A stretch of 64,000 nucleotides of DNA from IMG/VR virus record IMGVR_UViG_2974637922_000001, positions 64,001 to 128,000 of that record. One strand, written 5' to 3'. The notes beneath the pieces are model-generated. The model searched no databases. It was given only the letters and a program-made list of their open reading frames with translations, and had not been told where the DNA came from. Source of the DNA: a virus (Duplodnaviria > Caudoviricetes). A program made the translations under genes and the position numbers. Numbering within the stretch: position 1 is the first letter of the stretch; each line of letters starts with the position of its first letter. Positions 1 to 64,000 of this stretch are shown piece by piece.

Positions 1-1
1 T

Positions 2-3000
2 CCTCCTACTTTGTTTGAGACAGTATCTGATATCTTTGTCAATACTATTTCAGATAAGGTTTCTGTTGGTTCTAGTATTACTGTTGGTCTTGGCACTCTA
101 TCGGAGGATATGGAAGTTATCAACATCTTCCCTATTAATAAGGCACTTCGGGTTAAGAGACCAGTAGGTTATGGTTTCACACACCCAATTGGTGATGCTG
201 TTAACATTGCTCCTAATTACTTTGATATTAAGAAGAATGTAGATTCATTCCCGTCTGAGATTGATGTTGAGTACTACTTCAACCCACACCAAACAGTGGC
301 AGTTGGATTGGAGACTGGTGTAAGTGTTGGTTTGGTGTATTCAATTGGTACTATCGATAAGAATATCTCAGTACAGACTCAAAGAATATATGCACCATCC
401 CATGGTTTCAGAACTGGTGAGGAGATTACTTTTGAGAAGAATGATACTGATACTGCATTAGTTGTAACAGACGGTAGTACTGTATATACACTACCTGGTG
501 TAGGTAATACAAGTAACGCATATGTTGTATCACTATCCAAAAACTATATTGGTATTAGAACAGTAACAGATGGTCCTGATCTATTCTTCTCTACTGATGG
601 TTCCGATTCTCCTCTATATTCTATTAAGACTAATCGTTTCGCTGAGACTGCATTAGTAGATAGAATTCAGGCAGAAGTTAAAACGAAAACGGATCATAGG
701 TTGGGGAATGACGATCAGATATTTACTGATGTTATTTCTTCTGGAAAATCAGGTGTAGGTACTAACCCCAACATCAAACTTGAGTTCGATGATTCATCAC
801 AATCACTTATTGTAGATCCATACTTCACACAACCTAGTGATATTGATACGGTTAATAACCTAATTAATATCAATAACCACGGTTATACTAATGGGGATAT
901 TGTTCTATATCAAAACTATGGAAGTTCTATTGGTGGTTTAACAACTCATCACAAATATTACACTATTCCCTTTGATAGGGATAAGTTCTATGTTGCTGAA
1001 ACATTTGTTGATGTAAGACCCGGAACTAAACTACCTGTGAATCTAACTTCTGTTGGTATTGGTTCCCATAAGTTCTCCAAGGTCAATCCACCACTACTCA
1101 TCACTAATAATAATGATATTGAGTTTGATGTGTCATCACCAACTCTATTTGGTAAAACACTAGAATTCTTCTTTGATCGGACTCTAACTGAAATATTTGA
1201 TAATAACAGTATAGACAATGTATTTGTTGTTTCTGGTGTATCTACTGAGGGATATGAGGATGCTAGGAAGTCTATTAGATACTCTGATAACAATCCAGAT
1301 GTATTCTTCTATGGTATTACTGAAGGTGGTTATATTTCCACTGCAGATACTGAAGTATCTAGAAACAACTCTATTAGATATGAGGCAAGTGAGTACGCAA
1401 TTGAAGGTAGAGTAACCGTTATAGACGATAGCACCTTTACCTATACACTCAATACTATTCCCGAGAAGCCACTATACACTAATCCTGATACACAACTCTC
1501 ATACAAGACTTCCTCTAGTACTGCTCTAGGTGGTGTTGGTAGATTGAATATCATCTTCAGTGGTAATAACTTCCCAGCTCTACCTGAGTTTGAGGGTATT
1601 CAAACTGAGTATGGGCAGAACGCAACTATCAGAGCAGAGTCTGATGATATTGGAACACTTGCTTCCTTCAGAATCCAGAACGCTGGTTGGGATTACTCCG
1701 CTGATAATACACTTCGCCCCTTTGGTGTTATTCAACCAACCATTAGATTTGATAATAGTGACTTTGTTACTGAGGTTACTGTTCTTGATGGTGGTAATGG
1801 ATATCAGAACCCCCCTAATGCTGTTCTAGTAGACTCTGTAACAAGAGAAGTAGTAGATAATGGATCTATCATCCTAGAGGTACAATCATCCACCATCACA
1901 GATGTTATTGTTGAGGTTGCTCCTTCTGGTTTATCCAAGGATCTCCAAGAACTATGGACTGTCAATAATAGTAATGGTATTCCTATCCTACTAATTGGTA
2001 ACATTGATAATGTTGCTGGTGTAGTTACATATACAGTACAGACTCCTATTGAGGGTTATGCAACACCACCATTCTCAGTTGGTGATAGAGTATTTGTTGA
2101 GAATATTCTAGTAGATCAAGATGCTCCCCCCTCTAAACTCAATTCTGGTGATTATGGGTATCAGTTCTTGGAAGTTGTTGCCGTAACACCAACAAACCCA
2201 ATCACTATTGGTATTCAGTATCCTGAAGAAGCTATTGGTAACCTAGGTTATGGTGTTACTTTCCAACAGGCTTTCTCTGGTATTGTTAACGAGGATATCT
2301 ATCCTAAGTTTGCAGTACAACAGACAACTGCAGTCTTCCTAGAGGGTGAGAGACTTTCTATCTTTGATTCCTTTGGTAATCTTGATGAGACTGACCTAGT
2401 TGTGGAAGAGTCCAACACTAGTTTCTTTAAAGTTACTGGAAACTATGATTTATTGGTTGGTGATGTACTCAAGGGTAACAATAGTGGTGTTATTTTAACT
2501 GTTACTGAAATTGACAGTAGTAGTTGTAGATATCTAGTTGATTCTATCTCCAGAATCAACACTGGTTGGAACGATAAGACAGGTTTCCTTAATGAGGAGA
2601 CACAGAACCTACCAGATAACGATTACTATCAGAATCTATCTTACTCCATTAAGAGTACAATTAACTTCGAGGAACTTATCAACCCAGTCAATAGATTGGT
2701 ACATCCTTCTGGTCTAAAGAACTTCTCTGATACCAAGATTGAGTCCATTGGTGATATTGGTGTTGGTAGTAGTGAGAGCTCTGAGTCAACAGTTACTATT
2801 GACTTTATTGGTCTAACTGATATAGCAGAAACTCCACTGAGAGTTGATCGCATCAATGTATTCGACTTGGGTTGGGATGCCAATGTCAATAACAACAGAT
2901 CTAACGCCATTAGACTTCAGAGTAGAACTCCTAACAAGAGACTAACTGACTATATCGAAGTTCGTACTAACAGAGTATTGATGCATGACGACATCAGTAA

Positions 3001-6000
3001 CGAGTTTATTGACTCAGATAACGCCTCTTCCAAGTCCCCCTATAGTGAGTTCAATATTATCACTGGTGAGTATACCAGAGGATTGGTTCAGGCAAGAAAT
3101 CCCTTCACCGATCAAGTTCAATTCACTGAGATTATTGTTTTATCAGTTGATAACAGTGCCTTCACTTTACAGAAGGCGAGTATCTCTGATAATGATCTTG
3201 GTTATGGTATCTTTGAGGGTAGATCTTTAGCTAGTAGTGAATATCAAATGAGATTCACTCCCTTCAACACAGATGATTTTGATATTGACCTAAAACTACT
3301 ATCCCATAAGTTTATCTTTAGTGGTGAGTCAGCTGAAGAGATTGGATATGTAAACCTAGCCGGTAATACACTATCTACACCAGACGCTGCTAGTACTCAA
3401 ATATATGGAGCTAGTAATAGTAATAATAGAGCAGTTGTTGTTCACGCAAATATTACCACAATTGATGGTCTTCTTTATTACTATGAGATATATGCTTTTA
3501 CTGATGGTACTGATGTATACTATGCACCTTATGGTTATAGTAGTGATGTACTAAAGGGTTTCAATAGTGAGTTGGATGGTGATTTTAACGCCACACTACA
3601 AGGTGGTAAGTTGGCAATCTACTTCACTAATAATACTGGTGGTCCAGTTAGTATCACCACCAAGTCTATTGAGTTCAAGCAGTCTTTCAGTGGAACATCA
3701 CCTTATAGATTTAAGAAAAATAATGTTCCTGATACTGAAGAAAGAAGTATTATTCTAGACTCAGTATCCACTGCGGGTGTTAGTACACAAACCACTGAGG
3801 TATTCAGATACGACACCACTCTATTCCAGAGTGTTAGATCTATCGTTCATATCTCTGGTACGGATGTTGGTGCCATTCATCAGGTAATGACTATCAATAG
3901 TGATGGTTCTACTTATTGTGAAGTGTATCCTTTCATTACTGAGGGTGATGAGGTAGATTCTACTTCTGGTATTGGTACCTTTGGTTCATCAATTGATGGA
4001 ACTGATATGGTTCTAACTTTCTATCCAGATGCAGCTATTGGAAGTCAGGCACTAACTCTCACCTCCTATAACGAAACATTCTATAGAGAATTGGATGAAG
4101 TTAACTACACATTCGGTAGACCATTAGTTTATTCTGAGAGTGAGGAGAACTACTACCTAGAGAGGTATATTGCTCCTCTAGGTTTGAGAAACAACCTACT
4201 TAGATTCCCTCTGACATACGAAGGTATTCCCATCTATGAGAAGGCATTTGATCCAGCAACTACAATTAGCATAAACAACGGTAATTTGACATTGTTCAAC
4301 ATTACTGAGCACTTCTTTAGTCCAGCTGAAGAACTATATTACCTACCAGATACAACTTTAGCTAACAACCTCAAATCTCCTATCGAGATTCAACCAGTTG
4401 TTGATTATAGAGGTATAACAACTTCTACAATGCCTGACAGAGTGTATGCCATCAAGAGGGATCTAAATGTATTCCAACTAGCACCAACTGCATCTGATGC
4501 ACTTGCTGGTCAAGCAATTGTTATCACTGGGTTTGGTACTGGTATTTCCCATAGATTGGGTATGATGAAGAAGCTAGAGAAGACTATCATTACCATTGAT
4601 GGTGTTATCCAGTCTCCTATTACTAGCGCACTCAAAACATTCAATCTAGATGCACCACTAGGTTTTGATGACGAATATGCAGTTCTAACTGGTATTGGTA
4701 CTATTCGTGTTGGTGATCTATTTCTAATTGATGAGGAGTACTTAAAGATTGATAATGTTGGATTATCTACATCACAGACTGGTCCTATTAGTAATACTGG
4801 TACTATTCCTCTAATTGAAATTAGTAGAGGTGTTGTTGGTTCTTCCGCAACTAGTCATACTAGTGGTTCTGATCTCGATCTATACAGAGGTAGCTTCAAT
4901 ATTGTTGAGAGTGACGTTGTATTCACCGAAGCACCTGCTGGTAGGGGTGAGATTAATATCAATGAGTCCAACCTAGTACAGGTTAACTCATCATTCCAAG
5001 GTAGAACATTCCTACAGAGAGAGTATGATCAGATTGCACTATTTGATGATATCAGTGATTTGTTCAATGGTTCAGATTATGAGTTCAACATTACTTCCGC
5101 TGGTAGTACTATTGGTGAGATTGAGAATGGTTCTGGTGTTCTAACCATCAACGATATCTACCAAACTCCAACTACCGATAACAACGCAGGTAACAACTAT
5201 TTCTATAGTTATGGAGCACAAACTGGTATCAATACTCTAACCTTTACTGGTATTACTTCCACTAATGGTCAGAGAGTTGAGTCTAGATTTGATATCAATC
5301 AGAACCAGATTCCTCGCGGTGGTGTTATCGTATCACTAGGTTCTACACCTGGTTTGGGATACGCCCCACTCTATGGAGCAAAGATAACTCCAGTAGTTAC
5401 TGGTGGTGTTATTACTGATATTGTATCGACCAATAGAGTTGGTTTTACAACTGATGTTCTTTGGGCAGACTATGATAACGAAACTGGTGACTTGGTTGTT
5501 TCTGGTATTGGATCGGCACTAACCACACAGTTCAACATCACAGATGCCGACTATCGTAACACCTCCGGCGTCCTAATTATCACGAGCGCAACTTCTCTAA
5601 TATCTGCTGGTATCAACCCAGGTGATATTATGTATCTGAGAGGTATGGACTTCTCCTGTACTTCAGGTGGAGCACCTGCCACACTTACATACCCAGACCA
5701 AGACCCAGTATACGCTGTGGATAGGATTGTAGATGAATTTAGGTTCTCAGTGAACGCTGGAATATCTACTATTCCACATACTTATGTTTCTGGTGGTACC
5801 TGGCAAAAGTATTCACCATTCCAGTTTGGAAGGGAACAGATTAACCCCAAACAGGTTTATCTAAATGGTTTGGAGTTTGATTGTACCAATAGTCCATTCA
5901 TCACTACCAATATCTTCCCTGATAGTTTCGAGTCAGCATCTTTTGTTACTCGTGATGATGATGCACACTTCAGACTAAACGTTGGTATCGCAAGTTTCAC

Positions 6001-8071
6001 ACACGACTATGTTGGTAGTGGAATCTTTGGTCAGTATATTGAAAACAACCCAGGTTCTGGTTATATCGATAGAGTTTCTATCGCAGTTACTGATCCCAAC
6101 CACTCTGGAACACCTGCAGAGATTGTGGGTATCCCAACTGCTGGTGGTGAGTTATCATTCACAATTATTGGTGGTGGTTCTGGATATAACCAACCAACCA
6201 CAGATACCTTTGCTCCTGATCCAGCATACTTTAACCTTCCAGTTATTGGTGTATCTAGGAGAAATATTGGATTCACAACTATCACTGGTAAGAATCTCTT
6301 TGTAACTGTTGAGGTATCAGCAGCAACCACCACGGCAATCGGTCGTAGTGAGTTCTTTGAAGTTAGTGGTTACCAAATCACTAACCAGGGTTATGGTTTT
6401 GAAGAAGGTGATGTTATTGAGGTTGTTGGTATTCCTACTGATAAGAATCTATCCCAACCAATTGAACCCTTCCAACTCACAGTTCTAGACACCTTCACCG
6501 ATAACTTCTCCGCCTGGAACTTCGGTGAAACTGATTATATTGATAGTATCAAGACTCTACAGGATGGTTCAAGACTTAACTTCCCACTTTCATACAAAGG
6601 TGAGGAACTATCCTTCGAATCAAATCCCTCCAATGAAGACTCTGCGGCAATTGATTTAGACGCTATCCTCCTCATCTATGTGAATACAGTACTACAAGTA
6701 CCTGGTGTAAGTTATGAGTTTACTGGTGGTAACACCTTTACATTCTCACAACCACCATTCCCACAGGATGATGTTGATATTTACTTCTATAGAGGTAAGA
6801 GGAATATTGATAGTACAGTTATTACTGAAATTGATGAATCTATTAGACCTGGTGATCAGTTACAACTTGTTAAAAACAATAAGTACAATGACAATGTATT
6901 CATTGACCTAACCAGAACACAGGACCTTAGAACAGTCACAGAGATTGCTTCTTCTGACACAGTTAGAACTAATATCTACTTTGGTAACAAAGACTTAGAT
7001 ACTCTAAGAGAAAGGCAAGTCGGTTGGGAAAAACAGAAGAGAGATATCTTCATCTATGGTGAACCAGCACCTAAGACTAGAGATAGTCTAGAACCTGTTA
7101 TTGTACCAACAGCGGCAATCATCAGAGATACCTCCAAATCACAAACAGAACTCTTTGTTAGTAACTCTGAGATATTTGTTTATGAAGAAGATGTTCCTGG
7201 TTCTAGTATTGTTCTAACCAATATCAGTGGTGAGATCTATAGACCAGTTGAGTATAAGTACAATCCACCAGTACTATTCGAACCCGCGTCAATACGCGCG
7301 AATGTAGATGGTAATGGTAAAGTAACTTCACTCACAATCCTAGACGCAGGACAAGGTTACCCAACAGGTACTGAAATCACTATTGGTATTTCTTCCACGG
7401 GTGATAGGGCAGAGGTTGGTACTACTATCCTCAATCCAATTGATGGTTCTATTATCTCTGTTATCCTATCTAAGAGTGGATCTGGTTACAATCAAAGTAA
7501 CCCACCATTCGTTCTTATTTCAGAACCACAGGTAGATATTGAACCTTTGGAACTTATTCCAAATATCCAAGGTTTCAGTGGTATTGTTACTGGTATTCAG
7601 GCAACTACAGGTTCCTCTGGGGCAACCAAGGGTATCCGGGTATTCTACACAGTAGATTCCACAGTTGTTGCTTCTGAACTAAATGCAGGTTACTCAGTTG
7701 TTCTATCTAATACTGTTGTTGGTAATGGTGTTGAAACTATCGGAACTAACGCAGCAACCGTGGTTGGTTTGGGAACACAGTTCCTAGATGCTGTTTATGA
7801 GATTAGGTCTAATGGTAACCTAGGAATAAATGGTGTATGGGAAGCAAATGTATCCAATGGAACTAACATATCTGGTATTGATATTTCTGGAGATAACCTC
7901 GGAAGTTTCAGCTGGGGTAGGTTATCCAATGTTCCAAGAGATATTGATTTGGCACTCTCATACAATGTAGATGGAACTACATACTCACCCAATATGGATA
8001 ACTACCCAACTCTCAAGAGAAGTAGTGAAGGTCTCCGTAACGAAGGTGGTATCGCTAAGAGGGTTCTGTAG
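2..8071 (+). CDS. Very large baseplate wedge protein (gp7-like), 5'-truncated by the window edge
   Basis: Frame is open from base 2; >2686 aa; beta/Gly-Ser-Thr-rich with repeated 'G.GY..P' modules; immediately upstream of gp8, as in T4-like cyanophages. Confidence 0.75.
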   Translation, partial: PPTLFETVSDIFVNTISDKVSVGSSITVGLGTLSEDMEVINIFPINKALRVKRPVGYGFTHPIGDAVNIAPNYFDIKKNVDSFPSEIDVEYYFNPHQTVAVGLETGVSVGLVYSIGTIDKNISVQTQRIYAPSHGFRTGEEITFEKNDTDTALVVTDGSTVYTLPGVGNTSNAYVVSLSKNYIGIRTVTDGPDLFFSTDGSDSPLYSIKTNRFAETALVDRIQAEVKTKTDHRLGNDDQIFTDVISSGKSGVGTNPNIKLEFDDSSQSLIVDPYFTQPSDIDTVNNLININNHGYTNGDIVLYQNYGSSIGGLTTHHKYYTIPFDRDKFYVAETFVDVRPGTKLPVNLTSVGIGSHKFSKVNPPLLITNNNDIEFDVSSPTLFGKTLEFFFDRTLTEIFDNNSIDNVFVVSGVSTEGYEDARKSIRYSDNNPDVFFYGITEGGYISTADTEVSRNNSIRYEASEYAIEGRVTVIDDSTFTYTLNTIPEKPLYTNPDTQLSYKTSSSTALGGVGRLNIIFSGNNFPALPEFEGIQTEYGQNATIRAESDDIGTLASFRIQNAGWDYSADNTLRPFGVIQPTIRFDNSDFVTEVTVLDGGNGYQNPPNAVLVDSVTREVVDNGSIILEVQSSTITDVIVEVAPSGLSKDLQELWTVNNSNGIPILLIGNIDNVAGVVTYTVQTPIEGYATPPFSVGDRVFVENILVDQDAPPSKLNSGDYGYQFLEVVAVTPTNPITIGIQYPEEAIGNLGYGVTFQQAFSGIVNEDIYPKFAVQQTTAVFLEGERLSIFDSFGNLDETDLVVEESNTSFFKVTGNYDLLVGDVLKGNNSGVILTVTEIDSSSCRYLVDSISRINTGWNDKTGFLNEETQNLPDNDYYQNLSYSIKSTINFEELINPVNRLVHPSGLKNFSDTKIESIGDIGVGSSESSESTVTIDFIGLTDIAETPLRVDRINVFDLGWDANVNNNRSNAIRLQSRTPNKRLTDYIEVRTNRVLMHDDISNEFIDSDNASSKSPYSEFNIITGEYTRGLVQARNPFTDQVQFTEIIVLSVDNSAFTLQKASISDNDLGYGIFEGRSLASSEYQMRFTPFNTDDFDIDLKLLSHKFIFSGESAEEIGYVNLAGNTLSTPDAASTQIYGASNSNNRAVVVHANITTIDGLLYYYEIYAFTDGTDVYYAPYGYSSDVLKGFNSELDGDFNATLQGGKLAIYFTNNTGGPVSITTKSIEFKQSFSGTSPYRFKKNNVPDTEERSIILDSVSTAGVSTQTTEVFRYDTTLFQSVRSIVHISGTDVGAIHQVMTINSDGSTYCEVYPFITEGDEVDSTSGIGTFGSSIDGTDMVLTFYPDAAIGSQALTLTSYNETFYRELDEVNYTFGRPLVYSESEENYYLERYIAPLGLRNNLLRFPLTYEGIPIYEKAFDPATTISINNGNLTLFNITEHFFSPAEELYYLPDTTLANNLKSPIEIQPVVDYRGITTSTMPDRVYAIKRDLNVFQLAPTASDALAGQAIVITGFGTGISHRLGMMKKLEKTIITIDGVIQSPITSALKTFNLDAPLGFDDEYAVLTGIGTIRVGDLFLIDEEYLKIDNVGLSTSQTGPISNTGTIPLIEISRGVVGSSATSHTSGSDLDLYRGSFNIVESDVVFTEAPAGRGEININESNLVQVNSSFQGRTFLQREYDQIALFDDISDLFNGSDYEFNITSAGSTIGEIENGSGVLTINDIYQTPTTDNNAGNNYFYSYGAQTGINTLTFTGITSTNGQRVESRFDINQNQIPRGGVIVSLGSTPGLGYAPLYGAKITPVVTGGVITDIVSTNRVGFTTDVLWADYDNETGDLVVSGIGSALTTQFNITDADYRNTSGVLIITSATSLISAGINPGDIMYLRGMDFSCTSGGAPATLTYPDQDPVYAVDRIVDEFRFSVNAGISTIPHTYVSGGTWQKYSPFQFGREQINPKQVYLNGLEFDCTNSPFITTNIFPDSFESASFVTRDDDAHFRLNVGIASFTHDYVGSGIFGQYIENNPGSGYIDRVSIAVTDPNHSGTPAEIVGIPTAGGELSFTIIGGGSGYNQPTTDTFAPDPAYFNLPVIGVSRRNIGFTTITGKNLFVTVEVSAATTTAIGRSEFFEVSGYQITNQGYGFEEGDVIEVVGIPTDKNLSQPIEPFQLTVLDTFTDNFSAWNFGETDYIDSIKTLQDGSRLNFPLSYKGEELSFESNPSNEDSAAIDLDAILLIYVNTVLQVPGVSYEFTGGNTFTFSQPPFPQDDVDIYFYRGKRNIDSTVITEIDESIRPGDQLQLVKNNKYNDNVFIDLTRTQDLRTVTEIASSDTVRTNIYFGNKDLDTLRERQVGWEKQKRDIFIYGEPAPKTRDSLEPVIVPTAAIIRDTSKSQTELFVSNSEIFVYEEDVPGSSIVLTNISGEIYRPVEYKYNPPVLFEPASIRANVDGNGKVTSLTILDAGQGYPTGTEITIGISSTGDRAEVGTTILNPIDGSIISVILSKSGSGYNQSNPPFVLISEPQVDIEPLELIPNIQGFSGIVTGIQATTGSSGATKGIRVFYTVDSTVVASELNAGYSVVLSNTVVGNGVETIGTNAATVVGLGTQFLDAVYEIRSNGNLGINGVWEANVSNGTNISGIDISGDNLGSFSWGRLSNVPRDIDLALSYNVDGTTYSPNMDNYPTLKRSSEGLRNEGGIAKRVL

Positions 8072-8076
8072 GGTGT

Positions 8077-8084
8077 TATAAATA
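8077..8084 (+). promoter_or_regulatory. T4-type late promoter TATAAATA (gp55-dependent)
   Basis: Exact TATAAATA in the intergenic region before gp8, followed by a GGGTTTAGG/CCTAAATCC hairpin (8085-8110). Confidence 0.8.
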
Positions 8085-8122
8085 GGGTTTAGGTACTGTA
8101 TCCTAAATCCTGTATATACACA

Positions 8123-9667
8123 ATGGCTGCTTTAATCACAGATGATTTTAGGCTGTTTAACGCCGACAACTTCATCGAATCTGTAACTGATCCGAATAAC
8201 TCATATTATATCTTTGTAGGTCTTCCCAACCCGGTTGGTGGAGGCTATGGTAGATCCCTTAATTGGAATAATGATCCACCACAACCCATCGATAACTTCG
8301 CATACCTCCGTCATTGTTATGACACTATGATGTATGGACGAAGAATCACGCCTGGAAATGTCAAGAGGGTGATTCGTCGTATCAACTGGGTCAAGGGGAC
8401 CAGATACGATCAGTATCGAGATGACTATAGTGTGAATAACGTTTCACCTAATACTGGTTCCACCAGACTATACGATGCCAACTATTACATTATTAATAGT
8501 GAGTTTAAAGTATATACTTGTTTGAGTAATGGTTCTAACGGCAATAACCCTAAGGGTGCTGGATCTGAGGATGAACCTAACTTTGTAGACACTGAACCGT
8601 CCGCAGCAGGTTCCAGTGGTGATGGATACATATGGAAGTATTTGTTTACAGTATCTCCTTCCGACGTTATCAAGTTCGATAGTACCGACTACATCACTGT
8701 ACCCAATGACTGGGGTACAACTGATAACTCACAGATTGTTGCCATTAGAGAAAGTGGAGACTCCCTCATCAATGATAGTCAACTAAAACAAGTTTATGTT
8801 GATATCCAAGGTGTTGGATATGCTGGAGGTATAGGTCAGGAGTTACCTATTATTGGTGATGGTGAAGGTGCTAGAGCCATTGTTGATGTCAACTCTGGAC
8901 GTGTTACTAACGCTATTATTGCCAAGGGTGGTAAGAACTATAGTTGGGGTTTGGTTGATCTTGGTACTATCAATCAGAGTGCTACAACAGCAGCCAAACT
9001 AGATGTTATCATCCCACCCTCAAGAGGACATGGTTATGATATCTACCAAGAACTAGGTACCGACAGGGTTCTAGTATATGCTAGATTTGATGACTCTACT
9101 CAAGACTTCCCTATTGATACTAAGTTTGCTCAGATTGGTTTAGTTAGAAACCCAACAGTTAATGGATCTAACCAGATCTTCACTGAGAACACATTCACTT
9201 CCTGTGAATCACTCAAGATGTTATCTTTCAGTGGTGGTGTAGAAGTTGGTGATATTATCAATCAAGATACTACAGAAGGTACCGCTAGAGGATATGTTGT
9301 TTCCTTTGATGAGGAAACAAAGGTTATGAAGTATATCCAGGATAGGTCACTATACTATAACCCCAATACATATGATAATACTGACTATGTTGGTATTACT
9401 ACTAGTGGAAAGAAGATCTCCTTTGAGTCTAATCTAAACCCAGTTATTACTAACGACGGTTTCCTATCTACTGTTGATACAACCTTTAATGGATCTACCG
9501 AAACAGTGGGTGCCAAATCAGTAGAACTCGGTGTAGAATTCACAAATGGGGTTGCAGTATCGGAGATAAATACTCAGAGTGGTGAGATACTTTACTTGGA
9601 TAACAGACCAGTAGTACCCAGGAATCCACGACAAAAAGAAGACGTTAAGATCATCTTGGAATTCTAA
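8123..9667 (+). CDS. g8: Baseplate wedge subunit gp8
   Basis: N-term 'MAALITDDFR', 'RRINW..GT.YD.YRDDY', 'DGYIWKYLF', C-term 'RNPRQKEDVKIILEF' typical of cyanophage gp8. Confidence 0.85.
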   Translation: MAALITDDFRLFNADNFIESVTDPNNSYYIFVGLPNPVGGGYGRSLNWNNDPPQPIDNFAYLRHCYDTMMYGRRITPGNVKRVIRRINWVKGTRYDQYRDDYSVNNVSPNTGSTRLYDANYYIINSEFKVYTCLSNGSNGNNPKGAGSEDEPNFVDTEPSAAGSSGDGYIWKYLFTVSPSDVIKFDSTDYITVPNDWGTTDNSQIVAIRESGDSLINDSQLKQVYVDIQGVGYAGGIGQELPIIGDGEGARAIVDVNSGRVTNAIIAKGGKNYSWGLVDLGTINQSATTAAKLDVIIPPSRGHGYDIYQELGTDRVLVYARFDDSTQDFPIDTKFAQIGLVRNPTVNGSNQIFTENTFTSCESLKMLSFSGGVEVGDIINQDTTEGTARGYVVSFDEETKVMKYIQDRSLYYNPNTYDNTDYVGITTSGKKISFESNLNPVITNDGFLSTVDTTFNGSTETVGAKSVELGVEFTNGVAVSEINTQSGEILYLDNRPVVPRNPRQKEDVKIILEF

Positions 9668-9670
9668 TCA

Positions 9671-12600
9671 ATGTCTCAGATTAACCTAGATACCAGCCCA
9701 TACTTTGACGACTTCGATCCGTCAAAGGACTACTATAAAGTACTCTTCAAGCCAGGATTCCCGGTTCAAGCAAGAGAACTTACCACTCTGCAATCAATTT
9801 TACAGAACCAGGTAAGTAACTTTGGAAAGCACCTCTTCAAAGAGGGATCCATGGTTATCCCTGGTAGTATAACTTATAATGCAAAGTATGAGTCTATTGT
9901 CATAAACAAACAACAGGGTGGTATCGACGTTTCTCTATATGCTTCTCGACTAGTTGGTAAAACTATTCAGGGTAAAACTAGCGGAGTTACCGCTAAGGTT
10001 ATTAACTTCCTACTACCACCAAATAACGGAGTAACAAGCCCAACAATCTTTGTTTCATATATCAATAGTGGTTCGGATGCGGCAACAACTGTTTTCGACA
10101 ATAACGAGGAGTTAATTTCCACTTCCGACATTGTATATGGTAATACTACAATTACTGCCGGGACTACATTTGCTAGTACTATTTCAACTCTATCCACAGC
10201 GGTAGGTTCTGCTGCCCAGATCAGAGATGGTATCTACTTCATTCGGGGTTTCTTTGCTCAGGTTCGTGAAAGTGTAGTAATCTTAGAACCTTTTAGTAAT
10301 ACTCCTTCATATAGAGTTGGTCTACAGATCACTGAACAGGTTATTACTGCTGGTCAGGACAACTCACTATATGATAACGCCAAGGGGTTCAATAACTTCT
10401 CAGCACCAGGTGCGGATAGACTAAAAATATCCACCAAACTTATTAAGAAACCACTAGACGATTATAATGATACTAACTTTGTAGAGTTATTACGTGTTGA
10501 TAACGGTGAAGTTAAGAAAATTGCGGAGAATAGTGACTATAATATCATTAAGGACTACCTAGCACAAAGAACCTATGAGGAGTCTGGTGACTATACCCTG
10601 TTTGGTATGGGTATTAAAGTTGCAGAGTCATTAAGTGATAACTTAGGTAACGGTGGTGTATATCAGTTTGATCAGAAAACAGAGCAAGGGGGAACACCCA
10701 CTGACGATCTAGCGGTAGTTAAAGTATCTGCTGGTAAGGCATATGTTCGAGGTTATGACATCAATAATCCTGGAACTGTTAACCTAGACATCAACAAACC
10801 CAGAACAACAGAGAACGTCGAAGCAAGTTCCGTTCCCTTTGAGATGGGAAGTAAGTTCTTCATCAATAACGTTACAGGAACTCCTGTTATTGGTCTAGAC
10901 GTTAATGATAATATCGTCGAACTATACAATGGTCGTGTAGATGGTGCAGGGTCCTCCACAGGAGATCTTATTGGTGAGTCTCGTGTATATTCCTATTCCC
11001 TAGAAGACGCACCCTATACAGGTCCTTCTACACCTTGGAACCTATATCTATATGATACTCAGATCTTTACCAAACTAACTCTAAATGTAGATGCAACTGG
11101 TAATATCCTAACTTCATATAAGGTGAGGGGTCTCAGTAGTAACGCTACTGGTTATGTTCGTTCTGTTAGTACCACAGAAGTAGTTCTAACTCAGGTATCT
11201 GGTGAATTTATCAGAAACGAAGCTATTTCTGTTAATGGAAAGATATCCAGTTCACTTAGTGTATCTTTAGTTGATAGTTACAGGAATAACGATGTTAGAT
11301 CCATTAGCCAGGCAAGTTCCTCACTAGATCCAAACATTGAAGTTGACTTTAGTGCAGATACTCTCCAATACTCTGCTATCCCAACTGGTTTCACAGCTTC
11401 AGATTCAGTTACAATCACTACTGGTGGTGTTGTTACTTGTCCTGGTAGAATATTTGATGCTTTCCGAGTTGGTGATGTTATTGGATATCAGAAAGCTGGA
11501 TCAGAAGTAATTACATACAATCAAGTATTATCACTCAACGCCACTAACACCAGTATTACTGTTGATGCAGTTGCAAATGTTGCTGGTGTTTGTGATGGAA
11601 CTTTACCTTCATCCGAAACTAGATCTGGTATTAGGTTATACAACTCTAGACTCCTTAACCAAGAGATTTCTCAGTTATATGCAACTTTAGAAGAGAGGAA
11701 TATTTCCAGTGTTGATTTGGCATCATCGTCATTAACCTTCGCCAAACAGATCAACAACTTATCTACAGATGCTAGTGGTGTTCTAACTGTAAATGTATCC
11801 GACCTAGATGTTTCTGGTGCGGTATTTGAAGCCTTTGATCAAGAGAGATATAGTATTCATTATTCCAATGGAACTACACAATCTCTTAGTTCTAGTCAGG
11901 TAACTATTACATCCTCAACAGCAGAATTTACAAACTTACTCCCAAGTCAGACAACCAACGTAACACTCAATTGTACTGCTATCAAGACTGGTATTAAGTC
12001 TAAGACTAAAGTTCTACTTAGGTCTCAACTATTAGAAGTTACCAAGGCAAGCAGTGGTATTTCTACTGTGGCTCAGGGTTTGGGACAAAATGACTACTAT
12101 GGTTTAAGGGTTGATGATGAAGAGATCTCACTAAATGTATCAGATGTAACTAATATTGTTGCTGTATATGAGTCATTGGATGATGGTACCCCAACGTTTG
12201 ATGTTCTAGGTTTTGTCAATGGTTTAGAACTAGACACTAGAGTTGCAGTTGGAGAACAGATCAAGGGTGATGTATCTGGTGCTATTGCTCGGGTTGTTAC
12301 AGTTGCAACACCTGCTTCAGTCAATATTGTATACCTAACTGAATCAACTTTTGAAGTTGGTGAATTAGTTACGTTTATGGAATCCAAGATTGAAACTAAT
12401 CTTCAATCTATTACAGAAGGTAACTACAGTAACATTACAAACAGATTTACACTTGATAAAGGACAACGTGAACAGTTCTATGACTATTCTCGTCTAGTCA
12501 GGAATAAGAATGCTAAAGCACCTAACAAGAGAATACTAATCATCTATGATAGATTCGCTGTTCCAGTGAATGACAAAGGTGATTTCTACACTGCCAATAG

Positions 12601-15600
12601 TTACTCCGAAGAAGACTTCAGTAAAGGTGTTCCTATGTTGGCTGGTGGAACTCTCCGTGCCTCGGACACCCTAGATTTTAGACCCAGAGTCGCCGCCTTT
12701 ACCTCACTCAACTCCTCACCATTTAACTACACTTCTCGTGACTTTGGTGACAATGGTAATACTGTTATCCTAGTTACCAAACCAAGTGAAAGTATGGTTC
12801 TAGGTTATAGTTACTTTGTTGGAAGAAGGGATCGTATTGTACTAGGATCTAATGGAAAATTCAGTGTAATTGAAGGTACACCCGCTGAGTTCCCAACATT
12901 ACCCACAATTGGTGATGGTGTAATGGAACTCGCCCAAATAACTTATCCACCATACCTATACTACATCGAAGACGTTCAAATTATCGAGGTTGATAATAGA
13001 CGATATACGATGAGAGATATTGGTAAGTTGGAAGATCGTATTGAGAACTTAGAAGAAGTTACGTCACTTTCACTACTAGAAAGGGAAACAGAATCACTAC
13101 AAGTTTTGGATGAAGATGGTAACGACAGATTTAAATCTGGTTTCTTTGCCGATGATTTCACGAATGCAGAATTTATTGATAATGATTATGAAGATACCAA
13201 CATTGATGTTGAACCTGCAACTTCTTCCCTAGTCACTAGACAGTTATTTTCCACCATTCCATTAAGAGCTCAACTATCAGAAAGTATTGATGAGAACATA
13301 GTTGATTTGAGTGATAACTTACCTCTAGTAGATACTAATCTACAAAAGACTGGTGATATAGTTACCCTATCATATGTTGAAGTTCCTTGGATTACACAAC
13401 CACTATCTTCGAGAACAGAAAATGTTAACCCATTCAATGTTATTCTATTCAATGGTAGTATTACATTAAACCCAGCTTCTGATGATTTTGTTATTACTAG
13501 ACAGATTCCAGGCAATACTCAAACTATTGATGTATTTGGTGATGGAAACAGTTCTAATTTCGATCAGACGTTTGTTGAGAGTGTAGAAACTGCTCAGTGG
13601 ATGAGATCACGTAACATTGCTTTCCACGGTCGTGGAATCAAACCCTTCACTCAGTTCTATGCGTTCTTTGACGGAACTTCTGGTATTGATATTATCCCCA
13701 AACTTATTGAAATCACCATGACTAACGGTGCTTTCTCCGTTGGGGAGAGGGTTGTTGGTACTACTGGAGGTAGAAGAATCTTTGCAGCTAGAGTAGCTAC
13801 ACCTAATCATAAGGAAGGTACTTTCAATAGTCCAGATAGAACTTTTGAGACAAATCCATATAATAGGGACGCTCAGTTGGCGTCTTCATACTCAGCCTCG
13901 TCTACAATTCTCAATATTGATACCAACTCACTAGCAGATATCACTGACTCACGTTTCTTTGGTTATATCACACCAGGAACTAGATTAGTTGGTCAGTCTA
14001 GTGGAGCTATTGCTGATGTTACAGAAGTAAAATTAATCGCTGATACATTTGCTGAACTATATGGTGCTATTTGGTTGAGGGATCCATACGCATCCCCAAC
14101 ACCATCATTCAGACTTGCTACCGGTGTTCGTACACTAAAACTAACCTCTAGTACAACTAACGCACAATCTACACTTGGTGGAACAACGATCTCCTTTGCA
14201 GAGTCTAACTTCCAATCTAGTGGTTTGGTTCAGAACAGGCAGACTGATACTACTGTGGTAACAGTTAGACCCCTACCACCACCACCCCCACCAATTATTA
14301 TTGACCAAACAGTTACTATTGTCAATAACAATACGACAGTTATCGATAATACTGTTACTCAAAATATCGATAATACTCAAACTATTATCCGAGAAGTGGA
14401 AGTTGACGATGACGACCCATTGGCACAGACCTTTATGGTTGATGAGACCGGTGCGTTCCTAACCAGTATTGATCTGTTTATGGCTACTAAGTCTGAAACA
14501 GATAACTTAATTGTTCAGGTTAGAACTACTGAGTTGGCAACTCCAACCAACCTTCTTATTCAAGATTTTGCTGAGGTTGTTCTATCACCTGATCAAGTTA
14601 ATGTATCAGAAGATGGGACTGCGGTAACTAAAGTTACTTTCCCCTCTCCCATATATCTTGAGTCAGGTATAACATATGCCGTTGTACTACTTGCCCCAAC
14701 TACTGACGAATACACTTCGTTTATTGCTGTTATGGGTGAGGAGAATCTCTCTGGTGAGATTGATCCTAACTTAGATCTAAACGCAACACTTCCAGAAGGA
14801 TCTACTCAAAGTAACTCCAATCTCCCAGGAACTGCTATTATTTCCCAGCAGTATCTCGGTGGATCACTCTTTAAGTCTCAGAATGGTACTATCTGGACAC
14901 CAACTCAGTTTGAGGATCTTAAGTTCACTCTCAACAAAGCACAGTTTAACCAGACTCCAGGAACTCTATTCCTCAACAATCCACCACTAACTGAGACCGG
15001 AATTCTACCACCTGATCCAATTGAAACACTACCTAGAAAACTCAAGGTATCTGTAAGTTCTAATACTTACAACTTCAGTGAAGGTGATATCATTTCTTCT
15101 GTTGGTTCAGGTGCTACCAATACCGCGTTGGTAACTGGTGACCTAGAGACCCTAGGTGGTCCACTAGCAACACTCGATGTAACTGACCCTGGTGTTGGTT
15201 TCATTGATGGTTCCTACAGTAGTGTAACTGTATATCCAATTACCAGTTCTGGTTCAGGTGCTGAACTCAATGTTACCATTTCTGGTAATGTAATTACAGC
15301 AGCAACAGTAACTACTGGTGGTTCTGGTTATAGAGTTGGAGATACCATTGGTATTACAACCGCTGATGTTGGTGCCGCTGGTGGTGACTCTGTATTGACT
15401 CTCGATACCATTGGTGATACAGATACACTATTCCTCACTAACGTACAAGGTGAGAAGATGGTTATAACAGAGAGTATTAAGGTATACGATACTGTTACTG
15501 AATCCCTAAGGACAACTGGTGTAGATATTACAACAGAATCTGAAGTTCTCAATCCAATGTATAATGGTAGTATCTTTGTTGCTAACATACCCAATCATGG

Positions 15601-16891
15601 TATGGAAGCAGACAACAATGTGGTTAGTATCACAGATATCCAACCAGATACAATTGGTACCCCACTAACACAGAGAGTTGATGTTTCCTCTAGTAGTTTG
15701 ACAATTCAGGACTCTTCCTCATTCTCCACCTTTGAGGGTATTACTACCAGTATTGGTTATGCTCTAGTTGGTGGTGAGATTATTGAATACTCCAACAGTG
15801 GTAGTGGTACTATTGGTATTACTTCTAGAGGTGTAGATAATAGTATTATTTCTACTCATAACGCTGGTGAGAGAGTATTCAAGTATGAACTCAGTGGTGT
15901 ATCACTAAGGCGTATCAATAGGGAACATTTGATTCCTAATGATAGTCTCTTAGGTAATACTAGAGAGATTAATAACTTACCCATACAGATTAGTAGAAGT
16001 CCAAGAGTATCTGGTAGAGATCAATTGAGCTTCAATCAGGAACAGACCGCAGGTGGAGCATTTGGTAGATCCTCTCAAAACTATGAGTATACTAGAATCC
16101 TACCCAATCTAGCAGCCTTTGGTTTCGGTGATTCTACTAGTATTAGATCCGTAGCAAGAACCATATCAGGTACAAGTGCTGGTGGTTCTGAAGTATCTTT
16201 CCTAGATCAGGGAAGTATACCTGTGAATCTAAACACCTGGAACACTTTCCCCAGTGTGAGAATGGTTGCTTCTCAGGTCAATGAGATTGAATATCTACAA
16301 GATCTTCCTAGACAGAAGTCGTTTACACTAGGGTTGACACTAACCAGTACAGATCCCAACCTCTCTCCAGTAGTTGATCTTCAACAGGTTAGTTTGATTA
16401 CCTCTAGAAACTCCCTAAACAAACCAATCACCAACTACGCAGATGATTCAAGAGTTAACTTACTAGTAGGTGATCCTCACGCTTCTATCTATGTTTCACA
16501 GGTGATCAACTTAGAAACACCAGCTACCTCACTTGAGGTCATCATTAGTGCTTATCGTGATGTATCAGCTGACTTCCGTGTTCTCTATAGGTTGTATGGT
16601 CCCAACTCCAATAACTCCACAGAACCAACTTGGGAGTTATTCCCTGGTTACACCAACATGCTAGATACTACTGGTGATGGTGTTGGTAATAGAATTATTG
16701 ATCCTTCCAAGAACAATGGTTTACCAAATGCAAGAGTTAGGGATAGTAACATTGGTGAAGTTCTAGAGTATGGTTACCACGTAGATGAGTTATCTGAGTT
16801 TTCTGGTTTCCAACTTAAGATTGTCTTTAGTGGAACCAATGAAGCAAGACCACCACTATTTACCGATATTAGAGCAATCGCGTTGGCTTAA
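9671..16891 (+). CDS. Large virion structural protein, VrlC-like (DUF4815-type)
   Basis: 'PYFDDFD..KDYYKVLFKPG.PVQARELTTLQSILQNQ' N-terminus, 'RYTMRDIGKLE.RI.NLE', 'DPLAQTF', 'GSLFKSQNG.IW', C-term 'DIRAIALA'; position after gp8. Confidence 0.8.
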   Translation: MSQINLDTSPYFDDFDPSKDYYKVLFKPGFPVQARELTTLQSILQNQVSNFGKHLFKEGSMVIPGSITYNAKYESIVINKQQGGIDVSLYASRLVGKTIQGKTSGVTAKVINFLLPPNNGVTSPTIFVSYINSGSDAATTVFDNNEELISTSDIVYGNTTITAGTTFASTISTLSTAVGSAAQIRDGIYFIRGFFAQVRESVVILEPFSNTPSYRVGLQITEQVITAGQDNSLYDNAKGFNNFSAPGADRLKISTKLIKKPLDDYNDTNFVELLRVDNGEVKKIAENSDYNIIKDYLAQRTYEESGDYTLFGMGIKVAESLSDNLGNGGVYQFDQKTEQGGTPTDDLAVVKVSAGKAYVRGYDINNPGTVNLDINKPRTTENVEASSVPFEMGSKFFINNVTGTPVIGLDVNDNIVELYNGRVDGAGSSTGDLIGESRVYSYSLEDAPYTGPSTPWNLYLYDTQIFTKLTLNVDATGNILTSYKVRGLSSNATGYVRSVSTTEVVLTQVSGEFIRNEAISVNGKISSSLSVSLVDSYRNNDVRSISQASSSLDPNIEVDFSADTLQYSAIPTGFTASDSVTITTGGVVTCPGRIFDAFRVGDVIGYQKAGSEVITYNQVLSLNATNTSITVDAVANVAGVCDGTLPSSETRSGIRLYNSRLLNQEISQLYATLEERNISSVDLASSSLTFAKQINNLSTDASGVLTVNVSDLDVSGAVFEAFDQERYSIHYSNGTTQSLSSSQVTITSSTAEFTNLLPSQTTNVTLNCTAIKTGIKSKTKVLLRSQLLEVTKASSGISTVAQGLGQNDYYGLRVDDEEISLNVSDVTNIVAVYESLDDGTPTFDVLGFVNGLELDTRVAVGEQIKGDVSGAIARVVTVATPASVNIVYLTESTFEVGELVTFMESKIETNLQSITEGNYSNITNRFTLDKGQREQFYDYSRLVRNKNAKAPNKRILIIYDRFAVPVNDKGDFYTANSYSEEDFSKGVPMLAGGTLRASDTLDFRPRVAAFTSLNSSPFNYTSRDFGDNGNTVILVTKPSESMVLGYSYFVGRRDRIVLGSNGKFSVIEGTPAEFPTLPTIGDGVMELAQITYPPYLYYIEDVQIIEVDNRRYTMRDIGKLEDRIENLEEVTSLSLLERETESLQVLDEDGNDRFKSGFFADDFTNAEFIDNDYEDTNIDVEPATSSLVTRQLFSTIPLRAQLSESIDENIVDLSDNLPLVDTNLQKTGDIVTLSYVEVPWITQPLSSRTENVNPFNVILFNGSITLNPASDDFVITRQIPGNTQTIDVFGDGNSSNFDQTFVESVETAQWMRSRNIAFHGRGIKPFTQFYAFFDGTSGIDIIPKLIEITMTNGAFSVGERVVGTTGGRRIFAARVATPNHKEGTFNSPDRTFETNPYNRDAQLASSYSASSTILNIDTNSLADITDSRFFGYITPGTRLVGQSSGAIADVTEVKLIADTFAELYGAIWLRDPYASPTPSFRLATGVRTLKLTSSTTNAQSTLGGTTISFAESNFQSSGLVQNRQTDTTVVTVRPLPPPPPPIIIDQTVTIVNNNTTVIDNTVTQNIDNTQTIIREVEVDDDDPLAQTFMVDETGAFLTSIDLFMATKSETDNLIVQVRTTELATPTNLLIQDFAEVVLSPDQVNVSEDGTAVTKVTFPSPIYLESGITYAVVLLAPTTDEYTSFIAVMGEENLSGEIDPNLDLNATLPEGSTQSNSNLPGTAIISQQYLGGSLFKSQNGTIWTPTQFEDLKFTLNKAQFNQTPGTLFLNNPPLTETGILPPDPIETLPRKLKVSVSSNTYNFSEGDIISSVGSGATNTALVTGDLETLGGPLATLDVTDPGVGFIDGSYSSVTVYPITSSGSGAELNVTISGNVITAATVTTGGSGYRVGDTIGITTADVGAAGGDSVLTLDTIGDTDTLFLTNVQGEKMVITESIKVYDTVTESLRTTGVDITTESEVLNPMYNGSIFVANIPNHGMEADNNVVSITDIQPDTIGTPLTQRVDVSSSSLTIQDSSSFSTFEGITTSIGYALVGGEIIEYSNSGSGTIGITSRGVDNSIISTHNAGERVFKYELSGVSLRRINREHLIPNDSLLGNTREINNLPIQISRSPRVSGRDQLSFNQEQTAGGAFGRSSQNYEYTRILPNLAAFGFGDSTSIRSVARTISGTSAGGSEVSFLDQGSIPVNLNTWNTFPSVRMVASQVNEIEYLQDLPRQKSFTLGLTLTSTDPNLSPVVDLQQVSLITSRNSLNKPITNYADDSRVNLLVGDPHASIYVSQVINLETPATSLEVIISAYRDVSADFRVLYRLYGPNSNNSTEPTWELFPGYTNMLDTTGDGVGNRIIDPSKNNGLPNARVRDSNIGEVLEYGYHVDELSEFSGFQLKIVFSGTNEARPPLFTDIRAIALA

Positions 16892-17115
16892 TGGGAAAGA
16901 AAAGGGTACAGGGTTACAATAACCTTTATCGTAACGAATCCGGTGCTATCGTTAATACCGATACCACTGGTTATGTTGCATACAAAAAGAAAAGAGATTC
17001 CTCCAAACTGAAACAGGATCAAATTGAATCCTTAGGAACTCAGTTAGAGGAAGCAAAGAATGAGATCAATGAGCTCAAGGATCTGGTCAAACAGATGATT
17101 AATAAGAACGTCTAA
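16891..17115 (+). CDS. Small conserved coiled-coil protein
   Basis: 74 aa; 'LYR..SGAIVNTD...Y..Y' followed by a heptad coiled coil; TAATG overlap with the upstream gene. Confidence 0.7.
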   Translation: MGKKRVQGYNNLYRNESGAIVNTDTTGYVAYKKKRDSSKLKQDQIESLGTQLEEAKNEINELKDLVKQMINKNV

Positions 17116-17142
17116 ATATTAGAGTAATACTAGCTAATTCTC

Positions 17143-17676
17143 ATGGCAAGTGCCTACGTATCAAATATAACTATTGATCAGGGTGCTGACTTTTCTGCTT
17201 ATTTCACATTAGATGATGCTGGAACCTCGGTTCCTATCAATCTAACTAGATTTACTGCATATGGGCAACTTAGGAAACATCCTACTGCCCCTTTTGGTGT
17301 GCAGTTTGATATTAAGATCGCTAAGCCAAAAACTGGCGAGATTATTATCTCATTGAACTCAGCACAGACCTCCGCTTTAGATGAGGGTCGTTATGTATAT
17401 GATGTATATCTCAGAAGCACCACGAACGCTAAAGTGTATCGTGTTGTGGAGGGAATGGCACTAGTTAACCCCGGTGTAACCGACATGCAAACTGGAATTA
17501 TCCCACCATCATACCCACCCGTCGCTATCGGACCAACTCCACCCGCAGATCCCATCGAAGGGAATCTCTGGTGGAACTCTGAAGATGGGCGTATGTATAT
17601 CTACTATATTGATAAAGACTCAGCACAGTGGGTACAGACCAATCCAAGTAGTAAAGACACAGAGAGGACTAACTGA
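17143..17676 (+). CDS. Putative virion structural protein with a C-terminal tail-fibre-type module
   Basis: 'NITIDQGADFS', 'GRYVYDV', 'RVVEG', plus a 'G.LWWNS.DGRMYIYY.D.DS.QWV' module; CTAAATA late-type box at 17112-17118. Confidence 0.6.
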   Translation: MASAYVSNITIDQGADFSAYFTLDDAGTSVPINLTRFTAYGQLRKHPTAPFGVQFDIKIAKPKTGEIIISLNSAQTSALDEGRYVYDVYLRSTTNAKVYRVVEGMALVNPGVTDMQTGIIPPSYPPVAIGPTPPADPIEGNLWWNSEDGRMYIYYIDKDSAQWVQTNPSSKDTERTN

Positions 17677-17933
17677 TGGCAAACTTACTCGATCAAATCG
17701 GTCAGAGAAATGTTGTTAGGGTAGTATCCCAAGGTGTCCCAGCAACATTATCTGGACTTTCAGATACAGACTTTAGTGGTATTGGTACTGGAATGGTACC
17801 AGTATGGGATGGTGATGCTTTCACACCAATAGTAGGAGGTGCCAACCAAAGTGTCTCCAATATCATTCTAACGACAAACCCAGTCACACACGCAACTGCA
17901 TGGACTGATACTATTGATGGTGGATTCTTCTAA
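17676..17933 (+). CDS. Small hypothetical virion protein
   Basis: 85 aa; 'L..LSD.D' motif and C-terminal 'IDGGFF'; coupled to its neighbours. Confidence 0.6.
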   Translation: MANLLDQIGQRNVVRVVSQGVPATLSGLSDTDFSGIGTGMVPVWDGDAFTPIVGGANQSVSNIILTTNPVTHATAWTDTIDGGFF

Positions 17934-18826
17934 TGGCAAAACCCCACACACGACAAGAACTTGTCAATTATGGATTGAGGCAGTTGGGCGCTCCAGTTCT
18001 AGAGATTAATATTGCAGATGAGCAAATTGATGATCTACTAGACGATACTATCCAACACTTCCAAGAAAGGCACTACGATGGTGTTGTTAGAACATATCTA
18101 AAGTATGAACTAACAAAAGAAGATATTGCACGCGGTGGTGACATCAATCCAATGGTGAATCCAGGTATCACTACAGTAGGACCAGTAACATATCCAAACC
18201 CACCCAAACAAGTAGAAGACAGGTACATAGAGAACTCCAATTGGATTCATCTACCTGATTATGTTATCGGTGTTGAGAAGGTCTATGTACCCCGAGAAGC
18301 GACTGGTGGTGTAGGTGGATATATAAACCTGATTGGTCCCGATGGGGGTCTTGGAGGAGGTTGTGGCGGTGGCGGACTCGGTGGTGGTGGTCTAGCCGGT
18401 ATGGGTTATCTTGGTGGTGGAGATATAATTTCATATTTTATGGCTAAGCAATGGATGGCAACATATGACTATATGTTCAACCCAGACGCTGCTATTCGGT
18501 TCAATAAGAGAATGGATCGTCTATATCTTGACATCAACTGGCGTCGCCTAACAGCAGGTGAGCTTATTGTTGTTGATTGCTACAGAGCACTTGATCCTGA
18601 ACAATTTGTAGAAGTCTACAATGATAGTTGGGTGAAGAAGTGGTTTACTGCTCTATTGAAAAAGCAATGGGGTCAGAACCTAATGAAGTTCAAAGGAACT
18701 AGACTTGCTGGTGGCATTGAGATGAATGGTAGAGAAATCTACGATGAAGGTGTCAAAGAACTTGAGATCATTAAGAATGATATGTCTAGTCATTATGAAC
18801 TTCCTCCATTGGATATGATTGGTTAA
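17933..18826 (+). CDS. g13: Neck protein gp13
   Basis: 'LRQLGAPVLEINIADEQIDD', 'KQWGQNLMKF.G..L.GG..MNG', C-term 'YELPPLDMIG'. Confidence 0.9.
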   Translation: MAKPHTRQELVNYGLRQLGAPVLEINIADEQIDDLLDDTIQHFQERHYDGVVRTYLKYELTKEDIARGGDINPMVNPGITTVGPVTYPNPPKQVEDRYIENSNWIHLPDYVIGVEKVYVPREATGGVGGYINLIGPDGGLGGGCGGGGLGGGGLAGMGYLGGGDIISYFMAKQWMATYDYMFNPDAAIRFNKRMDRLYLDINWRRLTAGELIVVDCYRALDPEQFVEVYNDSWVKKWFTALLKKQWGQNLMKFKGTRLAGGIEMNGREIYDEGVKELEIIKNDMSSHYELPPLDMIG

Positions 18827-18831
18827 GTAAA

Positions 18832-20310
18832 ATGGTTGTTAATCCCTTTTTCCTACATGGTTCCACTCAGGAACAAAACCTGATGCAGAATCTGGTCAAT
18901 GAACAGATTCAAATGTACGGGATCGATGTATATTACATCCCTCGTACATTTATTAGGGATGCGACCATCATGCGGGAGGTCACTTCCTCTGCATTTCGAT
19001 CATACTTTGTTCTAGAAGCATACCTAGAGAACTTTGATGGATATGGTGGTCAAGGAGACCTCATGTCCAAGTTTGGCATTCAAGTCAAAGATGAAGTTAC
19101 ACTTACCATCTCCAGGGATAGGTATGAGAACTATATTGCACCATTCCTGAACTCCAGGATGTTGTACTTAATGGACTCTCCCCAAGATGATGGTCAAATG
19201 ATGACCATCCAGAGACCCAAAGAAGGGGATCTAATCTACTTCCCATTGGGTAGAAGACTATTTGAAATTAAGTTTGTAGAGCATGAGAAACCCTTCTATC
19301 AGTTAGGTAAGGGATATGTTTATGAACTTCAGTGCGAACTATTTGAGTATGAAGATGAAGTCCTCGATACAAGTGTCGATGAGATCGATAGTACTCTACT
19401 TAATAAGGGTTATATTACAACTATTAACCTTGTCCCCGTTAGTAACAGAGCTGTTGTTACACCCAAAACTGGCACTGGATACATCACAGAACTAACTATC
19501 TTCAATGAGGGTAGTGGATATAAGTCACCACCTAGTATTGTTATTGATCCACCACAACTGGGAACAGATCCTAGTGTTGTTGCACTACTCACTAGACCAG
19601 ATTCTAGTACCCCTGAACCTGCCATCAAACAGGTTGTAGTATTTAATAGTGGTTCTGGATATGTGGAACCACCTAGTGTTATTGCAGTTGGTGGTGAAGG
19701 AGAGGGTTCTATTATTAGAGCAGGTATCAATAGCCTATCTGATGGTATTATTGATTTTGTTGTATCTGAGAAGGGTGCTGGTTATCCAGAAGATGTGGAT
19801 ATCATTGTATATGATGATGACAATAATATTGTGGCACAGGGTAAAGGGCTATCTGATGGTGATCAGATTGTATCTGCTATTATCACAAACCCAGGAAAAG
19901 ACCTACCATCCAGTGTGAGGGCTATTGTGGCAAAACCAGCAGATGAGGGTGATGGTATCTTTGTATACAATGAGATTGTAGTGGGACAACAGTCCGGTAT
20001 GAGAGCGAGAGTTCGTGGATGGGATCAACCCAATTACCAACTACATATCACTAACTTAGATCCCACTCAGAAGTCTATTAACTTCCAAGCAGGTGAGACT
20101 ATTGTTGGTGAAACCAGTGGTGCCAAGTATTCTCTCAAGAACTTTGTGGATACACAATCCAAAGCAGACTTCTACTCCGATAACGATAATATTGGAAATG
20201 AGGGTGAGGAGATTGTGAATACTGATGACGAATATAACCAGTTCTTTGATACTAATAGAAACTACTTTAACCCTGATTTCAGTAACAACGATCCCTTCGG
20301 TGAACAGTAA
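18832..20310 (+). CDS. g14: Neck protein gp14
   Basis: 'EQIQMYGIDVYYIPR', 'RPKEGDLIYFP', 'FEIKFVEHEKPFYQLGK.YVYEL.CELFEY'; central beta-repeat insertion. Confidence 0.9.
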   Translation: MVVNPFFLHGSTQEQNLMQNLVNEQIQMYGIDVYYIPRTFIRDATIMREVTSSAFRSYFVLEAYLENFDGYGGQGDLMSKFGIQVKDEVTLTISRDRYENYIAPFLNSRMLYLMDSPQDDGQMMTIQRPKEGDLIYFPLGRRLFEIKFVEHEKPFYQLGKGYVYELQCELFEYEDEVLDTSVDEIDSTLLNKGYITTINLVPVSNRAVVTPKTGTGYITELTIFNEGSGYKSPPSIVIDPPQLGTDPSVVALLTRPDSSTPEPAIKQVVVFNSGSGYVEPPSVIAVGGEGEGSIIRAGINSLSDGIIDFVVSEKGAGYPEDVDIIVYDDDNNIVAQGKGLSDGDQIVSAIITNPGKDLPSSVRAIVAKPADEGDGIFVYNEIVVGQQSGMRARVRGWDQPNYQLHITNLDPTQKSINFQAGETIVGETSGAKYSLKNFVDTQSKADFYSDNDNIGNEGEEIVNTDDEYNQFFDTNRNYFNPDFSNNDPFGEQ

Positions 20311-20345
20311 CTAAATAACTTATCTAGTTATTATCATTAATACCC

Positions 20346-21146
20346 GTGGGTGAATATTTTTATCATGAGATCATCAAGAGAACTGTTGTCGGTTTCGGCA
20401 ATCTCTTCAATGGTCTTACTATCCAAAAGGTAGACAAGAAGCAAAACGTCATTAACGTGATGAAGGTGCCTCTTGCATATGGTCCTACCCAGAAGTTTCT
20501 GGCAAAGATTACTCAGCAGGGTGAGTTAAACCAACCTACTGAGATTACTTTACCACGTATGTCTTTTGAGATGAACTCTCTTGCATATGACGGATCGCGG
20601 AAGACCGCACCCACTCAGATGTTTAAGACACTAGATAACGGGGAGACACTTAAAAAGGTTTATCTTCCAGTTCCATATAATATTGGTTTTGAACTTAATA
20701 TTATGACCAAGTTGAATGAGGATGCTCTACAACTTGTCGAACAAATTCTTCCATATTTCCAACCTTCCTTTAATATTACTGTCGATCTAGTTGATCAGAT
20801 TGGTGAGAAGAGAGATATCCCTGTGGTACTCGACTCCATCAACTTCACTGACGACTATGAAGGAGACTTCACAGGTAGACGTATTCTAATCTATACTCTA
20901 TCATTCACTGCCAAATCCTACATGTTTGGACCTGTCAGTGAATCTGGGGATGGTCTTATTCGTAAGGTTCAGGTTGATTATCATACTTCAACCGAGAGGG
21001 ATTCACCTCGTGAGGTTCGTTACACAGCCACACCAGACCCAGTTGATGCCGAACCCACTGATGACTTTGGGTTTAGTGAAGAAACTGTAGTATACTTTGA
21101 TTCTAAAGTATACAGTCCAACTCAAGGTGAGGATTACACTCCATGA
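20346..21146 (+). CDS. g15: Tail sheath stabiliser/terminator gp15
   Basis: 'YFYHEII', 'VPLAYGP.QKFL', 'LPRMSFE', 'EQILPYFQP'. Confidence 0.9.
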   Translation: MGEYFYHEIIKRTVVGFGNLFNGLTIQKVDKKQNVINVMKVPLAYGPTQKFLAKITQQGELNQPTEITLPRMSFEMNSLAYDGSRKTAPTQMFKTLDNGETLKKVYLPVPYNIGFELNIMTKLNEDALQLVEQILPYFQPSFNITVDLVDQIGEKRDIPVVLDSINFTDDYEGDFTGRRILIYTLSFTAKSYMFGPVSESGDGLIRKVQVDYHTSTERDSPREVRYTATPDPVDAEPTDDFGFSEETVVYFDSKVYSPTQGEDYTP

Positions 21147-21568
21147 GCTTTGAATCAATAGATGATGCACTGGATATTGAATCCAGTATTGTGAAAAAAG
21201 AAGAAGAGGTGGAGGTTACTCCTACCAATTCTAAAGAGAAACCATCTACTCCCCAAACTGAACAAGATTACAACTATAGTAGGGGACAACTCTATTCTCT
21301 CATTGAGAAGGGACAAGAGGCGGTTAACAACGCATTAGAACTCGCCAACGAAGGTTCTAGTGCTAGATCATATGAGGTTGTTGGTGGTCTTATTAAGAAT
21401 GTCGCAGACGTTACTGATAAACTACTAGATCTCCAAAAGAAGGTTAAGGATCTGGATGAAATTTCAGTTACTAATAACCAAACCAATGTAACCAACAATT
21501 CGGTATTCGTCGGATCAACTACTGAACTCCAGAAGATGTTGAAAGAAGGATTGTTGAATAACGATTAA
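21143..21568 (+). CDS. g16: Terminase small subunit gp16
   Basis: 'DY.YSRGQLYSLIEKGQEA', 'RSYEV', 'FVGSTTELQKMLK'. Confidence 0.9.
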   Translation: MSFESIDDALDIESSIVKKEEEVEVTPTNSKEKPSTPQTEQDYNYSRGQLYSLIEKGQEAVNNALELANEGSSARSYEVVGGLIKNVADVTDKLLDLQKKVKDLDEISVTNNQTNVTNNSVFVGSTTELQKMLKEGLLNND

Positions 21569-21573
21569 CTACT

Positions 21574-21987
21574 ATGGCTTACGAAGAAGAAAATCAGTGT
21601 AACTCTACACCTGAGGGTGAAGATTGCCCTAAGCACAAGAAGAAGTGCTGCAATTCTGAGGAAAAGAAACGCAAAAAGGGGATGTACGGTCTCCAGGATG
21701 AGGATAGTGAAGGCGATGAGTCCTCACAAGAGAATGGTGGCATGCCTCAGGATAGTGCCAATGAGGAAAGACAACTTAACCCAGACACTGACCTGAAGGA
21801 CATGTCCAGTGATAGTAAGAAGAGGGCTATGGATTCTTTCCGTGAAAGAAGTTCTGAAGCTAAGAAAAGAAAATCAGATAAAGATAAGAAGGATGAATTG
21901 GCAACTGAACGCATGACAAAGGGCATAAGGTTCTTTGACAAACAGGGTTCAGGTTATATTAAAAAAGGTAAAAAGAGTTACGACTAA
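21574..21987 (+). CDS. Hypothetical charged protein with an N-terminal Cys/His cluster
   Basis: 137 aa; 'CNSTPEGEDCPKH...CC'; Lys/Glu-rich. Confidence 0.6.
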   Translation: MAYEEENQCNSTPEGEDCPKHKKKCCNSEEKKRKKGMYGLQDEDSEGDESSQENGGMPQDSANEERQLNPDTDLKDMSSDSKKRAMDSFRERSSEAKKRKSDKDKKDELATERMTKGIRFFDKQGSGYIKKGKKSYD

Positions 21988-21989
21988 CC

Positions 21990-22601
21990 ATGACACTAAT
22001 TAACGAACATAATCTTGGAGCTTGGAAAGCTTTAAACCCCCAAGACAAAAGACTACAAGCATTAACACTCTCAGAACTATTGGAGAATGTCGATCCAACT
22101 AGCGTAGATTTCAGTAGTATTACCTTTAAGGGGCGTACAGACGGTCTACTCGGAGATGGTCTCGATTGTGCTGAAAGTATTGGTTTTGTTGTATTTGATT
22201 GTGTATGTCTGTTCCTAGGAGCAGCAACACTAAGAGCTTCAGCCACTGCTGAGGTAGCCGAAGATATGGCTAAAGCTGCAGAACCTGTTGTTAACCAACT
22301 AACACAGTATATTAGAACCATTTCTGATTCAGCATCATCAACATATGATGTTGCTTATGCTGTGTTTAAGGTAATCTCTACCATCTACAGTGGAGGTGCT
22401 TTAGGTGCTGTTTGTGGTGTGTTCTTCACGTCCCTAACTTGGTACAATGCTATTCTCTATGGAATGACTGCTGTTGGTACTATTATGGCTGCTTTGGCAA
22501 CTGATGGTGCTGCTGAAATTGGTATTATTGTTGTGGAAATAGCAACAGCTGGTTTCCTAATTTCCGACAGTGTTGCCTGCTCTAAAGCTTGCAACTACTG
22601 A
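21990..22601 (+). CDS. Hypothetical hydrophobic alpha-helical (membrane-associated) protein
   Basis: 203 aa; several Ala/Gly/Val-rich hydrophobic segments and paired Cys; fills the intergenic space tightly. Confidence 0.65.
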   Translation: MTLINEHNLGAWKALNPQDKRLQALTLSELLENVDPTSVDFSSITFKGRTDGLLGDGLDCAESIGFVVFDCVCLFLGAATLRASATAEVAEDMAKAAEPVVNQLTQYIRTISDSASSTYDVAYAVFKVISTIYSGGALGAVCGVFFTSLTWYNAILYGMTAVGTIMAALATDGAAEIGIIVVEIATAGFLISDSVACSKACNY

Positions 22602-22702
22602 GTTGCTAAATATATCTGAAAGGCAATCTAGTCGTGGGCGGTATTTTAATATCGTTAACAATTGTCCATTGAAGCCTTTCCCACATTTACGGTTCAATAG
22701 AT

Positions 22703-25522
22703 ATGGGTAATCTACACAAATGGTTTTCAGGTTCCAAGTCCAAAGACGGCAAGTCTGGATGGGTGAATGTAAAGACTGGTGGTACCTGTGCAAGTGATGA
22801 ACCCGGAGAGGGCACACCCAAGTGTGTGTCTTCATCTAAAAGAGCTAGTATGACCAAATCCGAAAGGGAGTCTGCTTCTCGTAGAAAGAAAGCTGCTGAC
22901 CCTGGACAACAACAAAAGTCAGGTGCTGCTAAACCAACTTACGTATCTACCGACAAGCCTAAGAAGATGAAAAAAGAACATTTTTCTAATTGGAGGGATG
23001 ATACACCAGAACCAATGGTCAATGAACTCTTTGGAATGGGTAAGAAGAAGGAAAAGAAAAACAACGGTTCTGGTGGTTCTTTCTCAGCTTCTACGGCAGA
23101 GGCGAACGCTAGATCCAGGGGGTGGAAACCTGAAAACGAAAAACCAAAACCCATGGGTGCTTTTGGTCCAGAAAAAGGAAAGAGTAAATCCCCAGACCAA
23201 TTCAAAAATGTGAAGAAAGCTTTGGGTATTCGTCCAAAACCAGAACCCAAAGTTACAAGTCAAACAAAACCAGAACCCAAAGTTACAAGTCAAACAAAAA
23301 CAGATCCTACACCCAAGTCCAATCCATATTCTGGAAAGGATAAGTTAAAACCCCAAAGTTTTAGTACTGCAGTTAAATCTGGTACTAAAATGAAAAAGAG
23401 TACTCCATCAGCCCCAGGTAAAATTGTGACTCAACAAGGTAATCAAAAAGAGCAGTTTTCTAACTGGAGAGATAACTACGTAGCCACTGAGCACGAGTTC
23501 ATCGATCTCATCAAACCAGAACCTATGGTAGGTATCTCCGAAACCAAGGAAGGTCAGATGAAATCTGGTAGGGAGCAGTATAAGAAAGAGAAGGAGGAAG
23601 GTCGTTATGGTGGAACTAAACCTTCTAATGAGAGAGTCGCAAAACTCATGAAGAAGCTGAAGGAGGAGACCAAGCAAGATGGTCCCGAACCTACAACGAA
23701 ACAGACTCGTGGTGCTATGAAGAACATTCGTAGTAAAATGAATACTGCAAGTCACAAAGACCCAGATAAGAAGAAGACAAAGCAAGAACTAGCTTTCCAA
23801 AAGGCTAGAGCTAAGGCTTGGGGTATGACTGAAGAAAAGATGTCAGAACGAGATAAGGAAGTCGCCAAGTACCGCGAACAGGCTAAAAAGAAAACTACTA
23901 TGCCTGATGGTGATGTTGGTCATGATATTCACAAGAGAGCAGTCGATCAATATAACAAACAGAACCCCAGTAAGAAGGTGAAGGAGGAGTTTGAGATCTC
24001 CGAAGAGGATAAGAAAGGTTCAGGTAGTGGTAAGAAAGACGCCTGTTACAATAAGGTGAAGGCATCAGCTTCTGTATGGCCATCAGCTTATGCTTCTGGT
24101 CGTTTAGTTCAGTGCCGTAAGAAAGGTGCTGCCAACTATGGCAAATCCAAGAATGAGGAGTTTATCAGTATTGTAGCCTCCGAGTATTTCATCAATGAAG
24201 GACTCAATGATGAGGGAGTGGCAGAACTAGTTGATTTGTTGGGACCTATTCAGTTTGGTGAATTGGTTAATGAGATTGCTGAGGGTGTAGAAGAAGATCT
24301 ACTTACTGAAGCTAGAGCTGGTGGAGTTAAGATTGAACCCAAGAATAAGTCTGGTACTAGAGTTTCAGATCTATCCAAGGGGGCTAGAACTAGAGCTATT
24401 AACACACTCCGTAAAGAGAAGGCAGCTAAGAGAGCTGGTGAAGGTGAAGGTGGCAAGGGCAGTCTAAAGGACTCCCTAAAATCACAAGCCAAGGCAGCTA
24501 AGAAATCAGAGCCCAAAAAGGCTAAGAAGGAAGAACCCAAAAAGGAAGCAGCTAAACCAGCAGTTGAGAAGGCTAAAGCCACTCAACCTAAGAAGAGAGG
24601 TTTCTTAGATTCTGTAGCCCGTCAGGTTAATAAGGGTATGGATCGCCATAGAAAGGCAATGGAACTAGCCCGTGAAACTGGTAAGGTAGCTAAGAAGGCA
24701 GCCAATATTGGTGGTCAAGTTGCTAAAGGTGCAGTTCAAGGTGTTAAGGACACCGCCAAGACAACCAAAAACGTAGCTGATAAACTAAAAGAAGAATACG
24801 TATTGGTTGTATCTGAAGAGTGGAAGCCTGATCCCACTGAGAAACGTGAAAAGAAAGCTGCTAAGCTAGGTAGGGATGAAGAGATCGAGAAAGGCAAGTC
24901 CAAGAAATATGGACGCGATGAATCCAAGATTGACAAACTCTACAAGCGTCGTATGGCTGTTCAGTTCAAAAAGAAAATGAGTGAGGAAAGACTAGACGAA
25001 CTCAAGTGTTGGAAAGGTTACAAGCGTAAGAAGGGTTCTACACCTGGAGCTCCTGGTTCCTGTGTGAAAGAAGGTTTCTCCAGTTGGAGAGACGACCTTG
25101 ACCTTATGGAAGGTGTTGCAGCTTGGCAACGTAAGTTTGTTTCTGAAGAATCCAAAAGAGAACTTCAGATTCGTGCTTCGAAGGGTGACAAGGCAGCCAT
25201 GAAGAAACTTCATCAACTTCGTGCCGATGGTAAGATTGGTAAAGAACCTGGTTTTGAACCTAAGAGAGATCTTCCTGAAGGTGCAGCATGGACACGTAAA
25301 GAGGGAAAGAATAAAGCCGGGGGGCTTAACGAGAAGGGACGTAAGTCTTACGAACGAGAGAACCCCGGCAGTGACCTCAAAGCACCACAACCTGAGGGTG
25401 GTAGTCGCAAGAAGTCATTCTGTGCTAGAATGGGCGGAATGAAGAAGAAACTAACCTCTTCCAAGACCGCCAACGATCCCGATTCAAGAATCAATAAGTC
25501 ACTAAGAAAATGGAACTGCTGA
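22703..25522 (+). CDS. 939-aa Lys/Glu-rich modular protein, probable internal head protein
   Basis: Three 'E.FS.WRD' repeats; modules 'DACY.KVK....VWPSAYASG.LVQCRKKGA.NYG' and 'AAW.RKEGKN..GGLNEKGR...SFCARM...RKWNC'; CTAAATA late-type box at 22606-22612. Confidence 0.75.
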   Translation: MGNLHKWFSGSKSKDGKSGWVNVKTGGTCASDEPGEGTPKCVSSSKRASMTKSERESASRRKKAADPGQQQKSGAAKPTYVSTDKPKKMKKEHFSNWRDDTPEPMVNELFGMGKKKEKKNNGSGGSFSASTAEANARSRGWKPENEKPKPMGAFGPEKGKSKSPDQFKNVKKALGIRPKPEPKVTSQTKPEPKVTSQTKTDPTPKSNPYSGKDKLKPQSFSTAVKSGTKMKKSTPSAPGKIVTQQGNQKEQFSNWRDNYVATEHEFIDLIKPEPMVGISETKEGQMKSGREQYKKEKEEGRYGGTKPSNERVAKLMKKLKEETKQDGPEPTTKQTRGAMKNIRSKMNTASHKDPDKKKTKQELAFQKARAKAWGMTEEKMSERDKEVAKYREQAKKKTTMPDGDVGHDIHKRAVDQYNKQNPSKKVKEEFEISEEDKKGSGSGKKDACYNKVKASASVWPSAYASGRLVQCRKKGAANYGKSKNEEFISIVASEYFINEGLNDEGVAELVDLLGPIQFGELVNEIAEGVEEDLLTEARAGGVKIEPKNKSGTRVSDLSKGARTRAINTLRKEKAAKRAGEGEGGKGSLKDSLKSQAKAAKKSEPKKAKKEEPKKEAAKPAVEKAKATQPKKRGFLDSVARQVNKGMDRHRKAMELARETGKVAKKAANIGGQVAKGAVQGVKDTAKTTKNVADKLKEEYVLVVSEEWKPDPTEKREKKAAKLGRDEEIEKGKSKKYGRDESKIDKLYKRRMAVQFKKKMSEERLDELKCWKGYKRKKGSTPGAPGSCVKEGFSSWRDDLDLMEGVAAWQRKFVSEESKRELQIRASKGDKAAMKKLHQLRADGKIGKEPGFEPKRDLPEGAAWTRKEGKNKAGGLNEKGRKSYERENPGSDLKAPQPEGGSRKKSFCARMGGMKKKLTSSKTANDPDSRINKSLRKWNC
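23235..23299 (+). repeat. 30-bp perfect tandem duplication (encodes KPEPKVTSQT x2)
   Basis: caaaaccagaacccaaagttacaagtcaaa occurs twice exactly, followed by a degenerate third start. Confidence 0.9.
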
Positions 25523-25626
25523 GAACCGCCCTGTCCCACACTTGGTTTGTGGGAATTTTGTCATACTTACTGGTAACAATTCCCGTTATTGGAATTGATA
25601 TAATCCACAGACAAGAAAACAACTAA
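25510..25626 (+). CDS. Small single-pass membrane protein (38 aa, not in the ORF track)
   Basis: MELLRTALSHTWFVGILSYLLVTIPVIGIDIIHRQENN; fills the gap between the two larger genes. Confidence 0.55.
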   Translation: MELLRTALSHTWFVGILSYLLVTIPVIGIDIIHRQENN

Positions 25627-25628
25627 CA

Positions 25629-26840
25629 ATGTCTATCCTAACTCACACTAATAATAACTACGAAAGGTACGATGAGGACAATGTTCTAGCGTCACCTCAG
25701 CCTGCATTTAGGAGTGAGAGTATGGATGCAGTTGGTTGGACTAATTTTACCTGGAAAGATTTTGATGGTGATTATGTCAAGACTCTAGTGGGTGGTGGTA
25801 TAACTTCTATTAATGAGTATGTGAAGAGAGACGTAGATAATAATATAGTCACTCAACCCCAATACATCAGGCACGACATAGACAATAACCCACTGGGTAG
25901 TTTGGATCCACTAGAACTTGTAGGTGTTGGTAATATTACAGCACCTGATGGGTTTGCTGTCGGTAGAGATATGGCTGGTCAGGTTGCTGGTTATCAGGGT
26001 GGCACTGAACCCATCACTGTTGAAGGTCAGTTACAGAAACAAGAAACTACTGGTGGTCCTTGGATTGGTATTAGTCCTTGGGCGGCAGTTGATACTGCAG
26101 TAAAAGAGATAGACTCTTCTTTGGTGGGAGCTAAACTTCGTATTTCTACTAGAATTCAAGATGCCATAATCGCTCCATCATATCTCACTGTCAATACTCC
26201 TGCTTCGGATGTTGTTGTTGATGAGATGACTTCCGATGTGGAGGGTACTCTTACTTTTAGTGGAGCGGACCCTGCATATCCAGGAGATGTACTTACTCAG
26301 ACAGAAGGCACTATAACCGGTGGTATCGGTCCATTCACTCGTGAATTTGAATGGATTAGAAGAGAAGTTGGCGCCACTGGTTCATATGCAAGATTTGGTG
26401 CTCCAAATGGATTGACTTATACTATTCAGTATAGTGATATTGGTTATGATGTTAAAGGAAGAACTGATTGGCAAGATTCATATAACTATTATAAATCGAC
26501 CGGTACGATTCCAAACCACATTGAGGTTATAGCAGAACCACTAGCATTGGTATCAAAGGGAACTCTCGATGGAATTGGGCGATCAGGCACAGTCCTAACA
26601 CAAACTGAAGCAGTATTCAGTGGTGGTGTTCCCCCATTCACTTATAGATATGAATGGGTCAGGAGACTAACTGCTGGATCAGGATTCTTCGAGTTTGGTG
26701 CTCCAGATGGTCTTCAGTATATTATTAGGTCTTCTGATATCGGTTATGACATTAGGGGAAGAACTGTAATCATTGACTCCTTAGGAAGTACGTTGAGTAG
26801 TAGTTCTACTATTCCTCAGGATATTAGTGTGACATCATAA
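25629..26840 (+). CDS. Putative virion surface protein with about three Ig-like repeats
   Basis: Repeated 'G.VLTQTE....GG..PFT...EW.RR...G....FGAP.GL.Y.I..SDIGYD..GRT' units. Confidence 0.65.
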   Translation: MSILTHTNNNYERYDEDNVLASPQPAFRSESMDAVGWTNFTWKDFDGDYVKTLVGGGITSINEYVKRDVDNNIVTQPQYIRHDIDNNPLGSLDPLELVGVGNITAPDGFAVGRDMAGQVAGYQGGTEPITVEGQLQKQETTGGPWIGISPWAAVDTAVKEIDSSLVGAKLRISTRIQDAIIAPSYLTVNTPASDVVVDEMTSDVEGTLTFSGADPAYPGDVLTQTEGTITGGIGPFTREFEWIRREVGATGSYARFGAPNGLTYTIQYSDIGYDVKGRTDWQDSYNYYKSTGTIPNHIEVIAEPLALVSKGTLDGIGRSGTVLTQTEAVFSGGVPPFTYRYEWVRRLTAGSGFFEFGAPDGLQYIIRSSDIGYDIRGRTVIIDSLGSTLSSSSTIPQDISVTS

Positions 26841-26873
26841 CTACTACATAAGGTAGGTAGGTATAATATTATT

Positions 26874-28520
26874 ATGGCGGATACTAAGTATCTTGGGAAT
26901 CCAAATTTAAAGAAGGCGAACGTTGCTGTCAACTTCACTTTGGATCAGGTGAAGGAGTATGTTAGATGTAAAGAAGACCCAATCTATTTTGCCAGGAACT
27001 ACATTAAGATTGTTTCCTTGGATCATGGTCTTGTGCCATTTAAGTTGTATGATTTCCAGGAAGACTTAGTTAGAAGTTTCCATGAGAAGAGATTTACTAT
27101 CTGTAAGATGCCTAGACAGACAGGCAAGTCTACAACCTGTGTGGCGTTTCTTCTCCACTACTTGGTATTCAATGATAATGTCAACGTCGGTATCCTAGCA
27201 AACAAAGCAGCAACTGCTAGAGAGATTCTAGGACGACTACAGATTGCATATGAGAACTTACCGTCGTGGATGCAACACGGTATTGTATCTTGGAACAAAG
27301 GTTCAGTGGAGTTAGAAAATGGCAGTAAGATATTGGCAGCTTCTACGTCTGCAAGTGCTGTCCGAGGTATGTCTTTTAATATCATCTTCCTCGATGAATT
27401 TGCGTTCGTTCAGAACAATATTGCAGAGCAGTTCTTTGCCTCTGTTTATCCTACTATTACTTCTGGTAAATCAACGAAAGTAATCATCGTTTCCACGCCA
27501 CATGGTATGAACCACTTCTACCGAATGTGGCATGATGCTGAGAGGGGTATAAATGAGTACAATCCAATTGAAGTTCACTGGTCTCAGGTACCGGGAAGAG
27601 ACTCCATATGGAAAGAACAAACTATTAAGAACACTTCTGCTGAACAGTTCAAGGTTGAGTTTGAGTGTGAATTCATTGGTTCTGTTGATACTTTGATTGC
27701 TCCATCTGTTCTCAGGGCGATGGAATACAGAGAACCAATTAGGAAGCAAAAGAGTTTAGATATATTCTACGAACCAGAAAAAGATAACATCTATGTAATC
27801 ACCGTAGACGTTGCCAGAGGGGTCGGAAAGGATTACTCTGCCTTTGTGGTGTTTGATGTGACAAAGTTCCCCTACAAGGTTGTGGCTAAGTATAGAGACA
27901 ACGAAATCAAGCCAATGGTATTCCCTAGTATCATTGAGAGGGTGGCAAAGTCATATAATAGGGCGTGGTGTCTTATTGAGGTGAATGATATTGGTGATCA
28001 GGTTGCCTCTATCCTAAACTATGATTTGGAGTATCCCAATCTCATGATGTGTGCTATGAGGGGTAGGGCTGGACAACAACTAGGTGCGGGTTTCAGTGGG
28101 TCCAAGACTCAGTTGGGTGTGAAGATGAGTGTTGCCACCAAGAAACTAGGTTGCTCCAACCTCAAGACTCTGGTGGAGGAAACTAAACTAATCTTTGAAG
28201 ACTACAATATTGTTCAGGAACTGACGACCTTTATTCAAAAGAACAACTCATTCCAAGCGGAAGAGGGGTGTAATGATGACTTGGCTATGTGCTTGGTTAT
28301 CTTCTCTTGGGTAGTGGCTCAGGACTACTTCAAAGAGATGACTAACAATGATGTGAGAAAGGAGATATACAATGAAAAGGAGAACCAGATTGAACAGGAT
28401 ATGTCACCATTTGGTTTCTTCTCTGACGGAACTGAAGAGGGTACCTTTGTAGATAATAGTGGGGACGTGTGGCACACTGATGAATATGGGGATATGAGCC
28501 ACATGTGGGAATATATGTAG
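26874..28520 (+). CDS. g17: Terminase large subunit gp17
   Basis: Walker A 'PRQTGKST', Walker B 'IIFLDEFAF', 'STPHG.NHFY', nuclease 'VDVARG' and 'DDLAM'. Confidence 0.97.
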   Translation: MADTKYLGNPNLKKANVAVNFTLDQVKEYVRCKEDPIYFARNYIKIVSLDHGLVPFKLYDFQEDLVRSFHEKRFTICKMPRQTGKSTTCVAFLLHYLVFNDNVNVGILANKAATAREILGRLQIAYENLPSWMQHGIVSWNKGSVELENGSKILAASTSASAVRGMSFNIIFLDEFAFVQNNIAEQFFASVYPTITSGKSTKVIIVSTPHGMNHFYRMWHDAERGINEYNPIEVHWSQVPGRDSIWKEQTIKNTSAEQFKVEFECEFIGSVDTLIAPSVLRAMEYREPIRKQKSLDIFYEPEKDNIYVITVDVARGVGKDYSAFVVFDVTKFPYKVVAKYRDNEIKPMVFPSIIERVAKSYNRAWCLIEVNDIGDQVASILNYDLEYPNLMMCAMRGRAGQQLGAGFSGSKTQLGVKMSVATKKLGCSNLKTLVEETKLIFEDYNIVQELTTFIQKNNSFQAEEGCNDDLAMCLVIFSWVVAQDYFKEMTNNDVRKEIYNEKENQIEQDMSPFGFFSDGTEEGTFVDNSGDVWHTDEYGDMSHMWEYM

Positions 28521-28538
28521 TTCTAAAATACATATTTC

Positions 28539-28546
28539 TATAAATA
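28539..28546 (+). promoter_or_regulatory. Late promoter TATAAATA for g18
   Basis: Exact consensus, intergenic. Confidence 0.85.
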
Positions 28547-28588
28547 TTTCTAGATTAATTTCGGACTTTCAAAAGGGAGAACCAAAAG

Positions 28589-30784
28589 ATGCCAGTAAAC
28601 TTAGCATCGCCCGGAATTGTCGTAAGAGAGGTGGACCTTACCCTAGGTAATGTACAGACTTCTACGGACAAGACCGGCGCAATTGTTGCCTCTTTCGCAA
28701 GAGGACCTGTTGATAAGCCAACCCTAATCGCAAGCGAGAACGAGCTTCTCGATGTCTTCGGACAACCCTCATCTACTGATAGGCAGTATGAAGGATGGCT
28801 AGCCATTTCTTCTTATTTGTCATATGGCGGTATTATGCAGGTTGTTCGTTCTGACAACGAGAAACTCAATAATAGCTTTGTGGGTACGGCCAGCAGCATT
28901 AAAATTAAAAGCTTAGAGGATTATAACGATCTAGCTTATGATGAGAACCAGATTCCTGGTGTCACGGTAGCATCCAGAAACCCAGGATCCTGGGCAAACG
29001 GTATTAAGGTAGCGTTTATTGATGGTAAAGCTGACCAATATGTCAGTTCAGTGGGTCTTGGCACTTCAGCCACTTCTTCCATTGCTCTAGGACAGGGTGT
29101 AATTCAAACTATCAGCAAAGTTGCTGCTGGTGCGGGTACTACACAATTAGTAGAAGGAGACCTTAAGGGTATTATTACTGGAGTAAACACCTCCACGGAT
29201 CAACTAGAAGTTAAAGTCCTTTCATTCACTCCCTCAACTGGTTCAAACGCAGGTGTACAATTCGAAGTTGATTATCAACAGGGTGGTACTTGGTCGTTTG
29301 TAACTGGACTCTTCCAGGTATATTCTAGCGTAGGTCTAGTGACCTCAGTAGTAGCCGGTGGAGCATCAGATTGGTTTGATGATCAAACTATCTCCGTTCA
29401 AGGTGGTAGAACAACAGTTAATTGGAACTCCCTAGCCAACAGACCAACCACAACTGAGTTCGCAAGAACTAGAAACGCTCGTTTCGATGAATTCCACATT
29501 GTCATTTTTGATGACACAGGTGATGTTACTGGTAATGCCGGTACCATTCTAGAGAAGAATATTGGAATGTCCAAGGGTACAGATGCTGAGTTCTCAGCTG
29601 GTACTCCTTCTTACTGGAGAAAGTATCTAGCTAACACTTCTTCTTATCTCTTTGGTGGATCATCCCCAGTTGGTGTTGTTACAACTTCCTTTGAGCCCGA
29701 TAACGGTAATGGTTTCGTTCCTGAAACTGGCGGTGAGTGGGATCAACAGACCCGTAATAAGAACTTCTATTCCTGTGGTAACCTAGCGGTAACTATGGAG
29801 GGTGGTAAGAACTACGACGGTGGAACTGATATCGATGCAATCGGTGCGTTAAGAGTAGATGTTGGTGATATCGCAGCAGGTTACGACAACTTTGAGTCCG
29901 ATGACGAGACTGATATTGATTTCCTAATTATGGGATCAGCAGCCTACAACGAACCTGAAACTCAGTCACTAGCTAACAAGATCATCTCGATCGCAGAACT
30001 ACGTAAGGACGCTATGGCGTTCATTTCACCTTACAGAGGTTCTCAAATTACTGATTCTGGATCAGGTGCTCAGGTTACTATCAACTCCAACAAGATTACT
30101 GATAACCTAATCAGTTTCTACTCAACTGTAGCTTCTTCCAGTTACGCCGTATTGGACACTGGTTACAAGTACATGTATGATAGGTTCGCAGACAAGTTCA
30201 GATATGTTCCTATGAACGGAGACATCGCTGGATGTTGTGCAAGAACCGATCAAGTAGCTTTCCCTTGGTTCTCACCAGCAGGAACTACAAGAGGAGCAAT
30301 CCTCAATGGTGTAAGACTAGCTTACAACCCAACACAACAACAGAGAGATCGCCTCTACTCCGCTAGAATCAATCCTGTCATCTTCGCTAATGATGTTGGT
30401 GGTATTGTTCTCTTCGGTGATAAGACAGCCCTATCAGCCTCTTCCGCTTTCGATAGAATCAACGTTCGTCGTTTGTTTATCTACGTAGAAGACGCTGTTA
30501 GTTCAGCCGCCAAGGATCAACTCTTTGAATTTAACGATGAAGTTACTAGAACTAACTTCGTGAATATTGTAGAACCTTTCCTTCGTGATGTTCAAGCGAA
30601 AAGAGGTATTACAGACTTCATTGTAGTTTGTGACGAAACCAATAACACACCTGCTGTTGTTGATAGAAACGAGTTCGTCGCTGACATCTTCATCAAACCA
30701 ACCCGTTCCATTAACTTCATCGGTCTAACGTTTGTTGCTACCCGCACTGGCGTAAGTTTCGAAGAGGTTGTTGGTACTGTTTAA
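28589..30784 (+). CDS. g18: Tail sheath protein gp18
   Basis: 'SPGIVVREVDLT', 'PWFSPAG..RG', 'FDRINVRRLF', 'IFIKPTRSINFI.L.FVATRTGVSF.E'. Confidence 0.97.
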   Translation: MPVNLASPGIVVREVDLTLGNVQTSTDKTGAIVASFARGPVDKPTLIASENELLDVFGQPSSTDRQYEGWLAISSYLSYGGIMQVVRSDNEKLNNSFVGTASSIKIKSLEDYNDLAYDENQIPGVTVASRNPGSWANGIKVAFIDGKADQYVSSVGLGTSATSSIALGQGVIQTISKVAAGAGTTQLVEGDLKGIITGVNTSTDQLEVKVLSFTPSTGSNAGVQFEVDYQQGGTWSFVTGLFQVYSSVGLVTSVVAGGASDWFDDQTISVQGGRTTVNWNSLANRPTTTEFARTRNARFDEFHIVIFDDTGDVTGNAGTILEKNIGMSKGTDAEFSAGTPSYWRKYLANTSSYLFGGSSPVGVVTTSFEPDNGNGFVPETGGEWDQQTRNKNFYSCGNLAVTMEGGKNYDGGTDIDAIGALRVDVGDIAAGYDNFESDDETDIDFLIMGSAAYNEPETQSLANKIISIAELRKDAMAFISPYRGSQITDSGSGAQVTINSNKITDNLISFYSTVASSSYAVLDTGYKYMYDRFADKFRYVPMNGDIAGCCARTDQVAFPWFSPAGTTRGAILNGVRLAYNPTQQQRDRLYSARINPVIFANDVGGIVLFGDKTALSASSAFDRINVRRLFIYVEDAVSSAAKDQLFEFNDEVTRTNFVNIVEPFLRDVQAKRGITDFIVVCDETNNTPAVVDRNEFVADIFIKPTRSINFIGLTFVATRTGVSFEEVVGTV

Positions 30785-30824
30785 TTCACTTCTACCTAAA
30801 CAAATTTTCAAGGAGCAACCCTAA

Positions 30825-31421
30825 ATGGCAAGCACAAGATCTCAGGTAGAGGGTCCAGTATTGAGGACGCTGAGTGACTTTAAAGCTAAAATGACTGGTG
30901 GCGGTGCCCGCCCCAATCTATTTGAAGTCGTTCTTCAGTTCCCAATCTCAGCACCTACCGATACCGATACACTACAGAAAACACGTTTCTTAGTTAAGGC
31001 AGCTGCACTTCCAGCTTCAAACATTGGTCCCATCGAAGTTCCCTTCCGTGGTCGTGTTTTGAAACTAGCAGGTGACAGAACCTTCGATACCTGGACTATT
31101 ACAGTTCTAAACGACACGGATTTCTCAATCCGTTCAGCGTTCGAGAAGTGGATGAACTCCATGAATCGTATGGAAGACGCAACTGGTACTCAGGATCCAG
31201 CTTTCTATCAGTCAGACGCATATGTCTATCAGTTAGACAGAGATGGTTCAACTCTACGTACCTATCGTTTCCACGACGTGTTCCCCAATAACCTATCTTC
31301 TATGGATCTCAACTATGAGACCACAGATAGCATCCACGAATTCACAGTGGAAATGCAGGTTCAGTGGTGGGAAGCAATCAGAGGAACCGGACGTAACGCC
31401 GGTGGTGAAGATATCTTCTAA
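30825..31421 (+). CDS. g19: Tail tube protein gp19
   Basis: 'GGGARPNLFEV', 'VPFRGRVLKLAGDRTFDTW'. Confidence 0.95.
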   Translation: MASTRSQVEGPVLRTLSDFKAKMTGGGARPNLFEVVLQFPISAPTDTDTLQKTRFLVKAAALPASNIGPIEVPFRGRVLKLAGDRTFDTWTITVLNDTDFSIRSAFEKWMNSMNRMEDATGTQDPAFYQSDAYVYQLDRDGSTLRTYRFHDVFPNNLSSMDLNYETTDSIHEFTVEMQVQWWEAIRGTGRNAGGEDIF

Positions 31422-31438
31422 ACCCAGTTCAGTACAAG

Positions 31439-31467
31439 AGACCTCCTCAAAAAGGGGGTCTTTTTTT
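31439..31467 (+). terminator. Rho-independent terminator after g19
   Basis: AGACCTCCT-CAAAA-AGGGGGTCT stem plus T run; CTAAATA late-type box follows at 31473-31479. Confidence 0.8.
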
Positions 31468-31529
31468 ATGCGCTAAATATATTCACGGGTCGTACCCATA
31501 CATGTTATTATAGGAAGAAAATACTCGTT

Positions 31530-33290
31530 ATGGGAAGGTTATTCGGTTTTTCAATTGAAGAAGACGACATCCAACGCCCTGGATCGATAAGTCCGGTTCC
31601 CGAAAATAACCAGGATGGTGTAGATTACTATGCCTCTGGTGGTGCGTTTGGTTCTTCTTACGTTGATATTGAAGGTGTATTTAGAACAGAGTATGATCTG
31701 ATTCGTAGATACAGAGAAATGGCACTCTACCCCGAAGTGGATTGTGCGGTAGAAGATATTGTCAATGAAGCAATTGTTAGTGACCTATATGAATCACCAG
31801 TTCAGATTGAACTCAGTAATGTAGATGCTAGTGAGAAAGTAAAGAATATTATTCGTGATGAGTTCAAATACATCAAGGAGATGTTGGACTTTGATAAGAG
31901 AGCACACGAGATTTTCCGTAACTGGTATATCGACGGTCGTATGCACTACCTGAAGGTTATCGACTTCGAGAGACCCCAAGATGGTATTATGGATCTACGA
32001 TATATTGATCCTATGAAGATCAAGTTTGTTCGTAAGATCAATAACAAAGCACAAAATAGTCCTATTGCAAGTAAGGTACTAACACTAAACAATACTGGAG
32101 CACAGATTCCTAACGGTAGAAACGATGCTTTCAGTGCTGGTATTGATGAGTATTATGTTTATACTCCTGGCGCATCTACTGGTGGTTGTGGAACTGCTGG
32201 TATGGCAGTTGGTAACTCAGCACAATCATCCATCAAGATTGCTAAAGATTCAATTGCCTACTGTAACTCTGGTCTAGTTGATAGAAACGCACAGACAGTT
32301 TTGTCCTGGATTCACAAGGCAATCAAAGCGGCCAATCAACTCCGTATGATTGAAGACTCTATTGTTATCTACAGACTATCAAGAGCACCAGAAAGAAGAA
32401 TCTTCTATATTGATGTTGGTAATCTACCCAAAGTAAAGGCAGAGCAATACCTACACCAGGTGATGCAGAGATATAGAAATAAGATGACGTATAACGCATC
32501 TACTGGTGAGATGAAGAGTGATAAGAAAGTACTTTCTATGTTGGAAGACTTCTGGTTGCCTAGAAGAGAAGGTGGTAGAGGAACAGAAATCTCTACACTT
32601 CCCGGTGGTCAGAACCTAGGTGAGATCAGTGACCTAGAGTATTTTAGGAATAGACTATATGATTCCCTAAACGTACCTCGTTCCAGACAACCTGGTTCCA
32701 GCGATGGTTTTAGTTTGGGACGTTCCAGTGAAATTCTAAGGGATGAAGTTAAGTTCTCCAAGTTCGTAGCTAGACTCCGTAAGAGATTTGCTGGTCTATT
32801 CAATGATATCCTAAAGACTCAACTGATTCTCAAGAATATCATTACTCCCGAAGATTGGGAGATGTTAAAGGATAACATCCAGTATGATTTCCTCTATGAC
32901 AACCATTTTGCCGAACTCAAAGATACTGAACTTATGCAGGAGAGATTCAATCTCCTAGCACAGGCAGAACCTTATATCGGTAAGTATTATTCCCAACAGT
33001 ATATCAGAACTAAAATCCTCCGTCAAACTGACGGTGAGATGGTAGAGGAAGATAAGCAAATTGAGAAAGAAATTGAGAGTGGGGCTATTCCAGATCCCGC
33101 TCTTATTGATCCCATTACTGGGGAACAAATGATTCCTGGTGGTGAATCTCCACCTGTTCCAGGAGAAGATCAACCTCAAGATGGTGTTGGTGGTAAAGCT
33201 GAAATGGGAGCCCCTATTCAAGATAATGATGTGAAGGTTAACATTGATCGGTCTACCAAAATGCCTGAAAAGGGATTAGGTGAAATCTAA
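31530..33290 (+). CDS. g20: Portal vertex protein gp20
   Basis: 'IYRLSRAPERRIFYIDVGNLPK.KAEQYL', 'EDFWLPRREGGRGTEISTLPGGQNLG'. Confidence 0.97.
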   Translation: MGRLFGFSIEEDDIQRPGSISPVPENNQDGVDYYASGGAFGSSYVDIEGVFRTEYDLIRRYREMALYPEVDCAVEDIVNEAIVSDLYESPVQIELSNVDASEKVKNIIRDEFKYIKEMLDFDKRAHEIFRNWYIDGRMHYLKVIDFERPQDGIMDLRYIDPMKIKFVRKINNKAQNSPIASKVLTLNNTGAQIPNGRNDAFSAGIDEYYVYTPGASTGGCGTAGMAVGNSAQSSIKIAKDSIAYCNSGLVDRNAQTVLSWIHKAIKAANQLRMIEDSIVIYRLSRAPERRIFYIDVGNLPKVKAEQYLHQVMQRYRNKMTYNASTGEMKSDKKVLSMLEDFWLPRREGGRGTEISTLPGGQNLGEISDLEYFRNRLYDSLNVPRSRQPGSSDGFSLGRSSEILRDEVKFSKFVARLRKRFAGLFNDILKTQLILKNIITPEDWEMLKDNIQYDFLYDNHFAELKDTELMQERFNLLAQAEPYIGKYYSQQYIRTKILRQTDGEMVEEDKQIEKEIESGAIPDPALIDPITGEQMIPGGESPPVPGEDQPQDGVGGKAEMGAPIQDNDVKVNIDRSTKMPEKGLGEI

Positions 33291-33321
33291 ACCTAATAAA
33301 TAAAACATATATCTTTTTATT

Positions 33322-33549
33322 ATGGAAATCGACACATCGGTTGTGGATGCCATTGTGAGTGGTGAAACACCCGCAGGTATTACACAATCCATTAAGGATC
33401 TTCTGTATGCAAAAGCAAGCGAAAGGGTTGATACCTATCGTGATGTAGTAGCAGACAGAATGTTTGGTGGTTCCGAAGTTCCCGAAGGGGAAACAGAAGA
33501 ACCAGTAGCCGAACTTGAGAGTGATGAGGAAGGGGTAGAAGAAGAGTGA
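33322..33549 (+). CDS. Small acidic prohead core protein (gp67-like position)
   Basis: 75 aa acidic, 'IKDLLYAKASERVD'; between g20 and g21; AATAAATA box at 33295-33302. Confidence 0.6.
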   Translation: MEIDTSVVDAIVSGETPAGITQSIKDLLYAKASERVDTYRDVVADRMFGGSEVPEGETEEPVAELESDEEGVEEE

Positions 33550-33803
33550 TTAAGATTGTATTCTCCGAGGTTGATAGTCCAACGGACTCTGACCAGGCAA
33601 TCAGTCTCAACAACTCTAGTGGTGTTAGGGCAATTAATTGTTCTAAAAAACCATATCTACTCTACCTAATCGATAACATAAGTGGAGAGACTAGATCACT
33701 TACATTAGTGAGTAATGAAAGTCTTATCCTTAAAAAACACAGTTACGATAAGGTATATGCTTCATCGAAAACTGTTCGTATCGCTGGAGTAAGCATCTAC
33801 TAA
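33546..33803 (+). CDS. Hypothetical head-module protein
   Basis: 85 aa beta-rich ORF coupled between the gp67-like gene and g21. Confidence 0.6.
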   Translation: MIKIVFSEVDSPTDSDQAISLNNSSGVRAINCSKKPYLLYLIDNISGETRSLTLVSNESLILKKHSYDKVYASSKTVRIAGVSIY

Positions 33804-33804
33804 C

Positions 33805-34455
33805 ATGAAACTAATTACAGAAGAAATTAACAAGGTTGAATTTATTGTCGAAGAAAACAATGGCAAACAGTCATGTTTTATTGAGGGAAACTTCCTTCAG
33901 GGCAATATTAAAAACCGAAATGGTCGTGTCTATAGAACCGAGACACTAGCCCGTGAAGTTGCCCGTTACAATGAACAGTATGTTCAGAACGGACGCGCTC
34001 TCGGTGAACTTGGGCATCCTGATGGACCCACAGTTAACTTGGACCGAGTATCACATAACATTATTTCACTTCGTCAAGAGGGAAATAATTTCATAGGTAA
34101 GGCAAAACTTCTTGATACTCCTATGGGAAATATCGCTAAGAGCCTTATTGGTGAAGGTGTTAAGCTTGGTGTTTCTTCTCGTGGTGTTGGTTCCATTAGT
34201 GAAACGAAGCAAGGATATAAGCTTGTTGGTGAAGACTTTATGTTGGCAACCGCAGCTGATATTGTAGCTGATCCTAGTGCCCCAGACGCTTTTGTTCAGG
34301 GTATCATGGAAGGAAAAGAGTGGGTTTTTGTTAATGGACTCTTGAGAGAGAGTGACATTAAGAGCACACAGTCTACAATTGACAAACTAGTTGTCACAAG
34401 GGAACTTGAAGAGAAGAAGGTTCAACTTTTTCAAGATTTCCTTTCAAATCTATAA
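33805..34455 (+). CDS. g21: Prohead protease gp21
   Basis: 'MKLITEE', 'NRNGRVY', 'ALGELGHP', catalytic 'GVSSRG.GS', 'DIVADPSAPDAFV'. Confidence 0.95.
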   Translation: MKLITEEINKVEFIVEENNGKQSCFIEGNFLQGNIKNRNGRVYRTETLAREVARYNEQYVQNGRALGELGHPDGPTVNLDRVSHNIISLRQEGNNFIGKAKLLDTPMGNIAKSLIGEGVKLGVSSRGVGSISETKQGYKLVGEDFMLATAADIVADPSAPDAFVQGIMEGKEWVFVNGLLRESDIKSTQSTIDKLVVTRELEEKKVQLFQDFLSNL

Positions 34456-34459
34456 ACTC

Positions 34460-34467
34460 TATAAATA
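34460..34467 (+). promoter_or_regulatory. Late promoter TATAAATA for g22/g23
   Basis: Exact consensus, intergenic. Confidence 0.85.
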
Positions 34468-34524
34468 AACATAGATTTATATTATATAAATTACACTCGT
34501 CGGTAGCAACCTATTTTACAAGAC

Positions 34525-35628
34525 ATGGAAAACGTAGTAACGAAAGGTGCTAAGTCGGCTGAGGCTATGGATAAAGTCTCACCCAGCGTAGTACCCGGAC
34601 AGTCAATCACCGATCTCGGTGGTCCTACTCCCGAAAACTATACTAATGAGCCTGACGGCTCTGCGAAGCTTAATGACGCCGGTGGTCCCCTCAAGAAAGT
34701 TGAGGATGTGGTCACCAAAGGCGCTAAGAAGTCAGAAGGTATGGAAAAGGCATCCCCAGAACCACCATCTGGTGGAACAACTGATGCCCGATCCGCTTCT
34801 TCACAAGCTGAGAAAGTAACAACCAAACCCCCCGGTCAAACCACTAAGGAAGAGACTGAGGTAGAGGAAGAGGAAGTTCTTATTTCAGAAATTGATATTG
34901 AAGAAGACGTAACTGCACTTCTAAGTGGTGAGGAGCTCTCTGAAGAATTTCAGAGTAAGGCTCGTACCATCTTTGAAGCGGCCATCCGTAACAAGGTTGC
35001 TATCGCTAAAGAAGAACTCCAAGTAGCATACGAAACTCGCCTAGTTGAAGAACTAGAGCTAGTACGTGAGTCAGTCGCTAGTCGAGTTGACGCATACTTA
35101 GAGTACGTAGCCGATGAGTGGATGGCTGAAAACGCCATCGCCGTCGAACATGGACTAAGAACTGAAATGACAGAGAGCTTTATCTCTGGCATGAAGCAAC
35201 TATTTGACAGTCACTATGTTTCAATCCCTGAAGAGAGATTTGATGTAGTAGAGTCCATGGTTGAGAAACTTGATGAAATGGAAGAAAAACTCAATGAGCA
35301 AATTGAGCGTAACATCACCCTAAACAGCCGTTTAGGTCAAACTGTTGCTGAAGGTATCTTCATAGAAGTATCTGAAGGATTAGCTGAAACCCAAAAGGAT
35401 AAGCTTATCGCCCTTGCTGAAAACGTTGAGTTTGATAGTGAAGCAGGTTATCGTGAGAAACTAGAGAGTCTCAAGGAATCTTATTTCCCTGGTAGACCCT
35501 CAACTATCGCGAGCAGAAACAGTGTAGAGGACCTTACTGAAGAGGTTAACGTTGGTGGGGAAGCCCGTCAGGTTACCGGTTCAATGGCCGCCTACCTACA
35601 GACACTCGATAGAGTTTCTAAAAAGTGA
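34525..35628 (+). CDS. g22: Prohead core scaffold protein gp22
   Basis: 'LSEEF..KA.TIFEAA', 'VD.YLEYV..EWM.EN', 'KLE.LKESYF'. Confidence 0.92.
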   Translation: MENVVTKGAKSAEAMDKVSPSVVPGQSITDLGGPTPENYTNEPDGSAKLNDAGGPLKKVEDVVTKGAKKSEGMEKASPEPPSGGTTDARSASSQAEKVTTKPPGQTTKEETEVEEEEVLISEIDIEEDVTALLSGEELSEEFQSKARTIFEAAIRNKVAIAKEELQVAYETRLVEELELVRESVASRVDAYLEYVADEWMAENAIAVEHGLRTEMTESFISGMKQLFDSHYVSIPEERFDVVESMVEKLDEMEEKLNEQIERNITLNSRLGQTVAEGIFIEVSEGLAETQKDKLIALAENVEFDSEAGYREKLESLKESYFPGRPSTIASRNSVEDLTEEVNVGGEARQVTGSMAAYLQTLDRVSKK

Positions 35629-35681
35629 ATTCTAAATTATTAGATCAAACAAAACATTTTTAACAATAGGTTTTAAAACAA

Positions 35682-37085
35682 ATGTACAATTCCGCAAACT
35701 CCGAATTTCTCCAGGAGAAGTGGGCACCAATCCTCGAGCACGGTGAGTCCATCCAGGACGCACACAAGCGTGCCGTAACTGCCCAACTTCTAGAGAACCA
35801 GGAAGTAGCCCTTTCCGAAGAGCGTGCTTTCCTTTCAGAAGCTCCAACAGTAAACACCGACCCTAACGCAACTGGCAACGCTGGTTTCTCTGGTAATGGT
35901 GATCAATCAGTAGCTGGTTTCGATCCAGTACTCATCAGCCTCATCCGTCGTTCAATGCCTAACTTGATGGCATACGACCTTTGTGGTGTTCAACCAATGA
36001 ACGGTCCTACCGGTCTTATCTTCGCGATGAGAAGCCGTTATGACTCACAGACAGGCGACGAGACCTTCTACAACGAAGTCAACTCTGCCTTCTCCGCACA
36101 GAACCAGTCCGGTACAGCTACTCAGGGTAACTACTCTGGTCAAGTTGGCGCTGGTAACACAGTTGGTTTCGGTACAACCGCACAACGTGGTTCTAACCCT
36201 TCAATCCTCAACCCCGAGCCCGGTGACCAAGTTGGTTACAACGTAGGTCAGGGTATGTTGACCCAGGACGCTGAGAACCTTGGCGAAACTGGTACAGAGT
36301 TCAATGAGATGGGCTTCTCAATCGAGAAGGTCACCGTAACTGCTAAGTCACGGGCACTCAAGGCTCAGTACAGCATGGAATTGGCTCAGGATCTCAAAGC
36401 GATCCACGGTCTAAACGCCGAAGCTGAACTATCTAACATCCTCGCCTCTGAAATTCTTTCAGAGATCAACAGAGAAGTTGTTAGAACTATCTACAAGTCA
36501 GCTGTATTCGGTGCTCAGAACAACGTAGCCACTCCTGGTGTATTTGACCTAGACGTTGATTCCAACGGTAGATGGTCAGTTGAGAAGTTCAAAGGACTTA
36601 TCTTCCAGATCGAAAGAGACGCTAACGCGATCGCGCAACAAACTCGTAGAGGAAAGGGTAACTTCATCCTTTGTTCCGCGGATGTTGCTTCAGCTCTAAC
36701 CATGGCTGGTGTACTTGACTACACCCCAGCACTCAACGCTAACCTTAACGTTGATGACACCGGTAACACCTTCGCTGGTGTTCTACAAGGTAAGTATAGA
36801 GTCTACATTGACCCATACGCAGCTAACGTCAGCAACAACCAGTACTATGTCGCTGGTTACAAAGGTTCCTCACCTTATGACGCTGGTCTATTCTATTGTC
36901 CTTACGTTCCTCTCCAGATGGTTCGTTCAGTTGGACAGGACACCTTCCAGCCACGGATCGGATTTAAGACCCGCTACGGCATGGTCGCTAATCCTTTCGC
37001 TGAAGGTCTTGAGGCTGGATACGGACGTATCACCCCTAACTCCAACGTCTACTACAGACGCGTTCAAGTCAAAAATCTTATGTGA
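35682..37085 (+). CDS. g23: Major capsid protein gp23
   Basis: 'LLENQE', 'GVQPMNGPTGLIFAMRS', 'AKSRALKA.YS.ELAQDLKAIHGL.AE.EL', 'FQPRIGFKTRYG'. Confidence 0.98.
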   Translation: MYNSANSEFLQEKWAPILEHGESIQDAHKRAVTAQLLENQEVALSEERAFLSEAPTVNTDPNATGNAGFSGNGDQSVAGFDPVLISLIRRSMPNLMAYDLCGVQPMNGPTGLIFAMRSRYDSQTGDETFYNEVNSAFSAQNQSGTATQGNYSGQVGAGNTVGFGTTAQRGSNPSILNPEPGDQVGYNVGQGMLTQDAENLGETGTEFNEMGFSIEKVTVTAKSRALKAQYSMELAQDLKAIHGLNAEAELSNILASEILSEINREVVRTIYKSAVFGAQNNVATPGVFDLDVDSNGRWSVEKFKGLIFQIERDANAIAQQTRRGKGNFILCSADVASALTMAGVLDYTPALNANLNVDDTGNTFAGVLQGKYRVYIDPYAANVSNNQYYVAGYKGSSPYDAGLFYCPYVPLQMVRSVGQDTFQPRIGFKTRYGMVANPFAEGLEAGYGRITPNSNVYYRRVQVKNLM

Positions 37086-37124
37086 TCCAATAGCTCCGAC
37101 GAGTTATCACATATGTGTTTCACG

Positions 37125-37148
37125 AGGACCCTTCGGGGTCCTTTTTTT
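37125..37148 (+). terminator. Rho-independent terminator after g23 (C-UUCG-G loop)
   Basis: AGGACCC-TTCG-GGGTCCT plus TTTTT. Confidence 0.9.
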
Positions 37149-37217
37149 ATGCACTCATAAATGGGAGCAGAGTGGTGATATCCCTACATCATGTTGCCGG
37201 ACGCAAATACTTAATGT

Positions 37218-37258
37218 TATAAATACTAGGAATACATACCTAGTGTATGTGTTATACT
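37218..37258 (+). promoter_or_regulatory. Late promoter TATAAATA (37218-37225) plus a possible extended -10 TGtTATACT (37250-37258)
   Basis: Both lie upstream of the beta-barrel gene, with an ACTAGG/CCTAGT hairpin between them. Confidence 0.6.
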
Positions 37259-37285
37259 TAACAGTCCGTATTCGGAGAAGAATTA

Positions 37286-37693
37286 ATGAGTCTTAAAATG
37301 ATTGCGCTAGCTAGTCTAGCTGCCCCCGCTGCACTACTAGCAGCACCTTCAGCACAAGCTGAAGTAATCTTTGCTGGCGAACCACAAGAACTAAGTGGTT
37401 TCTATGTAACCACCGAAGCCAACTCTGGTTGGACCGGTGATGACTACAGAGGATCCATCATTGATGTTCGCGCTGGTTACGAAGCCGCACTTACAGACAC
37501 AATCGACGCATATGTCGAAGTAGGTCCTGCCTTCCTAATGCCTGATGGTAGTGACAACACAACCGAAGTCGGAGCTGAAGTAGGTGCATCTATTGCCGCC
37601 ACCGATCACCTAGAATTCTACGGAGAATTCGAAGTCATCTCTGGTGATCTTAATGATTATGGCACCAAGTTTGGCGCTACATATCGCTTTTAG
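37286..37693 (+). CDS. Small outer-membrane beta-barrel protein with signal peptide
   Basis: Ala-rich signal ending 'AQA'; alternating amphipathic beta strands; C-terminal 'GATYRF' ending in Phe (BAM-type signal). Confidence 0.7.
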   Translation: MSLKMIALASLAAPAALLAAPSAQAEVIFAGEPQELSGFYVTTEANSGWTGDDYRGSIIDVRAGYEAALTDTIDAYVEVGPAFLMPDGSDNTTEVGAEVGASIAATDHLEFYGEFEVISGDLNDYGTKFGATYRF

Positions 37694-37758
37694 TGTTATA
37701 ATGTAAGTAGCTTGGGAAGCTGAGTTACTCACCCCTACCCAAGCGGTGGGGGTTTTTT
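37694..37758 (+). promoter_or_regulatory. Extended -10 promoter followed by an overlapping antiterminator/terminator
   Basis: TGtTATAAT (37694-37702); GCTTGGG/CCCAAGC pairing (37710-16/37738-44) competes with terminator ACCCCTACC/GGTGGGGGT+T5 (37731-37758). Confidence 0.6.
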
Positions 37759-37777
37759 ATTGCCTAGATAAACAACT

Positions 37778-38038
37778 ATGAACGGATCATTAGACCCAGA
37801 CGAAAGAGTGTTGAGTGCTAACTCCAAACTATCAGAAGTACCAGTATCCCTACAAAGGGCTATTGATATTCTTGGTTGGGATGATGTAGACGACATTCGT
37901 GTAGAGATTGGTGGATGTGCTACTAGTGGTATTCACCAGAAAGAAGACGCAAACCCAAAGTGGTCTCGTGAATTTGGTGATACTGTCTATAACAAGGACG
38001 CGTTTATTGTTATCAAAAATAGAAGCAGAAGTCAATGA
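37778..38038 (+). CDS. Conserved cyanophage hypothetical protein
   Basis: 86 aa; 'IGG...SGI.....NPKW....G....KDAFIVIKN'; ATGA-coupled to g3. Confidence 0.65.
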   Translation: MNGSLDPDERVLSANSKLSEVPVSLQRAIDILGWDDVDDIRVEIGGCATSGIHQKEDANPKWSREFGDTVYNKDAFIVIKNRSRSQ

Positions 38039-38616
38039 CCAACATCTACTACAAACAACTAGATAATAGAAACTTTATGAGTCCTATTGGATTCCAGTTT
38101 TCTATTGCTAGATATCCTAAAGTTTCTTTCTTTAGTAATAAAGCAGGACTACCTGAGATTCGTTTGGGTGGGGCAGAACAAGCCAACTATCTAAAACAGA
38201 TTATGCACCCTGGAGACAGGGTAGAGTATGGTGAACTCAATATTGAGTTCCTAGTGGACGAAGATATGTTGAACTATACTCTCATTCATAACTGGATTAC
38301 TGGATTGGGATTCCCAGAGACTCCCCAACAATTCAAAGATATCACCACCAATCAAAAAGGTGAAGATGATATGAAGATCCAGTATAGTGATGGAACACTT
38401 GCTATTTTGAATAGTAACTATAATACTATTGCGAAAGTTAAGTTCTGGGATCTATACCCCACTTCACTATCAACTCTTGAGTTCTCTGCTACAGATGCTG
38501 ATATCAATTACTTCATTGCAAGTACAACGTTCAGTTTCTTGTACTATCAGATCTTGGGTAAGGATAATGAACCCCTAACTCCTGAATTTGTAAACCAATC
38601 ATTGAATACTCGATGA
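38035..38616 (+). CDS. g3: Tail completion/tube terminator gp3
   Basis: 'NRNFMSPIGF.F...YPKV.FF', 'FLVDEDM.NY..IHNWI.GLGFP'; upstream of uvsY. Confidence 0.85.
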   Translation: MTNIYYKQLDNRNFMSPIGFQFSIARYPKVSFFSNKAGLPEIRLGGAEQANYLKQIMHPGDRVEYGELNIEFLVDEDMLNYTLIHNWITGLGFPETPQQFKDITTNQKGEDDMKIQYSDGTLAILNSNYNTIAKVKFWDLYPTSLSTLEFSATDADINYFIASTTFSFLYYQILGKDNEPLTPEFVNQSLNTR

Positions 38617-39047
38617 ACCTTGATGAACTTCAATCCATGTGGGAGCGTGACTCCAAGATGGATATGGATAACTTACACGATGAATCACTAAAGATACCCC
38701 AACTTCACCAGAAATACTTTACCCTGTATACCACTACCAAACTTCTAAAGAAGAAGGCAGAGGATACTATCAGTAAGGTGAGGTTGGAACGCCACAACTA
38801 CTATAGTGGCAAAGCCCCCGCAGAGGTATATGTGGAGGAACCCTTTCCATATAAGGTAAGGGACAAAGAATCTATGAACCTACACCTGAACGCAGATGAA
38901 AAACTGACGAAGGTGAAGTTGAAAATACAGTATTACGAAATGATGTTGGAGTATCTTGAGGATGTCCTCAGGATGATTCATGCACGTGGATACCAAATTA
39001 AAAACAGTATAGATTTCCTCCGGTTCCAAGCAGGGATCGGCATGTAA
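38613..39047 (+). CDS. uvsY: Recombination mediator UvsY
   Basis: 'W..DS.MD...L..ESLKIPQLH.KY', 'YYSGKA', 'RGYQIKNSIDF'. Confidence 0.88.
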   Translation: MNLDELQSMWERDSKMDMDNLHDESLKIPQLHQKYFTLYTTTKLLKKKAEDTISKVRLERHNYYSGKAPAEVYVEEPFPYKVRDKESMNLHLNADEKLTKVKLKIQYYEMMLEYLEDVLRMIHARGYQIKNSIDFLRFQAGIGM

Positions 39048-39052
39048 CAACT

Positions 39053-39241
39053 ATGAAACAATACGACTACTCAGTAGATCTCACAATAGATGATGTAAAA
39101 CTCATCCACCATTGTGTAACCAAGAGGATTGAAATGTGGGAGGGTTCTCCTGCACGTCCCCCAGAAGAACAAGAACACTTGTGGGCACTAAGGGATGGGT
39201 TTTTCACTATCATCCTAGAAGAAACATTTAATAGAAAGTAA
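39053..39241 (+). CDS. Hypothetical protein
   Basis: 62 aa; 'W.GSPARPPEEQEHL'; fills the intergenic space. Confidence 0.6.
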   Translation: MKQYDYSVDLTIDDVKLIHHCVTKRIEMWEGSPARPPEEQEHLWALRDGFFTIILEETFNRK

Positions 39242-39288
39242 TACTATTTGATGGCATATACATACTAATAGGTTATGCCTATTACATT

Positions 39289-40752
39289 ATGTCATCTGAC
39301 TTGACTATAACCAAAGTTAATGAAGTATATTTAAAAGTAGATTGTGACCCTCATATTCAGTATGAGTTGAGGGATGCTTTCTGCTTTGAAGTTCCTGGTG
39401 CTAAATTCCATCCGTCATACAGAAAGAAGTTCTGGGATGGAAATATTCACCTGTTCTCACCACAGACTAGACAACTATACGTAGGTCTATTGGATAGACT
39501 GATTGCCTTCTGTGATCAGTATGGGTATACGTATGCCTTTAAAGATAATAAGTTCTATGGTCTCCCATATGAGATTAACGAGAACATCTCCCCAGAAGGG
39601 GTTACAGACTGGGTGAAGTCTATTACCAGTTATAAACCCCGTGACTACCAGTTGCATGGTATCTACGCCGCTCTAAGGTCCAATAGGAAGTTGATTGTAT
39701 CTCCTACTGCATCTGGTAAGTCATTAATGATCTATGCCTTGGTGGCATACTACACACAGAAACACGAAAATATATTGATTGTTGTTCCTACTACATCTCT
39801 AGTGGAACAGATGTATAAGGATTTTGCAGACTACGGGTTTGATGTGGGAACGAACTGCCATAAGATATACGCTGGTAGAGAAAACACAACAGATAAACAA
39901 GTAACTATTACAACCTGGCAGTCTATCTACAAGTTACCTAAGACATACTTTCAGAAGTATAGTGTAGTGATTGGGGATGAAGCACACAACTTTAAGTCTA
40001 AGTCTCTAGTATCCATTATGAGTAAGTTGTGTGATGCAAAGTATAGATATGGGTTCACAGGTACTTTAGACGGGTCACAGACCCATAAGTGGGTGTTAGA
40101 GGGGTTGTTTGGTCCTTCATACAATACCATCAGAACAAAAGAGTTGATGGAGGCAGGTCATGTTGCTAAACTAGACATCAAAGTTCTTCTACTAAAACAT
40201 GATGAACAAATCTTTCCAAGATTTGAGGATGAAATCCAATATCTAATTGGACATGAGAAGAGAAACAAGTTTATCAGTAACTTATCTTTAGATCTAAAAG
40301 GTAACACTCTAGTTCTCTTTGCTAGGGTGGAGAAACACGGAGAGGTCCTCTACAATCTAATAAATAGTAAGGCAGAAGAGGGTAGAAACGTCTTCTTCGT
40401 TCATGGTGGTGTTGATGTAGAGTCCAGAGAACAGGTACGAACTATTACTGAGAGGGAGAACAATGCTATTATCATTGCCTCTTATGGAGTTTATAGTACG
40501 GGTATTAACATTAAAAACCTACACAACGTTATCTTTGCTTCCCCATCTAAGTCCAGGATCAGGAACCTGCAATCGATTGGTAGGGTACTGAGAAAGGGAA
40601 CAAATAAAGATAAGGCAATGTTATATGACATTGCTGATGACTGCACAAAAGGATCAAGAAGAAACTACACACTTAATCATCTTATAGAGAGGATCAAGAT
40701 TTACAACAATGAAAAGTTCAATTATGACATAGTAAATATCAATCTAAGGTAA
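39289..40752 (+). CDS. uvsW: SF2 helicase UvsW
   Basis: 'SPTASGKS', 'GDEAH', 'LQSIGRVLR'. Confidence 0.95.
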   Translation: MSSDLTITKVNEVYLKVDCDPHIQYELRDAFCFEVPGAKFHPSYRKKFWDGNIHLFSPQTRQLYVGLLDRLIAFCDQYGYTYAFKDNKFYGLPYEINENISPEGVTDWVKSITSYKPRDYQLHGIYAALRSNRKLIVSPTASGKSLMIYALVAYYTQKHENILIVVPTTSLVEQMYKDFADYGFDVGTNCHKIYAGRENTTDKQVTITTWQSIYKLPKTYFQKYSVVIGDEAHNFKSKSLVSIMSKLCDAKYRYGFTGTLDGSQTHKWVLEGLFGPSYNTIRTKELMEAGHVAKLDIKVLLLKHDEQIFPRFEDEIQYLIGHEKRNKFISNLSLDLKGNTLVLFARVEKHGEVLYNLINSKAEEGRNVFFVHGGVDVESREQVRTITERENNAIIIASYGVYSTGINIKNLHNVIFASPSKSRIRNLQSIGRVLRKGTNKDKAMLYDIADDCTKGSRRNYTLNHLIERIKIYNNEKFNYDIVNINLR

Positions 40753-40756
40753 TCTT

Positions 40757-41161
40757 ATGAATGAGGTAAGACTAGCAGCAATCAAATTAGATAGTGGTGA
40801 AGAAATTATATGCTATGTCGTAGACGTAGTAGATAGGGGTTTGAATAAGAACCTTATAATTAAAGATCCACTTAAAGTTGAATATGTAGAAAGTACTAGA
40901 AAGAAAGCATATAAATTTACTCCATGGTTTCTACTAACTACAAGTAGGGAACATGAAATAGACATGAATAAGATCTTTGCTATCACAGGTGTCTATGATG
41001 AAGAAGTTAAAAAAGAATACACTAAATCATTTCACTTACAAATTGGACCACATAGTTTCAACCATACCAGTGAAACTGGTTATGTTGGATCAGTGAATAG
41101 GTTTAGAAAGCTTTTAGAGAAGATCTATAAGGAGGTGCCAAGTTCTCCTGATGAATGCTAA
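40757..41161 (+). CDS. Hypothetical protein, putative Sm-like beta fold
   Basis: 'AIKL.SGEEII', 'I.DPL.V', 'F.PW'; between uvsW and g55. Confidence 0.65.
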   Translation: MNEVRLAAIKLDSGEEIICYVVDVVDRGLNKNLIIKDPLKVEYVESTRKKAYKFTPWFLLTTSREHEIDMNKIFAITGVYDEEVKKEYTKSFHLQIGPHSFNHTSETGYVGSVNRFRKLLEKIYKEVPSSPDEC

Positions 41162-41188
41162 GCGACCCCTTTTCAACTCCACAAGAGT

Positions 41189-41217
41189 ATTATAACGACC
41201 ACCTGTTCAAATGGCAA
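41189..41217 (-). promoter_or_regulatory. Antisense sigma70 promoter TTGCCA-N17-TATAAT
   Basis: Reverse complement of tggcaa (41212-17) and attata (41189-94), with a 17-nt spacer. Confidence 0.65.
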
Positions 41218-41240
41218 GTATGAACCCCAAGGTATTCGTG

Positions 41241-41249
41241 TGTTATAAT
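41241..41249 (+). promoter_or_regulatory. Extended -10 promoter for g55
   Basis: TGtTATAAT 30 nt upstream of the ATG. Confidence 0.6.
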
Positions 41250-41279
41250 ATAAACATACTCAGATCCTAAGGAAATGAC

Positions 41280-41756
41280 ATGGCAAAGGCTAAATCAGAA
41301 CACTACGTAAACAATAAAGAGTTGCTAGCAGCACTCATCGATTATCGTGATAGGTTGGATATCGCAAGAAGAAGAGATTTACCTAAACCACGTATCAGTA
41401 ACTACGTAGGAGAGTGTTTCCTTAAGATTGCCACTCACCTTTCATACAAACCCAACTTCGTTAACTACATGTTCCGTGAGGACATGATCTCGGATGGTAT
41501 CGAGAACTGCGTACAATACATTCACAACTTTGACCCTAATAAGTCCAGAAACCCCTTTGCCTACTTCACTCAGATCATCCACTATGCTTTTCTGCGTAGG
41601 ATCCAAAGAGAGAAGAGACAACTAGACATCAAGAACAAGATTGTGGAGAAGACTGGTTTTGAGTCTCTGATGACAAGTGACACTAACTTGACAAACGAGT
41701 ATAGGAACGACTATAATGCCATCAGGGAAAACATTATTAACAAACTGAACTCATGA
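41280..41756 (+). CDS. g55: Late transcription sigma factor gp55
   Basis: 'HYVNNKE', 'NYMFREDMISDGIENC', 'NPFAYFTQI...AFLRRI..EK'. Confidence 0.96.
   Translation: MAKAKSEHYVNNKELLAALIDYRDRLDIARRRDLPKPRISNYVGECFLKIATHLSYKPNFVNYMFREDMISDGIENCVQYIHNFDPNKSRNPFAYFTQIIHYAFLRRIQREKRQLDIKNKIVEKTGFESLMTSDTNLTNEYRNDYNAIRENIINKLNS
41688..41717 (+). promoter_or_regulatory. Internal sigma70 promoter TTGACA-N18-TATAAT in the 3' end of g55
   Basis: TTGACA 41688-93 and TATAAT 41712-17; would drive the zinc-finger ORF and g47/g46. Confidence 0.6.
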
Positions 41757-41917
41757 ATCAGTACCCCACATCGTCTGATAATAGAAGGAATGATGCACAT
41801 CAAGAAGGCAGAACAACTTATATTAGTGAATCTGACTGCAAGGAATGTGGGTGTGTAGTCAAACTTGTATGGTCCAATAGGTGTCATTTCTGCACCATCA
41901 ATAAATCAAACTCATAA
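41753..41917 (+). CDS. 54-aa stand-alone zinc-finger protein (not in the ORF track)
   Basis: MNQYPTSSDNRRNDAHQEGRTTYISESDCKECGCVVKLVWSNRCHFCTINKSNS; two CxxC pairs; ATGA overlap with the g55 stop. Confidence 0.6.
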   Translation: MNQYPTSSDNRRNDAHQEGRTTYISESDCKECGCVVKLVWSNRCHFCTINKSNS

Positions 41918-41932
41918 AGGGAACAAACTAGA

Positions 41933-42982
41933 ATGGCATTGATCGCAGTTATCACGGATACTCATTATGGGGCGAGAAAAGGTGCTCAGTATCTTCATGA
42001 TCACTTTGAGAAGTTCTACTCTGAGGTATTCTTCCCCACACTAAAGGAGAGAGGTGTTAAAACCATTCTCCACATGGGTGACGCCTTTGATAGTAGGAAG
42101 TCTATTGGGTTTGAGGTACTCAACTGGGCAAAGAGAGTTGTATTCGATCCTATGGCAGAATACGATGTACATATGATCGTGGGAAATCATGATTGTTATT
42201 ACAAATCTACCAACAGAACTAACTCTCCAGACCTACTACTCAAAGACTACGACAATATCACCACCTATCATAGACCTACAGAGGTAACTCTAGAGGGTAT
42301 GGATACACTCCTACTCCCTTGGATTTGTGATGACAACAGGGAAGAGTCCCTGAAGATGATCAAGTCTTCCAAGTCTAAGTTTGCTGCTGGTCACTTAGAA
42401 CTAGATGGGTTTGAGGCATATAGGGGACATACTTACAGAGATGGTAAGTTGGACAATGGAGTATTCAATAACTTCGATAAAGTATTCTCTGGACACTTCC
42501 ATACTCGTTCAGACAACGGAAAGATCTTCTATGTGGGTAACCCCTATGAGATGTTCTGGAATGATGTAAATGATCCCAGAGGGTTTGTTCTACTGGATAC
42601 TGAAACTCTAGAGGTTGAGTATATCAACAATCCACATACCCTTTTCTCCGTTATCTACTATGAAGATACCAACTATAAACTCTTCAATGCCAAAGAGTAT
42701 GAAGGTAAGATTGTAAAGGTTATTGTCAGAAAGAATACTGACAGGAAACTCTTTGATAAGTTTCTAGACAAACTTATGAAGACCAATATCCTAGACATGA
42801 AGATCGTAGAGAACTTCAATATTCAGGAGGGGGAGGACTTCCAGGTAGAAGATATCGAAGAGAACACCCTATCAATTCTCAACCGATATGTAGATGAAGC
42901 AGACTATGAAGATAGTTCTATTCAGAAAGATGATATTAAGAATCTTATCTCTCAAATCTACCGAGAGGCATGTGAGGTATGA
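41933..42982 (+). CDS. g47: Recombination nuclease gp47 (Mre11/SbcD-like)
   Basis: Metallophosphoesterase motifs 'TDTHYG', 'GDAFD', 'GNHD', 'SGHFH'. Confidence 0.95.
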   Translation: MALIAVITDTHYGARKGAQYLHDHFEKFYSEVFFPTLKERGVKTILHMGDAFDSRKSIGFEVLNWAKRVVFDPMAEYDVHMIVGNHDCYYKSTNRTNSPDLLLKDYDNITTYHRPTEVTLEGMDTLLLPWICDDNREESLKMIKSSKSKFAAGHLELDGFEAYRGHTYRDGKLDNGVFNNFDKVFSGHFHTRSDNGKIFYVGNPYEMFWNDVNDPRGFVLLDTETLEVEYINNPHTLFSVIYYEDTNYKLFNAKEYEGKIVKVIVRKNTDRKLFDKFLDKLMKTNILDMKIVENFNIQEGEDFQVEDIEENTLSILNRYVDEADYEDSSIQKDDIKNLISQIYREACEV

Positions 42983-43272
42983 GAGACGCATGTTATATCA
43001 TTACTGCATCAGAAGCAAAGGGTATGGATGTATACACCATCAAATCTGAGGGTGTGAAGAATGTTCTAATCTTTGAGAAAGGTGAAGACGCTGAGAGGTA
43101 TGTTATAATGTTGAATGAAGATGAAGGATACATTGTGGGTGAAACACTAGAACTGGAAGTTTTTGAGGTTCCACTATCTGCCGTGGTAGAATCCCTGAAC
43201 GAGAAAGGTTATAGTTACATCTATGTGAAACCCGATGACCTGTTTATTCCACCTGATGCCAAGAAAGTTTAA
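42979..43272 (+). CDS. Hypothetical protein (DUF3110-like)
   Basis: 'VLIFE...DAERY..ML', 'DDLFIPP'; between g47 and g46. Confidence 0.65.
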   Translation: MRDACYIITASEAKGMDVYTIKSEGVKNVLIFEKGEDAERYVIMLNEDEGYIVGETLELEVFEVPLSAVVESLNEKGYSYIYVKPDDLFIPPDAKKV

Positions 43273-43274
43273 TT

Positions 43275-45002
43275 ATGTTGTTGTTTAAGAAACTAAGATG
43301 GCAGAACTTCCTATCCACTGGAGACAAGGGTATTGAAGTTGATTTCCTAATGAACAATACCAATCTTATCATTGGTAGTAATGGTGCTGGTAAGAGTACC
43401 CTTTTGGATGCTCTTACCTTTGTTCTATTCAATAAGCCATTCAGGAAGATCACCAAACCTCAACTAGTTAATAGTATCACTGAGAAGAGGTGTGTAGTTG
43501 AGATTGAGTTTGAAACAAACAATAAGAGTTACTTGGTTCGCCGTGGAATCAAACCTAATGTATTTGATATCGTAGTAGATGGGAAACTATTAGACAAGCG
43601 TGGTGATGACAGGGATAACCAGAAACTATTAGAAGAGAATATTCTTAAGGTTAATTATAAATCATTCACTCAGGTGATTATCCTTGGGGCATCTACTTTC
43701 GTCCCCTTTATGCAACTCACTGCCTCCAATCGTAGAGATGTGATTGAGGATCTACTAGACATCCGTGTATTTAGTCAGATGTCAGGTATCGTCAAGGATC
43801 GTATCAGGCAACTCCGTGAAGATATCAAGATTCTAGATCTCAAGAGGGGATCTCTTAGAGATAAGTCTGAGATGCAGAAGAACTTTATCAATGAGATTAC
43901 TAAGAAGGGTGAGAGTAATATTGAATCCAAAGGAGAGAAGATCAAGACTCTATTGTTTGAGAAGCAAACTCTAGAAACCGAGAATATCACAACTCTAACT
44001 AAACTGAAAGAACTTCAGGATGAGTTGGAGGGACTAGAGGATGCTTCTGATAAACTACGTAAGTTGGGTAGTCTAAGGGGTAAGATTTCCCAGAAGATTA
44101 CTACACTCACTAAGGAACACAAGTTCTTCAAAGACAATGCTTCCTGTCCTACCTGTACTCAGGATATTGATGAAGAGTTTCGTAGTGTCAGACTAAGTGA
44201 GTTGGGTGACAAAGCAAAGGAGATGAACAAAGGGTTTAAAGAACTAGAAGATACTATTGAACGAGAAGAGAACCGAGAGAATGAGTTTAAGAGTATCTCC
44301 AAACAGATTCTAGAACTCAACACCCAGGTAAGTACCAATAATACAAAGAACACCAGTATCAGTATGAATATTGGTGATCTCGAAAGTGAGATTGGATCTA
44401 TCAGGCACTCCATTGATAACCAAACAGAGGAGAAAGAGAAACTAGATCGTTTTCAAGATGACCTGAGTCGAGTATTTGATACCCTCTCCACTAGAAACTC
44501 TGAGATGGATAACAATAAGTTTGTCTATGAGTTACTGAAAGATGGTGGAGTGAAGACTAATATCATCCGCAAGTACATCCCCTTCATCAACAAACAGGTG
44601 AATAGGTATCTCCAGATGATGGAGTTCTATATTAACTTCGAGTTAGATGAAGAGTTTAATGAGACTGTAGTATCACCTATTCATGAGAACTTCTCATACT
44701 CTTCCTTCTCTGAGGGTGAGAAGATGAGAATTGACTTGGCACTTCTATTCACCTGGAGAGAAGTTGCTAGGGTTAGAAACTCTGTGAATACAAACCTCCT
44801 AATTATGGATGAGGTGTTTGATAGTTCTCTAGATGGTTTTGGAACAGAAGAGTTCCTCAAAATCATCAGATATGTTGTCCAAGATGCTAATGTATTCATA
44901 ATTAGTCACAAACAAGAACTCCACGAACGTTTCGATAGTGTTCTACGATTTGAAAAGGATAGAGGGTTCTCCAAACTAACTCTAAATAAAACAAACGATT
45001 AA
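43275..45002 (+). CDS. g46: Recombination ATPase gp46 (Rad50/SbcC-like)
   Basis: 'GSNGAGKST', Zn-hook 'CPTC', 'FSEGEK', 'MDEVFDSSLD', 'ISH'. Confidence 0.96.
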   Translation: MLLFKKLRWQNFLSTGDKGIEVDFLMNNTNLIIGSNGAGKSTLLDALTFVLFNKPFRKITKPQLVNSITEKRCVVEIEFETNNKSYLVRRGIKPNVFDIVVDGKLLDKRGDDRDNQKLLEENILKVNYKSFTQVIILGASTFVPFMQLTASNRRDVIEDLLDIRVFSQMSGIVKDRIRQLREDIKILDLKRGSLRDKSEMQKNFINEITKKGESNIESKGEKIKTLLFEKQTLETENITTLTKLKELQDELEGLEDASDKLRKLGSLRGKISQKITTLTKEHKFFKDNASCPTCTQDIDEEFRSVRLSELGDKAKEMNKGFKELEDTIEREENRENEFKSISKQILELNTQVSTNNTKNTSISMNIGDLESEIGSIRHSIDNQTEEKEKLDRFQDDLSRVFDTLSTRNSEMDNNKFVYELLKDGGVKTNIIRKYIPFINKQVNRYLQMMEFYINFELDEEFNETVVSPIHENFSYSSFSEGEKMRIDLALLFTWREVARVRNSVNTNLLIMDEVFDSSLDGFGTEEFLKIIRYVVQDANVFIISHKQELHERFDSVLRFEKDRGFSKLTLNKTND

Positions 45003-45007
45003 ATCTT

Positions 45008-45136
45008 ATGAAAAGGTTCTTGTTATTTGGTGCTATATTCGCACTAGTTGGTGCTGGACTATCACATGGTCAGTTTCACCTCTACAACTCTTCTGTTCCA
45101 CATGTTCATGAAAATGGAGTAATTCATTCACACTAA
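45008..45136 (+). CDS. 42-aa secreted/membrane-anchored His-rich peptide (not in the ORF track)
   Basis: MKRFLLFGAIFALVGAGLSHGQFHLYNSSVPHVHENGVIHSH; CTAAATA late-type box at 44982-88. Confidence 0.6.
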   Translation: MKRFLLFGAIFALVGAGLSHGQFHLYNSSVPHVHENGVIHSH

Positions 45137-45140
45137 TATT

Positions 45141-45863
45141 ATGCAAGGTCTAGATCTAGTTATTGAATACCCAAACGTATTTCCCGATGATCTATGTGAT
45201 GAGATGATCGAGAGGTTTGAGGAGGATGATAGGAAAAGTAAGGGACATAACGGCTCCTTTGGACCTGAATTTACAACAGATAAGGTATCAATAGACCTAT
45301 ACTATACAGGACTACCCGAATGGGTTGATATTGATACTAAATCATTTGAGTTAATAACACCCTATGTTGCGGAATATGTGAATTTATTGAGTGATAACTT
45401 CCACATGAAGGAAACTGCTTTTATAAATGACCAGGGATATCAGATACAGAGAACTGATCCTGGTGGTTTCTTTAGTTGGCACTGTGACCATACTTCATAT
45501 CCAATACTAGACCAACGCCTTATCAATACGCAGGGTGGTGATTCATATTGTATTCGTGATAGGATAGCTACCTATATCATATACTTAAATGACAGAACTG
45601 GACTATCTGATGGAGTTACAGAGTTTGGGTTTGGTGATAACTTGAAGACAGTCACTGCAGAAAAAGGAAAACTCATCATGTTTCCTGCTAACATTTTATA
45701 TCCACATAGGGGAACTACCCTGGAAAACGGAGTAAAATACTTAATGACAGGTTGGGTAGTCCGTGACGCAGTGATGAGATCTGAAATTTCACCACAAGAT
45801 TATGAAGAAAGGTTTGAGAGATACGAGAGGATGCCCTATCTCACTCCAGTGGACAATCGATAA
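45141..45863 (+). CDS. 2OG-Fe(II) oxygenase
   Basis: 'WHCD', 'TYIIYLND', 'HRG', 'KY..TGW'. Confidence 0.85.
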   Translation: MQGLDLVIEYPNVFPDDLCDEMIERFEEDDRKSKGHNGSFGPEFTTDKVSIDLYYTGLPEWVDIDTKSFELITPYVAEYVNLLSDNFHMKETAFINDQGYQIQRTDPGGFFSWHCDHTSYPILDQRLINTQGGDSYCIRDRIATYIIYLNDRTGLSDGVTEFGFGDNLKTVTAEKGKLIMFPANILYPHRGTTLENGVKYLMTGWVVRDAVMRSEISPQDYEERFERYERMPYLTPVDNR

Positions 45864-45907
45864 ACTGTCCACCCCCACCAGTCATGGGGGTTTTTCTATG
45901 CCATAAT
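45849..45907 (+). promoter_or_regulatory. Early-type promoter with an upstream palindrome and a terminator-like hairpin
   Basis: GTGGACA-N10-TGTCCAC (45849-72); ACCCCCA/TGGGGGT+T; TGcCATAAT (45899-45907). Confidence 0.6.
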
Positions 45908-45931
45908 AGGTTCATACCAAGGGAAACACCT

Positions 45932-48076
45932 ATGATCAACCTAGAAGTCAAAGGACAACTAGCGAAGCTCCTAGCAACTGAGGATCTTATTGTGGAACAC
46001 CGCAATGTAGATACTGCGATGTTCAATGTGGATACTCGCGTCCTGACTCTTCCTAGGTGGGATAAAGCAAGTAATACCGTATTTGATCTTCTAATCTCAC
46101 ATGAGGTTGGCCACGCTCTCTTCACTCCTAATGAAGACTGGACTGCTAAGGTATCCTGTCCAAAGATGTTTGTGAATGTAACTGAAGATGCTCGTATTGA
46201 GTCTCTGATGAAGCGTAGGTTTGGTGGACTACCCAAGACTTTCTATAACGGATATAAAGAGTTATACAATGAAGACTTCTTTGGTATTGGTGATGAAGAT
46301 CCATCTGGTATGCAGATTGCAGATAGGGTAAACCTACACTTCAAAGTTGGCAACTTTATCAAGATCCCCTTCACTAAAGAGGAACAGGTTGTTGTTGATC
46401 AGATTGCTAGTGCAAAGACTTTCAAAGACGCATTAGAATCCGCTGAAGCGTTATACGCCCTTCATAAAATAGAGAAAGAAGAGAAGGAGAAAGAGGTGGT
46501 GGCACCAATATCAGGTGATGATGGTGGCGGTGAATCTGATCAAGAAGATACAGATGGTGAGGAAGAAACAATCCAAACAGAAACTGATAGTGGGGTTGAG
46601 GGTGGAGATAATACTGATGATGAACCAGGAGATTCTGAATCTAATACAGAAGACACAGTAGATAGTTCTGGTGGTGGAGATCAGAGTGATATAGATGATG
46701 ACATAGTGAAGACTATGGAGAATGTGGAGGATAAACTAAAAGATCTAACCAACCCAAACCTCAGTGGTGAACCAATATATCTTACCCACCCTAAGATTGA
46801 TTTGGATAAAGTTGTTATTTCCAATGAAACAGTTCACGAACGCATTGCCAGACACTGGAATATTCGTTTGTCACTACTCAAAACTGAGGATGAATCGAAA
46901 CTAAAGGAAGTTGAATACTTTATCCATAGGGATTATGGTAGACATGAAGAAAGTTTCAGGAAGTTTAGGAAAGATATTCAACCTGAAGTTAACTATATGG
47001 TGAAAGAGTTTGAGTGTAAGAAGTCCGCAGATGCATACTCACGAGCAACAGTTTCTAAGACTGGTGTTCTGGATTGCACCAAACTACATACTTACAGATA
47101 CAATGAAGATCTGTTCAGGAAAGTTACCACTCTCCCTGAAGGTAAGAACCATGGTTTGATATTTGTTCTTGACTGGAGTGGTTCCATGTGTGAGGTTCTT
47201 TCCAACACTGTGAAGCAACTCCTATCACTGGTTATGTTCTGTGATAAAGTTGGTATTCCTTTTGATGTGTATACCTTCACCAATGACTACAACAAATATG
47301 ATCCATATGCTCCCAGAGAACTTGGGGAGGTGAATACCTTTGATCTAGGTGGCAATTTCAATATGGTGAATATTCTAACCAGTAAGGTTAACCGTAAGAC
47401 TCTAACCAAACAGATGGAGAGAATCTATATGATTGCCGAAATGTTTACCTATGGTAACTATGGATGTGTTCCTGATTGTATGTGCCTCTCAGGAACTCCC
47501 CTGAATGAAGCTATCCTTACTCTTCACTCAATTCTCCCTAAGTTCCAGAGTGAAAACAATGTTCAGAAAACACATATTATCATTCTTACTGATGGTGAAG
47601 CGGGTGGTTCTAGATGTGTAAAGGAAAATAACCAGGAAGGTGGACGTGGTAAGTATGTTAGTCGTTTTGTTGGTAACCATACTTACCTCCGTAATAGGAA
47701 AACAGGTGTAACTCGTAAGATTGAAACCTTTGGTGTTACTAAAGACCTATTAGAAGATCTCCGTGAAACCTTCCCCCACAGCACTTTCACCGGGTTTCGT
47801 ATTCTAGAAATTGGTGGTAGTTGGTTTGTTCGTCAGGCTGTTGGTTATGATCAACAGAAACTAACAGAATGGAAAAAGAACAAATCAATTTGTTTAGAAA
47901 ACCAAGGTTATAATAAATACTTTGTTATACAATCAAACAAACTCAAGTATGATACTGAGTTTGATGTTGATGAAGGAGCTACAAAGGCGAAGATCAAATC
48001 CTCATTCGCCAAGTCCCTTAAAGGGAAGAAGAACAACAAACGTATCCTAGGTGATTTTATTGGAATGATCGCCTGA
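45932..48076 (+). CDS. Metallopeptidase-like/vWA (CobT-like) protein; start corrected to ATG 45932
   Basis: 'HEVGHAL' + 'NVTEDARIE'; acidic linker; MIDAS 'DWSGSM', 'GTPL', 'LTDGE'; the track start lies upstream of the promoter. Confidence 0.8.
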   Translation: MINLEVKGQLAKLLATEDLIVEHRNVDTAMFNVDTRVLTLPRWDKASNTVFDLLISHEVGHALFTPNEDWTAKVSCPKMFVNVTEDARIESLMKRRFGGLPKTFYNGYKELYNEDFFGIGDEDPSGMQIADRVNLHFKVGNFIKIPFTKEEQVVVDQIASAKTFKDALESAEALYALHKIEKEEKEKEVVAPISGDDGGGESDQEDTDGEEETIQTETDSGVEGGDNTDDEPGDSESNTEDTVDSSGGGDQSDIDDDIVKTMENVEDKLKDLTNPNLSGEPIYLTHPKIDLDKVVISNETVHERIARHWNIRLSLLKTEDESKLKEVEYFIHRDYGRHEESFRKFRKDIQPEVNYMVKEFECKKSADAYSRATVSKTGVLDCTKLHTYRYNEDLFRKVTTLPEGKNHGLIFVLDWSGSMCEVLSNTVKQLLSLVMFCDKVGIPFDVYTFTNDYNKYDPYAPRELGEVNTFDLGGNFNMVNILTSKVNRKTLTKQMERIYMIAEMFTYGNYGCVPDCMCLSGTPLNEAILTLHSILPKFQSENNVQKTHIIILTDGEAGGSRCVKENNQEGGRGKYVSRFVGNHTYLRNRKTGVTRKIETFGVTKDLLEDLRETFPHSTFTGFRILEIGGSWFVRQAVGYDQQKLTEWKKNKSICLENQGYNKYFVIQSNKLKYDTEFDVDEGATKAKIKSSFAKSLKGKKNNKRILGDFIGMIA

Positions 48077-48136
48077 TGTGACACTCCACAAACTGGCACA
48101 ATGGGGGGTTGCAGGAATCCCCTTCCCGTGTATAAT
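48077..48136 (+). promoter_or_regulatory. Early-type promoter with an upstream palindrome
   Basis: TGTGACA-N10-TGGCACA (48077-48100), TTGCAG (48109-14), TATAAT (48131-36). Confidence 0.6.
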
Positions 48137-48169
48137 AGTTGTATACCAAACAAGGAAACCACAAACTCA

Positions 48170-49303
48170 ATGGCCCGACTCGCTATGACAACTGATCAAA
48201 TTGTTGAGAAACTGAAAGAGACCTATGGTGAGAACGTAACTACAGCTGAACTCAAAGCCTTCTGTGCTATGAATGATTGTGGTTACCCTACAGTCACTCG
48301 TCGATTGGAAGAATATAAGTCTGGTCGTGGTCGTTGGAATCTAACCCTAAACGAGAAGTTGGAACAAACCTATCAAGGACCATCTGGTGTCCCTGCTGTT
48401 ATGGATATTTCAGAAACAAACCTTGTTCCAGACAAAGATAGTAACTTTGTTTCATTCGGTAACTTCACTGATTTGAAACAAGTCATCAAGTCTGGTATCT
48501 TCTATCCTACCTTTATCACTGGTTTATCTGGTAACGGAAAAACCTTTGGTGTAGAACAAGCTTGTGCTCAACTTGGTAGGGAACTGATTCGAGTAAATAT
48601 TACAATTGAAACCGATGAAGACGATCTTATTGGTGGTTTCCGTCTCATTGATGGTGCTACTGTTTGGCATAATGGTCCAGTCATCGAGGCTCTGGAACGG
48701 GGAGCTGTTCTTCTTCTAGATGAGATTGATCTGGCTTCTAACAAGATTCTTTGTCTTCAATCTATCCTAGAAGGTAAGGGAGTATTCCTCAAGAAGATTG
48801 GTAAGTTTGTGAGACCTACCAATGGGTTCAACGTGATTGCAACCGCAAACACAAAAGGTAAGGGTTCTGACGATGGTAGGTTTATTGGAACTAATGTTCT
48901 GAATGAAGCATTCCTAGAACGTTTCCCTGTAACCTTTGAGCAGGAATATCCAGTAGCATCAGTAGAAACTAAACTCCTGAAGAAGTATGCTTCTTCATTG
49001 GGTATCGTAGATGATAAGTTTTGTAAGTATCTGGCAGACTGGGGTGATATCATCCGTAAAACATTCTATGATGGTGGTGTAGATGAGGTTATCTCCACAC
49101 GACGTTTGGTTCACATCCTTCGAGCATACAGTATCTTTGATGACAAATCAAAGGCAGTTGCTATCTGTCTAAACAGGTTTGATGATGAAACCAAACAAGC
49201 CTTTATGGATCTTTACGACAAGATTGACAACGAAGTCACCTTTCAATTTGGTGAAGGTACAGATAACGTTCAGTACTCTGAAACACCAGATACAAACTTC
49301 TAA
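48170..49303 (+). CDS. cobS: MoxR-family AAA+ ATPase (usually annotated CobS); start corrected to ATG 48170
   Basis: 'GLSGNGKT', 'LLLDEID', 'TANTKGKG', 'NEAFLERF', 'ISTRRL'. Confidence 0.85.
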   Translation: MARLAMTTDQIVEKLKETYGENVTTAELKAFCAMNDCGYPTVTRRLEEYKSGRGRWNLTLNEKLEQTYQGPSGVPAVMDISETNLVPDKDSNFVSFGNFTDLKQVIKSGIFYPTFITGLSGNGKTFGVEQACAQLGRELIRVNITIETDEDDLIGGFRLIDGATVWHNGPVIEALERGAVLLLDEIDLASNKILCLQSILEGKGVFLKKIGKFVRPTNGFNVIATANTKGKGSDDGRFIGTNVLNEAFLERFPVTFEQEYPVASVETKLLKKYASSLGIVDDKFCKYLADWGDIIRKTFYDGGVDEVISTRRLVHILRAYSIFDDKSKAVAICLNRFDDETKQAFMDLYDKIDNEVTFQFGEGTDNVQYSETPDTNF

Positions 49304-49744
49304 ATGATTTATCCTACTATGAACTCCTGGTCTATGTTATTCGATGAAATTGGTGAAATCAATTTTGATGACTCCGAATACACTGAAGACGTTATTATTC
49401 AACCCAACACTATGAAAGAAACAACTAAAGACGAAACATTCTGGAGGTATGATGAGGGTAAAATTCTCCGTGAAGTAGAAGCTTACCTCTCAAGTACATA
49501 CAAAGGTCACTACGTTGGGGGTGAAACCAAAATCCAAACTCTAGATCTTATTGATTCTATTGGTGATTCTGAATCATTCTGTAGATCTAACGCAATCAAA
49601 TACCTCTCTAGGTTTGGGAAGAAGGAGGGCAAAAACCAGAAGGATCTCCTAAAGGTTATTCACTATGCCATCCTCCTTTACCACTTCGCAGGACTACCCT
49701 TCACAGAAGATGCTGTGGAAACTCACTCGCCTACTGGGCGTTAA
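49304..49744 (+). CDS. DUF3310-like protein (putative nucleotide kinase family)
   Basis: 'HY......QTLDLI', 'FC..NAIKYL.R.GKK.G...DLLK..HY'. Confidence 0.65.
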   Translation: MIYPTMNSWSMLFDEIGEINFDDSEYTEDVIIQPNTMKETTKDETFWRYDEGKILREVEAYLSSTYKGHYVGGETKIQTLDLIDSIGDSESFCRSNAIKYLSRFGKKEGKNQKDLLKVIHYAILLYHFAGLPFTEDAVETHSPTGR

Positions 49745-49800
49745 CCCATATCTGTGGTATAATACACAGGAAACCATCTCATCCTTTATCTTTTATATTA

Positions 49801-50469
49801 ATGAAACTATCTGACGAAACTATTGCAGTGTTGAAGAACTTCTCTTCTATCAACCAGAGCATCATTGTTGGTGAGGGTAACACCCTAAGAACTATTTCTG
49901 TCATGAAAAACATATTGGCAGAAGCAACAGTCTCTGAGAACTTTGAGAAGTCCTTTGCTATCTACGACCTCAATGAGTTTCTAAATGGTTTATCACTTCA
50001 TGACAACTACGCATTGGATTTCACCAATGATACATTCGTTGTTATCCGTGAAGGTCGTCGCCGTGTGAACTATCACTTCGCAGACCCTGAAGTTATTGTT
50101 GCTCCACCTGATAAGCAACTCCAACTTCCCTCTGAGGATGTATGTTTCCAATTGGATCACAGCCAACTCCTACAACTAGTGAAAGCTGCTTCTATCTACA
50201 AACTCCCTGATCTATCTGTTGTTGGTGAGAATGGTACTATCTCCCTAGTTGTTCGTGATAAGAAGAACGACTCATCCAATGTGTATTCTGTGGATGTTGG
50301 TGAGACTACCGATGACTTCACCTTCAACTTCAAGGTTGAGAATACTAACAAGATTCTCGCTGGTAACTATGATGTAGTTATCTCCCAGAAACTACTCGCC
50401 AAGTTCACTGGACAGAAGAACAATGTTGAGTATTTTATCGCTTTAGAACCAGACAGCACCTTTGGGTGA
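49801..50469 (+). CDS. g45: Sliding clamp gp45
   Basis: 'MKLS..T...LKNFS.INQSI', 'IYDLNEFL', 'YFIALEPDS'; TGgTATAAT at 49755-63. Confidence 0.95.
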   Translation: MKLSDETIAVLKNFSSINQSIIVGEGNTLRTISVMKNILAEATVSENFEKSFAIYDLNEFLNGLSLHDNYALDFTNDTFVVIREGRRRVNYHFADPEVIVAPPDKQLQLPSEDVCFQLDHSQLLQLVKAASIYKLPDLSVVGENGTISLVVRDKKNDSSNVYSVDVGETTDDFTFNFKVENTNKILAGNYDVVISQKLLAKFTGQKNNVEYFIALEPDSTFG

Positions 50470-50475
50470 TATTAT

Positions 50476-50500
50476 GGGAGGGTAACACCTCCCTTTTTTT
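50476..50500 (+). terminator. Terminator after g45
   Basis: GGGAGG-GTAACA-CCTCCC plus T7. Confidence 0.75.
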
Positions 50501-51028
50501 ATGAACATATTCGTCACAGATCACTCACCCTATGCTAGTGCAGTTGTATTACCTGACCGCCATGTAAATAAAATGGGTTTAGAAGCATGTCAGATGGTGG
50601 CTATCATCTACTCTCACTGGTATTACAACTGGGGTGAGATACACAAAGCGAACGGAGAACCATACTCTACTGAGAAGGGTGCGTTTCGCAACCACCCCTG
50701 CACCAAGTGGGCGGCAGAGAGTATGTACAACACAGCCTGGTTGATCGCTCATGGTCTAGCACTCTGTACTGAATACACTGCTAGGTATGGTAAAGTTCAC
50801 TCTTGTGCTAAGACCTTGTTTGAAGCCAAGAAGATGTTCCATAGATACACTGGTGAGACCATCCTATGTTACAATATGGTGGAGGATTTCACCCGTGCCA
50901 TGCCTGATGAGTTCAAGCTTGACACTGGTATCTCTACCTTTGATGCGTATAAGATGTATATTTCATCCAAACCTTGGGTGAAAGACAACTATCTCCGCAA
51001 ACCTGAACGCAAACCCTCTTGGGTTTGA
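50501..51028 (+). CDS. Pyrimidine-dimer DNA glycosylase (DenV-like) family protein
   Basis: 'MNIFV....P...A..LPD.HV.KM.LE..QM', 'NHPCTKW', 'EY..RYGK.H', 'AMPDE.K', 'R..PSW'. Confidence 0.7.
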   Translation: MNIFVTDHSPYASAVVLPDRHVNKMGLEACQMVAIIYSHWYYNWGEIHKANGEPYSTEKGAFRNHPCTKWAAESMYNTAWLIAHGLALCTEYTARYGKVHSCAKTLFEAKKMFHRYTGETILCYNMVEDFTRAMPDEFKLDTGISTFDAYKMYISSKPWVKDNYLRKPERKPSWV

Positions 51029-51049
51029 TTACTTTATTATCTTTTTATT

Positions 51050-52000
51050 ATGAACGAACGCACTGATTTCCTATGGACAGAGAAATACCGCCCACAGGTT
51101 ATTGATGATTGTATTCTCCCCGATCACGTAAAGAATACATTCAAGGAGTTTGTTGCTAAGGGTGAGATCCCTAACCTCTTGTTATCTGGTCCTCCTGGTA
51201 TTGGTAAGACCACAATTGCCAAAGCTCTTTGTAATGAGATTGGTGCCGACTACTATGTAATCAATGGATCCGATGAGGGAAGATTCCTTGATACAGTCCG
51301 TAACCAAGCAAAGAACTTTGCTTCCACAATGTCCCTTACCTCGGAAGCAAAACACAAGGTCATCATTATCGATGAGGCAGATAACACAGGTAGTGATGTT
51401 CAGATGTTGCTTCGTGCAAACATCGAGGCATTCTACAAGAACTGTCGTTTCATCTTTACCTGCAACTATAAGAACAAGATCATTGAACCCCTCCACAGTA
51501 GGTGTGCAGTGGTTGAGTTCTCCGCTAAGGGTAAGGATAGACAACAGATCGCCGCGTCCTTCTTCCAGAGACTCTCTGGTATCCTAGAGAAGGAACATGT
51601 AGAGGCTGACAAAAAGGTTCTGGTAGAACTAGTTCAGAAACACTTCCCTGACTTCAGGAGGGTTCTAAATGAGGTTCAGAGGTATTCCAGTAGTGGTAAG
51701 ATCGACTCTGGTATCCTAGCAACCTTCTCTGAAGTTAAGGTAGAGGACCTTATCAAACACCTTCGTGAGAAGAACTTTGTTGAAGTCCGTAAGTGGGTTG
51801 TTGCTAACTTAGATAACGATACTAATAGTATCCTCCGTAAGTTATACGACACCCTATCTACACAACTAAAAGGTCCTTCCATCGCTGCTGCTGTATTGGT
51901 TATCGCCAAGTATCAGTACCAGGGAGCCTTTGTAGCTGACCAGGAGATTAACCTCCTAGCAGCTCTAACCGAAATTATGATTGAATGTGAGTTTTCTTAA
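51050..52000 (+). CDS. g44: Clamp loader ATPase subunit gp44
   Basis: 'EKYRP', 'GPPGIGKTT', 'IIDEAD', 'SRC'. Confidence 0.96.
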   Translation: MNERTDFLWTEKYRPQVIDDCILPDHVKNTFKEFVAKGEIPNLLLSGPPGIGKTTIAKALCNEIGADYYVINGSDEGRFLDTVRNQAKNFASTMSLTSEAKHKVIIIDEADNTGSDVQMLLRANIEAFYKNCRFIFTCNYKNKIIEPLHSRCAVVEFSAKGKDRQQIAASFFQRLSGILEKEHVEADKKVLVELVQKHFPDFRRVLNEVQRYSSSGKIDSGILATFSEVKVEDLIKHLREKNFVEVRKWVVANLDNDTNSILRKLYDTLSTQLKGPSIAAAVLVIAKYQYQGAFVADQEINLLAALTEIMIECEFS

Positions 52001-52002
52001 TT

Positions 52003-52293
52003 ATGAATGTTAAACTAATCCGTATGAATTCCGGCGAAGATGTTATCGCCGACCTCATCAGTGAGACTGATGATACACTAGTTCTATCCAACCCTATTGT
52101 TTTAGTTCCTGGTCAAGGTGGAACACTGGGTTTCGCCCCATGGTCACCAGTTCTCTCCCCAGATGTTAAGGAGATTACAATCAAGTCCAGCTACATTGTA
52201 TTCATGAGTGAGCCAAATGAGGATGTAGTGGATAACTACAACCAAATCTTTTCCCCCATTGTCACACCAAGCAGTAAAGGATTAATCTTATGA
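52003..52293 (+). CDS. Hypothetical protein, putative Sm-like fold
   Basis: 'VKLIRM.SGEDVIADL', 'NPIVLVP', 'FAPW'. Confidence 0.65.
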   Translation: MNVKLIRMNSGEDVIADLISETDDTLVLSNPIVLVPGQGGTLGFAPWSPVLSPDVKEITIKSSYIVFMSEPNEDVVDNYNQIFSPIVTPSSKGLIL

Positions 52294-52532
52294 TGGATAC
52301 AGTTGTACTCTATACAAACAACGGTCAAGAGTCGGAGAGAATCCAACAACTACTGACTAGTGTAGGTGGTGAGTTTCATATCTATACCTTAGATCAAGAC
52401 TTCACACAGGACCAATTCCGTAAGGAGTTTGGTGTATCTGCGGAATACCCACAGGTCGCCATAGGTTATAATCATATTGGGGGTCTCAAGGAAACCCTAC
52501 ATTATCTAACGGACGAAGGACTTATTAAATGA
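52290..52532 (+). CDS. Glutaredoxin-fold protein lacking cysteines
   Basis: 'FT..QF..EFG....YPQV.IG..HIGG' glutaredoxin C-half; no Cys in 80 aa. Confidence 0.65.
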   Translation: MMDTVVLYTNNGQESERIQQLLTSVGGEFHIYTLDQDFTQDQFRKEFGVSAEYPQVAIGYNHIGGLKETLHYLTDEGLIK

Positions 52533-52939
52533 CCCTGGAACTCAAAGACTGGTTGAATAGTTTAAACATGAGTAAGGAAGACCTTATTGATGGAGATCCT
52601 GATGTGGAGAAAGAGTATCCACCATTCATTGTCAATAAGTGTATGTCTGGTCAGATGGACGCACTTATGTTTGCTAATGAGATGAATAAGTTCCCCTCAC
52701 TAGATAAAAAGTTACAATATGATTTTTATCTAAATAGTTTGCGGAAGAGAAAGCGTTTCTCTCCTTGGTTAAGGAAGGATAAGATTAAACACCTTGAGAC
52801 CGTTCGTAAGTTTTATGGCTTTTCCACTGAAAAAGCAGAACAAGCTTTGAATATTTTATCCAATGAACAACTTGACTTTATCTATGATAAGCTTGACACT
52901 GGGGGAACCAAACCATGCAAACGGACGAAAGGGGGGTAG
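52529..52939 (+). CDS. g62: Clamp loader subunit gp62
   Basis: 'LKDWLNS.N', 'YPPFIVN', 'ANEMN', 'QYDF.LNS.RKRKRFSPW'. Confidence 0.92.
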   Translation: MTLELKDWLNSLNMSKEDLIDGDPDVEKEYPPFIVNKCMSGQMDALMFANEMNKFPSLDKKLQYDFYLNSLRKRKRFSPWLRKDKIKHLETVRKFYGFSTEKAEQALNILSNEQLDFIYDKLDTGGTKPCKRTKGG

Positions 52940-53343
52940 TATCTTGGGACCCCTCATATATGATAGAAGTATTTTTGTCAGAACCTGACGACTTCTTAAA
53001 AGTAAGAGAAACTCTTACTCGTATTGGTGTGGCATCTCGCAAAGAGAAGAAGATATATCAGTCTTGTCATATTCTACATAAACAGGGAAGATACTTTATA
53101 GTTCATTTTAAGGAACTCTTTGCCCTTGATGGTAAGCATACTACAATTACCTTGAATGATATACAGAGACGCAATCGTATTGTTAAACTACTATCCGATT
53201 GGAACTTGATTGAAGTTTCGGATAGTATCGATATTACAGATGTTGCCCCTCTGAATCAAATAAAGGTTCTCTCATATAAAGAAAAGGAAGACTGGATACT
53301 GGAACCGAAATATAACATTGGAAGTGTGAAACGTTCAGAATAA
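52915..53343 (+). CDS. regA: Translational repressor RegA
   Basis: 'PDDFLKVRETLTRIGVAS', 'YQSCHILHKQG.YFIVHFKELF'. Confidence 0.96.
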   Translation: MQTDERGVVSWDPSYMIEVFLSEPDDFLKVRETLTRIGVASRKEKKIYQSCHILHKQGRYFIVHFKELFALDGKHTTITLNDIQRRNRIVKLLSDWNLIEVSDSIDITDVAPLNQIKVLSYKEKEDWILEPKYNIGSVKRSE

Positions 53344-53349
53344 CAGGGA

Positions 53350-53375
53350 GGGGGGGTATCCACACCCCCTTTTTT
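53350..53375 (+). terminator. Terminator after regA
   Basis: GGGGGT/ACCCCC stem plus T6; GATAAATA late-type box follows at 53387-94. Confidence 0.7.
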
Positions 53376-53453
53376 GTGCCTAATCTGATAAATAGATGAG
53401 TAGTCGCCACTCAGGGACTACACCTTATACATCTCGCTTATTAGGAGAAACAC

Positions 53454-53897
53454 ATGTCTGGATTAGCACGCTATTATGGTTCTGGGGATATTGAGAAGTT
53501 CCTCAAGGACGTTGATAAGTATTCAATCGGAATGGATGAATGGTTCCATAGGTTCGGAGCACTTCACCAAACAGAAGCAAACTACCCACCCTACAACGTT
53601 ATTCAGGAGAATGCAGTCTCCTATCGTGTGGAGGTTGCAGTTGCTGGATTTGCAACAAAAGAACTAGAAGTATTCACAGAGAACAACAAACTCTACGTGG
53701 AGGGTCAGAAGGAACTGGCAGAGCCTAAGGAGGGTGAGTCCTATGTTCATCGTGGGGTGGCTGCAAGGTCCTTCAAGAGGGTCTGGACCATCTCTGATGA
53801 CGTGGAAGTGAAGGACGTGGAGGTTTCCAATGGTCTCCTCACCATCCGACTCTCTCGTATCGTTCCTGACCACCAGAAGAGACGTTCCTATCTCTGA
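53454..53897 (+). CDS. hsp20: Small heat shock protein Hsp20
   Basis: 'NYPPYNV', 'AVAGF', 'HRG.A.RSF.R.W', 'NGLL.I.L'; AGGAG SD. Confidence 0.93.
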   Translation: MSGLARYYGSGDIEKFLKDVDKYSIGMDEWFHRFGALHQTEANYPPYNVIQENAVSYRVEVAVAGFATKELEVFTENNKLYVEGQKELAEPKEGESYVHRGVAARSFKRVWTISDDVEVKDVEVSNGLLTIRLSRIVPDHQKRRSYL

Positions 53898-53957
53898 CCT
53901 ATATATCAGTGAGACTATTTTCTCTGGGAGTATTGATCTCCCAAATATCGTCGCACC

Positions 53958-54010
53958 TGGGGGGTCCTGTCACAAAACAGGGTTGCCCCCTTTTTGGTGC
54001 ATGTTATAAT
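53958..54010 (+). promoter_or_regulatory. Terminator-like hairpin overlapping a sigma70 promoter for the gp43 operon
   Basis: GGGGG..CCTG/CAGG..CCCCC+T5; TTGCCC (53983-88) and TGtTATAAT (54002-10). Confidence 0.55.
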
Positions 54011-54025
54011 ATAGTATAAACTAAA

Positions 54026-54412
54026 ATGAACAATGATTATGATAGGGAACTTCCTTCCCCAACCGGATCTACGGGGGCAGTTGAACTAATGATTGAATCT
54101 ATTGACTTGATGAGCAACAATGATCCAGTAGTAAAACTAGTTCTACTGAAGAATAATGAAACTATTATTGCTGAGGTTCGTGAGAGTATCGATGGAAGTA
54201 GTGTTCAGCTCATTGATCCTCGTGTAGTTCTACTACAGGCAGCAAGACCATCTGATGACGGACAGACTACAACAACTGCCATCTCATATACCGACTGGTT
54301 ACCTTTGTCTGAGAGTAGAAACTTCACTATTGATGGTGATTATGTGGTCCTTATCACTGATCCCATTGAAAGTTTAGTACAAAGTTATACACAGGCACGA
54401 CAAAATGGATGA
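54026..54412 (+). CDS. Hypothetical protein, putative Sm-like fold (true start may be downstream)
   Basis: 'VKLVLLKNNETIIAEV.E', 'L.DP', 'WLPLS', 'DP...L...Y'. Confidence 0.65.
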   Translation: MNNDYDRELPSPTGSTGAVELMIESIDLMSNNDPVVKLVLLKNNETIIAEVRESIDGSSVQLIDPRVVLLQAARPSDDGQTTTTAISYTDWLPLSESRNFTIDGDYVVLITDPIESLVQSYTQARQNG

Positions 54413-54686
54413 AACTATTAGAGTATTGGTCTTGACCAATGGAAAAGTCCTTATCAGTAAGATCGAAGAGATAGGAGGTGCTGATATCGGGGAGCCAGAC
54501 TGCCGTCTAACCGACCCAGTATGGTATAATGATGAGGTGGAGGAAATGACCGAAGGGTTCAAACGCTTTCCTGGTAAGGGGATCACACCCGATACCAAGT
54601 TGGCCATCTCTTCTGTCAATATCTTGACTCTGGTTACCCCAGATAATAAACTCCTCAGTGAATACCTCGTGTTTATTAGTGATTAA
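54405..54686 (+). CDS. Hypothetical protein, putative Sm-like fold
   Basis: 'LIS.IEE...ADIGEPDC.L..P', 'ILTLV.P...L...Y'; immediately upstream of gp43. Confidence 0.7.
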   Translation: MDETIRVLVLTNGKVLISKIEEIGGADIGEPDCRLTDPVWYNDEVEEMTEGFKRFPGKGITPDTKLAISSVNILTLVTPDNKLLSEYLVFISD

Positions 54687-56161
54687 TGTCTAACAAGTTC
54701 TACACCAATGTTCAGCTTTATGGTAACAACATCCTCCTACGCGGGTATGAGAACGGAGAGAAGTTCCACACTAGGGAACAATACTCCCCTACACTATATG
54801 TGAGTTCCAAGAAACCCAGTAAGTGGAAAACACTTACTGGTGAGAATGTTCAACCAGTGAAGCCCGGATCTATTAGAGATTGTAGGGATTTTATCAAGAA
54901 GTATAAAGATGTAGAGAACTTTAATGTGTTTGGTAATGAGAGGTTTGCCTTTCAATACATTGCAGACAACTATCCTGGGGAGATTGAATATGATCCCCAG
55001 TTGATTAATATCTTGAGTTTGGATATTGAGGTTGAGTCTGAACATGGTTTCCCAGATCCAGAGTCTGCTAATGAGGAAGTACTACTCATTACTATTCAGG
55101 ACTATGTTACCAAACAAATCATTACTTGGGGTCAGATAAAGCATGGGGAGTTTGATAACCAACAGGATAATGTAGATTTCCGTCCCTGTGAGAGTGAGTA
55201 TCACCTACTGAGTGCCTTTATTCAGTGGTGGCAACAGAACCCACCTGATGTTATCACTGGGTGGAACATTGACTATTATGATATTCCATACCTCGTCAGA
55301 CGCATGAAGAGAGTGTTGGGTGATAAACTAGCAAGCACTATCTCCCCTTGGAAGTTCGTAACAGACGAAGAGCACTTCTTCAAAGGTATGAACAAACTAT
55401 ACTACAATATCGCTGGTATCACCCAACTAGACTACCTAGTTCTATACACTAAGTTCACATATACCAACCAAGAGTCATACAGACTAGACCATATTGCTAA
55501 CGTGGAGTTGGGTCAGAAGAAGTTAGACCACTCTGAGTTTGAAACCTTCAAAGACTTCTATCGCAAAGGTTGGCAGAAGTTTGTAGAATACAACATTGTT
55601 GACGTGGAACTAGTTGACAGACTGGAAGAGAAGTTGAAACTCATTGATCTTGCCATCACTATGGCGTTTGATGCTAAGGTGAACTTCCAGGATGTATTCT
55701 CACAGGTGAGACTATGGGATACTATTATCTACAACTATCTCAGAGATAGGAACATTGTCATCCCTCAGAAGGAACAAACCAGTAAGAGTGAGAAGTTTGC
55801 TGGAGCATATGTGAAAGAACCTAAACCAGGTCTATATGACTGGGTGGTGTCCTTTGACCTTAACTCCCTGTATCCTCACCTACTGATGCAATACAACATC
55901 TCCCCAGAAACTCTGATGGAAGAGAGATGTCCTAATATCTCCATTGAGAAGGTATTGAATGAGGAAGTGACCTTTGAGATGTATAAAGACTACGCTGTTT
56001 GTCCCAATGGTGCAATGTATCGCAAAGATGTGCGTGGATTTCTCCCAACTCTGATGGAGAAGATGTATGATGAAAGAAAGGCATTCAAAAAGAAGATGCT
56101 GAAGTCCAAACAAATCCTCGTTGATATCGAGGCTGAAATGAAAAGAAGAGGTGTATTATGA
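54686..56161 (+). CDS. g43: DNA polymerase gp43, N-terminal half (gp43A: exonuclease, palm motif A, first fingers helix)
   Basis: ExoI 'LDIEVE', ExoII 'TGWNIDYYDIPYL', ExoIII 'YNIVDV', motif A 'SFDLNSLYP'; ends at TGA after 'RK.FKKKML'. Confidence 0.93.
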   Translation: MSNKFYTNVQLYGNNILLRGYENGEKFHTREQYSPTLYVSSKKPSKWKTLTGENVQPVKPGSIRDCRDFIKKYKDVENFNVFGNERFAFQYIADNYPGEIEYDPQLINILSLDIEVESEHGFPDPESANEEVLLITIQDYVTKQIITWGQIKHGEFDNQQDNVDFRPCESEYHLLSAFIQWWQQNPPDVITGWNIDYYDIPYLVRRMKRVLGDKLASTISPWKFVTDEEHFFKGMNKLYYNIAGITQLDYLVLYTKFTYTNQESYRLDHIANVELGQKKLDHSEFETFKDFYRKGWQKFVEYNIVDVELVDRLEEKLKLIDLAITMAFDAKVNFQDVFSQVRLWDTIIYNYLRDRNIVIPQKEQTSKSEKFAGAYVKEPKPGLYDWVVSFDLNSLYPHLLMQYNISPETLMEERCPNISIEKVLNEEVTFEMYKDYAVCPNGAMYRKDVRGFLPTLMEKMYDERKAFKKKMLKSKQILVDIEAEMKRRGVL

Positions 56162-56316
56162 GTTTTCGTCACAAAACATATGGTGGTCTAGTTCATTATG
56201 ACCACAATGATAAGATTATCGTCATTGAACGTCGATTGAATCCAATGCAACATCACGCTATGCTTGTGAGTAAGTTGAAGGAAGAGTATCCAGAGTATCA
56301 AGTAGTTACTGGATAG
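56158..56316 (+). CDS. 52-aa ORF between the gp43 halves (not in the ORF track)
   Basis: MSFRHKTYGGLVHYDHNDKIIVIERRLNPMQHHAMLVSKLKEEYPEYQVVTG; ATGA overlap with the gp43A stop; GAGGTG SD. Confidence 0.65.
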   Translation: MSFRHKTYGGLVHYDHNDKIIVIERRLNPMQHHAMLVSKLKEEYPEYQVVTG

Positions 56317-56531
56317 TGAGTGGTTTAGTTGCTGAGATTATGCAAGTCGTTACTATGATTACTATGCTATTCAATATGTGCAATAGTAATGAGTTCAACA
56401 GACAAGCATGTATGAAAGACTGGGATACTTGGTTATTACCTGAGATATCCCGTGCGTGGCAAATTAAAACAGGTCAGGAAGCCCCTTACCAAAACGAGGA
56501 AGATGTGGTAGAATGGCACCAACAGCAGTGA
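56316..56531 (+). CDS. 71-aa ORF between the gp43 halves
   Basis: TAGTG overlap with the previous ORF; hydrophobic N-terminus, 'C..DW..WL.PEI.RAW'. Confidence 0.6.
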   Translation: MSGLVAEIMQVVTMITMLFNMCNSNEFNRQACMKDWDTWLLPEISRAWQIKTGQEAPYQNEEDVVEWHQQQ

Positions 56532-56532
56532 G

Positions 56533-57702
56533 GTGTTTATCGGTTATCTTATTGGTGGTTCGAGTGAAGGACCCGATGAGGAGATTGTACAATCAGATAG
56601 TGACTATTCTAAACTATCTGATAAGCAACTGCAATACCTAAGAGCACAAACCATAAAGGATATCGCTAAGTTTTATAACTTCCAGCAAGTAAGGAAAATT
56701 ACCCTAAACTCCGCTTATGGTGCTTTGGGTAACCAATACTTCAGATACTACAAACTGGCGAACGCGGAGGCAGTGACCTTCTCTGGTCAGTTAAGTATCC
56801 GTTGGATTGAGAATAAGATGAATGGATTCATCAATGAGATTCTAAAAACAGAGGGTAAGGATTATGTGATCGCCTCTGATACTGACTCTATCTACATTAA
56901 CTTTGGTGATGTGGTAGATAAGTTCTTGAAGAAGTTTGATGGTGATAAGGAGAAGACTGTATCAATGGTAGATAAGATCTGTAAGGATCAACTAGAACCC
57001 TTCATTGATAAGTGCTATTCTCAGTTGGGTGAGTATGTGAATGCATACGAACAGAAGATGCAGATGAAGAGAGAGAATATTGCAGATAGGGGTATATGGA
57101 CAGCGAAGAAGAGATATATCCTGAACGTGTGGGATAGTGAAGGTGTTCGTTATGAGGAACCTAAACTGAAGATGATGGGTATTGAGGCTGTGAAGTCATC
57201 TACACCTGCCCCTTGTAGAACTATGATCAAGGATGCTCTCCGTATTATCATTGAGAAATCTGAGGATGAAGTCATTGACTACATTGATGATTGTAGGAAG
57301 AAGTTCAAACAGATGAAACCAGAGGAGATCGCGTTTCCTCGTTCCGTTAGTGATATGATCAAGTTTCGTTCTGGGACAACAATATATGCTAAGAGTACTC
57401 CTATGCATGTGAGGGGGGCGTTACTATTCAATCATCACATTAAGAAGGGTGGGTTGGAGAACAAGTATTCTCTCATCAATAGTGGTGAGAAGATCAAGTT
57501 CTGCTACCTCAAGATTCCTAATCTAATTGGTGAGAATGTTATCTCATTCATCTCCGACTTTCCTAGGGAACTTAAGTTGGAGAAGTATGTTGATTATGAT
57601 ACCCAATTCAATAAAGCATTCCTAGATCCACTCAAGATCATCTTGGATGCTATTGGTTGGAACTGTGAGAAGCAGATGTCCTTGGAGTCATTTTTTACCT
57701 GA
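56533..57702 (+). CDS. g43: DNA polymerase gp43, C-terminal half (gp43B: second fingers helix, palm, thumb)
   Basis: Motif B 'KITLNSAYG', motif C 'SDTDSIY', 'KKRY', clamp-binding tail 'SLESFF'. Confidence 0.93.
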   Translation: MFIGYLIGGSSEGPDEEIVQSDSDYSKLSDKQLQYLRAQTIKDIAKFYNFQQVRKITLNSAYGALGNQYFRYYKLANAEAVTFSGQLSIRWIENKMNGFINEILKTEGKDYVIASDTDSIYINFGDVVDKFLKKFDGDKEKTVSMVDKICKDQLEPFIDKCYSQLGEYVNAYEQKMQMKRENIADRGIWTAKKRYILNVWDSEGVRYEEPKLKMMGIEAVKSSTPAPCRTMIKDALRIIIEKSEDEVIDYIDDCRKKFKQMKPEEIAFPRSVSDMIKFRSGTTIYAKSTPMHVRGALLFNHHIKKGGLENKYSLINSGEKIKFCYLKIPNLIGENVISFISDFPRELKLEKYVDYDTQFNKAFLDPLKIILDAIGWNCEKQMSLESFFT

Positions 57703-57730
57703 TATATAAAACCCCCAGAGGAGATCACCA

Positions 57731-57889
57731 ATGGAAAAACAAAATCTAGCGATGGATCTATTCATCGAGTCTGTAATCAAACCAGACAGTGACCTTAGGG
57801 GTCAAGCATCAGAACAGGGTTGTCTAGAAGAACTATTGCAAATCCGTGATGATGTGATAAAATATCTTTATAACGAGAGGAAAAACTAG
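57731..57889 (+). CDS. 52-aa conserved hypothetical protein (not in the ORF track)
   Basis: MEKQNLAMDLFIESVIKPDSDLRGQASEQGCLEELLQIRDDVIKYLYNERKN; GAGGAG SD. Confidence 0.65.
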   Translation: MEKQNLAMDLFIESVIKPDSDLRGQASEQGCLEELLQIRDDVIKYLYNERKN

Positions 57890-57892
57890 TTT

Positions 57893-58126
57893 ATGGCGTT
57901 ATCCCAATCAGTGGAGAATTCCCTCAGGGAGGCAAGTTCGTCCCTGAGGAATGCTCTAGCTTTTGCTGCCAGACAGGAGAGATCACATACCTGTCAGCAT
58001 ATTGCTAAAGTATTAAACGATATTGATCTTATTCAGAGAACGGATGAGATGTTTGATACCCTTGATAGTATCAAGGATGGTAAGGGTGGTAGCAACCCAT
58101 TTGGTAAATTTGGTTTTGATGAATAA
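57893..58126 (+). CDS. Hypothetical helical protein
   Basis: 'MALS.SV..SL.EA...LRNALAFAARQE'; coupled to uvsX. Confidence 0.7.
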   Translation: MALSQSVENSLREASSSLRNALAFAARQERSHTCQHIAKVLNDIDLIQRTDEMFDTLDSIKDGKGGSNPFGKFGFDE

Positions 58127-59133
58127 TGGATTTCTTAAAGGATATTGTAAATGAAATTGGTGGCGACTTCACTCAGATTGCCTCAGAGATTGAAGAAAAC
58201 GAAACATACGTGGACACTGGTTCGTTCATCTTTAATGCTCTTGTATCTGGGTCTATCTATGGTGGTGTATCTGGTAACAAGATTACTGCAATTGCTGGGG
58301 AAAGTTCTACTGGAAAGACTTTCTTCTCACTCGCCGTGGTCAAGAACTTCTTGGATACTAATCCCGATGCATATTGCCTTTATTTTGATACTGAAGCTGC
58401 AATCAATAGAAACCTTCTTGAGTCACGAGGTATTGACCTTAAGCGGTTGGTTGTCGTCAATGTCGTTACAGTAGAAGAGTTTAGGATGAAGGCACTTAAG
58501 TGTGTCGATATCTACCAGAAGAAACCAGAAGACGAACGCAAACCTTGTATGTTTGTCCTAGATTCTCTGGGTATGTTGTCTACAGAGAAAGAGATCAATG
58601 ATGCTCTGAATGACAAGAACGTTCGTGATATGACTAAATCACAACTCATCAAAGGGGCTTTCAGGATGTTGACCTTGAAACTAGGTCAGGCTAAGATCCC
58701 AATGATTGTTACTAACCACACCTATGATGTGATTGGTGCCTATGTTCCTACTAAGGAAATGGGTGGTGGTTCAGGTCTCAAGTATGCCGCCTCTACTATT
58801 ATTCACCTCACTAAGAAGAAAGAGAAAGACGGTAAGGATGTTATTGGTAACATTATCAAGTGTAAGACAGCTAAGTCCAGACTCTCCAAAGAGAATACAG
58901 ACGTAGGTGTTAGACTATTCTATGATGAACGGGGTTTGGATAAGTACTATGGTCTCCTAGAACTTGGTGAGCTTGGTGGTATGTGGAAGAACGTAGCTGG
59001 TCGTTATGACTTGGGTGATGGTAAGAAGATCTACGCTAAAGAGATACTAAAGGATCCAGAGAAGTACTTCACCGAAGAAGTTATGGAGAAACTAGATGTT
59101 GTTGCTAGGGGAACATTCTCATATGGGTCATAA
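58126..59133 (+). CDS. uvsX: RecA-like recombinase UvsX
   Basis: 'AGESSTGKT', 'YFDTE', 'LDSLG', 'TNHTY', 'MGGGSGLKY'. Confidence 0.95.
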   Translation: MDFLKDIVNEIGGDFTQIASEIEENETYVDTGSFIFNALVSGSIYGGVSGNKITAIAGESSTGKTFFSLAVVKNFLDTNPDAYCLYFDTEAAINRNLLESRGIDLKRLVVVNVVTVEEFRMKALKCVDIYQKKPEDERKPCMFVLDSLGMLSTEKEINDALNDKNVRDMTKSQLIKGAFRMLTLKLGQAKIPMIVTNHTYDVIGAYVPTKEMGGGSGLKYAASTIIHLTKKKEKDGKDVIGNIIKCKTAKSRLSKENTDVGVRLFYDERGLDKYYGLLELGELGGMWKNVAGRYDLGDGKKIYAKEILKDPEKYFTEEVMEKLDVVARGTFSYGS

Positions 59134-59138
59134 ACAAT

Positions 59139-59669
59139 ATGAGTGAGTATATCAAACACTATAGGGGAGTTCTAACAGATACATCTTGTGATGTTCTGAT
59201 AGATGCTCTTCTGAGTGTAGATAGAAAGCATATAAAGGAACATCGAACAGATCGTAAAACATTTGATCAGGTGTTTCTTAATGCTGCAAATATGGATCTG
59301 ATTCCAGGTATTACTAAAATAGTTGGTAATGTAATCAAACAATACAAGATGGATGTTCCATACTTCACACAGTTCTTTCCCAAGGGACTGGAGATTGAAA
59401 CACCAAAGGTCAAAGGTTACAGTCCTGGAGGACAATTCAAACCACATTGTGATGTGGATGCTACTTCCTGTCCAAGGTATCTTGCCTTTCTATTTTATCT
59501 TAATGATAATTTTACAGGTGGACAAACAGAGTTCTTACCTGGTATAATGGTGGAACCTGTGAAAGGTTCAGTGGTGGTATTTCCACCCAACTGGCAACAC
59601 CCTCATTGTGGATTACCAGTGGAGACTGGTAACAAATATATTATGTCAACTTATCTAAGATACGTTTAA
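59139..59669 (+). CDS. 2OG-Fe(II) oxygenase
   Basis: 'PHCD', 'LAFLFYLND..TGG.T', 'FPP.W..PH.G', 'KY'. Confidence 0.85.
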   Translation: MSEYIKHYRGVLTDTSCDVLIDALLSVDRKHIKEHRTDRKTFDQVFLNAANMDLIPGITKIVGNVIKQYKMDVPYFTQFFPKGLEIETPKVKGYSPGGQFKPHCDVDATSCPRYLAFLFYLNDNFTGGQTEFLPGIMVEPVKGSVVVFPPNWQHPHCGLPVETGNKYIMSTYLRYV

Positions 59670-61036
59670 TGGATCGAATTGAGAATTTAATACTAAGATC
59701 ACTCTCACATAGTGAAGGGTTTTCTAGGAAGGTTATCCCCTTCATCAAACCAGATTATTTCCATGATAATGCTGAGAAAGTTCTCTTCGAAGAAATCGCA
59801 CAATACATTGTCAAGTACAACTCTAATGTTACTGTACAGGCTCTAAGTATTGAGGTGGAACAGAGAACCGATTTATCTGATAGTGATGTCAAAACTATCA
59901 GAACTATCCTAGATGACTTTGATGCAGTCACAGGAACTGATGAGTGGATGATTGATTCCACTGAGAAGTGGTGTAAGAAACAGGCAATTTACAACGCTCT
60001 TATGGAGTCTGTGAGTATTGCCAATGGAGATAGTCAGACTAAGGCTGAAGACGCTATCCCCAGTATCCTCTCAGAGGCTCTGGGTGTATCCTTTGATAGT
60101 AATGTAGGTCACGACTACATTGAGAACGCAGAGGATAGGTGGGAGTACTACCACCAGAAGGAAGATAAGATTCCCTTCGATATTGATCTACTCAATGCGA
60201 TTACTAAAGGTGGATTACCTAACAAGACACTGAATATCGCACTCGCTGGTACTGGTGTTGGTAAGTCACTCTTTATGTGTCACGTAGCAGCCTCTAGTTT
60301 AATGCAGGGTAAGAATGTTCTATACATCACTGCTGAGATGGCAGAAGAGAAGATCGCAGAACGTATTGACTCCAACCTACTCAACGTTAATATTAAGGAT
60401 CTATCTGAACTACCCAAACAGATGTTTGAGAAGAAGATAGATGCGGTATCTAAGAAGACACAAGGTTCCTTGGTTATCAAGGAGTATCCTACAGCTTCTG
60501 CACACTCAGGACACTTCAAGTCTCTACTTAACGAACTAAAACTCAAGAAGAACTTCACACCAGATATTATCTTTATTGATTATCTCAATATCTGTGCTTC
60601 CTCTCGTATCAGAGCTGGTGCTAACGCTAACTCCTACACACTAGTGAAGAGTATCGCAGAAGAGATTCGTGGTCTAGCGGTAGAGTTCAACGTTCCTATC
60701 GTGAGTGCTACTCAGACGACTCGTAGTGGGTATGGAAACAGTGACGTGGGTATCACAGATACCTCTGAGTCTTTCGGTCTTCCTGCAACCGCTGACCTTA
60801 TGATCGCTCTTATCTCCACAGAGGAGCTAGAAGGTCTAGGTCAAATTATGGTTAAACAACTCAAGAACAGATACAATGATCCCACCATCCACAAGCGTTT
60901 TGTTGTCGGTATTGACAGAGCTAAGATGCGGTTGTATGACTGTGAGCAGGCGGCTCAGGATGATATTCTGGATAGTGGTGACGACTCTGAGGAAAAGACT
61001 TCCCTCAAGGATAAGTTGGCAAAACTGAGTTTCTAG
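59669..61036 (+). CDS. g41: Replicative helicase gp41 (DnaB-like)
   Basis: 'AGTGVGKS', 'EMAEE', 'IDYLNI', 'ATQTTRSG', 'KQLKNRY'. Confidence 0.96.
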   Translation: MDRIENLILRSLSHSEGFSRKVIPFIKPDYFHDNAEKVLFEEIAQYIVKYNSNVTVQALSIEVEQRTDLSDSDVKTIRTILDDFDAVTGTDEWMIDSTEKWCKKQAIYNALMESVSIANGDSQTKAEDAIPSILSEALGVSFDSNVGHDYIENAEDRWEYYHQKEDKIPFDIDLLNAITKGGLPNKTLNIALAGTGVGKSLFMCHVAASSLMQGKNVLYITAEMAEEKIAERIDSNLLNVNIKDLSELPKQMFEKKIDAVSKKTQGSLVIKEYPTASAHSGHFKSLLNELKLKKNFTPDIIFIDYLNICASSRIRAGANANSYTLVKSIAEEIRGLAVEFNVPIVSATQTTRSGYGNSDVGITDTSESFGLPATADLMIALISTEELEGLGQIMVKQLKNRYNDPTIHKRFVVGIDRAKMRLYDCEQAAQDDILDSGDDSEEKTSLKDKLAKLSF

Positions 61037-61044
61037 TGTATAAT
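61016..61044 (+). promoter_or_regulatory. Sigma70 promoter TTGGCA-N17-TATAAT
   Basis: -35 at 61016-21, -10 at 61039-44, overlapping the end of g41. Confidence 0.65.
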
Positions 61045-61050
61045 GGTTAT

Positions 61051-61122
61051 GTTGGGAAGAAACCCCAACCTCCTTTGTGATGTGGTGTTTGTTGGGGAAG
61101 GGGTGGTTCCCTTCCCTTTTTT
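61051..61122 (+). ncRNA. Candidate ~70-nt small RNA or attenuator leader upstream of mazG
   Basis: 5' hairpin GTTGGG/CCCAAC, ACCTCCTTT linker, terminator GGGAAGGG/CCCTTCCC+T6; alternative CCCCAAC/GTTGGGG pairing. Confidence 0.5.
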
Positions 61123-61146
61123 ATTGTTTATTGGTATTCAATTATT

Positions 61147-61551
61147 ATGAGCGTAGATTTTTCTAAGTACGGTGAGTTTGTAGACACAGTAACTAGTGCC
61201 CCCTCCAAGGGAACTGGTGAGATGATCGCAGTACTCAAGGACCTTAAGCTTCGTGGAGCACAACCCGAAAGACTTCTTACTGGTGCAGTTGGTATCTGTG
61301 CTGAGGGTGGTGAGTTCATGGAAGTGGTCAAGAAGATGGTATTCCAAGGCAAACCCTATGACCAAGATAATGTCTGGCATATGAAGCGTGAGTTGGGTGA
61401 TATTATGTTCTATGTACAAACAGCGTGTATCGCTCTAGGTACCTCTGTTGATGAGATTGTAGAGATGAATGTGGAGAAACTAGAAGCACGATATCCAGGT
61501 GGTCAATTTAGTGTAGAGAATAGTGAGAACCGAGTAGAGGGTGACTTATGA
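61147..61551 (+). CDS. mazG: MazG-like nucleotide pyrophosphohydrolase
   Basis: 'AEGGEFMEVVKK', 'ELGD..FY', 'N..KL..RYP'. Confidence 0.92.
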   Translation: MSVDFSKYGEFVDTVTSAPSKGTGEMIAVLKDLKLRGAQPERLLTGAVGICAEGGEFMEVVKKMVFQGKPYDQDNVWHMKRELGDIMFYVQTACIALGTSVDEIVEMNVEKLEARYPGGQFSVENSENRVEGDL

Positions 61552-61670
61552 TTGCATCTGATACACATAATGAACCCACTGAGTTAATCAGACAAATCAA
61601 TGATTCAGTGGAACGTGCTAGAATGAAGGAACAAGACGATCAACTAAACTACGACACAGGAGGTAAATGA
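61548..61670 (+). CDS. 40-aa hypothetical protein (not in the ORF track)
   Basis: MIASDTHNEPTELIRQINDSVERARMKEQDDQLNYDTGGK; ATGA overlaps at both ends. Confidence 0.5.
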   Translation: MIASDTHNEPTELIRQINDSVERARMKEQDDQLNYDTGGK

Positions 61671-61975
61671 TGGACAAGCCAATTACAGTTGAGGAATATC
61701 AAGAGGCTGGTAAAGAGTTCTGGCCTAAGTATTGGTATGTTGCTAAAGAACTTGGTGAAAACGCTAAGACTGAAGATGTCCTACACGTTATGGAGTCTCT
61801 TGCTGGTGTTGTTATGGTCAACAGAAGCAATGAAAAGAAAGAATATTCTGGTATGATTGGGTTCAATAAGTCCCTAGAAGACAACCCATTGGCTTCTGCT
61901 ACATACCACGGACAACCAGTTACAGAGTGTCCCCCAGGGACTATCTACTGTAACGGTGAATGTTGTGACCTATGA
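61667..61975 (+). CDS. Hypothetical protein with a Cys-rich C-terminal tail
   Basis: 'KY.YVA.ELGE.AK.ED.L.VMESL' core plus 'CPPG..YCNGECCDL'; GGAGG SD. Confidence 0.65.
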   Translation: MMDKPITVEEYQEAGKEFWPKYWYVAKELGENAKTEDVLHVMESLAGVVMVNRSNEKKEYSGMIGFNKSLEDNPLASATYHGQPVTECPPGTIYCNGECCDL

Positions 61976-61983
61976 GGTAAATT

Positions 61984-62118
61984 ATGGCTAAAAGAACTTA
62001 TACTACAAAGTCTGGAGATGTGTTTGAGTGGGAAGAGACCCCTGAAACTACTGCAGCACTCAAAGCTCTCCACAGACAAGTGGCAGAGACAAAACAGAAG
62101 CTTGACAGCACCAAGTGA
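61984..62118 (+). CDS. 44-aa hypothetical protein (not in the ORF track)
   Basis: MAKRTYTTKSGDVFEWEETPETTAALKALHRQVAETKQKLDSTK; GAGGT SD. Confidence 0.55.
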   Translation: MAKRTYTTKSGDVFEWEETPETTAALKALHRQVAETKQKLDSTK

Positions 62119-62130
62119 GTCTGTTATAAT
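62102..62130 (+). promoter_or_regulatory. Consensus sigma70 promoter TTGACA-N17-TATAAT (with extended TG) for the RNA cluster
   Basis: TTGACA 62102-07, TATAAT 62125-30. Confidence 0.85.
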
Positions 62131-62135
62131 ATGAG

Positions 62136-62210
62136 AGTTGGGAAGGAAACCCCCCAACTGCGGTGACCCCCTTGGTAGTTCAGGGTTAGCGGCGATAGGA
62201 ACTACCACAA
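62136..62210 (+). ncRNA. Candidate structured RNA: 5' hairpin plus H-type pseudoknot
   Basis: AGTTGGG/CCCAACT; TGACCC (62164-69)/GGGTTA (62183-88) crossing TGGTAGTTC (62173-81)/GAACTACCA (62199-207). Confidence 0.55.
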
Positions 62211-62284
62211 GGGTTAATAGCTCAGCTGGACAGAGCAACGCTCTTCTAAAGCGTCGGTCGTTGGTTCGAATCCAACTTAACCCG
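62211..62284 (+). tRNA. tRNA-Arg (anticodon UCU)
   Basis: Acceptor GGGTTAA/TTAACCC, anticodon arm ACGCT-CT-TCT-AA-AGCGT, T-loop GGTTCGAATCC; no encoded CCA. Confidence 0.93.
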
Positions 62285-62306
62285 TTGGGGTCTAATTAAC
62301 CCCATA

Positions 62307-62491
62307 GGATGTGACAGAATGAACCGTTTGGTTAATACCGGTCATTGTATAGTAGGGAAGGCTGTGGTGGCCGCCAGAAAGACTAGGAGACTAGAGTTCT
62401 GAGAACCCATACCAGGGTCCCGAAAGTTCAGAGGTATTACTATTCTTAGTATGACCCCTCTGTTGGAGGTAAAAAGATAATCCTCCCATCC
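62307..62491 (+). ncRNA. ~185-nt multistem ncRNA, possibly the manA motif
   Basis: Closing helix GGATG/CATCC; ACAGA/TCTGT; GGAGG/CCTCC; ATGA.CCG/CGGTCAT; CTAG-GAGA-CTAG hairpin; between two tRNAs; no credible ORF. Confidence 0.55.
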
Positions 62492-62497
62492 ACCCAA

Positions 62498-62569
62498 TCC
62501 ACAATAGCTCAGCGGTAGAGTCGGCGACTGTTAATCGCCTTGTCCCTGGTTCGAATCCAGGTTGTGGAG
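62498..62569 (+). tRNA. tRNA-Asn (anticodon GUU)
   Basis: Acceptor TCCACAA/TTGTGGA, anticodon arm GGCGA-CT-GTT-AA-TCGCC, T-arm CCTGG-TTCGAAT-CCAGG; no encoded CCA. Confidence 0.95.
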
Positions 62570-62587
62570 TTCTTTATTATCTTTGAT

Positions 62588-63304
62588 ATGGATGTATCCA
62601 ATCCTGATAACTGGTATATTGGTAGATTTTGTGAATCTAACTTCCTAGATCAAACAGCACTCTCCTCAGTGAGGTCATGGATTGATACTCAATCATGGGT
62701 AGATGGAGTTTTAACTTTGGACTACTCTAAAGATAAGGATCCATATCAACTGAAAAGAAATCAGGCAACGAGAAATATAATCCCACCCAGACTATTTTGG
62801 CCACATGTTGATAAGAACGAAAAGTTCGCTCGGTTCACCTGTCCCCGATCAAGCACCGATCCAAACTGCACAAAAACATCTAAGGGTGAATACTACAAAC
62901 CACACTTTGATGATGTAGTTAATGGGCACTTCTCAACTACGATCTTTATCAGTGATCCTGATGAATATGATGGTGGTGAGTTAGTTCTGTATATTGACGG
63001 GAAGGAAGTATTCTTCAAACCAAAAGCAGGTGAAGGTGTAACTTATGAGACTGGTATTGGTCATAGAGTCAATACAGTCACAAGGGGTGAGAGATTGGCA
63101 TTTGTATTCTGGACAGATTGTCGATGGGATGATATTGATGATTATCGTGATTGGCGTTATTATAACTATATGAAAGACTACCTAATGACAACTCCTTATG
63201 TTGATACCTTATATGAGTTTTGTAACGAACCCCATACTATATTCAAAGGGAAATCATATGATATTATGAGAAAGGTTATGAGGAAAGTTATTCCTAATGG
63301 TTGA
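62588..63304 (+). CDS. 2OG-Fe(II) oxygenase (PKHD/PiuC-like); start corrected to ATG 62588
   Basis: 'YKPHFD', 'S.TIF.S.P.EYDGGEL', 'HRV..VTRGER'; the track start overlaps tRNA-Asn. Confidence 0.85.
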   Translation: MDVSNPDNWYIGRFCESNFLDQTALSSVRSWIDTQSWVDGVLTLDYSKDKDPYQLKRNQATRNIIPPRLFWPHVDKNEKFARFTCPRSSTDPNCTKTSKGEYYKPHFDDVVNGHFSTTIFISDPDEYDGGELVLYIDGKEVFFKPKAGEGVTYETGIGHRVNTVTRGERLAFVFWTDCRWDDIDDYRDWRYYNYMKDYLMTTPYVDTLYEFCNEPHTIFKGKSYDIMRKVMRKVIPNG

Positions 63305-63830
63305 ATCATTTTACGGAGAAATACTCAACTCGGATGCTACTGGGCATCTGTATTCGTATGCCCAAAGTATTCAAGACTGGCAAACCATAAACCAAGACTA
63401 CATGGGTAAGAAATACCAGTCTGTTATGGCTCATAAAGTCCCTAGGGGAAATGAGATTGAGAAGTATGTTGTCAGAACTTTTCTCACATTCAATAAGTTA
63501 TATTTCAACTACGATTTAGTAGGAACATTTGAAACACAGATTCTGAAATACAATGTGCATGATGGGTATGATTGGCACTGTGACTATGGTGTGAGTGAGA
63601 ATCCCAATGCAGTTAGGAAACTGAGTATGATTATTCAACTCAGTGATATGTGGGACTACAACGGTGCAAATGTATTCCTAAGGGACTGGCACAACCGAGA
63701 ACACATCCTAAGTAAGGAGTCTGGGTATGTTACCGTATTCGACTCTAGGTCCCCTCACAGGGTCTCTCCCCTAGCTATCGGAGAACGATACTCACTGGTA
63801 GCCTGGGCTCACGGTCCAGAGTGGAGATAA
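63297..63830 (+). CDS. 2OG-Fe(II) oxygenase
   Basis: 'YDWHCD', 'RKLSMIIQLS', 'HRVSP...GERYSLVAW.HGP'. Confidence 0.88.
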   Translation: MVESFYGEILNSDATGHLYSYAQSIQDWQTINQDYMGKKYQSVMAHKVPRGNEIEKYVVRTFLTFNKLYFNYDLVGTFETQILKYNVHDGYDWHCDYGVSENPNAVRKLSMIIQLSDMWDYNGANVFLRDWHNREHILSKESGYVTVFDSRSPHRVSPLAIGERYSLVAWAHGPEWR

Positions 63831-63855
63831 ATAAAATACAAAGAAATGGAAACAT

Positions 63856-64000
63856 ATGCTTTCTACACAATATCGTCTTCGCCTTGAGGCTATCTGCCGA
63901 AAGATTGCGAATAGTGAATCTGTGGATTTGAGTGACATGATCTGGGCAGACAAATTGGCAAAGAGCCATACTACTGCTAGAGACTGGTTACAGCAGGCAA
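63856..64000 (+). CDS. Conserved hypothetical protein, 3'-truncated
   Basis: MLSTQYRLRLEAICRKIANSESVDLSDMIWADKLAKSHTTARDWLQQA..., open to the window end; GATAAATA box at 63826-33. Confidence 0.65.
   Translation, partial: MLSTQYRLRLEAICRKIANSESVDLSDMIWADKLAKSHTTARDWLQQA

Follow-up and report, generated by a model that had tools for sequence, protein, structure and literature searches.

The DNA is from a Synechococcus phage ACG-2014f-like, T4-type marine cyanophage, and the window, by which we mean the whole stretch that was analysed, is 64,000 nucleotides long. On its + strand the octamer TTGGGAAG begins at 37712 (site 1), 61052 (site 2) and 62138 (site 3), at a distance from a TATAAT box of 9, 7 and 7 nt, respectively, so that all three intergenic positions and offsets given in the first-pass annotation are reproduced. 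The three sites have a common layout, in which the stop codon of the upstream gene is followed by the −10 box, then by 6 nt and then by a hairpin, with the predicted +1 at the start of the hairpin and the octamer in its 5' arm. The features are as follows.

37694..37702, + strand: site 1 extended −10 promoter (TGTTATAAT), directly 3' of the TAG stop at 37691–37693
37709..37723, + strand: site 1 15-mer, invariant and placed at the predicted +1, with the octamer (37712–37719) inside it; reverse complement to the anticodon arm of host tRNA-Gly(CCC)
37731..37759, + strand: site 1 intrinsic terminator, 9-bp stem (37731–37753) and T run
61016..61044, + strand: site 2 sigma-70-type promoter, TTGGCA-17-TATAAT, match 11/12
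61051..61069, + strand: site 2 +1 hairpin, GTTGGG / 7-nt loop / CCCAAC, a P0 copy restricted to the clade
61070..61123, + strand: site 2 invariant linker of 24 nt containing CCUCCU, then intrinsic terminator (61094–61117) and T run
62102..62130, + strand: site 3 consensus sigma-70 promoter, TTGACA-17-TATAAT with TG extension, match 12/12
62137..62158, + strand: site 3 helix P0, GTTGGG / 10-nt loop / CCCAAC, beginning 6 nt past the −10 box
62159..62208, + strand: site 3 conserved pseudoknot core (TGCGG ... GCGGCGATAGGAAC ...), not in Rfam
62211..62569, + strand: tRNA-Arg(TCT), manA RNA (RF01745, 62286–62496) and tRNA-Asn(GTT), downstream of site 3

The first-pass annotation had called for a count of the motif against shuffled controls. 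Over both strands of the 196,842-bp genome, TATAAT-N5-10-TTGGGAAG has three matches, none of them beyond sites 1–3, while in 300 dinucleotide shuffles the mean count is 0.023 and the maximum is 1. When any octamer repeated at the same offset is allowed, a count of three is reached in 15 of 200 shuffles, and when a complementary 5-mer downstream is required in addition, it is reached in none of the 200. The co-occurrence of the three sites is non-random. Scans of IMG/VR for TATAAT-N-TTGGGAAG, with or without CCCAA, gave matches that were mostly chance or coding, many of them being explained by crAss-like tRNA and by the 'YNGSAWEA' codons of tail fibres; the contigs L125 and L156 were treated as chance because they are GC-rich and unrelated. 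A covariance-model search of Rfam 15 gave no match at the three 5' elements, the only matches being the tRNAs and the manA RNA downstream of site 3.

Site 3 is helix P0 of a cyanophage pseudoknot RNA, which is widespread, has no Rfam entry and heads the tRNA/manA cluster in many cyanomyoviruses. The earlier description of this locus as the head of an ncRNA/tRNA cluster is thus borne out, with the pseudoknot RNA, tRNA-Arg, the manA RNA and tRNA-Asn following in order. Site 3 is a full member of that RNA family, having the −10 box, the 6 nt, the flush P0, TGCGG, the GCGGCGATAGGAAC core and then a tRNA, whereas at sites 1 and 2 there is no core, just a promoter with a +1 hairpin. Among 80 homologues, P0 pairs at the register 6 nt past the −10 box in 383 of 400 cells (95.8%), as against 19–41% at shifted registers, and it covaries at three of five base pairs, which shows a constraint at the RNA level. 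The commonest P0 stem in these homologues is GTTGA/TCAAC, with at least 12 other stems present, and in the comparison of 88 variants no other has the GTTGGG/CCCAAC stem of the window. On the minus strand, a stretch at G000:60929 resembles P0 but was rejected, as it is without the pseudoknot core.

At site 2 the −10 box lies directly 3' of the TAG stop of gp41 (61034–61036), and the ATG of mazG, at 61147, is downstream of the terminator. That the hairpin is closed by CCCAA, as was stated before, holds in the minimum-energy fold at sites 2 and 3, of which GTTGGG/CCCAAC is part, and at site 1 in the nascent RNA only. Site 2 is confined to the ACG-2014f clade, and its octamer reads TTGGGGAG in four of nine isolates and also on one contig that has TTGGGAAG at site 3; the TTGGGGAG alleles have a longer stem, of 7 bp. 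Two other readings of this stretch were pursued. A leader peptide, in a 32-codon TTG frame ending on the mazG ATG, was rejected because an allele with one additional nucleotide breaks the frame. As for a copy of the 16S 3' end in CCUCCUUU, GGATCACCTCCTTT does not occur in the two host genomes searched, in which only GGATCACCTCCT was found, and the single match inspected is non-rRNA.

Site 1 has an extended −10 box as its sole promoter element and follows a gene for an outer-membrane beta-barrel-like protein. It belongs to a cassette consisting of the −10 box, the invariant 15-mer at +1, a variable linker and a terminator, which three lineages of cyanomyoviruses share at one and the same place, where the head genes end and gp3/uvsY follow. 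These lineages are 70–80% identical, and in the cassette the 15-mer is the sole invariant block; TATAAT is also the same in all three, with differing flanks. The genes beside the cassette differ, with pstS in L107, gp23 in L562 (the L107, L420 and L562 contigs being fragments) and a different neighbour again in the window. In the version of L117 a G-U swap leaves the terminator stem intact. By energy prediction, CCCAAGC (37738–37744) in the nascent RNA can pair instead with GCTTGGG (37710–37716), at −14.1 kcal/mol and in competition with the terminator, while the complete RNA favours the local hairpin plus the terminator, at −21.3 kcal/mol. ARAGORN detects no tRNA here, and the reading of site 1 as a tRNA gene remnant was dropped.

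The similarity among the sites spans the −10 box through the octamer, with 22 of 26 positions identical between sites 1 and 3 and 16 of 17 between sites 2 and 3, scores that were reached in none of 2000 shuffles in either comparison. Based on these data, the eight letters that the three RNAs have in common are probably a copied promoter-plus-hairpin module and not a common control box. From the anatomy, conservation, covariation and polymorphism described above we infer transcription, RNA stability and a history of exchange in the following way. There would be three separate transcription units, all very short, in which RNA synthesis begins at the first base of a hairpin whose 5' arm is the octamer; the RNA made from each would be short, opening with a flush 5' stem-loop and ending in a terminator hairpin. 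The unit at site 1 is predicted to yield an RNA of ~50 nt and that at site 2 one of ~70 nt, and part of the transcription would read through into the downstream genes. The promoter module, from about −15 to +9, would have been exchanged among cassettes, with the helix restored afterwards by compensatory changes. Site 2 would then be a copied site 3 promoter and P0, followed by the 24-nt linker and a strong terminator before mazG, while site 1 would be part of a separate small cassette. The terminators of sites 1 and 2 were confirmed by a terminator scan, and the cassette edges are points at which gene content changes in the relatives L122, L107 and L562. To this account of short RNAs with a hairpin at both ends and an exchanged promoter module we give an even chance, with the start sites, RNA sizes and stability at the three sites all being predicted. 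Several points count against it: the members of the clade are too alike at sites 1 and 2 for covariation to be seen, the 15-mer of site 1 does not vary among its three lineages, a fourth promoter has a similar start (both described below), and the exact complementarity of the 15-mer to a host tRNA, as read from the sequences, suggests a function in trans.

A flush 5' stem-loop combined with a 3' terminator hairpin is a classic source of resistance to decay by RNases that need a free 5' end (RNase E/J), and RNAs capped in this way at sites 1–3 would withstand such decay. Stabiliser stem-loops at the 5' ends of bacterial RNAs, of the ompA leader type, were reportedly described by Emory, Bouvet and Belasco in 1992; the hairpins here are similar in having no or almost no unpaired 5' nucleotides, their stabilising effect being putative. 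The flush hairpin is not a general trait of the promoters of this phage. The idea that 5' hairpins mark its early promoters in general was rejected, since the mean 5' hairpin of the 36 TGnTATAAT promoters is −2.6 kcal/mol as against −3.1 kcal/mol in random windows, and the remaining 33 promoters are without the octamer motif. Sites 1–3 therefore appear to form a class of their own that goes with short or stable RNAs. Outside the window there is a fourth promoter whose predicted start is ATTGGGA inside a flush hairpin, and for this reason there may be some selection for UUGGGA at +2.

By contrast, it was proposed in the first-pass annotation that the 5'-end UUGGGAAG is recognised by one phage or host RNA-binding factor, or by a trans-acting RNA, that co-regulates gp3/uvsY/uvsW, mazG and the stable-RNA cluster. 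The recurrence of the octamer at one offset in all three sites, its invariance in the site 1 family, the start of the fourth promoter and the candidate binding proteins encoded between the sites all speak for such a regulon; RegA is indeed present (PF01818, E 1.5e-44), while the four Sm-like small proteins turn out to be three DUF6561 paralogues, with one faint Sm_like match (E 0.05). It is also predicted, as had been noted, that the octamer stands right at the 5' terminus of each of three promoter-proximal RNAs, within an RNA helix. However, at sites 2 and 3 it would be mostly buried in the stem. The P0 sequence varies freely among the 80 homologues, and both close isolates and metagenome variants have TTGGGGAG at site 2. 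The conserved unit of site 1 is the different and longer 15-mer, with the CCCAA partner missing in two of the three lineages. The relatives have no multi-copy counterpart: those in which P0 starts with GTTGAGA have that start once per genome. As judged from these sequences, the octamer as such is not conserved as a box, and we hold a shared regulon to be very unlikely. A related possibility is that sites 1 and 2 are cis-acting leader switches: the 5' arm would be involved in a competition between antiterminator and terminator that sets the read-through into gp3-uvsY-uvsW and mazG. Both loci do run into terminators with competing structures, as noted before, although by energy prediction only: both terminators lie between the promoter and the next gene, the nascent pairing at site 1 forms before the 3' arm of the terminator exists, and in the nascent RNA of site 2 CCUCCUU pairs with the 5' arm of the terminator. 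Against this, the antiterminator partner CCCAAGC is missing from the L107 and L562 cassettes, so that the alternative pairing of site 1 is not kept in relatives; the leaders offer no room for a ligand pocket and have no Rfam match, the logic is unlike between the two sites, and the full-length minimum-energy folds strongly favour the terminators. Attenuation at these sites is very unlikely. It can also be supposed that the repeats act mainly at the DNA level, as promoter-terminator insulators and recombination linkers for the shuffling of modules, with sites 1 and 2 as direct repeats bracketing a 23-kb replication/recombination module. This would be similar to the PeSL (promoter-early stem-loop) cassettes of T4-type phages (Arbiol 2010, PMC2839356; Comeau 2014, PMC4122927), which also consist of a repeated intergenic strong sigma-70-type promoter with a stem-loop or terminator, between a stop and the next start codon, and at the edges of which gene content shifts, as it may do here. 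The stretch from gp3 to gp41 lies between sites 1 and 2, the homology of L122 stops and resumes at the −35 box of site 3, and the neighbours of site 1 differ as described, these breakpoints in relatives being few cases. PeSLs, however, are many per genome, conserved over ~100 bp and dense in hyperplastic regions, with the stem-loop between or over the −35/−10 boxes (PMC2839356, PMC4122927), whereas here there are just three copies with ~25 nt in common, the hairpin begins 6 nt past the −10 box and would be transcribed from +1, and that of site 3 is part of a conserved structured RNA with P0 covariation. We regard a role mainly at the DNA level as very unlikely, on a par with the regulon.

Trans-acting small RNAs of the RybB/OmrA type have a conserved 5' seed and a Rho-independent terminator. 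The site 1 family fits this layout: it has a promoter to itself, its invariant block lies right at the 5' terminus, and a body of variable sequence leads to an intrinsic terminator. The family differs from that type in that its best complementary partner would be a tRNA anticodon arm and not an mRNA: phage mRNAs were rejected as targets of the 15-mer, the longest match being 11 nt and none lying near a start codon. The invariance of the 15-mer, octamer included, in lineages that are 70–80% identical points to selection on the sequence and not on the hairpin alone. The RNA of site 1 might act in trans, its 5' seed binding the anticodon arm of the host tRNA-Gly(CCC) with a 7-bp loop-loop kiss as the first contact, or its hairpin being an anticodon-arm look-alike, with UUGGGAA at sites 2 and 3 as the same anti-loop sequence. 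The 15-mer is the exact reverse complement of about positions 27–41 of this tRNA in two marine Synechococcus genomes, the 17-nt arm has one copy in 44 of 61 host-family genomes and none in the control, and the complementarity extends to 17 contiguous nt in L562 and to 20 of 22 in L107. Cofolding with the tRNA is predicted to give a net gain of −7.6 kcal/mol at site 1 and 0 at site 2. On the other hand, tRNAs are present in large amounts and have a tight fold, the match at sites 2 and 3 covers just 8 nt, mostly inside the stem, and a captured, inverted tRNA fragment with no antisense role could give the same 15-mer because anticodon stems are self-complementary. No precedent for a tRNA-directed phage RNA was found in the literature searched. 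Mimicry of tRNA-Pro is weak, since the loops of the host proline tRNAs are UUGGGG or UUUGGGA with G37 and not UUGGGAA. We hold a tRNA-directed action of site 1 to be unlikely. It is with the same small probability that we put forward its fuller form, in which an early cyanomyovirus RNA of ~50 nt, with an invariant 5' end exactly antisense to the anticodon arm of the only tRNA-Gly(CCC) of the host, would serve to bind, mask, sense or mimic this tRNA (for example, reshaping decoding or countering a tRNA-directed defence), and UUGGGAA would later have spread to two more RNAs in the ACG-2014f clade.

Returning to the copied promoter-plus-hairpin module, the comparative data set the tempting reading of a shared motif as a regulon apart from the reading that is supported, and they indicate that in a T4-type cyanophage one such module may be reused to head unrelated small RNAs. 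Two unannotated candidate small-RNA genes of the phage are predicted, one before gp3/uvsY and the other before mazG. Defences that target tRNAs, and the counter-measures of phages, are under active study (PMC11555353), and the tRNA match provides a sharp and cheap hypothesis, that of a phage RNA antisense to the anticodon arm of a host tRNA, which, if true, would be a new kind of phage-host interaction.

An 8-nt word (the octamer), described in the first-pass annotation as a shared 5' hairpin arm, occurs five times in the window (bases 64001-128000 of the 196,842-bp viral contig), and three of these occurrences lie 7-9 nt 3' of TATAAT. The window shows 98-99% identity to isolates of Synechococcus phage ACG-2014f, T4-type cyanomyoviruses of the genus Atlauavirus, and its genes run on the + strand. 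The three sites are as follows.

Site 1, window 37712, + strand: 3' of the head-gene block, with an outer-membrane beta-barrel-like gene (PF24653) upstream and a small ORF, gp3, uvsY and uvsW downstream.
Site 2, window 61052, + strand: in the gp41-mazG spacer.
Site 3, window 62138, + strand: 1.1 kb beyond site 2, upstream of tRNA-Arg, manA RNA and tRNA-Asn.

With site 1 lying after the head genes and site 2 between gp41 and mazG, the two bracket the whole 23-kb replication/recombination module, within which regA lies. Around regA and gp43 there are three paralogues of the small protein DUF6561 (window 52003-52293, 54026-54412 and 54405-54686), which are probably the proteins called Sm-like before, with one giving a faint Sm_like match (E 0.05) and the others none. 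Note also that the manA RNA (RF01745, 90 bits; window 62286-62496, between the two tRNAs) is absent from an IMG/VR relative, L122, that retains both tRNAs.

The recurrence after TATAAT is borne out by the genome-wide count, in which the composite pattern is found three times, at these sites only, versus a shuffle mean of 0.023. For any octamer recurring at that offset, 15 of 200 shuffles reached three, whereas with a complementary 5-mer also present downstream none of 200 did; the significance therefore lies in the combination. In the promoter scan, site 3 has a 12/12 promoter, site 2 an 11/12 promoter and site 1 an extended -10 only. Intrinsic terminators were found downstream of sites 1 and 2, in agreement with the earlier description of two loci running into terminators and a third leading the ncRNA/tRNA cluster. 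At all three sites the -10 box lies 0-6 nt after a stop codon and the hairpin starts 6 nt 3' of the -10 hexamer. Flush 5' hairpins of this kind are not typical of promoters in this phage and mark out the stable-RNA operon together with two promoter-hairpin-terminator units.

Several related layouts occur outside the window in the whole genome record. At G000:C1:141435-141465 a fourth promoter has a stop codon, TGATATAAT, 6 nt and the flush hairpin ATTGG-GAT-CCAAT, with no terminator and about 65 nt upstream of an ATG. At G000:C1:178523-178570, TGTTATAAT is directly 5' of a terminator hairpin, so that transcription starting 7 nt downstream would begin within the terminator's 5' arm; upstream transcripts would terminate there and newly started ones would be without a terminator. 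The layout 3' of gp41 in S-CAM7 is similar. Another TGCTATAAT promoter lies at G000:C1:27261-27340, and no more than a few nt beyond it begins a long imperfect hairpin (GGTAGTCAAACAGAG ... CTCTGTTTGCTACC), which may be a further small RNA.

BLAST shows that the site 3 leader shares a core of about 52 nt, at 84-98% identity, with many other cyanomyoviruses; in the majority of those examined it precedes tRNA-Pro or tRNA-Arg. Rfam contains no family matching this pseudoknot RNA. A scan with its 14-nt core gave 88 distinct homologues. The pairing of the 5' helix, P0, was tested in 80 homologues, with the 5' anchor set by the promoter alone (the seventh nt downstream of the best -10 hexamer) and the 3' anchor at the base preceding TGCGG. 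At this register 383 of 400 cells are paired, and shifting it by 1-3 nt lowers the pairing to 19-41%. Moreover, pairs 3-5 covary (TA/CG/GC, GC/AT/TA and AT/TA/GC). Thus a +1 helix is conserved in the site 3 RNA and its sequence is not: the commonest stem is GTTGA/TCAAC, and the window's GTTGGG/CCCAAC is unique among the 88. In three GenBank relatives checked, the P0 start occurs once per genome. Outside the window, the minus strand at G000:C1:60890-60935 carries TGTTATAAT and, after it, TTGAGATAGTCAAC-TGAGG, which resembles the family consensus P0-TGCGG; the pseudoknot core is absent behind it, and the stretch may have decayed from a copy or have arisen by chance.

At site 2 the hairpin is 16/17 identical to P0 of site 3, loop included, with the spacing likewise 6 nt. 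The entire gp41-mazG spacer is confined to the ACG-2014f clade; at this position S-CAM7 shows a plain terminator. The allele GTTGGGGAG...CCCCAAC is carried by four of nine isolates and by several metagenome contigs. It has a 7-bp stem and an invariant linker, and in three of the contigs the terminator has single changes. Since one contig (L446) has this allele alongside a TTGGGAAG site 3, the octamer is not constant and the two sites do not vary in concert. With P0 varying as well, the octamer does not hold as a fixed common element of sites 2 and 3. A putative leader ORF at site 2 was rejected, as the extra base of the GTTGGGGAG allele breaks it. The linker contains ACCUCCUUU (window 61068-61076), resembling the anti-Shine-Dalgarno end of 16S rRNA; its predicted partner in the nascent RNA is the 5' arm of the terminator.

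At site 1, exact-word scans found a 15-mer containing the octamer (window 37709-37723) 5-6 nt after TATAAT, with a terminator downstream, in two further lineages: downstream of pstS in L107/L420, and directly 3' of gp23 in L562 (80% identity to S-CAM7). S-CAM7 itself has no such cassette. The position in the genome is shared by all the cassettes, with the head genes on one side and gp3 on the other, and in their alignment TATAAT and the 15-mer are invariant while all else, terminator included, differs. The closure by CCCAA noted earlier is present only in the ACG-2014f clade, where folding predicts that the nascent RNA adopts it in competition with the terminator.

Many 15-mer matches are tRNA genes on the opposite strand. 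In marine Synechococcus genomes, located via psbA, the tRNA-Gly(CCC) anticodon arm is TCAGC-TTCCCAA-GCTGA, and the 15-mer is its exact reverse complement. The arm has one copy in 44 of 61 host-family genomes (reversed control, 0 matches). The complementarity reaches 17 nt in L562 and 20/22 in L107. Cofolding predicts a 15-bp heteroduplex at site 1 that is favoured by a net 7.6 kcal/mol, and no gain at site 2. The phage encodes tRNA-Arg and tRNA-Asn only; no phage mRNA target was found for the 15-mer, nor any precedent in the papers searched. Because anticodon stems are self-complementary, the 15-mer could also be an inverted tRNA fragment. We regard the novel reading, in which the site 1 RNA would act on host tRNA-Gly(CCC), as unlikely.

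By local alignment, sites 1 and 3 agree at 22/26 positions over the stretch between the extended -10 and the octamer, both included, and sites 2 and 3 are similar across the hairpin, both scores lying beyond 2000 shuffles. In the simplest history, cassettes would have exchanged a promoter-proximal module, and the P0 3' arm would then have been repaired. The few breakpoints seen in relatives coincide with the cassette edges. Such exchange would be like the shuffling mediated by promoter-early stem-loop cassettes (PeSLs) in other T4-type phages, although PeSLs differ in copy number, length and stem-loop position.

As to function, attenuation, the action of a shared factor on the three sites and a role at the DNA level are less likely alternatives. 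We favour short RNAs predicted to be protected at both ends, because the flush hairpins mark the stable-RNA operon and the promoter-hairpin-terminator units and not promoters generally. From these short RNA units, leaky read-through into the downstream genes would be expected.

Follow-up and report, generated by a model that had tools for sequence, protein, structure and literature searches.

The closest described counterparts of the gene arrangement reported here are the divided DNA polymerase genes of Aeromonas phages 44RR and 25, whose features we draw from a review (PMC2988022) and from GenBank annotation. In phage 44RR2.8t, gene 43 comprises two co-oriented cistrons for gp43A and gp43B (498 and 391 aa), which are separated by a 49-nt untranslated intercistronic spacer, with the break between motifs A and B, at the tip of the fingers (Petrov et al., via PMC2988022). 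The split Aeromonas halves are reported to co-purify and to have polymerase activity (PMC2988022). Gene 43 of phage 25 consists of 43A, a free-standing homing endonuclease gene and a 43B that contains a group IA2 intron, and this phage provides the precedent of selfish genes settling at the break. Other T4-like splits linked to homing endonucleases affect enzymes different from gp43, namely nrdA of Aeh1, split by mobE, and the T4 topoisomerase genes 39/60, associated with mobA; in these cases too an essential enzyme is cut at a functionally important region and its products reassemble (PMC2988022).

The same break occurs in further phages. In the S-H34/S-N03/MA01-type phages (Makaravirus) and in S-CREM2, gp43A likewise stops after ...KRRGL and its stop is overlapped by a gap gene (ATGA). 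The S-CREM2 annotation reads 'DNA polymerase subunit A/B'; the genome papers of S-H34/S-N03-type phages and S-CREM2 do not mention the split, and we found no paper discussing a split cyanophage gp43 in the searchable literature. In Vibrio phage PVA8 (Schizotequatrovirus), gp43A ends ...AEMKRRGLM; next come a small ORF, whose start overlaps the end of gp43A, and a gp43B of 366 aa.

A two-cistron gene 43 in a Synechococcus myovirus

We analysed a stretch of 64,000 nucleotides (the window; all coordinates refer to it) corresponding to positions 64,001 to 128,000 of IMG/VR record IMGVR_UViG_2974637922_000001. The source phage is a marine Synechococcus myovirus of the ACG-2014f type, with a genome of ~197 kb, whose sole family-B polymerase is encoded by two cistrons; no PolB gene occurs elsewhere in the record (196,842 bases; estimated completeness 86%). 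The original prediction described a gp43 gene divided into ORFs of 491 and 389 aa by a 371-nt gap holding two ORFs, and this description is exact. The features are as follows.

54686-56161, + strand: gp43A, 491 aa; N-terminal domain, 3'-5' exonuclease, palm motif A and first fingers helix
56162-56532: gap between gp43A and gp43B, 371 nt, occupied by ORF1 and ORF2
56158-56316, + strand: ORF1, small protein of 52 aa (phrog_3538)
56316-56531, + strand: ORF2, 71 aa, with a GTG start overlapping the ORF1 stop (phrog_3571/703)
56533-57702, + strand: gp43B, 389 aa; second fingers helix, motifs B and C, KKRY, thumb and C-terminal tail

The four co-oriented cistrons leave no intergenic space. gp43A ends in ...RRGVL-stop, a basic-Arg-Gly-hydrophobic tail like that of the 44RR chain, and gp43B ends in ...SLESFFT, which is taken to be a clamp-binding tail. 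The 49-nt spacer of 44RR has as its counterpart a 371-nt gap filled by two overlapping ORFs, so that a short untranslated intercistronic sequence (IC-UTS) is absent. Phage 25 also has a gene lodged between the halves at the same place; unlike in that phage, the gap genes here carry no nuclease domain (no Pfam or PHROG match) and gp43B carries no intron. The split is real and of a kind already known from Aeromonas phages 44RR and 25. It is also already on record, as GenBank annotates the locus as two 'DNA polymerase' coding sequences. Very probably, the locus encodes a genuine two-cistron T4-type family-B replicative polymerase whose halves reassemble, with the gap ORFs as passengers.

The two halves together retain all catalytic motifs

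All catalytic motifs had been predicted to be intact, and each was located. Regular-expression searches placed Exo I (LDIE) at gp43A residues 112-115 (55019-55030), Exo II (N...YD.PY) at 194-202 (55265-55291), Exo III (Y...D) at 302-306 (55589-55603) and palm motif A (D..SLYP) at 391-397 (55856-55876). In gp43B the same searches found palm motif C (DTDS) at residues 116-119 (56878-56889) and KKRY at 192-195 (57106-57117), while motif B (K...NS.YG) is represented by K55, N59, S60, Y62 and G63, invariant in the alignment. Pfam assigns gp43A to DNA_pol_B_exo1 (E = 4.7e-25) followed by the first 142 positions of DNA_pol_B, and gp43B to DNA_pol_B from positions 148-254 onward. Of the full-length PHROG profile phrog_262, gp43A spans positions 7 to 495 and gp43B positions 499 to 851, and therefore no part of the polymerase is missing. 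For both halves the best PDB matches are RB69/T4 polymerase structures (E = 4e-80 for gp43A, 5e-67 for gp43B). Replication-module synteny is also kept, the annotation of isolate C12 reading gp44, gp62, RegA, Hsp20, 43A, 43B, UvsX and gp41. AlphaFold2 models of the single chains, built on shallow alignments of 8 (gp43A) and 11 (gp43B) sequences, reached mean pLDDT values of 40.3 and 51.6 respectively, too low for the models to be relied on or passed to fold searches.

Misassembly was one way in which the prediction might have failed. Nine independent GenBank isolates, 95-97.5% identical to the window here, have the same colinear layout of 4017 nt with zero indels, and IMG/VR contig L015 shares the split layout. 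Two marine-metagenome contigs also agree with it, one covering 55994-56750 gap-free and the second matching 56136-56528 with no differences. The idea that the locus is a decaying pseudogene, or an artefact of assembly or sequencing, could appeal to the GenBank gene calls for gp43B if these are taken alone, since they use three different starts and, in three isolates, omit motif B. We regard that explanation as scarcely credible, given that the same architecture recurs in nine cultured isolates and independent metagenomes, that the only PolB in the record has intact motifs with both halves under strong purifying selection, and that the isolated phages S-H34/S-N03, S-CREM2 and Vibrio PVA8 have the same break.

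The break lies at the fingers tip

Alignment with RB69 polymerase confirmed the predicted position of the break at the tip of the fingers (RB69 ~494-530), with gp43A residue 475 corresponding to RB69 493 and gp43B residue 26 to RB69 531. The proposed parallel with Aeromonas gp43A/B is equally close, the breaks falling within about three residues of each other in the alignment. Each half had further been said to carry a helical extension at the break. Relative to ordinary cyanophage gp43, in which 31 aa lie between the two fingers motifs (66 loci), the extensions are present; relative to RB69 the fingers are of roughly ordinary length, the spacing between the aligned blocks being 41 residues here versus 37 there. 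A special coiled-coil zipper joining the halves did not survive the comparison, as the gp43A tail and gp43B head align to the native antiparallel fingers helices of RB69. The predicted coiled coil is thus, judged by alignment, the native fingers hairpin. The palm is likewise divided over both halves, with motif A in gp43A and motif C in gp43B. Because the fingers helices are native and the palm is shared, the interface would be the ordinary intramolecular one, with no added zipper.

In the arrangement that we favour, a single string of co-oriented genes would yield gp43A and gp43B as two polypeptides, which would reassemble through the antiparallel fingers helix pair and the two-part palm. That the subunits assemble is suggested by the analogous gp43A/B of Aeromonas phages 44RR and 25. 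The break lies in a loop of the fingers tip that is exposed to solvent and structurally permissive. In T4-like phages this site has repeatedly undergone breakage, or the break has spread by recombination. Replicative polymerases of family B that are split offer natural experiments in protein fragment complementation and show that a processive, proofreading enzyme tolerates an opened fingers tip.

Distribution of the split among other phages

The proposed survey of cyanophage gp43 loci revealed both the split and variable inserts. The same break is present in S-H34/S-N03, S-CREM2, 11 IMG/VR contigs and Vibrio phage PVA8, and cyanophage gp43 is mostly a single chain, as had been expected (66 short-tip loci in which the gene is intact, and also RN05-S and S-B68). 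The cyanophage splits do not form one clade on the gp43 tree (AU p = 4e-7). S-H34-type phages and S-CREM2 group with the intact S-B68, apart from ACG-2014f, and differ from the present phage in having one gap gene rather than two and a gp43B whose start is canonical (ATG) and which is without the GYLIGG head found here. Vibrio phage PVA8, which infects a distant host clade, has nearly the same gp43A tail as the window but differs in carrying an opposite-strand HNH endonuclease gene in the gap. Phage 44RR (Straboviridae) and the cyanophage (Kyanoviridae) belong to different families and lie far apart on the gp43 tree; therefore either the two splits arose separately or the junction has moved between them. 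Its recent lateral transfer across distant clades was considered and rejected, since nucleotide identity around the junction is not above that of the gene body; any transfer is thus old, or only the architecture recurs.

Gaps in the relatives range from an overlap (TAATG) to ~740 nt and are unrelated in content. Six IMG/VR contigs have the minimal TAATG stop/start overlap, without spacer or gap gene, and with a Shine-Dalgarno-like sequence 9 nt upstream. Elsewhere the junction is occupied by ORF1 and a second, different ORF, by just an ORF2 homologue, by a membrane ORF, by an ORF with an HNH-family region (L018/L019) or by one with HTH and DUF559/Vsr-like endonuclease features (L016). That the same junction is empty or variously filled supports its predicted role as a site of gene acquisition. 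A homing endonuclease gene in the form known from phage 25 is absent from the gap of the window, endonuclease-like genes being confined to L016, L018/L019 and PVA8. The graded series, from bare TAATG through small ORFs to endonuclease-like genes, is natural material for a study of the way in which selfish genes colonise essential ones. With a polyphyletic break in abundant marine cyanomyoviruses and a Vibrio phage, what had been a curiosity of Aeromonas phages 44RR and 25 becomes a recurrent evolutionary hot spot.

The gap ORFs are candidate passenger genes

ORF2 has a hydrophobic N-terminus and a Trp-rich C-terminal part. Neither gap ORF gave a lead to a family or fold (Pfam, Protein Atlas), and a pattern search of IMG/VR returned no ORF2 relatives. 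Homologues of ORF1 occupy the same position, with the same ATGA overlap with gp43A, in L015 (61% aa identity) and L020, and a homologue of ORF2 (46% identical) fills the gp43 gap of the distantly related S-H34/S-N03-type phages. These occurrences, the near invariance of the gap among ten genomes and the close packing of the four cistrons would fit a relay, A-ORF1-ORF2-B, in which ORF1 and/or ORF2 are accessory subunits or assembly factors and the arrangement provides stoichiometric production. We judge this improbable: the six minimal-split contigs do without a gap gene, ORF2 of L015 has a natural internal deletion of 37 of its 71 codons, and in the S-H34 group members of the ORF1 family adjoin Dam methylase genes, away from gp43. 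ORF2 in its full length is, as read from the sequences compared, dispensable. The dN/dS of ORF1 against L015 is ~0.55, indistinguishable from out-of-frame controls, and because constraint on ORF1 is this weak, both ORFs are putative as translated, functional genes. We favour the reading that both are small passengers lodged in the break and do not belong to the enzyme, since gap genes are absent from some relatives and in others the gap is occupied by different genes.

Junctions and initiation of gp43B

The successive junctions are ATGA (gp43A/ORF1), TAGTG (ORF1/ORF2) and TGA-G-GTG...ATC (ORF2/gp43B). The gap is flanked by a near-direct repeat, GAGGTGT(A)TTAT, whose two copies lie in the initiation regions.

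56148-56160, + strand: ORF1 initiation region, within the last gp43A codons; GAGG, 6-nt spacer and ATG, first copy of the repeat
56530-56541, + strand: gp43B initiation region; GAGG, 5-nt spacer and ATC (56539), second copy of the repeat

The ORF1 ATG overlaps the gp43A stop. An Arg-Arg-Gly tail and purine-rich codons end gp43A in all split relatives, and the RRG codons seem to serve at the same time as a Shine-Dalgarno sequence for the cistron that follows; we infer that the cistrons are translationally coupled. A coupling hairpin was dropped as a candidate, the three junctions folded (two from the window, one minimal) being no stabler than shuffled sequences (z = -0.27, 0.16 and -0.38). A scan of the gap for promoters and terminators gave no enrichment and no + strand terminator.

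gp43B probably starts at ATC 56539 or at the haplotype-specific GTG 56533. The latter codon occurs only in the haplotype of the window and is GTT in five of the nine isolates. At the position homologous to the ATG of minimal variants, ATC or ATT is found in the window, haplotypes 2 and 3, L015, L016 and L018/L019, preceded by GAGG, GGAGG or AAGGAGG 4-7 nt upstream, and in four of the ATC/ATT types the reading frame offers no further canonical start ahead of the fingers helix. Initiation at ATC or ATT is rare in bacteria. As an alternative to such a start, gp43B may be made by termination-reinitiation at other codons. The likely AUC/AUU start offers a testable case of non-canonical initiation in an essential phage gene.

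The same junctions bear on whether the interruption is removed or skipped, by a group I intron, an intein, bypass, or frameshift or readthrough, to give a single-chain polymerase. The repeat is superficially like take-off and landing sites, the ORF2 remnant of L015 and gp43B share one frame parted only by TGA, and a genuine group I intron exists in phage 25, though in 43B and not at the split. However, joining at the repeat would be out of frame in the window, and the frame of ORF2 relative to gp43B differs (+1 in the window, 0 in L015), so no conserved recoding fits, and ribosomal bypass and frameshifting were rejected. The original prediction saw no intron or intein, and the searches bear it out. 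Rfam models, applied to 54000-58500 with E values up to 1, returned nothing relevant, only a chance snoRNA match inside gp43B, and at E <= 0.01 nothing was found in ten related loci. No intein domain was detected with Pfam, and an intein is excluded because the gap has stops in the frames of both gp43A and gp43B. The unrelated contents of the gap in relatives and the plain TAATG of the minimal variants also speak against removal. RNA-library contigs bridge gp43A/ORF1 (55928-56194) and ORF2/gp43B (56421-56631) unspliced, and no gap-skipping joint was seen among them. As these contigs come from related strains and are possibly contaminating DNA, they indicate transcription across the gap weakly, and the parts that they leave uncovered carry no meaning. 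We consider a single-chain product very improbable.

A high-diversity island adjoins the break

Variation among the ten genomes is concentrated at the 5' end of gp43B.

56535-56780, + strand: high-diversity island in the 5' part of gp43B; its left limit falls exactly on the gap's right edge

Nucleotide diversity in the island is ~0.11, compared with 0-0.03 in the flanks, and falls into three haplotypes. Values of dS are 0.65-1.25 between haplotype 1 and the others and 0.38-0.61 among haplotype 2, haplotype 3 and L015; dN/dS is 0-0.16. It is possible, though we hold it only tentatively, that the fingers-tip break is more than a scar that is tolerated, namely a mobile 'gene-splitting module' that recombination or endonuclease-driven homing carries from one cyanophage gp43 allele to another. 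Such a module would comprise the longer fingers helix pair, the RRG/Shine-Dalgarno tail, the stop/start junction and the resident gene. Because no endonuclease gene is now present in the window, a homing origin of the split is something that we infer. If the module is mobile, the island with its saturated dS would be a co-conversion or recombination tract, and the AUC/AUU start of gp43B in insert-bearing variants would tune subunit stoichiometry.

For T4-like phages, gene 43 is in wide use as a marker in phylogeny and PCR. Marker surveys and automatic annotation can be led astray by split or insert-bearing alleles and by the possibly recombinant island beside the gap. Over the first 26 codons of gp43B, counted from the ATY codon, the changes are mostly in third positions, with 11 synonymous and 3 non-synonymous codon changes between haplotypes 1 and 2, and 8 synonymous and 0 non-synonymous between haplotype 2 and L015.

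A polymerase gene divided at the fingers tip

ORF calling resolves the polymerase region of the window into four co-oriented ORFs arranged end to end:

54686-56161, + strand, gp43A, the first polymerase half, 491 aa
56158-56316, + strand, ORF1, 52 aa; its ATG overlaps the gp43A TGA (ATGA)
56316-56531, + strand, ORF2, 71 aa; its GTG overlaps the ORF1 TAG
56533-57702, + strand, gp43B, the second half, 389 aa; its GTG lies two bases past the ORF2 TGA

By Pfam, gp43A contains the exonuclease domain of PolB together with the initial third of its polymerase domain, and gp43B contains the remainder. Because gp43A covers positions 7-495 and gp43B positions 499-851 of phrog_262, a profile of full-length phage PolB, no portion of the enzyme is absent. 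Exo I-III, motif A, motif C and KKRY are all intact, and motif B is invariant in the gp43B alignment. In alignments to solved structures, gp43A residue 475 corresponds to residue 493 of RB69 polymerase and gp43B residue 26 to RB69 residue 531, such that ~41 residues in the split protein cover a stretch taking 37 in RB69. This places the break in the distal fingers and, with the intact motifs, bears out the original prediction of a polymerase split at the fingers tip.

The observation of a split is correct. Nine complete genomes of Synechococcus phage ACG-2014f (Atlauavirus, Kyanoviridae) match the stretch at 95-97.5% identity; all are colinear with the window over 4017 nt with zero indels, and all are annotated with two 'DNA polymerase' CDS that have two hypothetical proteins in between. 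The related IMG/VR contig L015 is split in the same way. Among public metagenomes, one contig is equal to 56136-56528 with 0 differences, and another, about 92% identical, covers 55994-56750 gap-free and with it the interval (56100-56600) singled out for checking. No other family-B polymerase was found in the window's record (196,842 bases, estimated 86% complete). Together, the isolates, L015, the metagenome contigs and the lack of a second PolB exclude misassembly and a pseudogene for practical purposes. Contigs from oligo-dT RNA libraries bridge the gp43A/ORF1 (55928-56194) and ORF2/gp43B (56421-56631) junctions, although little weight can be placed on them, since they may stem from carried-over DNA and come from related, not identical, strains. 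No joint skipping the gap was found among the public metagenome and RNA-library records matching the stretch.

An intron, an intein and ribosomal bypass are all disfavoured as accounts of the interruption. Neither the window region nor any of ten related loci gave an intron-like RNA in Rfam searches, and the gap holds stops in the frames of both gp43A and gp43B. A near-direct repeat, GAGGTGT(A)TTAT, is present at 56148 and 56530, but joining there would leave the halves out of frame in the window. Recoding has no conserved route either, given this frame mismatch and an ORF2-to-gp43B frame relation that differs between the window and L015. In L015 (3159-3263) the ORF2 remnant of 34 aa comprises the first 13 and last 21 codons only and shares one frame with gp43B, with a single TGA between them; a 1-nt difference past GAGGT alters the frame relation relative to the window.

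Predicted reassembly of the halves

The RB69 alignment assigns one of the long antiparallel fingers helices to gp43A and the other to gp43B. In RB69-type enzymes the palm strands bearing motif A and motif C pack together, and here motif A sits in gp43A and motif C in gp43B. With the helix pair and the palm strands shared in this manner, our analysis predicts that gp43A and gp43B should rejoin through the normal intramolecular interfaces of gp43. The proposal that the halves are zipped by a coiled coil lacks support in that form, as the RB69 alignment identifies the coiled coil as the native fingers hairpin, with no added zipper. The tip is distal to both the active site and the fingers hinge, and its tolerance of a break plausibly stems from that. 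One subtype has a conserved GYLIGG head that is without counterpart in intact forms and might add to docking of the halves.

Distribution of the break and contents of the gap

We located the A tail and the B head in each of the 80 IMG/VR loci most similar to gp43B. Intact genes with a short tip (31 aa between two conserved fingers motifs) account for 66 loci, S-CAM7, P-SSM2 and S-T4 counted in, and the undivided genes of RN05-S and S-B68 have a long tip of 45-46 aa, in agreement with the expectation that cyanophage gp43 is usually one chain. Eleven IMG/VR contigs are broken at the window's break point. Six of these are of a minimal form that lacks gap genes; they come from six different metagenomes, although L021 and L022 hardly differ in sequence. 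Some uncultured cyanophages have gp43 broken at a second site, about 20-25 residues past motif A; there the N-terminal piece finishes in ...ELEKML or a similar sequence, and the C-terminal piece opens with a new head of ~60 aa.

Split gp43 loci and what lies in the gap (L-numbers are handles of related loci)
Fingers-tip break
L017, L021-L025: minimal TAATG junction, in which the TAA that closes A (...RRGIL) overlaps the B ATG; B begins Met-GYLIGG
L015: ORF1 diverged (61% aa identity); ORF2 shortened by an internal deletion of 37 codons
L020: ORF1 homologue and an unrelated small ORF
L018/L019: 151-aa ORF matching HNH-endonuclease PHROGs (E = 9e-60)
L016: 236-aa ORF with HTH and DUF559/Vsr-like nuclease domain
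S-H34/S-N03/MA01 group (cultured): same break; 46%-identical ORF2 homologue
S-CREM2 (cultured): same break; membrane ORF; annotated 'subunit A/B'
Vibrio phage PVA8 (cultured): split after ...AEMKRRGLM; small ORF and HNH gene
Second split site
L029 1616-2492: HNH ORF
L041/L057 2056-2501: truncated HNH remnant
L048 1470-2339: GIY-YIG-like ORF
L069 1630-2501: unrelated 192-aa ORF

The varied gap genes of split relatives support the earlier proposal of a gene-acquisition site: the break collects genes. In the Schizotequatrovirus PVA8 (L099, ON190024.1, 1100-4767), the A tail at the fingers-tip split is almost identical to the cyanophage one, and in its gap a 78-aa ORF is accompanied by an HNH endonuclease gene on the opposite strand.

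In a tree of the gp43B body, intact and tip-split cyanophage forms are interleaved, and no fewer than six state changes are needed for the split ones; the intact S-CAM7 is the sister of the split L020, and the intact S-B68 that of the split S-H34. Monophyly of the cyanophage tip-split forms, a group defined once the tree had been seen, was rejected (AU test, delta lnL 415, p = 4e-7). These sequence relationships show that the break has been gained, lost or moved by recombination several times. Raised nucleotide identity around the junction between clades was not found, and there is thus no sign of recent transfer.

ORF1 and ORF2

ORF1 belongs to phrog_3538 and ORF2 to phrog_3571/703, and searches of Pfam, PHROG and Protein Atlas found no nuclease or other domain in either. 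Homologues of ORF1 also adjoin Dam methylase genes in the S-H34 group. In S-H34 itself (L097, MT162467.2) an ORF1-family gene at 2016-2156, about 43-45% identical, lies directly downstream of a DNA adenine methylase gene with an overlapping start, and the same order, again with an overlapping start, is found in S-N03, MA01, MA10, ME01 and MC09. Since this arrangement recurs in six phages, the family is not tied to gp43. ORF1 is fast-evolving, with 76% nt identity to L015 where the flanks have 93-100% and a dN/dS of about 0.55, and ORF2 tolerates a large deletion in L015. Both are taken here to be small passenger genes. Part of the reason why the 3' end of ORF2 is conserved may be that it carries the gp43B initiation region. 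A metagenome contig matches both ends of ORF1 but not the middle 90 nt (window 56193-56284), which suggests that a further diverged allele, like that of L015, exists in the environment.

Initiation of the cistrons

All split forms have an A chain that finishes in Lys/Arg-Arg-Gly and then one or two hydrophobic residues. The Arg-Arg-Gly codons (AGAGG, AGGGG or AGGAGGGG) lie 3-9 nt upstream of the following start codon, the spacer being 6 nt to ORF1 in the window and 9 nt to gp43B in minimal forms. Our inference is that these codons also serve as the next cistron's Shine-Dalgarno sequence; such a dual role would account for the presence of an identical tail in splits from both cyanophages and a Vibrio phage. 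The second copy of the near-direct repeat (56530-56541) likewise has GAGG separated by 5 nt from an ATC, and a duplicated initiation region is therefore the best interpretation of the repeat.

Five of the nine isolates have GTT in place of the GTG at 56533, which rules this GTG out as the general gp43B start. GenBank entries place the start at a TTG 15 nt downstream in two isolates and, in three, at a TTG 192 nt downstream within motif B, a choice that would destroy the enzyme. At the position homologous to the minimal-form ATG, the window, the other two isolate haplotypes of the gp43B 5' end, L015, L016 and L018/L019 have ATC or ATT, each preceded at 4-7 nt by a good Shine-Dalgarno sequence. 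In haplotype hap3, L015, L016 and L018/L019 the region ahead of the fingers helix holds no other canonical start in frame. The 26 codons from this position evolve as coding sequence, with 11 synonymous and 3 non-synonymous codon changes between hap1 and hap2, and 8 and 0, respectively, between hap2 and L015. Given the variable GTG, the homology of ATC/ATT to a start codon, the Shine-Dalgarno sequences and the coding pattern, we lean towards AUC/AUU as the gp43B start of insert-bearing variants, and reinitiation after ORF2 termination may aid it.

In three GenBank isolates (L011, L012 and L013; KJ019066, KJ019152 and KJ019098), the deposited gp43B CDS begins within motif B because the GTG is GTT there. 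At locus 2348-2540 (window 56533-56725), the first 64 gp43B codons, the second fingers helix among them, are left unannotated, which is probably an annotation error.

A diversity island beside the gap

Among the ten genomes (the window and nine isolates) the gap is almost invariant (pi 0.004-0.007), and pi rises to ~0.11 from 56535 to about 56780, where three haplotypes occur. L015 has the same island. Within it, dS is 0.65-1.25 for hap1 against the other haplotypes, and dN/dS is 0 to 0.16 across all haplotype pairs. These values point to old alleles under purifying selection that were brought into near-identical genomes by recombination. One breakpoint lies exactly at the right edge of the gap, and the island is as compatible with a recombination hot spot as with a past co-conversion tract beside the insert.

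Within gp43A, window positions 55486-56086 differ from all nine isolates by the same 6-13 substitutions per 100 nt, and the isolates are nearly identical to one another there; this marks a mosaic block, distinct from the island, that only this genome carries.

Relation to the split polymerases of Aeromonas phages

Literature searches found no published discussion of the cyanophage gp43 split, which exists in GenBank annotation. What is new is the breadth and polyphyly of the split across marine cyanophages, the graded series of gap contents, the details of Shine-Dalgarno sequences in codons and of a probable AUY start, and the diversity island.

The kind of feature is known from the 43A/43B genes of Aeromonas phages, and in outline the original interpretation is correct. 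According to a review (PMC2988022), the two products of split 43A/43B genes purify together and show polymerase activity, and the spacer may predate the endonuclease. In Aeromonas phage 25, as annotated, 43A is followed by a homing endonuclease gene and then by 43B with a group IA2 intron. Phage 44RR2.8t is annotated with a 43A of 498 aa and a 43B of 391 aa that lie 49 nt apart, whereas the window has 491 and 389 aa and 371 nt. In a joint alignment the two breaks are about three residues apart, and both A chains end in a basic-Arg-Gly-hydrophobic tail, so that the parallel drawn with Aeromonas stands.

Follow-up and report, generated by a model that had tools for sequence, protein, structure and literature searches.

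Small RNAs of the DapZ/MicL type are embedded in 3' untranslated regions and have their own promoter inside the upstream gene, and terminated leaders such as the SreA/SreB riboswitch RNAs and rnTrpL also act in trans. Stem-loops at the 5' terminus of an RNA are known to affect RNase E- or J-type decay. To our knowledge, and unlike the DapZ/MicL type, marine picocyanobacteria provide no Hfq context. Among cyanobacterial sRNAs, Yfr1 (Voss et al. 2007, PMC2190773; for targets see PMC2796815) has two stem-loops, the 3' one being the terminator, and an unpaired stretch of 16-20 nt, for which the search descriptor allows 12-25 nt (PMC2190773). In T4-type phages, promoter and stem-loop are combined in the PeSL cassettes (Arbiol 2010, PMC2839356; Comeau 2014, PMC4122927). 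Small RNAs encoded by lytic phages are few; the known non-coding RNAs of marine cyanophages are the antisense RNA CfrI and the Rfam motifs manA, wcaG, PhotoRC-II and glnA, and the role of these four motifs is unknown (PMC2984593, PMC9964418).

The window, i.e. the whole stretch of 64,000 nucleotides that was analysed, comes from a T4-like cyanomyovirus with 94-98% identity to isolates of Synechococcus phage ACG-2014f (Kyanoviridae, Atlauavirus). ACG-2014f-type phages derive from viral-tagging assemblies. We report a candidate RNA unit in the 110-nt spacer between gp41 and mazG, with its -35 box and promoter spacer contained in the final codons of gp41. The features of the locus are:

59669..61036, plus strand: the gp41 DNA primase-helicase gene, from the ORF list and the gp41 annotation in the ACG-2014f isolates
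61016..61044, plus strand: near-consensus sigma-70-type promoter, TTGGCA-17-TATAAT, 11/12 matches
61045..61050, plus strand: discriminator (from the -10 box to +1), the most variable part of the spacer
61051..61123, plus strand: predicted RNA of ~72 nt, the whole unit, as given by the promoter geometry, the start of conservation at +1 and the terminator
61051..61069, plus strand: predicted 5'-terminal hairpin GUUGGG / CCCAAC, 6-7 bp, from the fold; it begins at the predicted +1
61070..61093, plus strand: unpaired 24-nt linker, CUCCUUU and then a G/U-rich tract, mostly unpaired in the ensemble; candidate seed
61094..61123, plus strand: intrinsic terminator with a 10-bp G+C-rich stem, a 4-nt loop and a U6 tract, -17.6 kcal/mol
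61147..61551, plus strand: mazG, whose start lies 24 nt past the U-tract with neither a promoter nor an SD in between

Three small genes lie behind mazG.

Our best explanation, in which confidence and doubt are about equal, is that the spacer carries the gene for a Yfr1-like, lineage-specific phage sRNA of ~72 nt, and that read-through of its leaky terminator supplies mazG. Host RNA polymerase would initiate at ~61051 from the early-type sigma-70 promoter, and the first 19 nt would fold into the 5'-terminal hairpin, giving presumed protection against 5'-end-dependent RNases. The 24-nt unpaired stretch, with CUCCUUU and the G/U-rich tract, would come next, and the strong intrinsic terminator would stop most transcripts at ~61122 to give the ~72-nt RNA. 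Through its unpaired stretch this RNA may act in trans, either by binding a protein or by pairing with mRNAs of the host or the phage at purine-rich (SD-like) sites. The same terminator would end the gp41 message, and the fraction of polymerases that read through would feed mazG and the small genes behind it.

The layout is that of Yfr1: a 5' stem-loop (61051-69) is followed by an unpaired, conserved stretch with a C/U-rich core, here the CUCCUUU of the linker, and by a G+C-rich terminator with a U-tail (61094-61123), and the linker of 24 nt falls within the range of the Yfr1 descriptor. The 5' stem-loop has 6-10 bp in Yfr1 and 6-7 bp in the phage hairpin, the Yfr1 RNAs are 54-69 nt long compared to ~72 nt, and CUCCU is common to both cores. 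Hence, the Yfr1-like two-hairpin architecture suggested by the sequence-only reading is the same, but the ultraconserved undecanucleotide that defines Yfr1, ACUCCUCACAC, is absent; the phage RNA has CCUCCUUUGUG (linker CUCCUUUGUGAUGUGG...). It also differs from Yfr1 in being phage-encoded and in lying inside a gene junction, and no cyanobacterial sRNA family is found among the Rfam matches with E values up to 10.

As for the DapZ/MicL type, the promoter is located in the last codons of the upstream gene and the terminator is common to the short RNA and the mRNA of that gene. This shape is reflected in a weak DapZ score (25.9 bits, far below the gathering score of 56), but in the phage unit the downstream gene depends on read-through. 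The Rfam matches to DapZ, AniS (24.8 compared to a gathering score of 50) and IsrM are all sub-threshold and were discarded as terminator-shaped noise, and Rfam holds no family for the element in this permissive search (E up to 10). A short RNA that ends at a terminator upstream of a gene could, as SreA/SreB and rnTrpL, be leader and trans-acting RNA at the same time; unlike these, the phage RNA has no ligand-binding or leader-peptide part.

A promoter of its own had been claimed upstream of the unit, and it is present, with -35 TTGGCA at 61016-21, a 17-nt spacer and -10 TATAAT at 61039-44. It is among the top three promoters in a 10-kb scan. In the 197-kb genome, 14 promoters on the coding strand and 2 on the opposite one reach at least 11/12 matches, and because of this bias most of those on the coding strand can be taken as real. 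For the early genes of cyanomyoviruses, transcription by the unmodified host sigma-70 polymerase is assumed (PMC2984593). Both hexamers and the 17-nt spacer are unchanged in every retrieved copy, including the -10 hexamer, which is invariant though it lies outside gp41. In the discriminator, four of the six positions vary among the 7 haplotypes (GGTTAT, AGTTGT, AGTTAT, GGTTGT, ATATGT), and sequence conservation restarts exactly at the position that promoter geometry gives as +1, 61051. Only 49 nt separate promoter and terminator, and this is the sole such ORF-less unit in the 197 kb. Since transcripts from this promoter face the same terminator as those that come from upstream, the promoter is best explained if a short RNA is its product.

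The four segments described in the sequence-only reading are correct in sequence and position, i.e. segment 1, GTTGGGAAG (61051-59), segment 2, CCCCAAC (61063-69), segment 3, GTTGGGGAAGGG (61091-102), and segment 4, CCCTTCCC followed by T6 (61109-22). Moreover, the pairing it proposed, 1:2 together with 3:4, is exactly the minimum free energy (MFE) fold of 61051-61123 (-25.7 kcal/mol), to which hairpin 1 contributes -7.3 kcal/mol and the terminator -17.6 kcal/mol; the z-score of this fold relative to shuffled sequences is only -1.47. Six of the 10 bp in the terminator stem are G-C pairs and T6 follows directly, as in Rho-independent terminators.

For the analysis of variation, 17 copies representing 7 haplotypes were available, namely that of the window and those in nine GenBank isolates and in contigs of IMG/VR and of JGI/ENA metagenomes, and diversity was calculated from 10 aligned sequences between 60400 and 61800. 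Of the 112 columns in the spacer 7 are variable, compared to 118 of the 349 third-codon positions in gp41 and mazG (Fisher p = 7.7e-10). Positions 61060-61098 are invariant in the 10 aligned sequences and the 7 haplotypes, and every change in a stem keeps or extends the pairing, two of them via G-U, which counts only in RNA. Specifically, A61057G lengthens stem 1 to 7 bp, while the terminator variants A61099G (A-U to G-U) and U61117C (G-U to G-C) keep their pairs. The indel in hairpin 1 is a single nucleotide in the loop, the length of which ranges from 5 to 7 nt among variants. Covariation had been suggested as a check on relatives; double compensatory changes are absent, the copies being too much alike at 94-98% similarity. 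A discrete RNA that extends from 61051 to the terminator is supported by the anatomy together with the pattern of conservation. An invariant linker that is predicted to be unpaired points to a sequence-specific interaction, and the apparent sequence constraint on it supports the sRNA reading.

The low diversity could in part reflect recent spread of the cassette instead of constraint. The low-diversity block is 166 nt long (61013-61178) and extends slightly into both genes, the element is restricted to one phage species-level cluster, and the haplotype patterns of spacer and flanks differ, which indicates recombination. These data would fit a neutral, recently spread insertion whose low diversity is due to a sweep or to gene conversion in the ACG-2014f population. 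However, the variation is non-random, being clustered in the discriminator and the loop, all stem changes keep the pairing and the promoter hexamers are invariant, and we therefore consider a neutral insertion very unlikely.

Two open reading frames overlap the unit, one of 35 aa (61043-61150) and one of 15 aa that starts with GTG at 61103. The former is uninterrupted in the window, its product would be hydrophobic in the C-terminal half and its end overlaps the mazG start in ATGA, as might be expected for a small protein gene, but its start codon is located upstream of the predicted +1. In the C16/C9 type GTG replaces its ATG and, owing to one inserted nucleotide, the shifted frame runs into a stop; the 15-aa frame is broken in the L082 type, where one nucleotide is inserted past the terminator stem. 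Given that the loop indel and the post-stem insertion break both frames, the element is non-coding, and we attach next to no credence to a small protein gene.

Only the ACG-2014f lineage has the element. A blastn search of 50,697 phage records returned ACG-2014f isolates only, and pattern scans of IMG/VR and JGI metagenomes gave just near-identical copies and chance matches. A covariance model of the element (R1) scored 96.7 bits on the element itself and had no other site in the genome; it gave nothing credible in eight other cyanomyovirus genomes, where the best match (23 bits) lies inside a coding region, or in 151 host-family genomes, and the matches from blastn against 5 marine Synechococcus genomes were all short and due to chance. 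The gp41-mazG junction is organized differently in other phages: in Syn19, S-MS29 and S-RIM2 the two genes overlap by 8 nt, S-SCSM1 has an ORF in the gap, and in S-CAM7, which represents the nearest other genus, a plain terminator right after gp41 is followed by a 376-aa ORF and then mazG. We found no report in the literature of an RNA in the gp41-mazG spacer.

The 24 nt between the terminator and the mazG ATG are A/T-rich, and with neither promoter nor SD behind the terminator mazG must rely on read-through; therefore, the unit would also ration mazG, and given this reliance its role may be purely cis. The sequence-only reading had put forward a switch controlling mazG, in which segment 2 pairs with segment 3 and invades the terminator stem. 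This 7-bp complementarity is real and follows from the near-identity of segments 1 and 3, which are direct repeats, but it represents a minor state: the forced 2:3 fold has -21.9 kcal/mol compared to -25.7 kcal/mol for the MFE fold, a cost of 3.8 kcal/mol, its probability in the ensemble is 0.005, and hairpin 1:2 is the first to form during transcription. In the nascent RNA up to 61108, moreover, CUCCUUU pairs with GGAAGGG. A cis-acting mazG attenuator, where a trans factor (protein, RNA or ribosome) on hairpin 1 or the linker tunes read-through, could use either of the two alternative pairings, freed CCCCAAC with GUUGGGG or CUCCUUU with the purine-rich 5' arm of the terminator. It would be in keeping with a cost of only 3.8 kcal/mol over the MFE, with the need of mazG for read-through and with the situation in S-PM2, where mazG is regulated together with the gp43-gp41 cluster at low phosphate (PMC10976474), and a factor-binding linker would also be expected to be conserved. 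Against an attenuator, there is no sensor in the form of a leader peptide, since indels break both ORFs, or of an aptamer-sized domain in the ~43 nt before the terminator, and no Rfam cis-regulatory family matches at 61051-61123 in the permissive search. Furthermore, a ribosome halted at 61034-36 would end ~2-5 nt before the hairpin, and the G/U-rich half of the linker is invariant yet takes part in neither alternative pairing; a 2:3 switch would leave the invariant linker as no more than a loop. A proposed link to ppGpp is undercut as well, as cyanophage MazG does not hydrolyse (p)ppGpp (PMC6850273; see also PMC10976474). With the antiterminator a minor state, no sensor and half of the invariant linker outside the alternative pairings, a dedicated switch becomes less likely; the switch reading for mazG is weak, and we regard the attenuator in its broader form as distinctly unlikely.

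The promoter and the hairpin of the candidate sRNA gene recur as a module 1.1 kb downstream:

62102..62158, plus strand: paralogous module TTGACA-17-TATAAT, 6 nt, hairpin GUUGGGAAGG...CCCCCCAAC, with the same 6-nt spacing from the -10 box

The promoter of this second copy is a perfect extended -10 promoter, its hairpin is located at 62137-62158, and it heads a unit composed of a leader, tRNA-Arg, a manA RNA (90 bits) and tRNA-Asn. The arrangement GTTGGG...CCCAAC 6 nt past TATAAT occurs twice in the genome, both times in the window, for which 0.05 occurrences are expected. S-SCSM2R has the same design: its hairpin is GUUGA-GAGA-UCAAC, and the same leader comes next and then a tRNA. In an IMG/VR contig (L092) the hairpin is P1 of a manA RNA. 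In the second copy the upper stem changes and the pairing is kept. In our view the hairpin is an RNA feature by which the 5' end of non-coding transcripts of the phage is marked and, given the known effect of 5'-terminal stem-loops on decay, probably protected. That the same promoter-plus-hairpin module heads other units of non-coding RNA supports the candidate sRNA.

An inverted repeat at the position of an operator, common to two strong promoters and with identical spacing, might also be an element that acts at the DNA level, either an operator at +1 (GTTGGG-N7-CCCAAC) for a repressor of these two promoters or, considering that the transcript is G-rich on the non-template strand, a promoter-primed R-loop origin, that is, a replication origin that uses this transcript. 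However, pairing that is kept by G-U is a mismatch in a DNA palindrome, the loop varies from 5 to 7 nt, and the GUUGA/UCAAC stem with its GAGA loop in S-SCSM2R is a compensatory change typical of RNA. With no candidate for a binding protein identified, a DNA-level element appears highly improbable.

Upstream of the second copy the gene content differs among relatives, with the junction inside the promoter spacer, and the two module copies in 197 kb bracket a segment whose content differs among relatives. In this respect the module is similar to PeSL, which likewise is a repeated cassette bordering a region of differing gene content among close relatives, and the two also have in common a strong sigma-70-like early promoter with an adjoining G-run/C-run stem-loop. 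PeSL, on the other hand, occurs in hyperplastic regions, where its many dispersed copies flank ORFans, and it ends with an SD and the start codon of the next gene, whereas the phage module has only two copies and the unit at gp41 lacks SD and start codon; its stem-loop is downstream of +1 and transcribed, and the conserved linker and a second, true terminator follow. It is likely that the module was copied into the gp41 terminator region within the ACG-2014f lineage, and the locus would then show how copying of a module within a phage genome results in a new transcription unit.

An alternative to the sRNA gene is that a PeSL-type module landed upstream of the plain gp41 terminator as a regulatory cassette with no function in trans. 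The promoter would feed mazG by leaky read-through, the hairpin would stabilise the mazG message and the short RNA would be a by-product. The plain terminator directly after gp41 in S-CAM7, the repeated nature of the promoter-plus-hairpin module, the lack of any other promoter for mazG, and the gene content and junction upstream of the second copy, which match PeSL-mediated shuffling (PMC2839356, PMC4122927), are all consistent with such a cassette. It leaves the invariant 24-nt linker unexplained, though, as synonymous sites vary at 25-40%, and a promoter placed ahead of the terminator gains nothing over transcription from upstream. Considering also that the SD and start codon typical of PeSL are absent and that two copies do not make a dispersed family, we find a cassette of this kind rather unlikely.

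If the candidate sRNA acts in trans, its linker is expected to carry the seed. A 9-nt match to the anti-SD sequence had been noted, and ACCTCCTTT is indeed present at 61068-76, but two of its nine bases, A61068 and C61069, are paired in hairpin 1. The 16S rRNA 3' ends of three marine Synechococcus read ...GGATCACCTCCTAAC (likewise given as ...CACCTCCTAAC) and, therefore, the match to the likely host anti-SD is ACCUCCU, which is 7 and not 9 nt. The window contains 8 anti-SD-like 10-mers, with 5.4 expected, and is thus not enriched in them. GGAG or GAGG is present upstream of only 48 of the 221 phage ORFs (22%), compared to 8% in the background. Against the 221 phage translation-start regions, the pairing of the linker (mean -12.65 kcal/mol) is stronger than that of all 30 shuffled linkers (-11.02 +/- 0.66 kcal/mol), which is only a general preference for start regions, as expected of an anti-SD-like motif. 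No complement of at least 12 nt is present in the phage genome, and complements to a 20-mer with at most 3 mismatches in 121 host-family genomes (18 compared to 7 for the reversed control) included none that was recurrent. An 18-nt match in a pstS-like gene is in the sense orientation and was judged to be due to chance. Hence, the anatomy and the constraint on the linker fit the trans-acting sRNA of the sequence-only reading, whereas no specific target emerged from the scans of the phage and the host-family genomes.

A more far-reaching version, which we offer tentatively and consider rather unlikely, is that a lytic cyanophage uses a Yfr1-style RNA to re-programme translation, with the CUCCUUU-plus-G/U seed occupying SD-like sites while the terminator rations mazG. 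If so, the seed would act on the minority of host mRNAs that are SD-led or on the phage's own early messages, and the RNA would be a counterpart of T4 RegA/RegB. A mere promoter/terminator cassette would be ordinary. A real RNA gene, compact, under strong constraint and with its own promoter and terminator, would make host takeover at the RNA level, or the timing of phage genes, tractable in a virus-host pair that is ecologically dominant. The Synechococcus phage population concerned is abundant, and the locus is part of its core replication cluster.

The non-coding segments that precede the tRNA genes in the window and in two other phages, S-SCSM2R (L285) and S-SM2 (L286), include the following features:

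The matched part of a leader of approximately 50 nt covers 62155-62200 of the window:
Window 62159-62207: leader
L285:404-455: leader, S-SCSM2R
L286:401-452: leader, S-SM2

Over 43-46 matched nt (window 62155-62200) the window leader is 100% identical to that of S-SCSM2R and 95% identical to that of S-SM2. It is every time located directly 5' of a tRNA gene, i.e. tRNA-Arg in the window and tRNA-Pro in the other two, and constitutes a conserved RNA element.

The 5' ends of cyanophage non-coding RNA units repeatedly consist of a strong promoter, exactly 6 nt and a GUUG...CAAC hairpin, the stem of which covaries (GUUGGG/CCCAAC vs GUUGA/UCAAC):

Window 62102-62158 (+): module heading the leader and tRNA cluster
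L285:365-403: module heading the leader and tRNA cluster, S-SCSM2R
L092:5396-5426: module heading a manA RNA, IMG/VR contig

Close relatives differ in the DNA upstream of the promoter in the window module (window 61984-62130 vs L022:1978-3630, L160 and L162). The window carries a 44-aa ORF, L022 and L160 have additional ORFs of 327 and 219 aa, and the content of L162 is unlike both. Homology to the window starts again within the promoter spacer, which resembles the shuffling of promoter-early stem-loop (PeSL) cassettes in T4-type phages.

The gp41 stop of S-CAM7, which represents the nearest other genus, is immediately followed by a plain intrinsic terminator (L284:2850-2885; GGGGGC-TCAAT-GCCCCC-T6). 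A 376-aa ORF is inserted between this terminator and mazG, which makes the gp41-mazG junction a recurrent insertion point. With respect to the predicted RNA at this junction in the window, 18 nt identical to its linker, in sense orientation within a pstS-like gene of one host-family genome (G115, L264:1500-1520), were judged a chance match. The 16S rRNA genes of three marine Synechococcus (L272-L274) end with GGATCACCTCCTAACAGG, an anti-SD tail unlike the CCUCCUUU found in many other cyanobacteria.

Outside the window, the phage genome also carries an early promoter family, TTGGCA-17-TATA(A/C)T. A conserved 5' UTR rich in C and A (ATACCAAACAA...) and an ATG lie downstream of these promoters, of which the early region contains eight or more:

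C1:30117-46013, also 167113 and 196774: early promoter family
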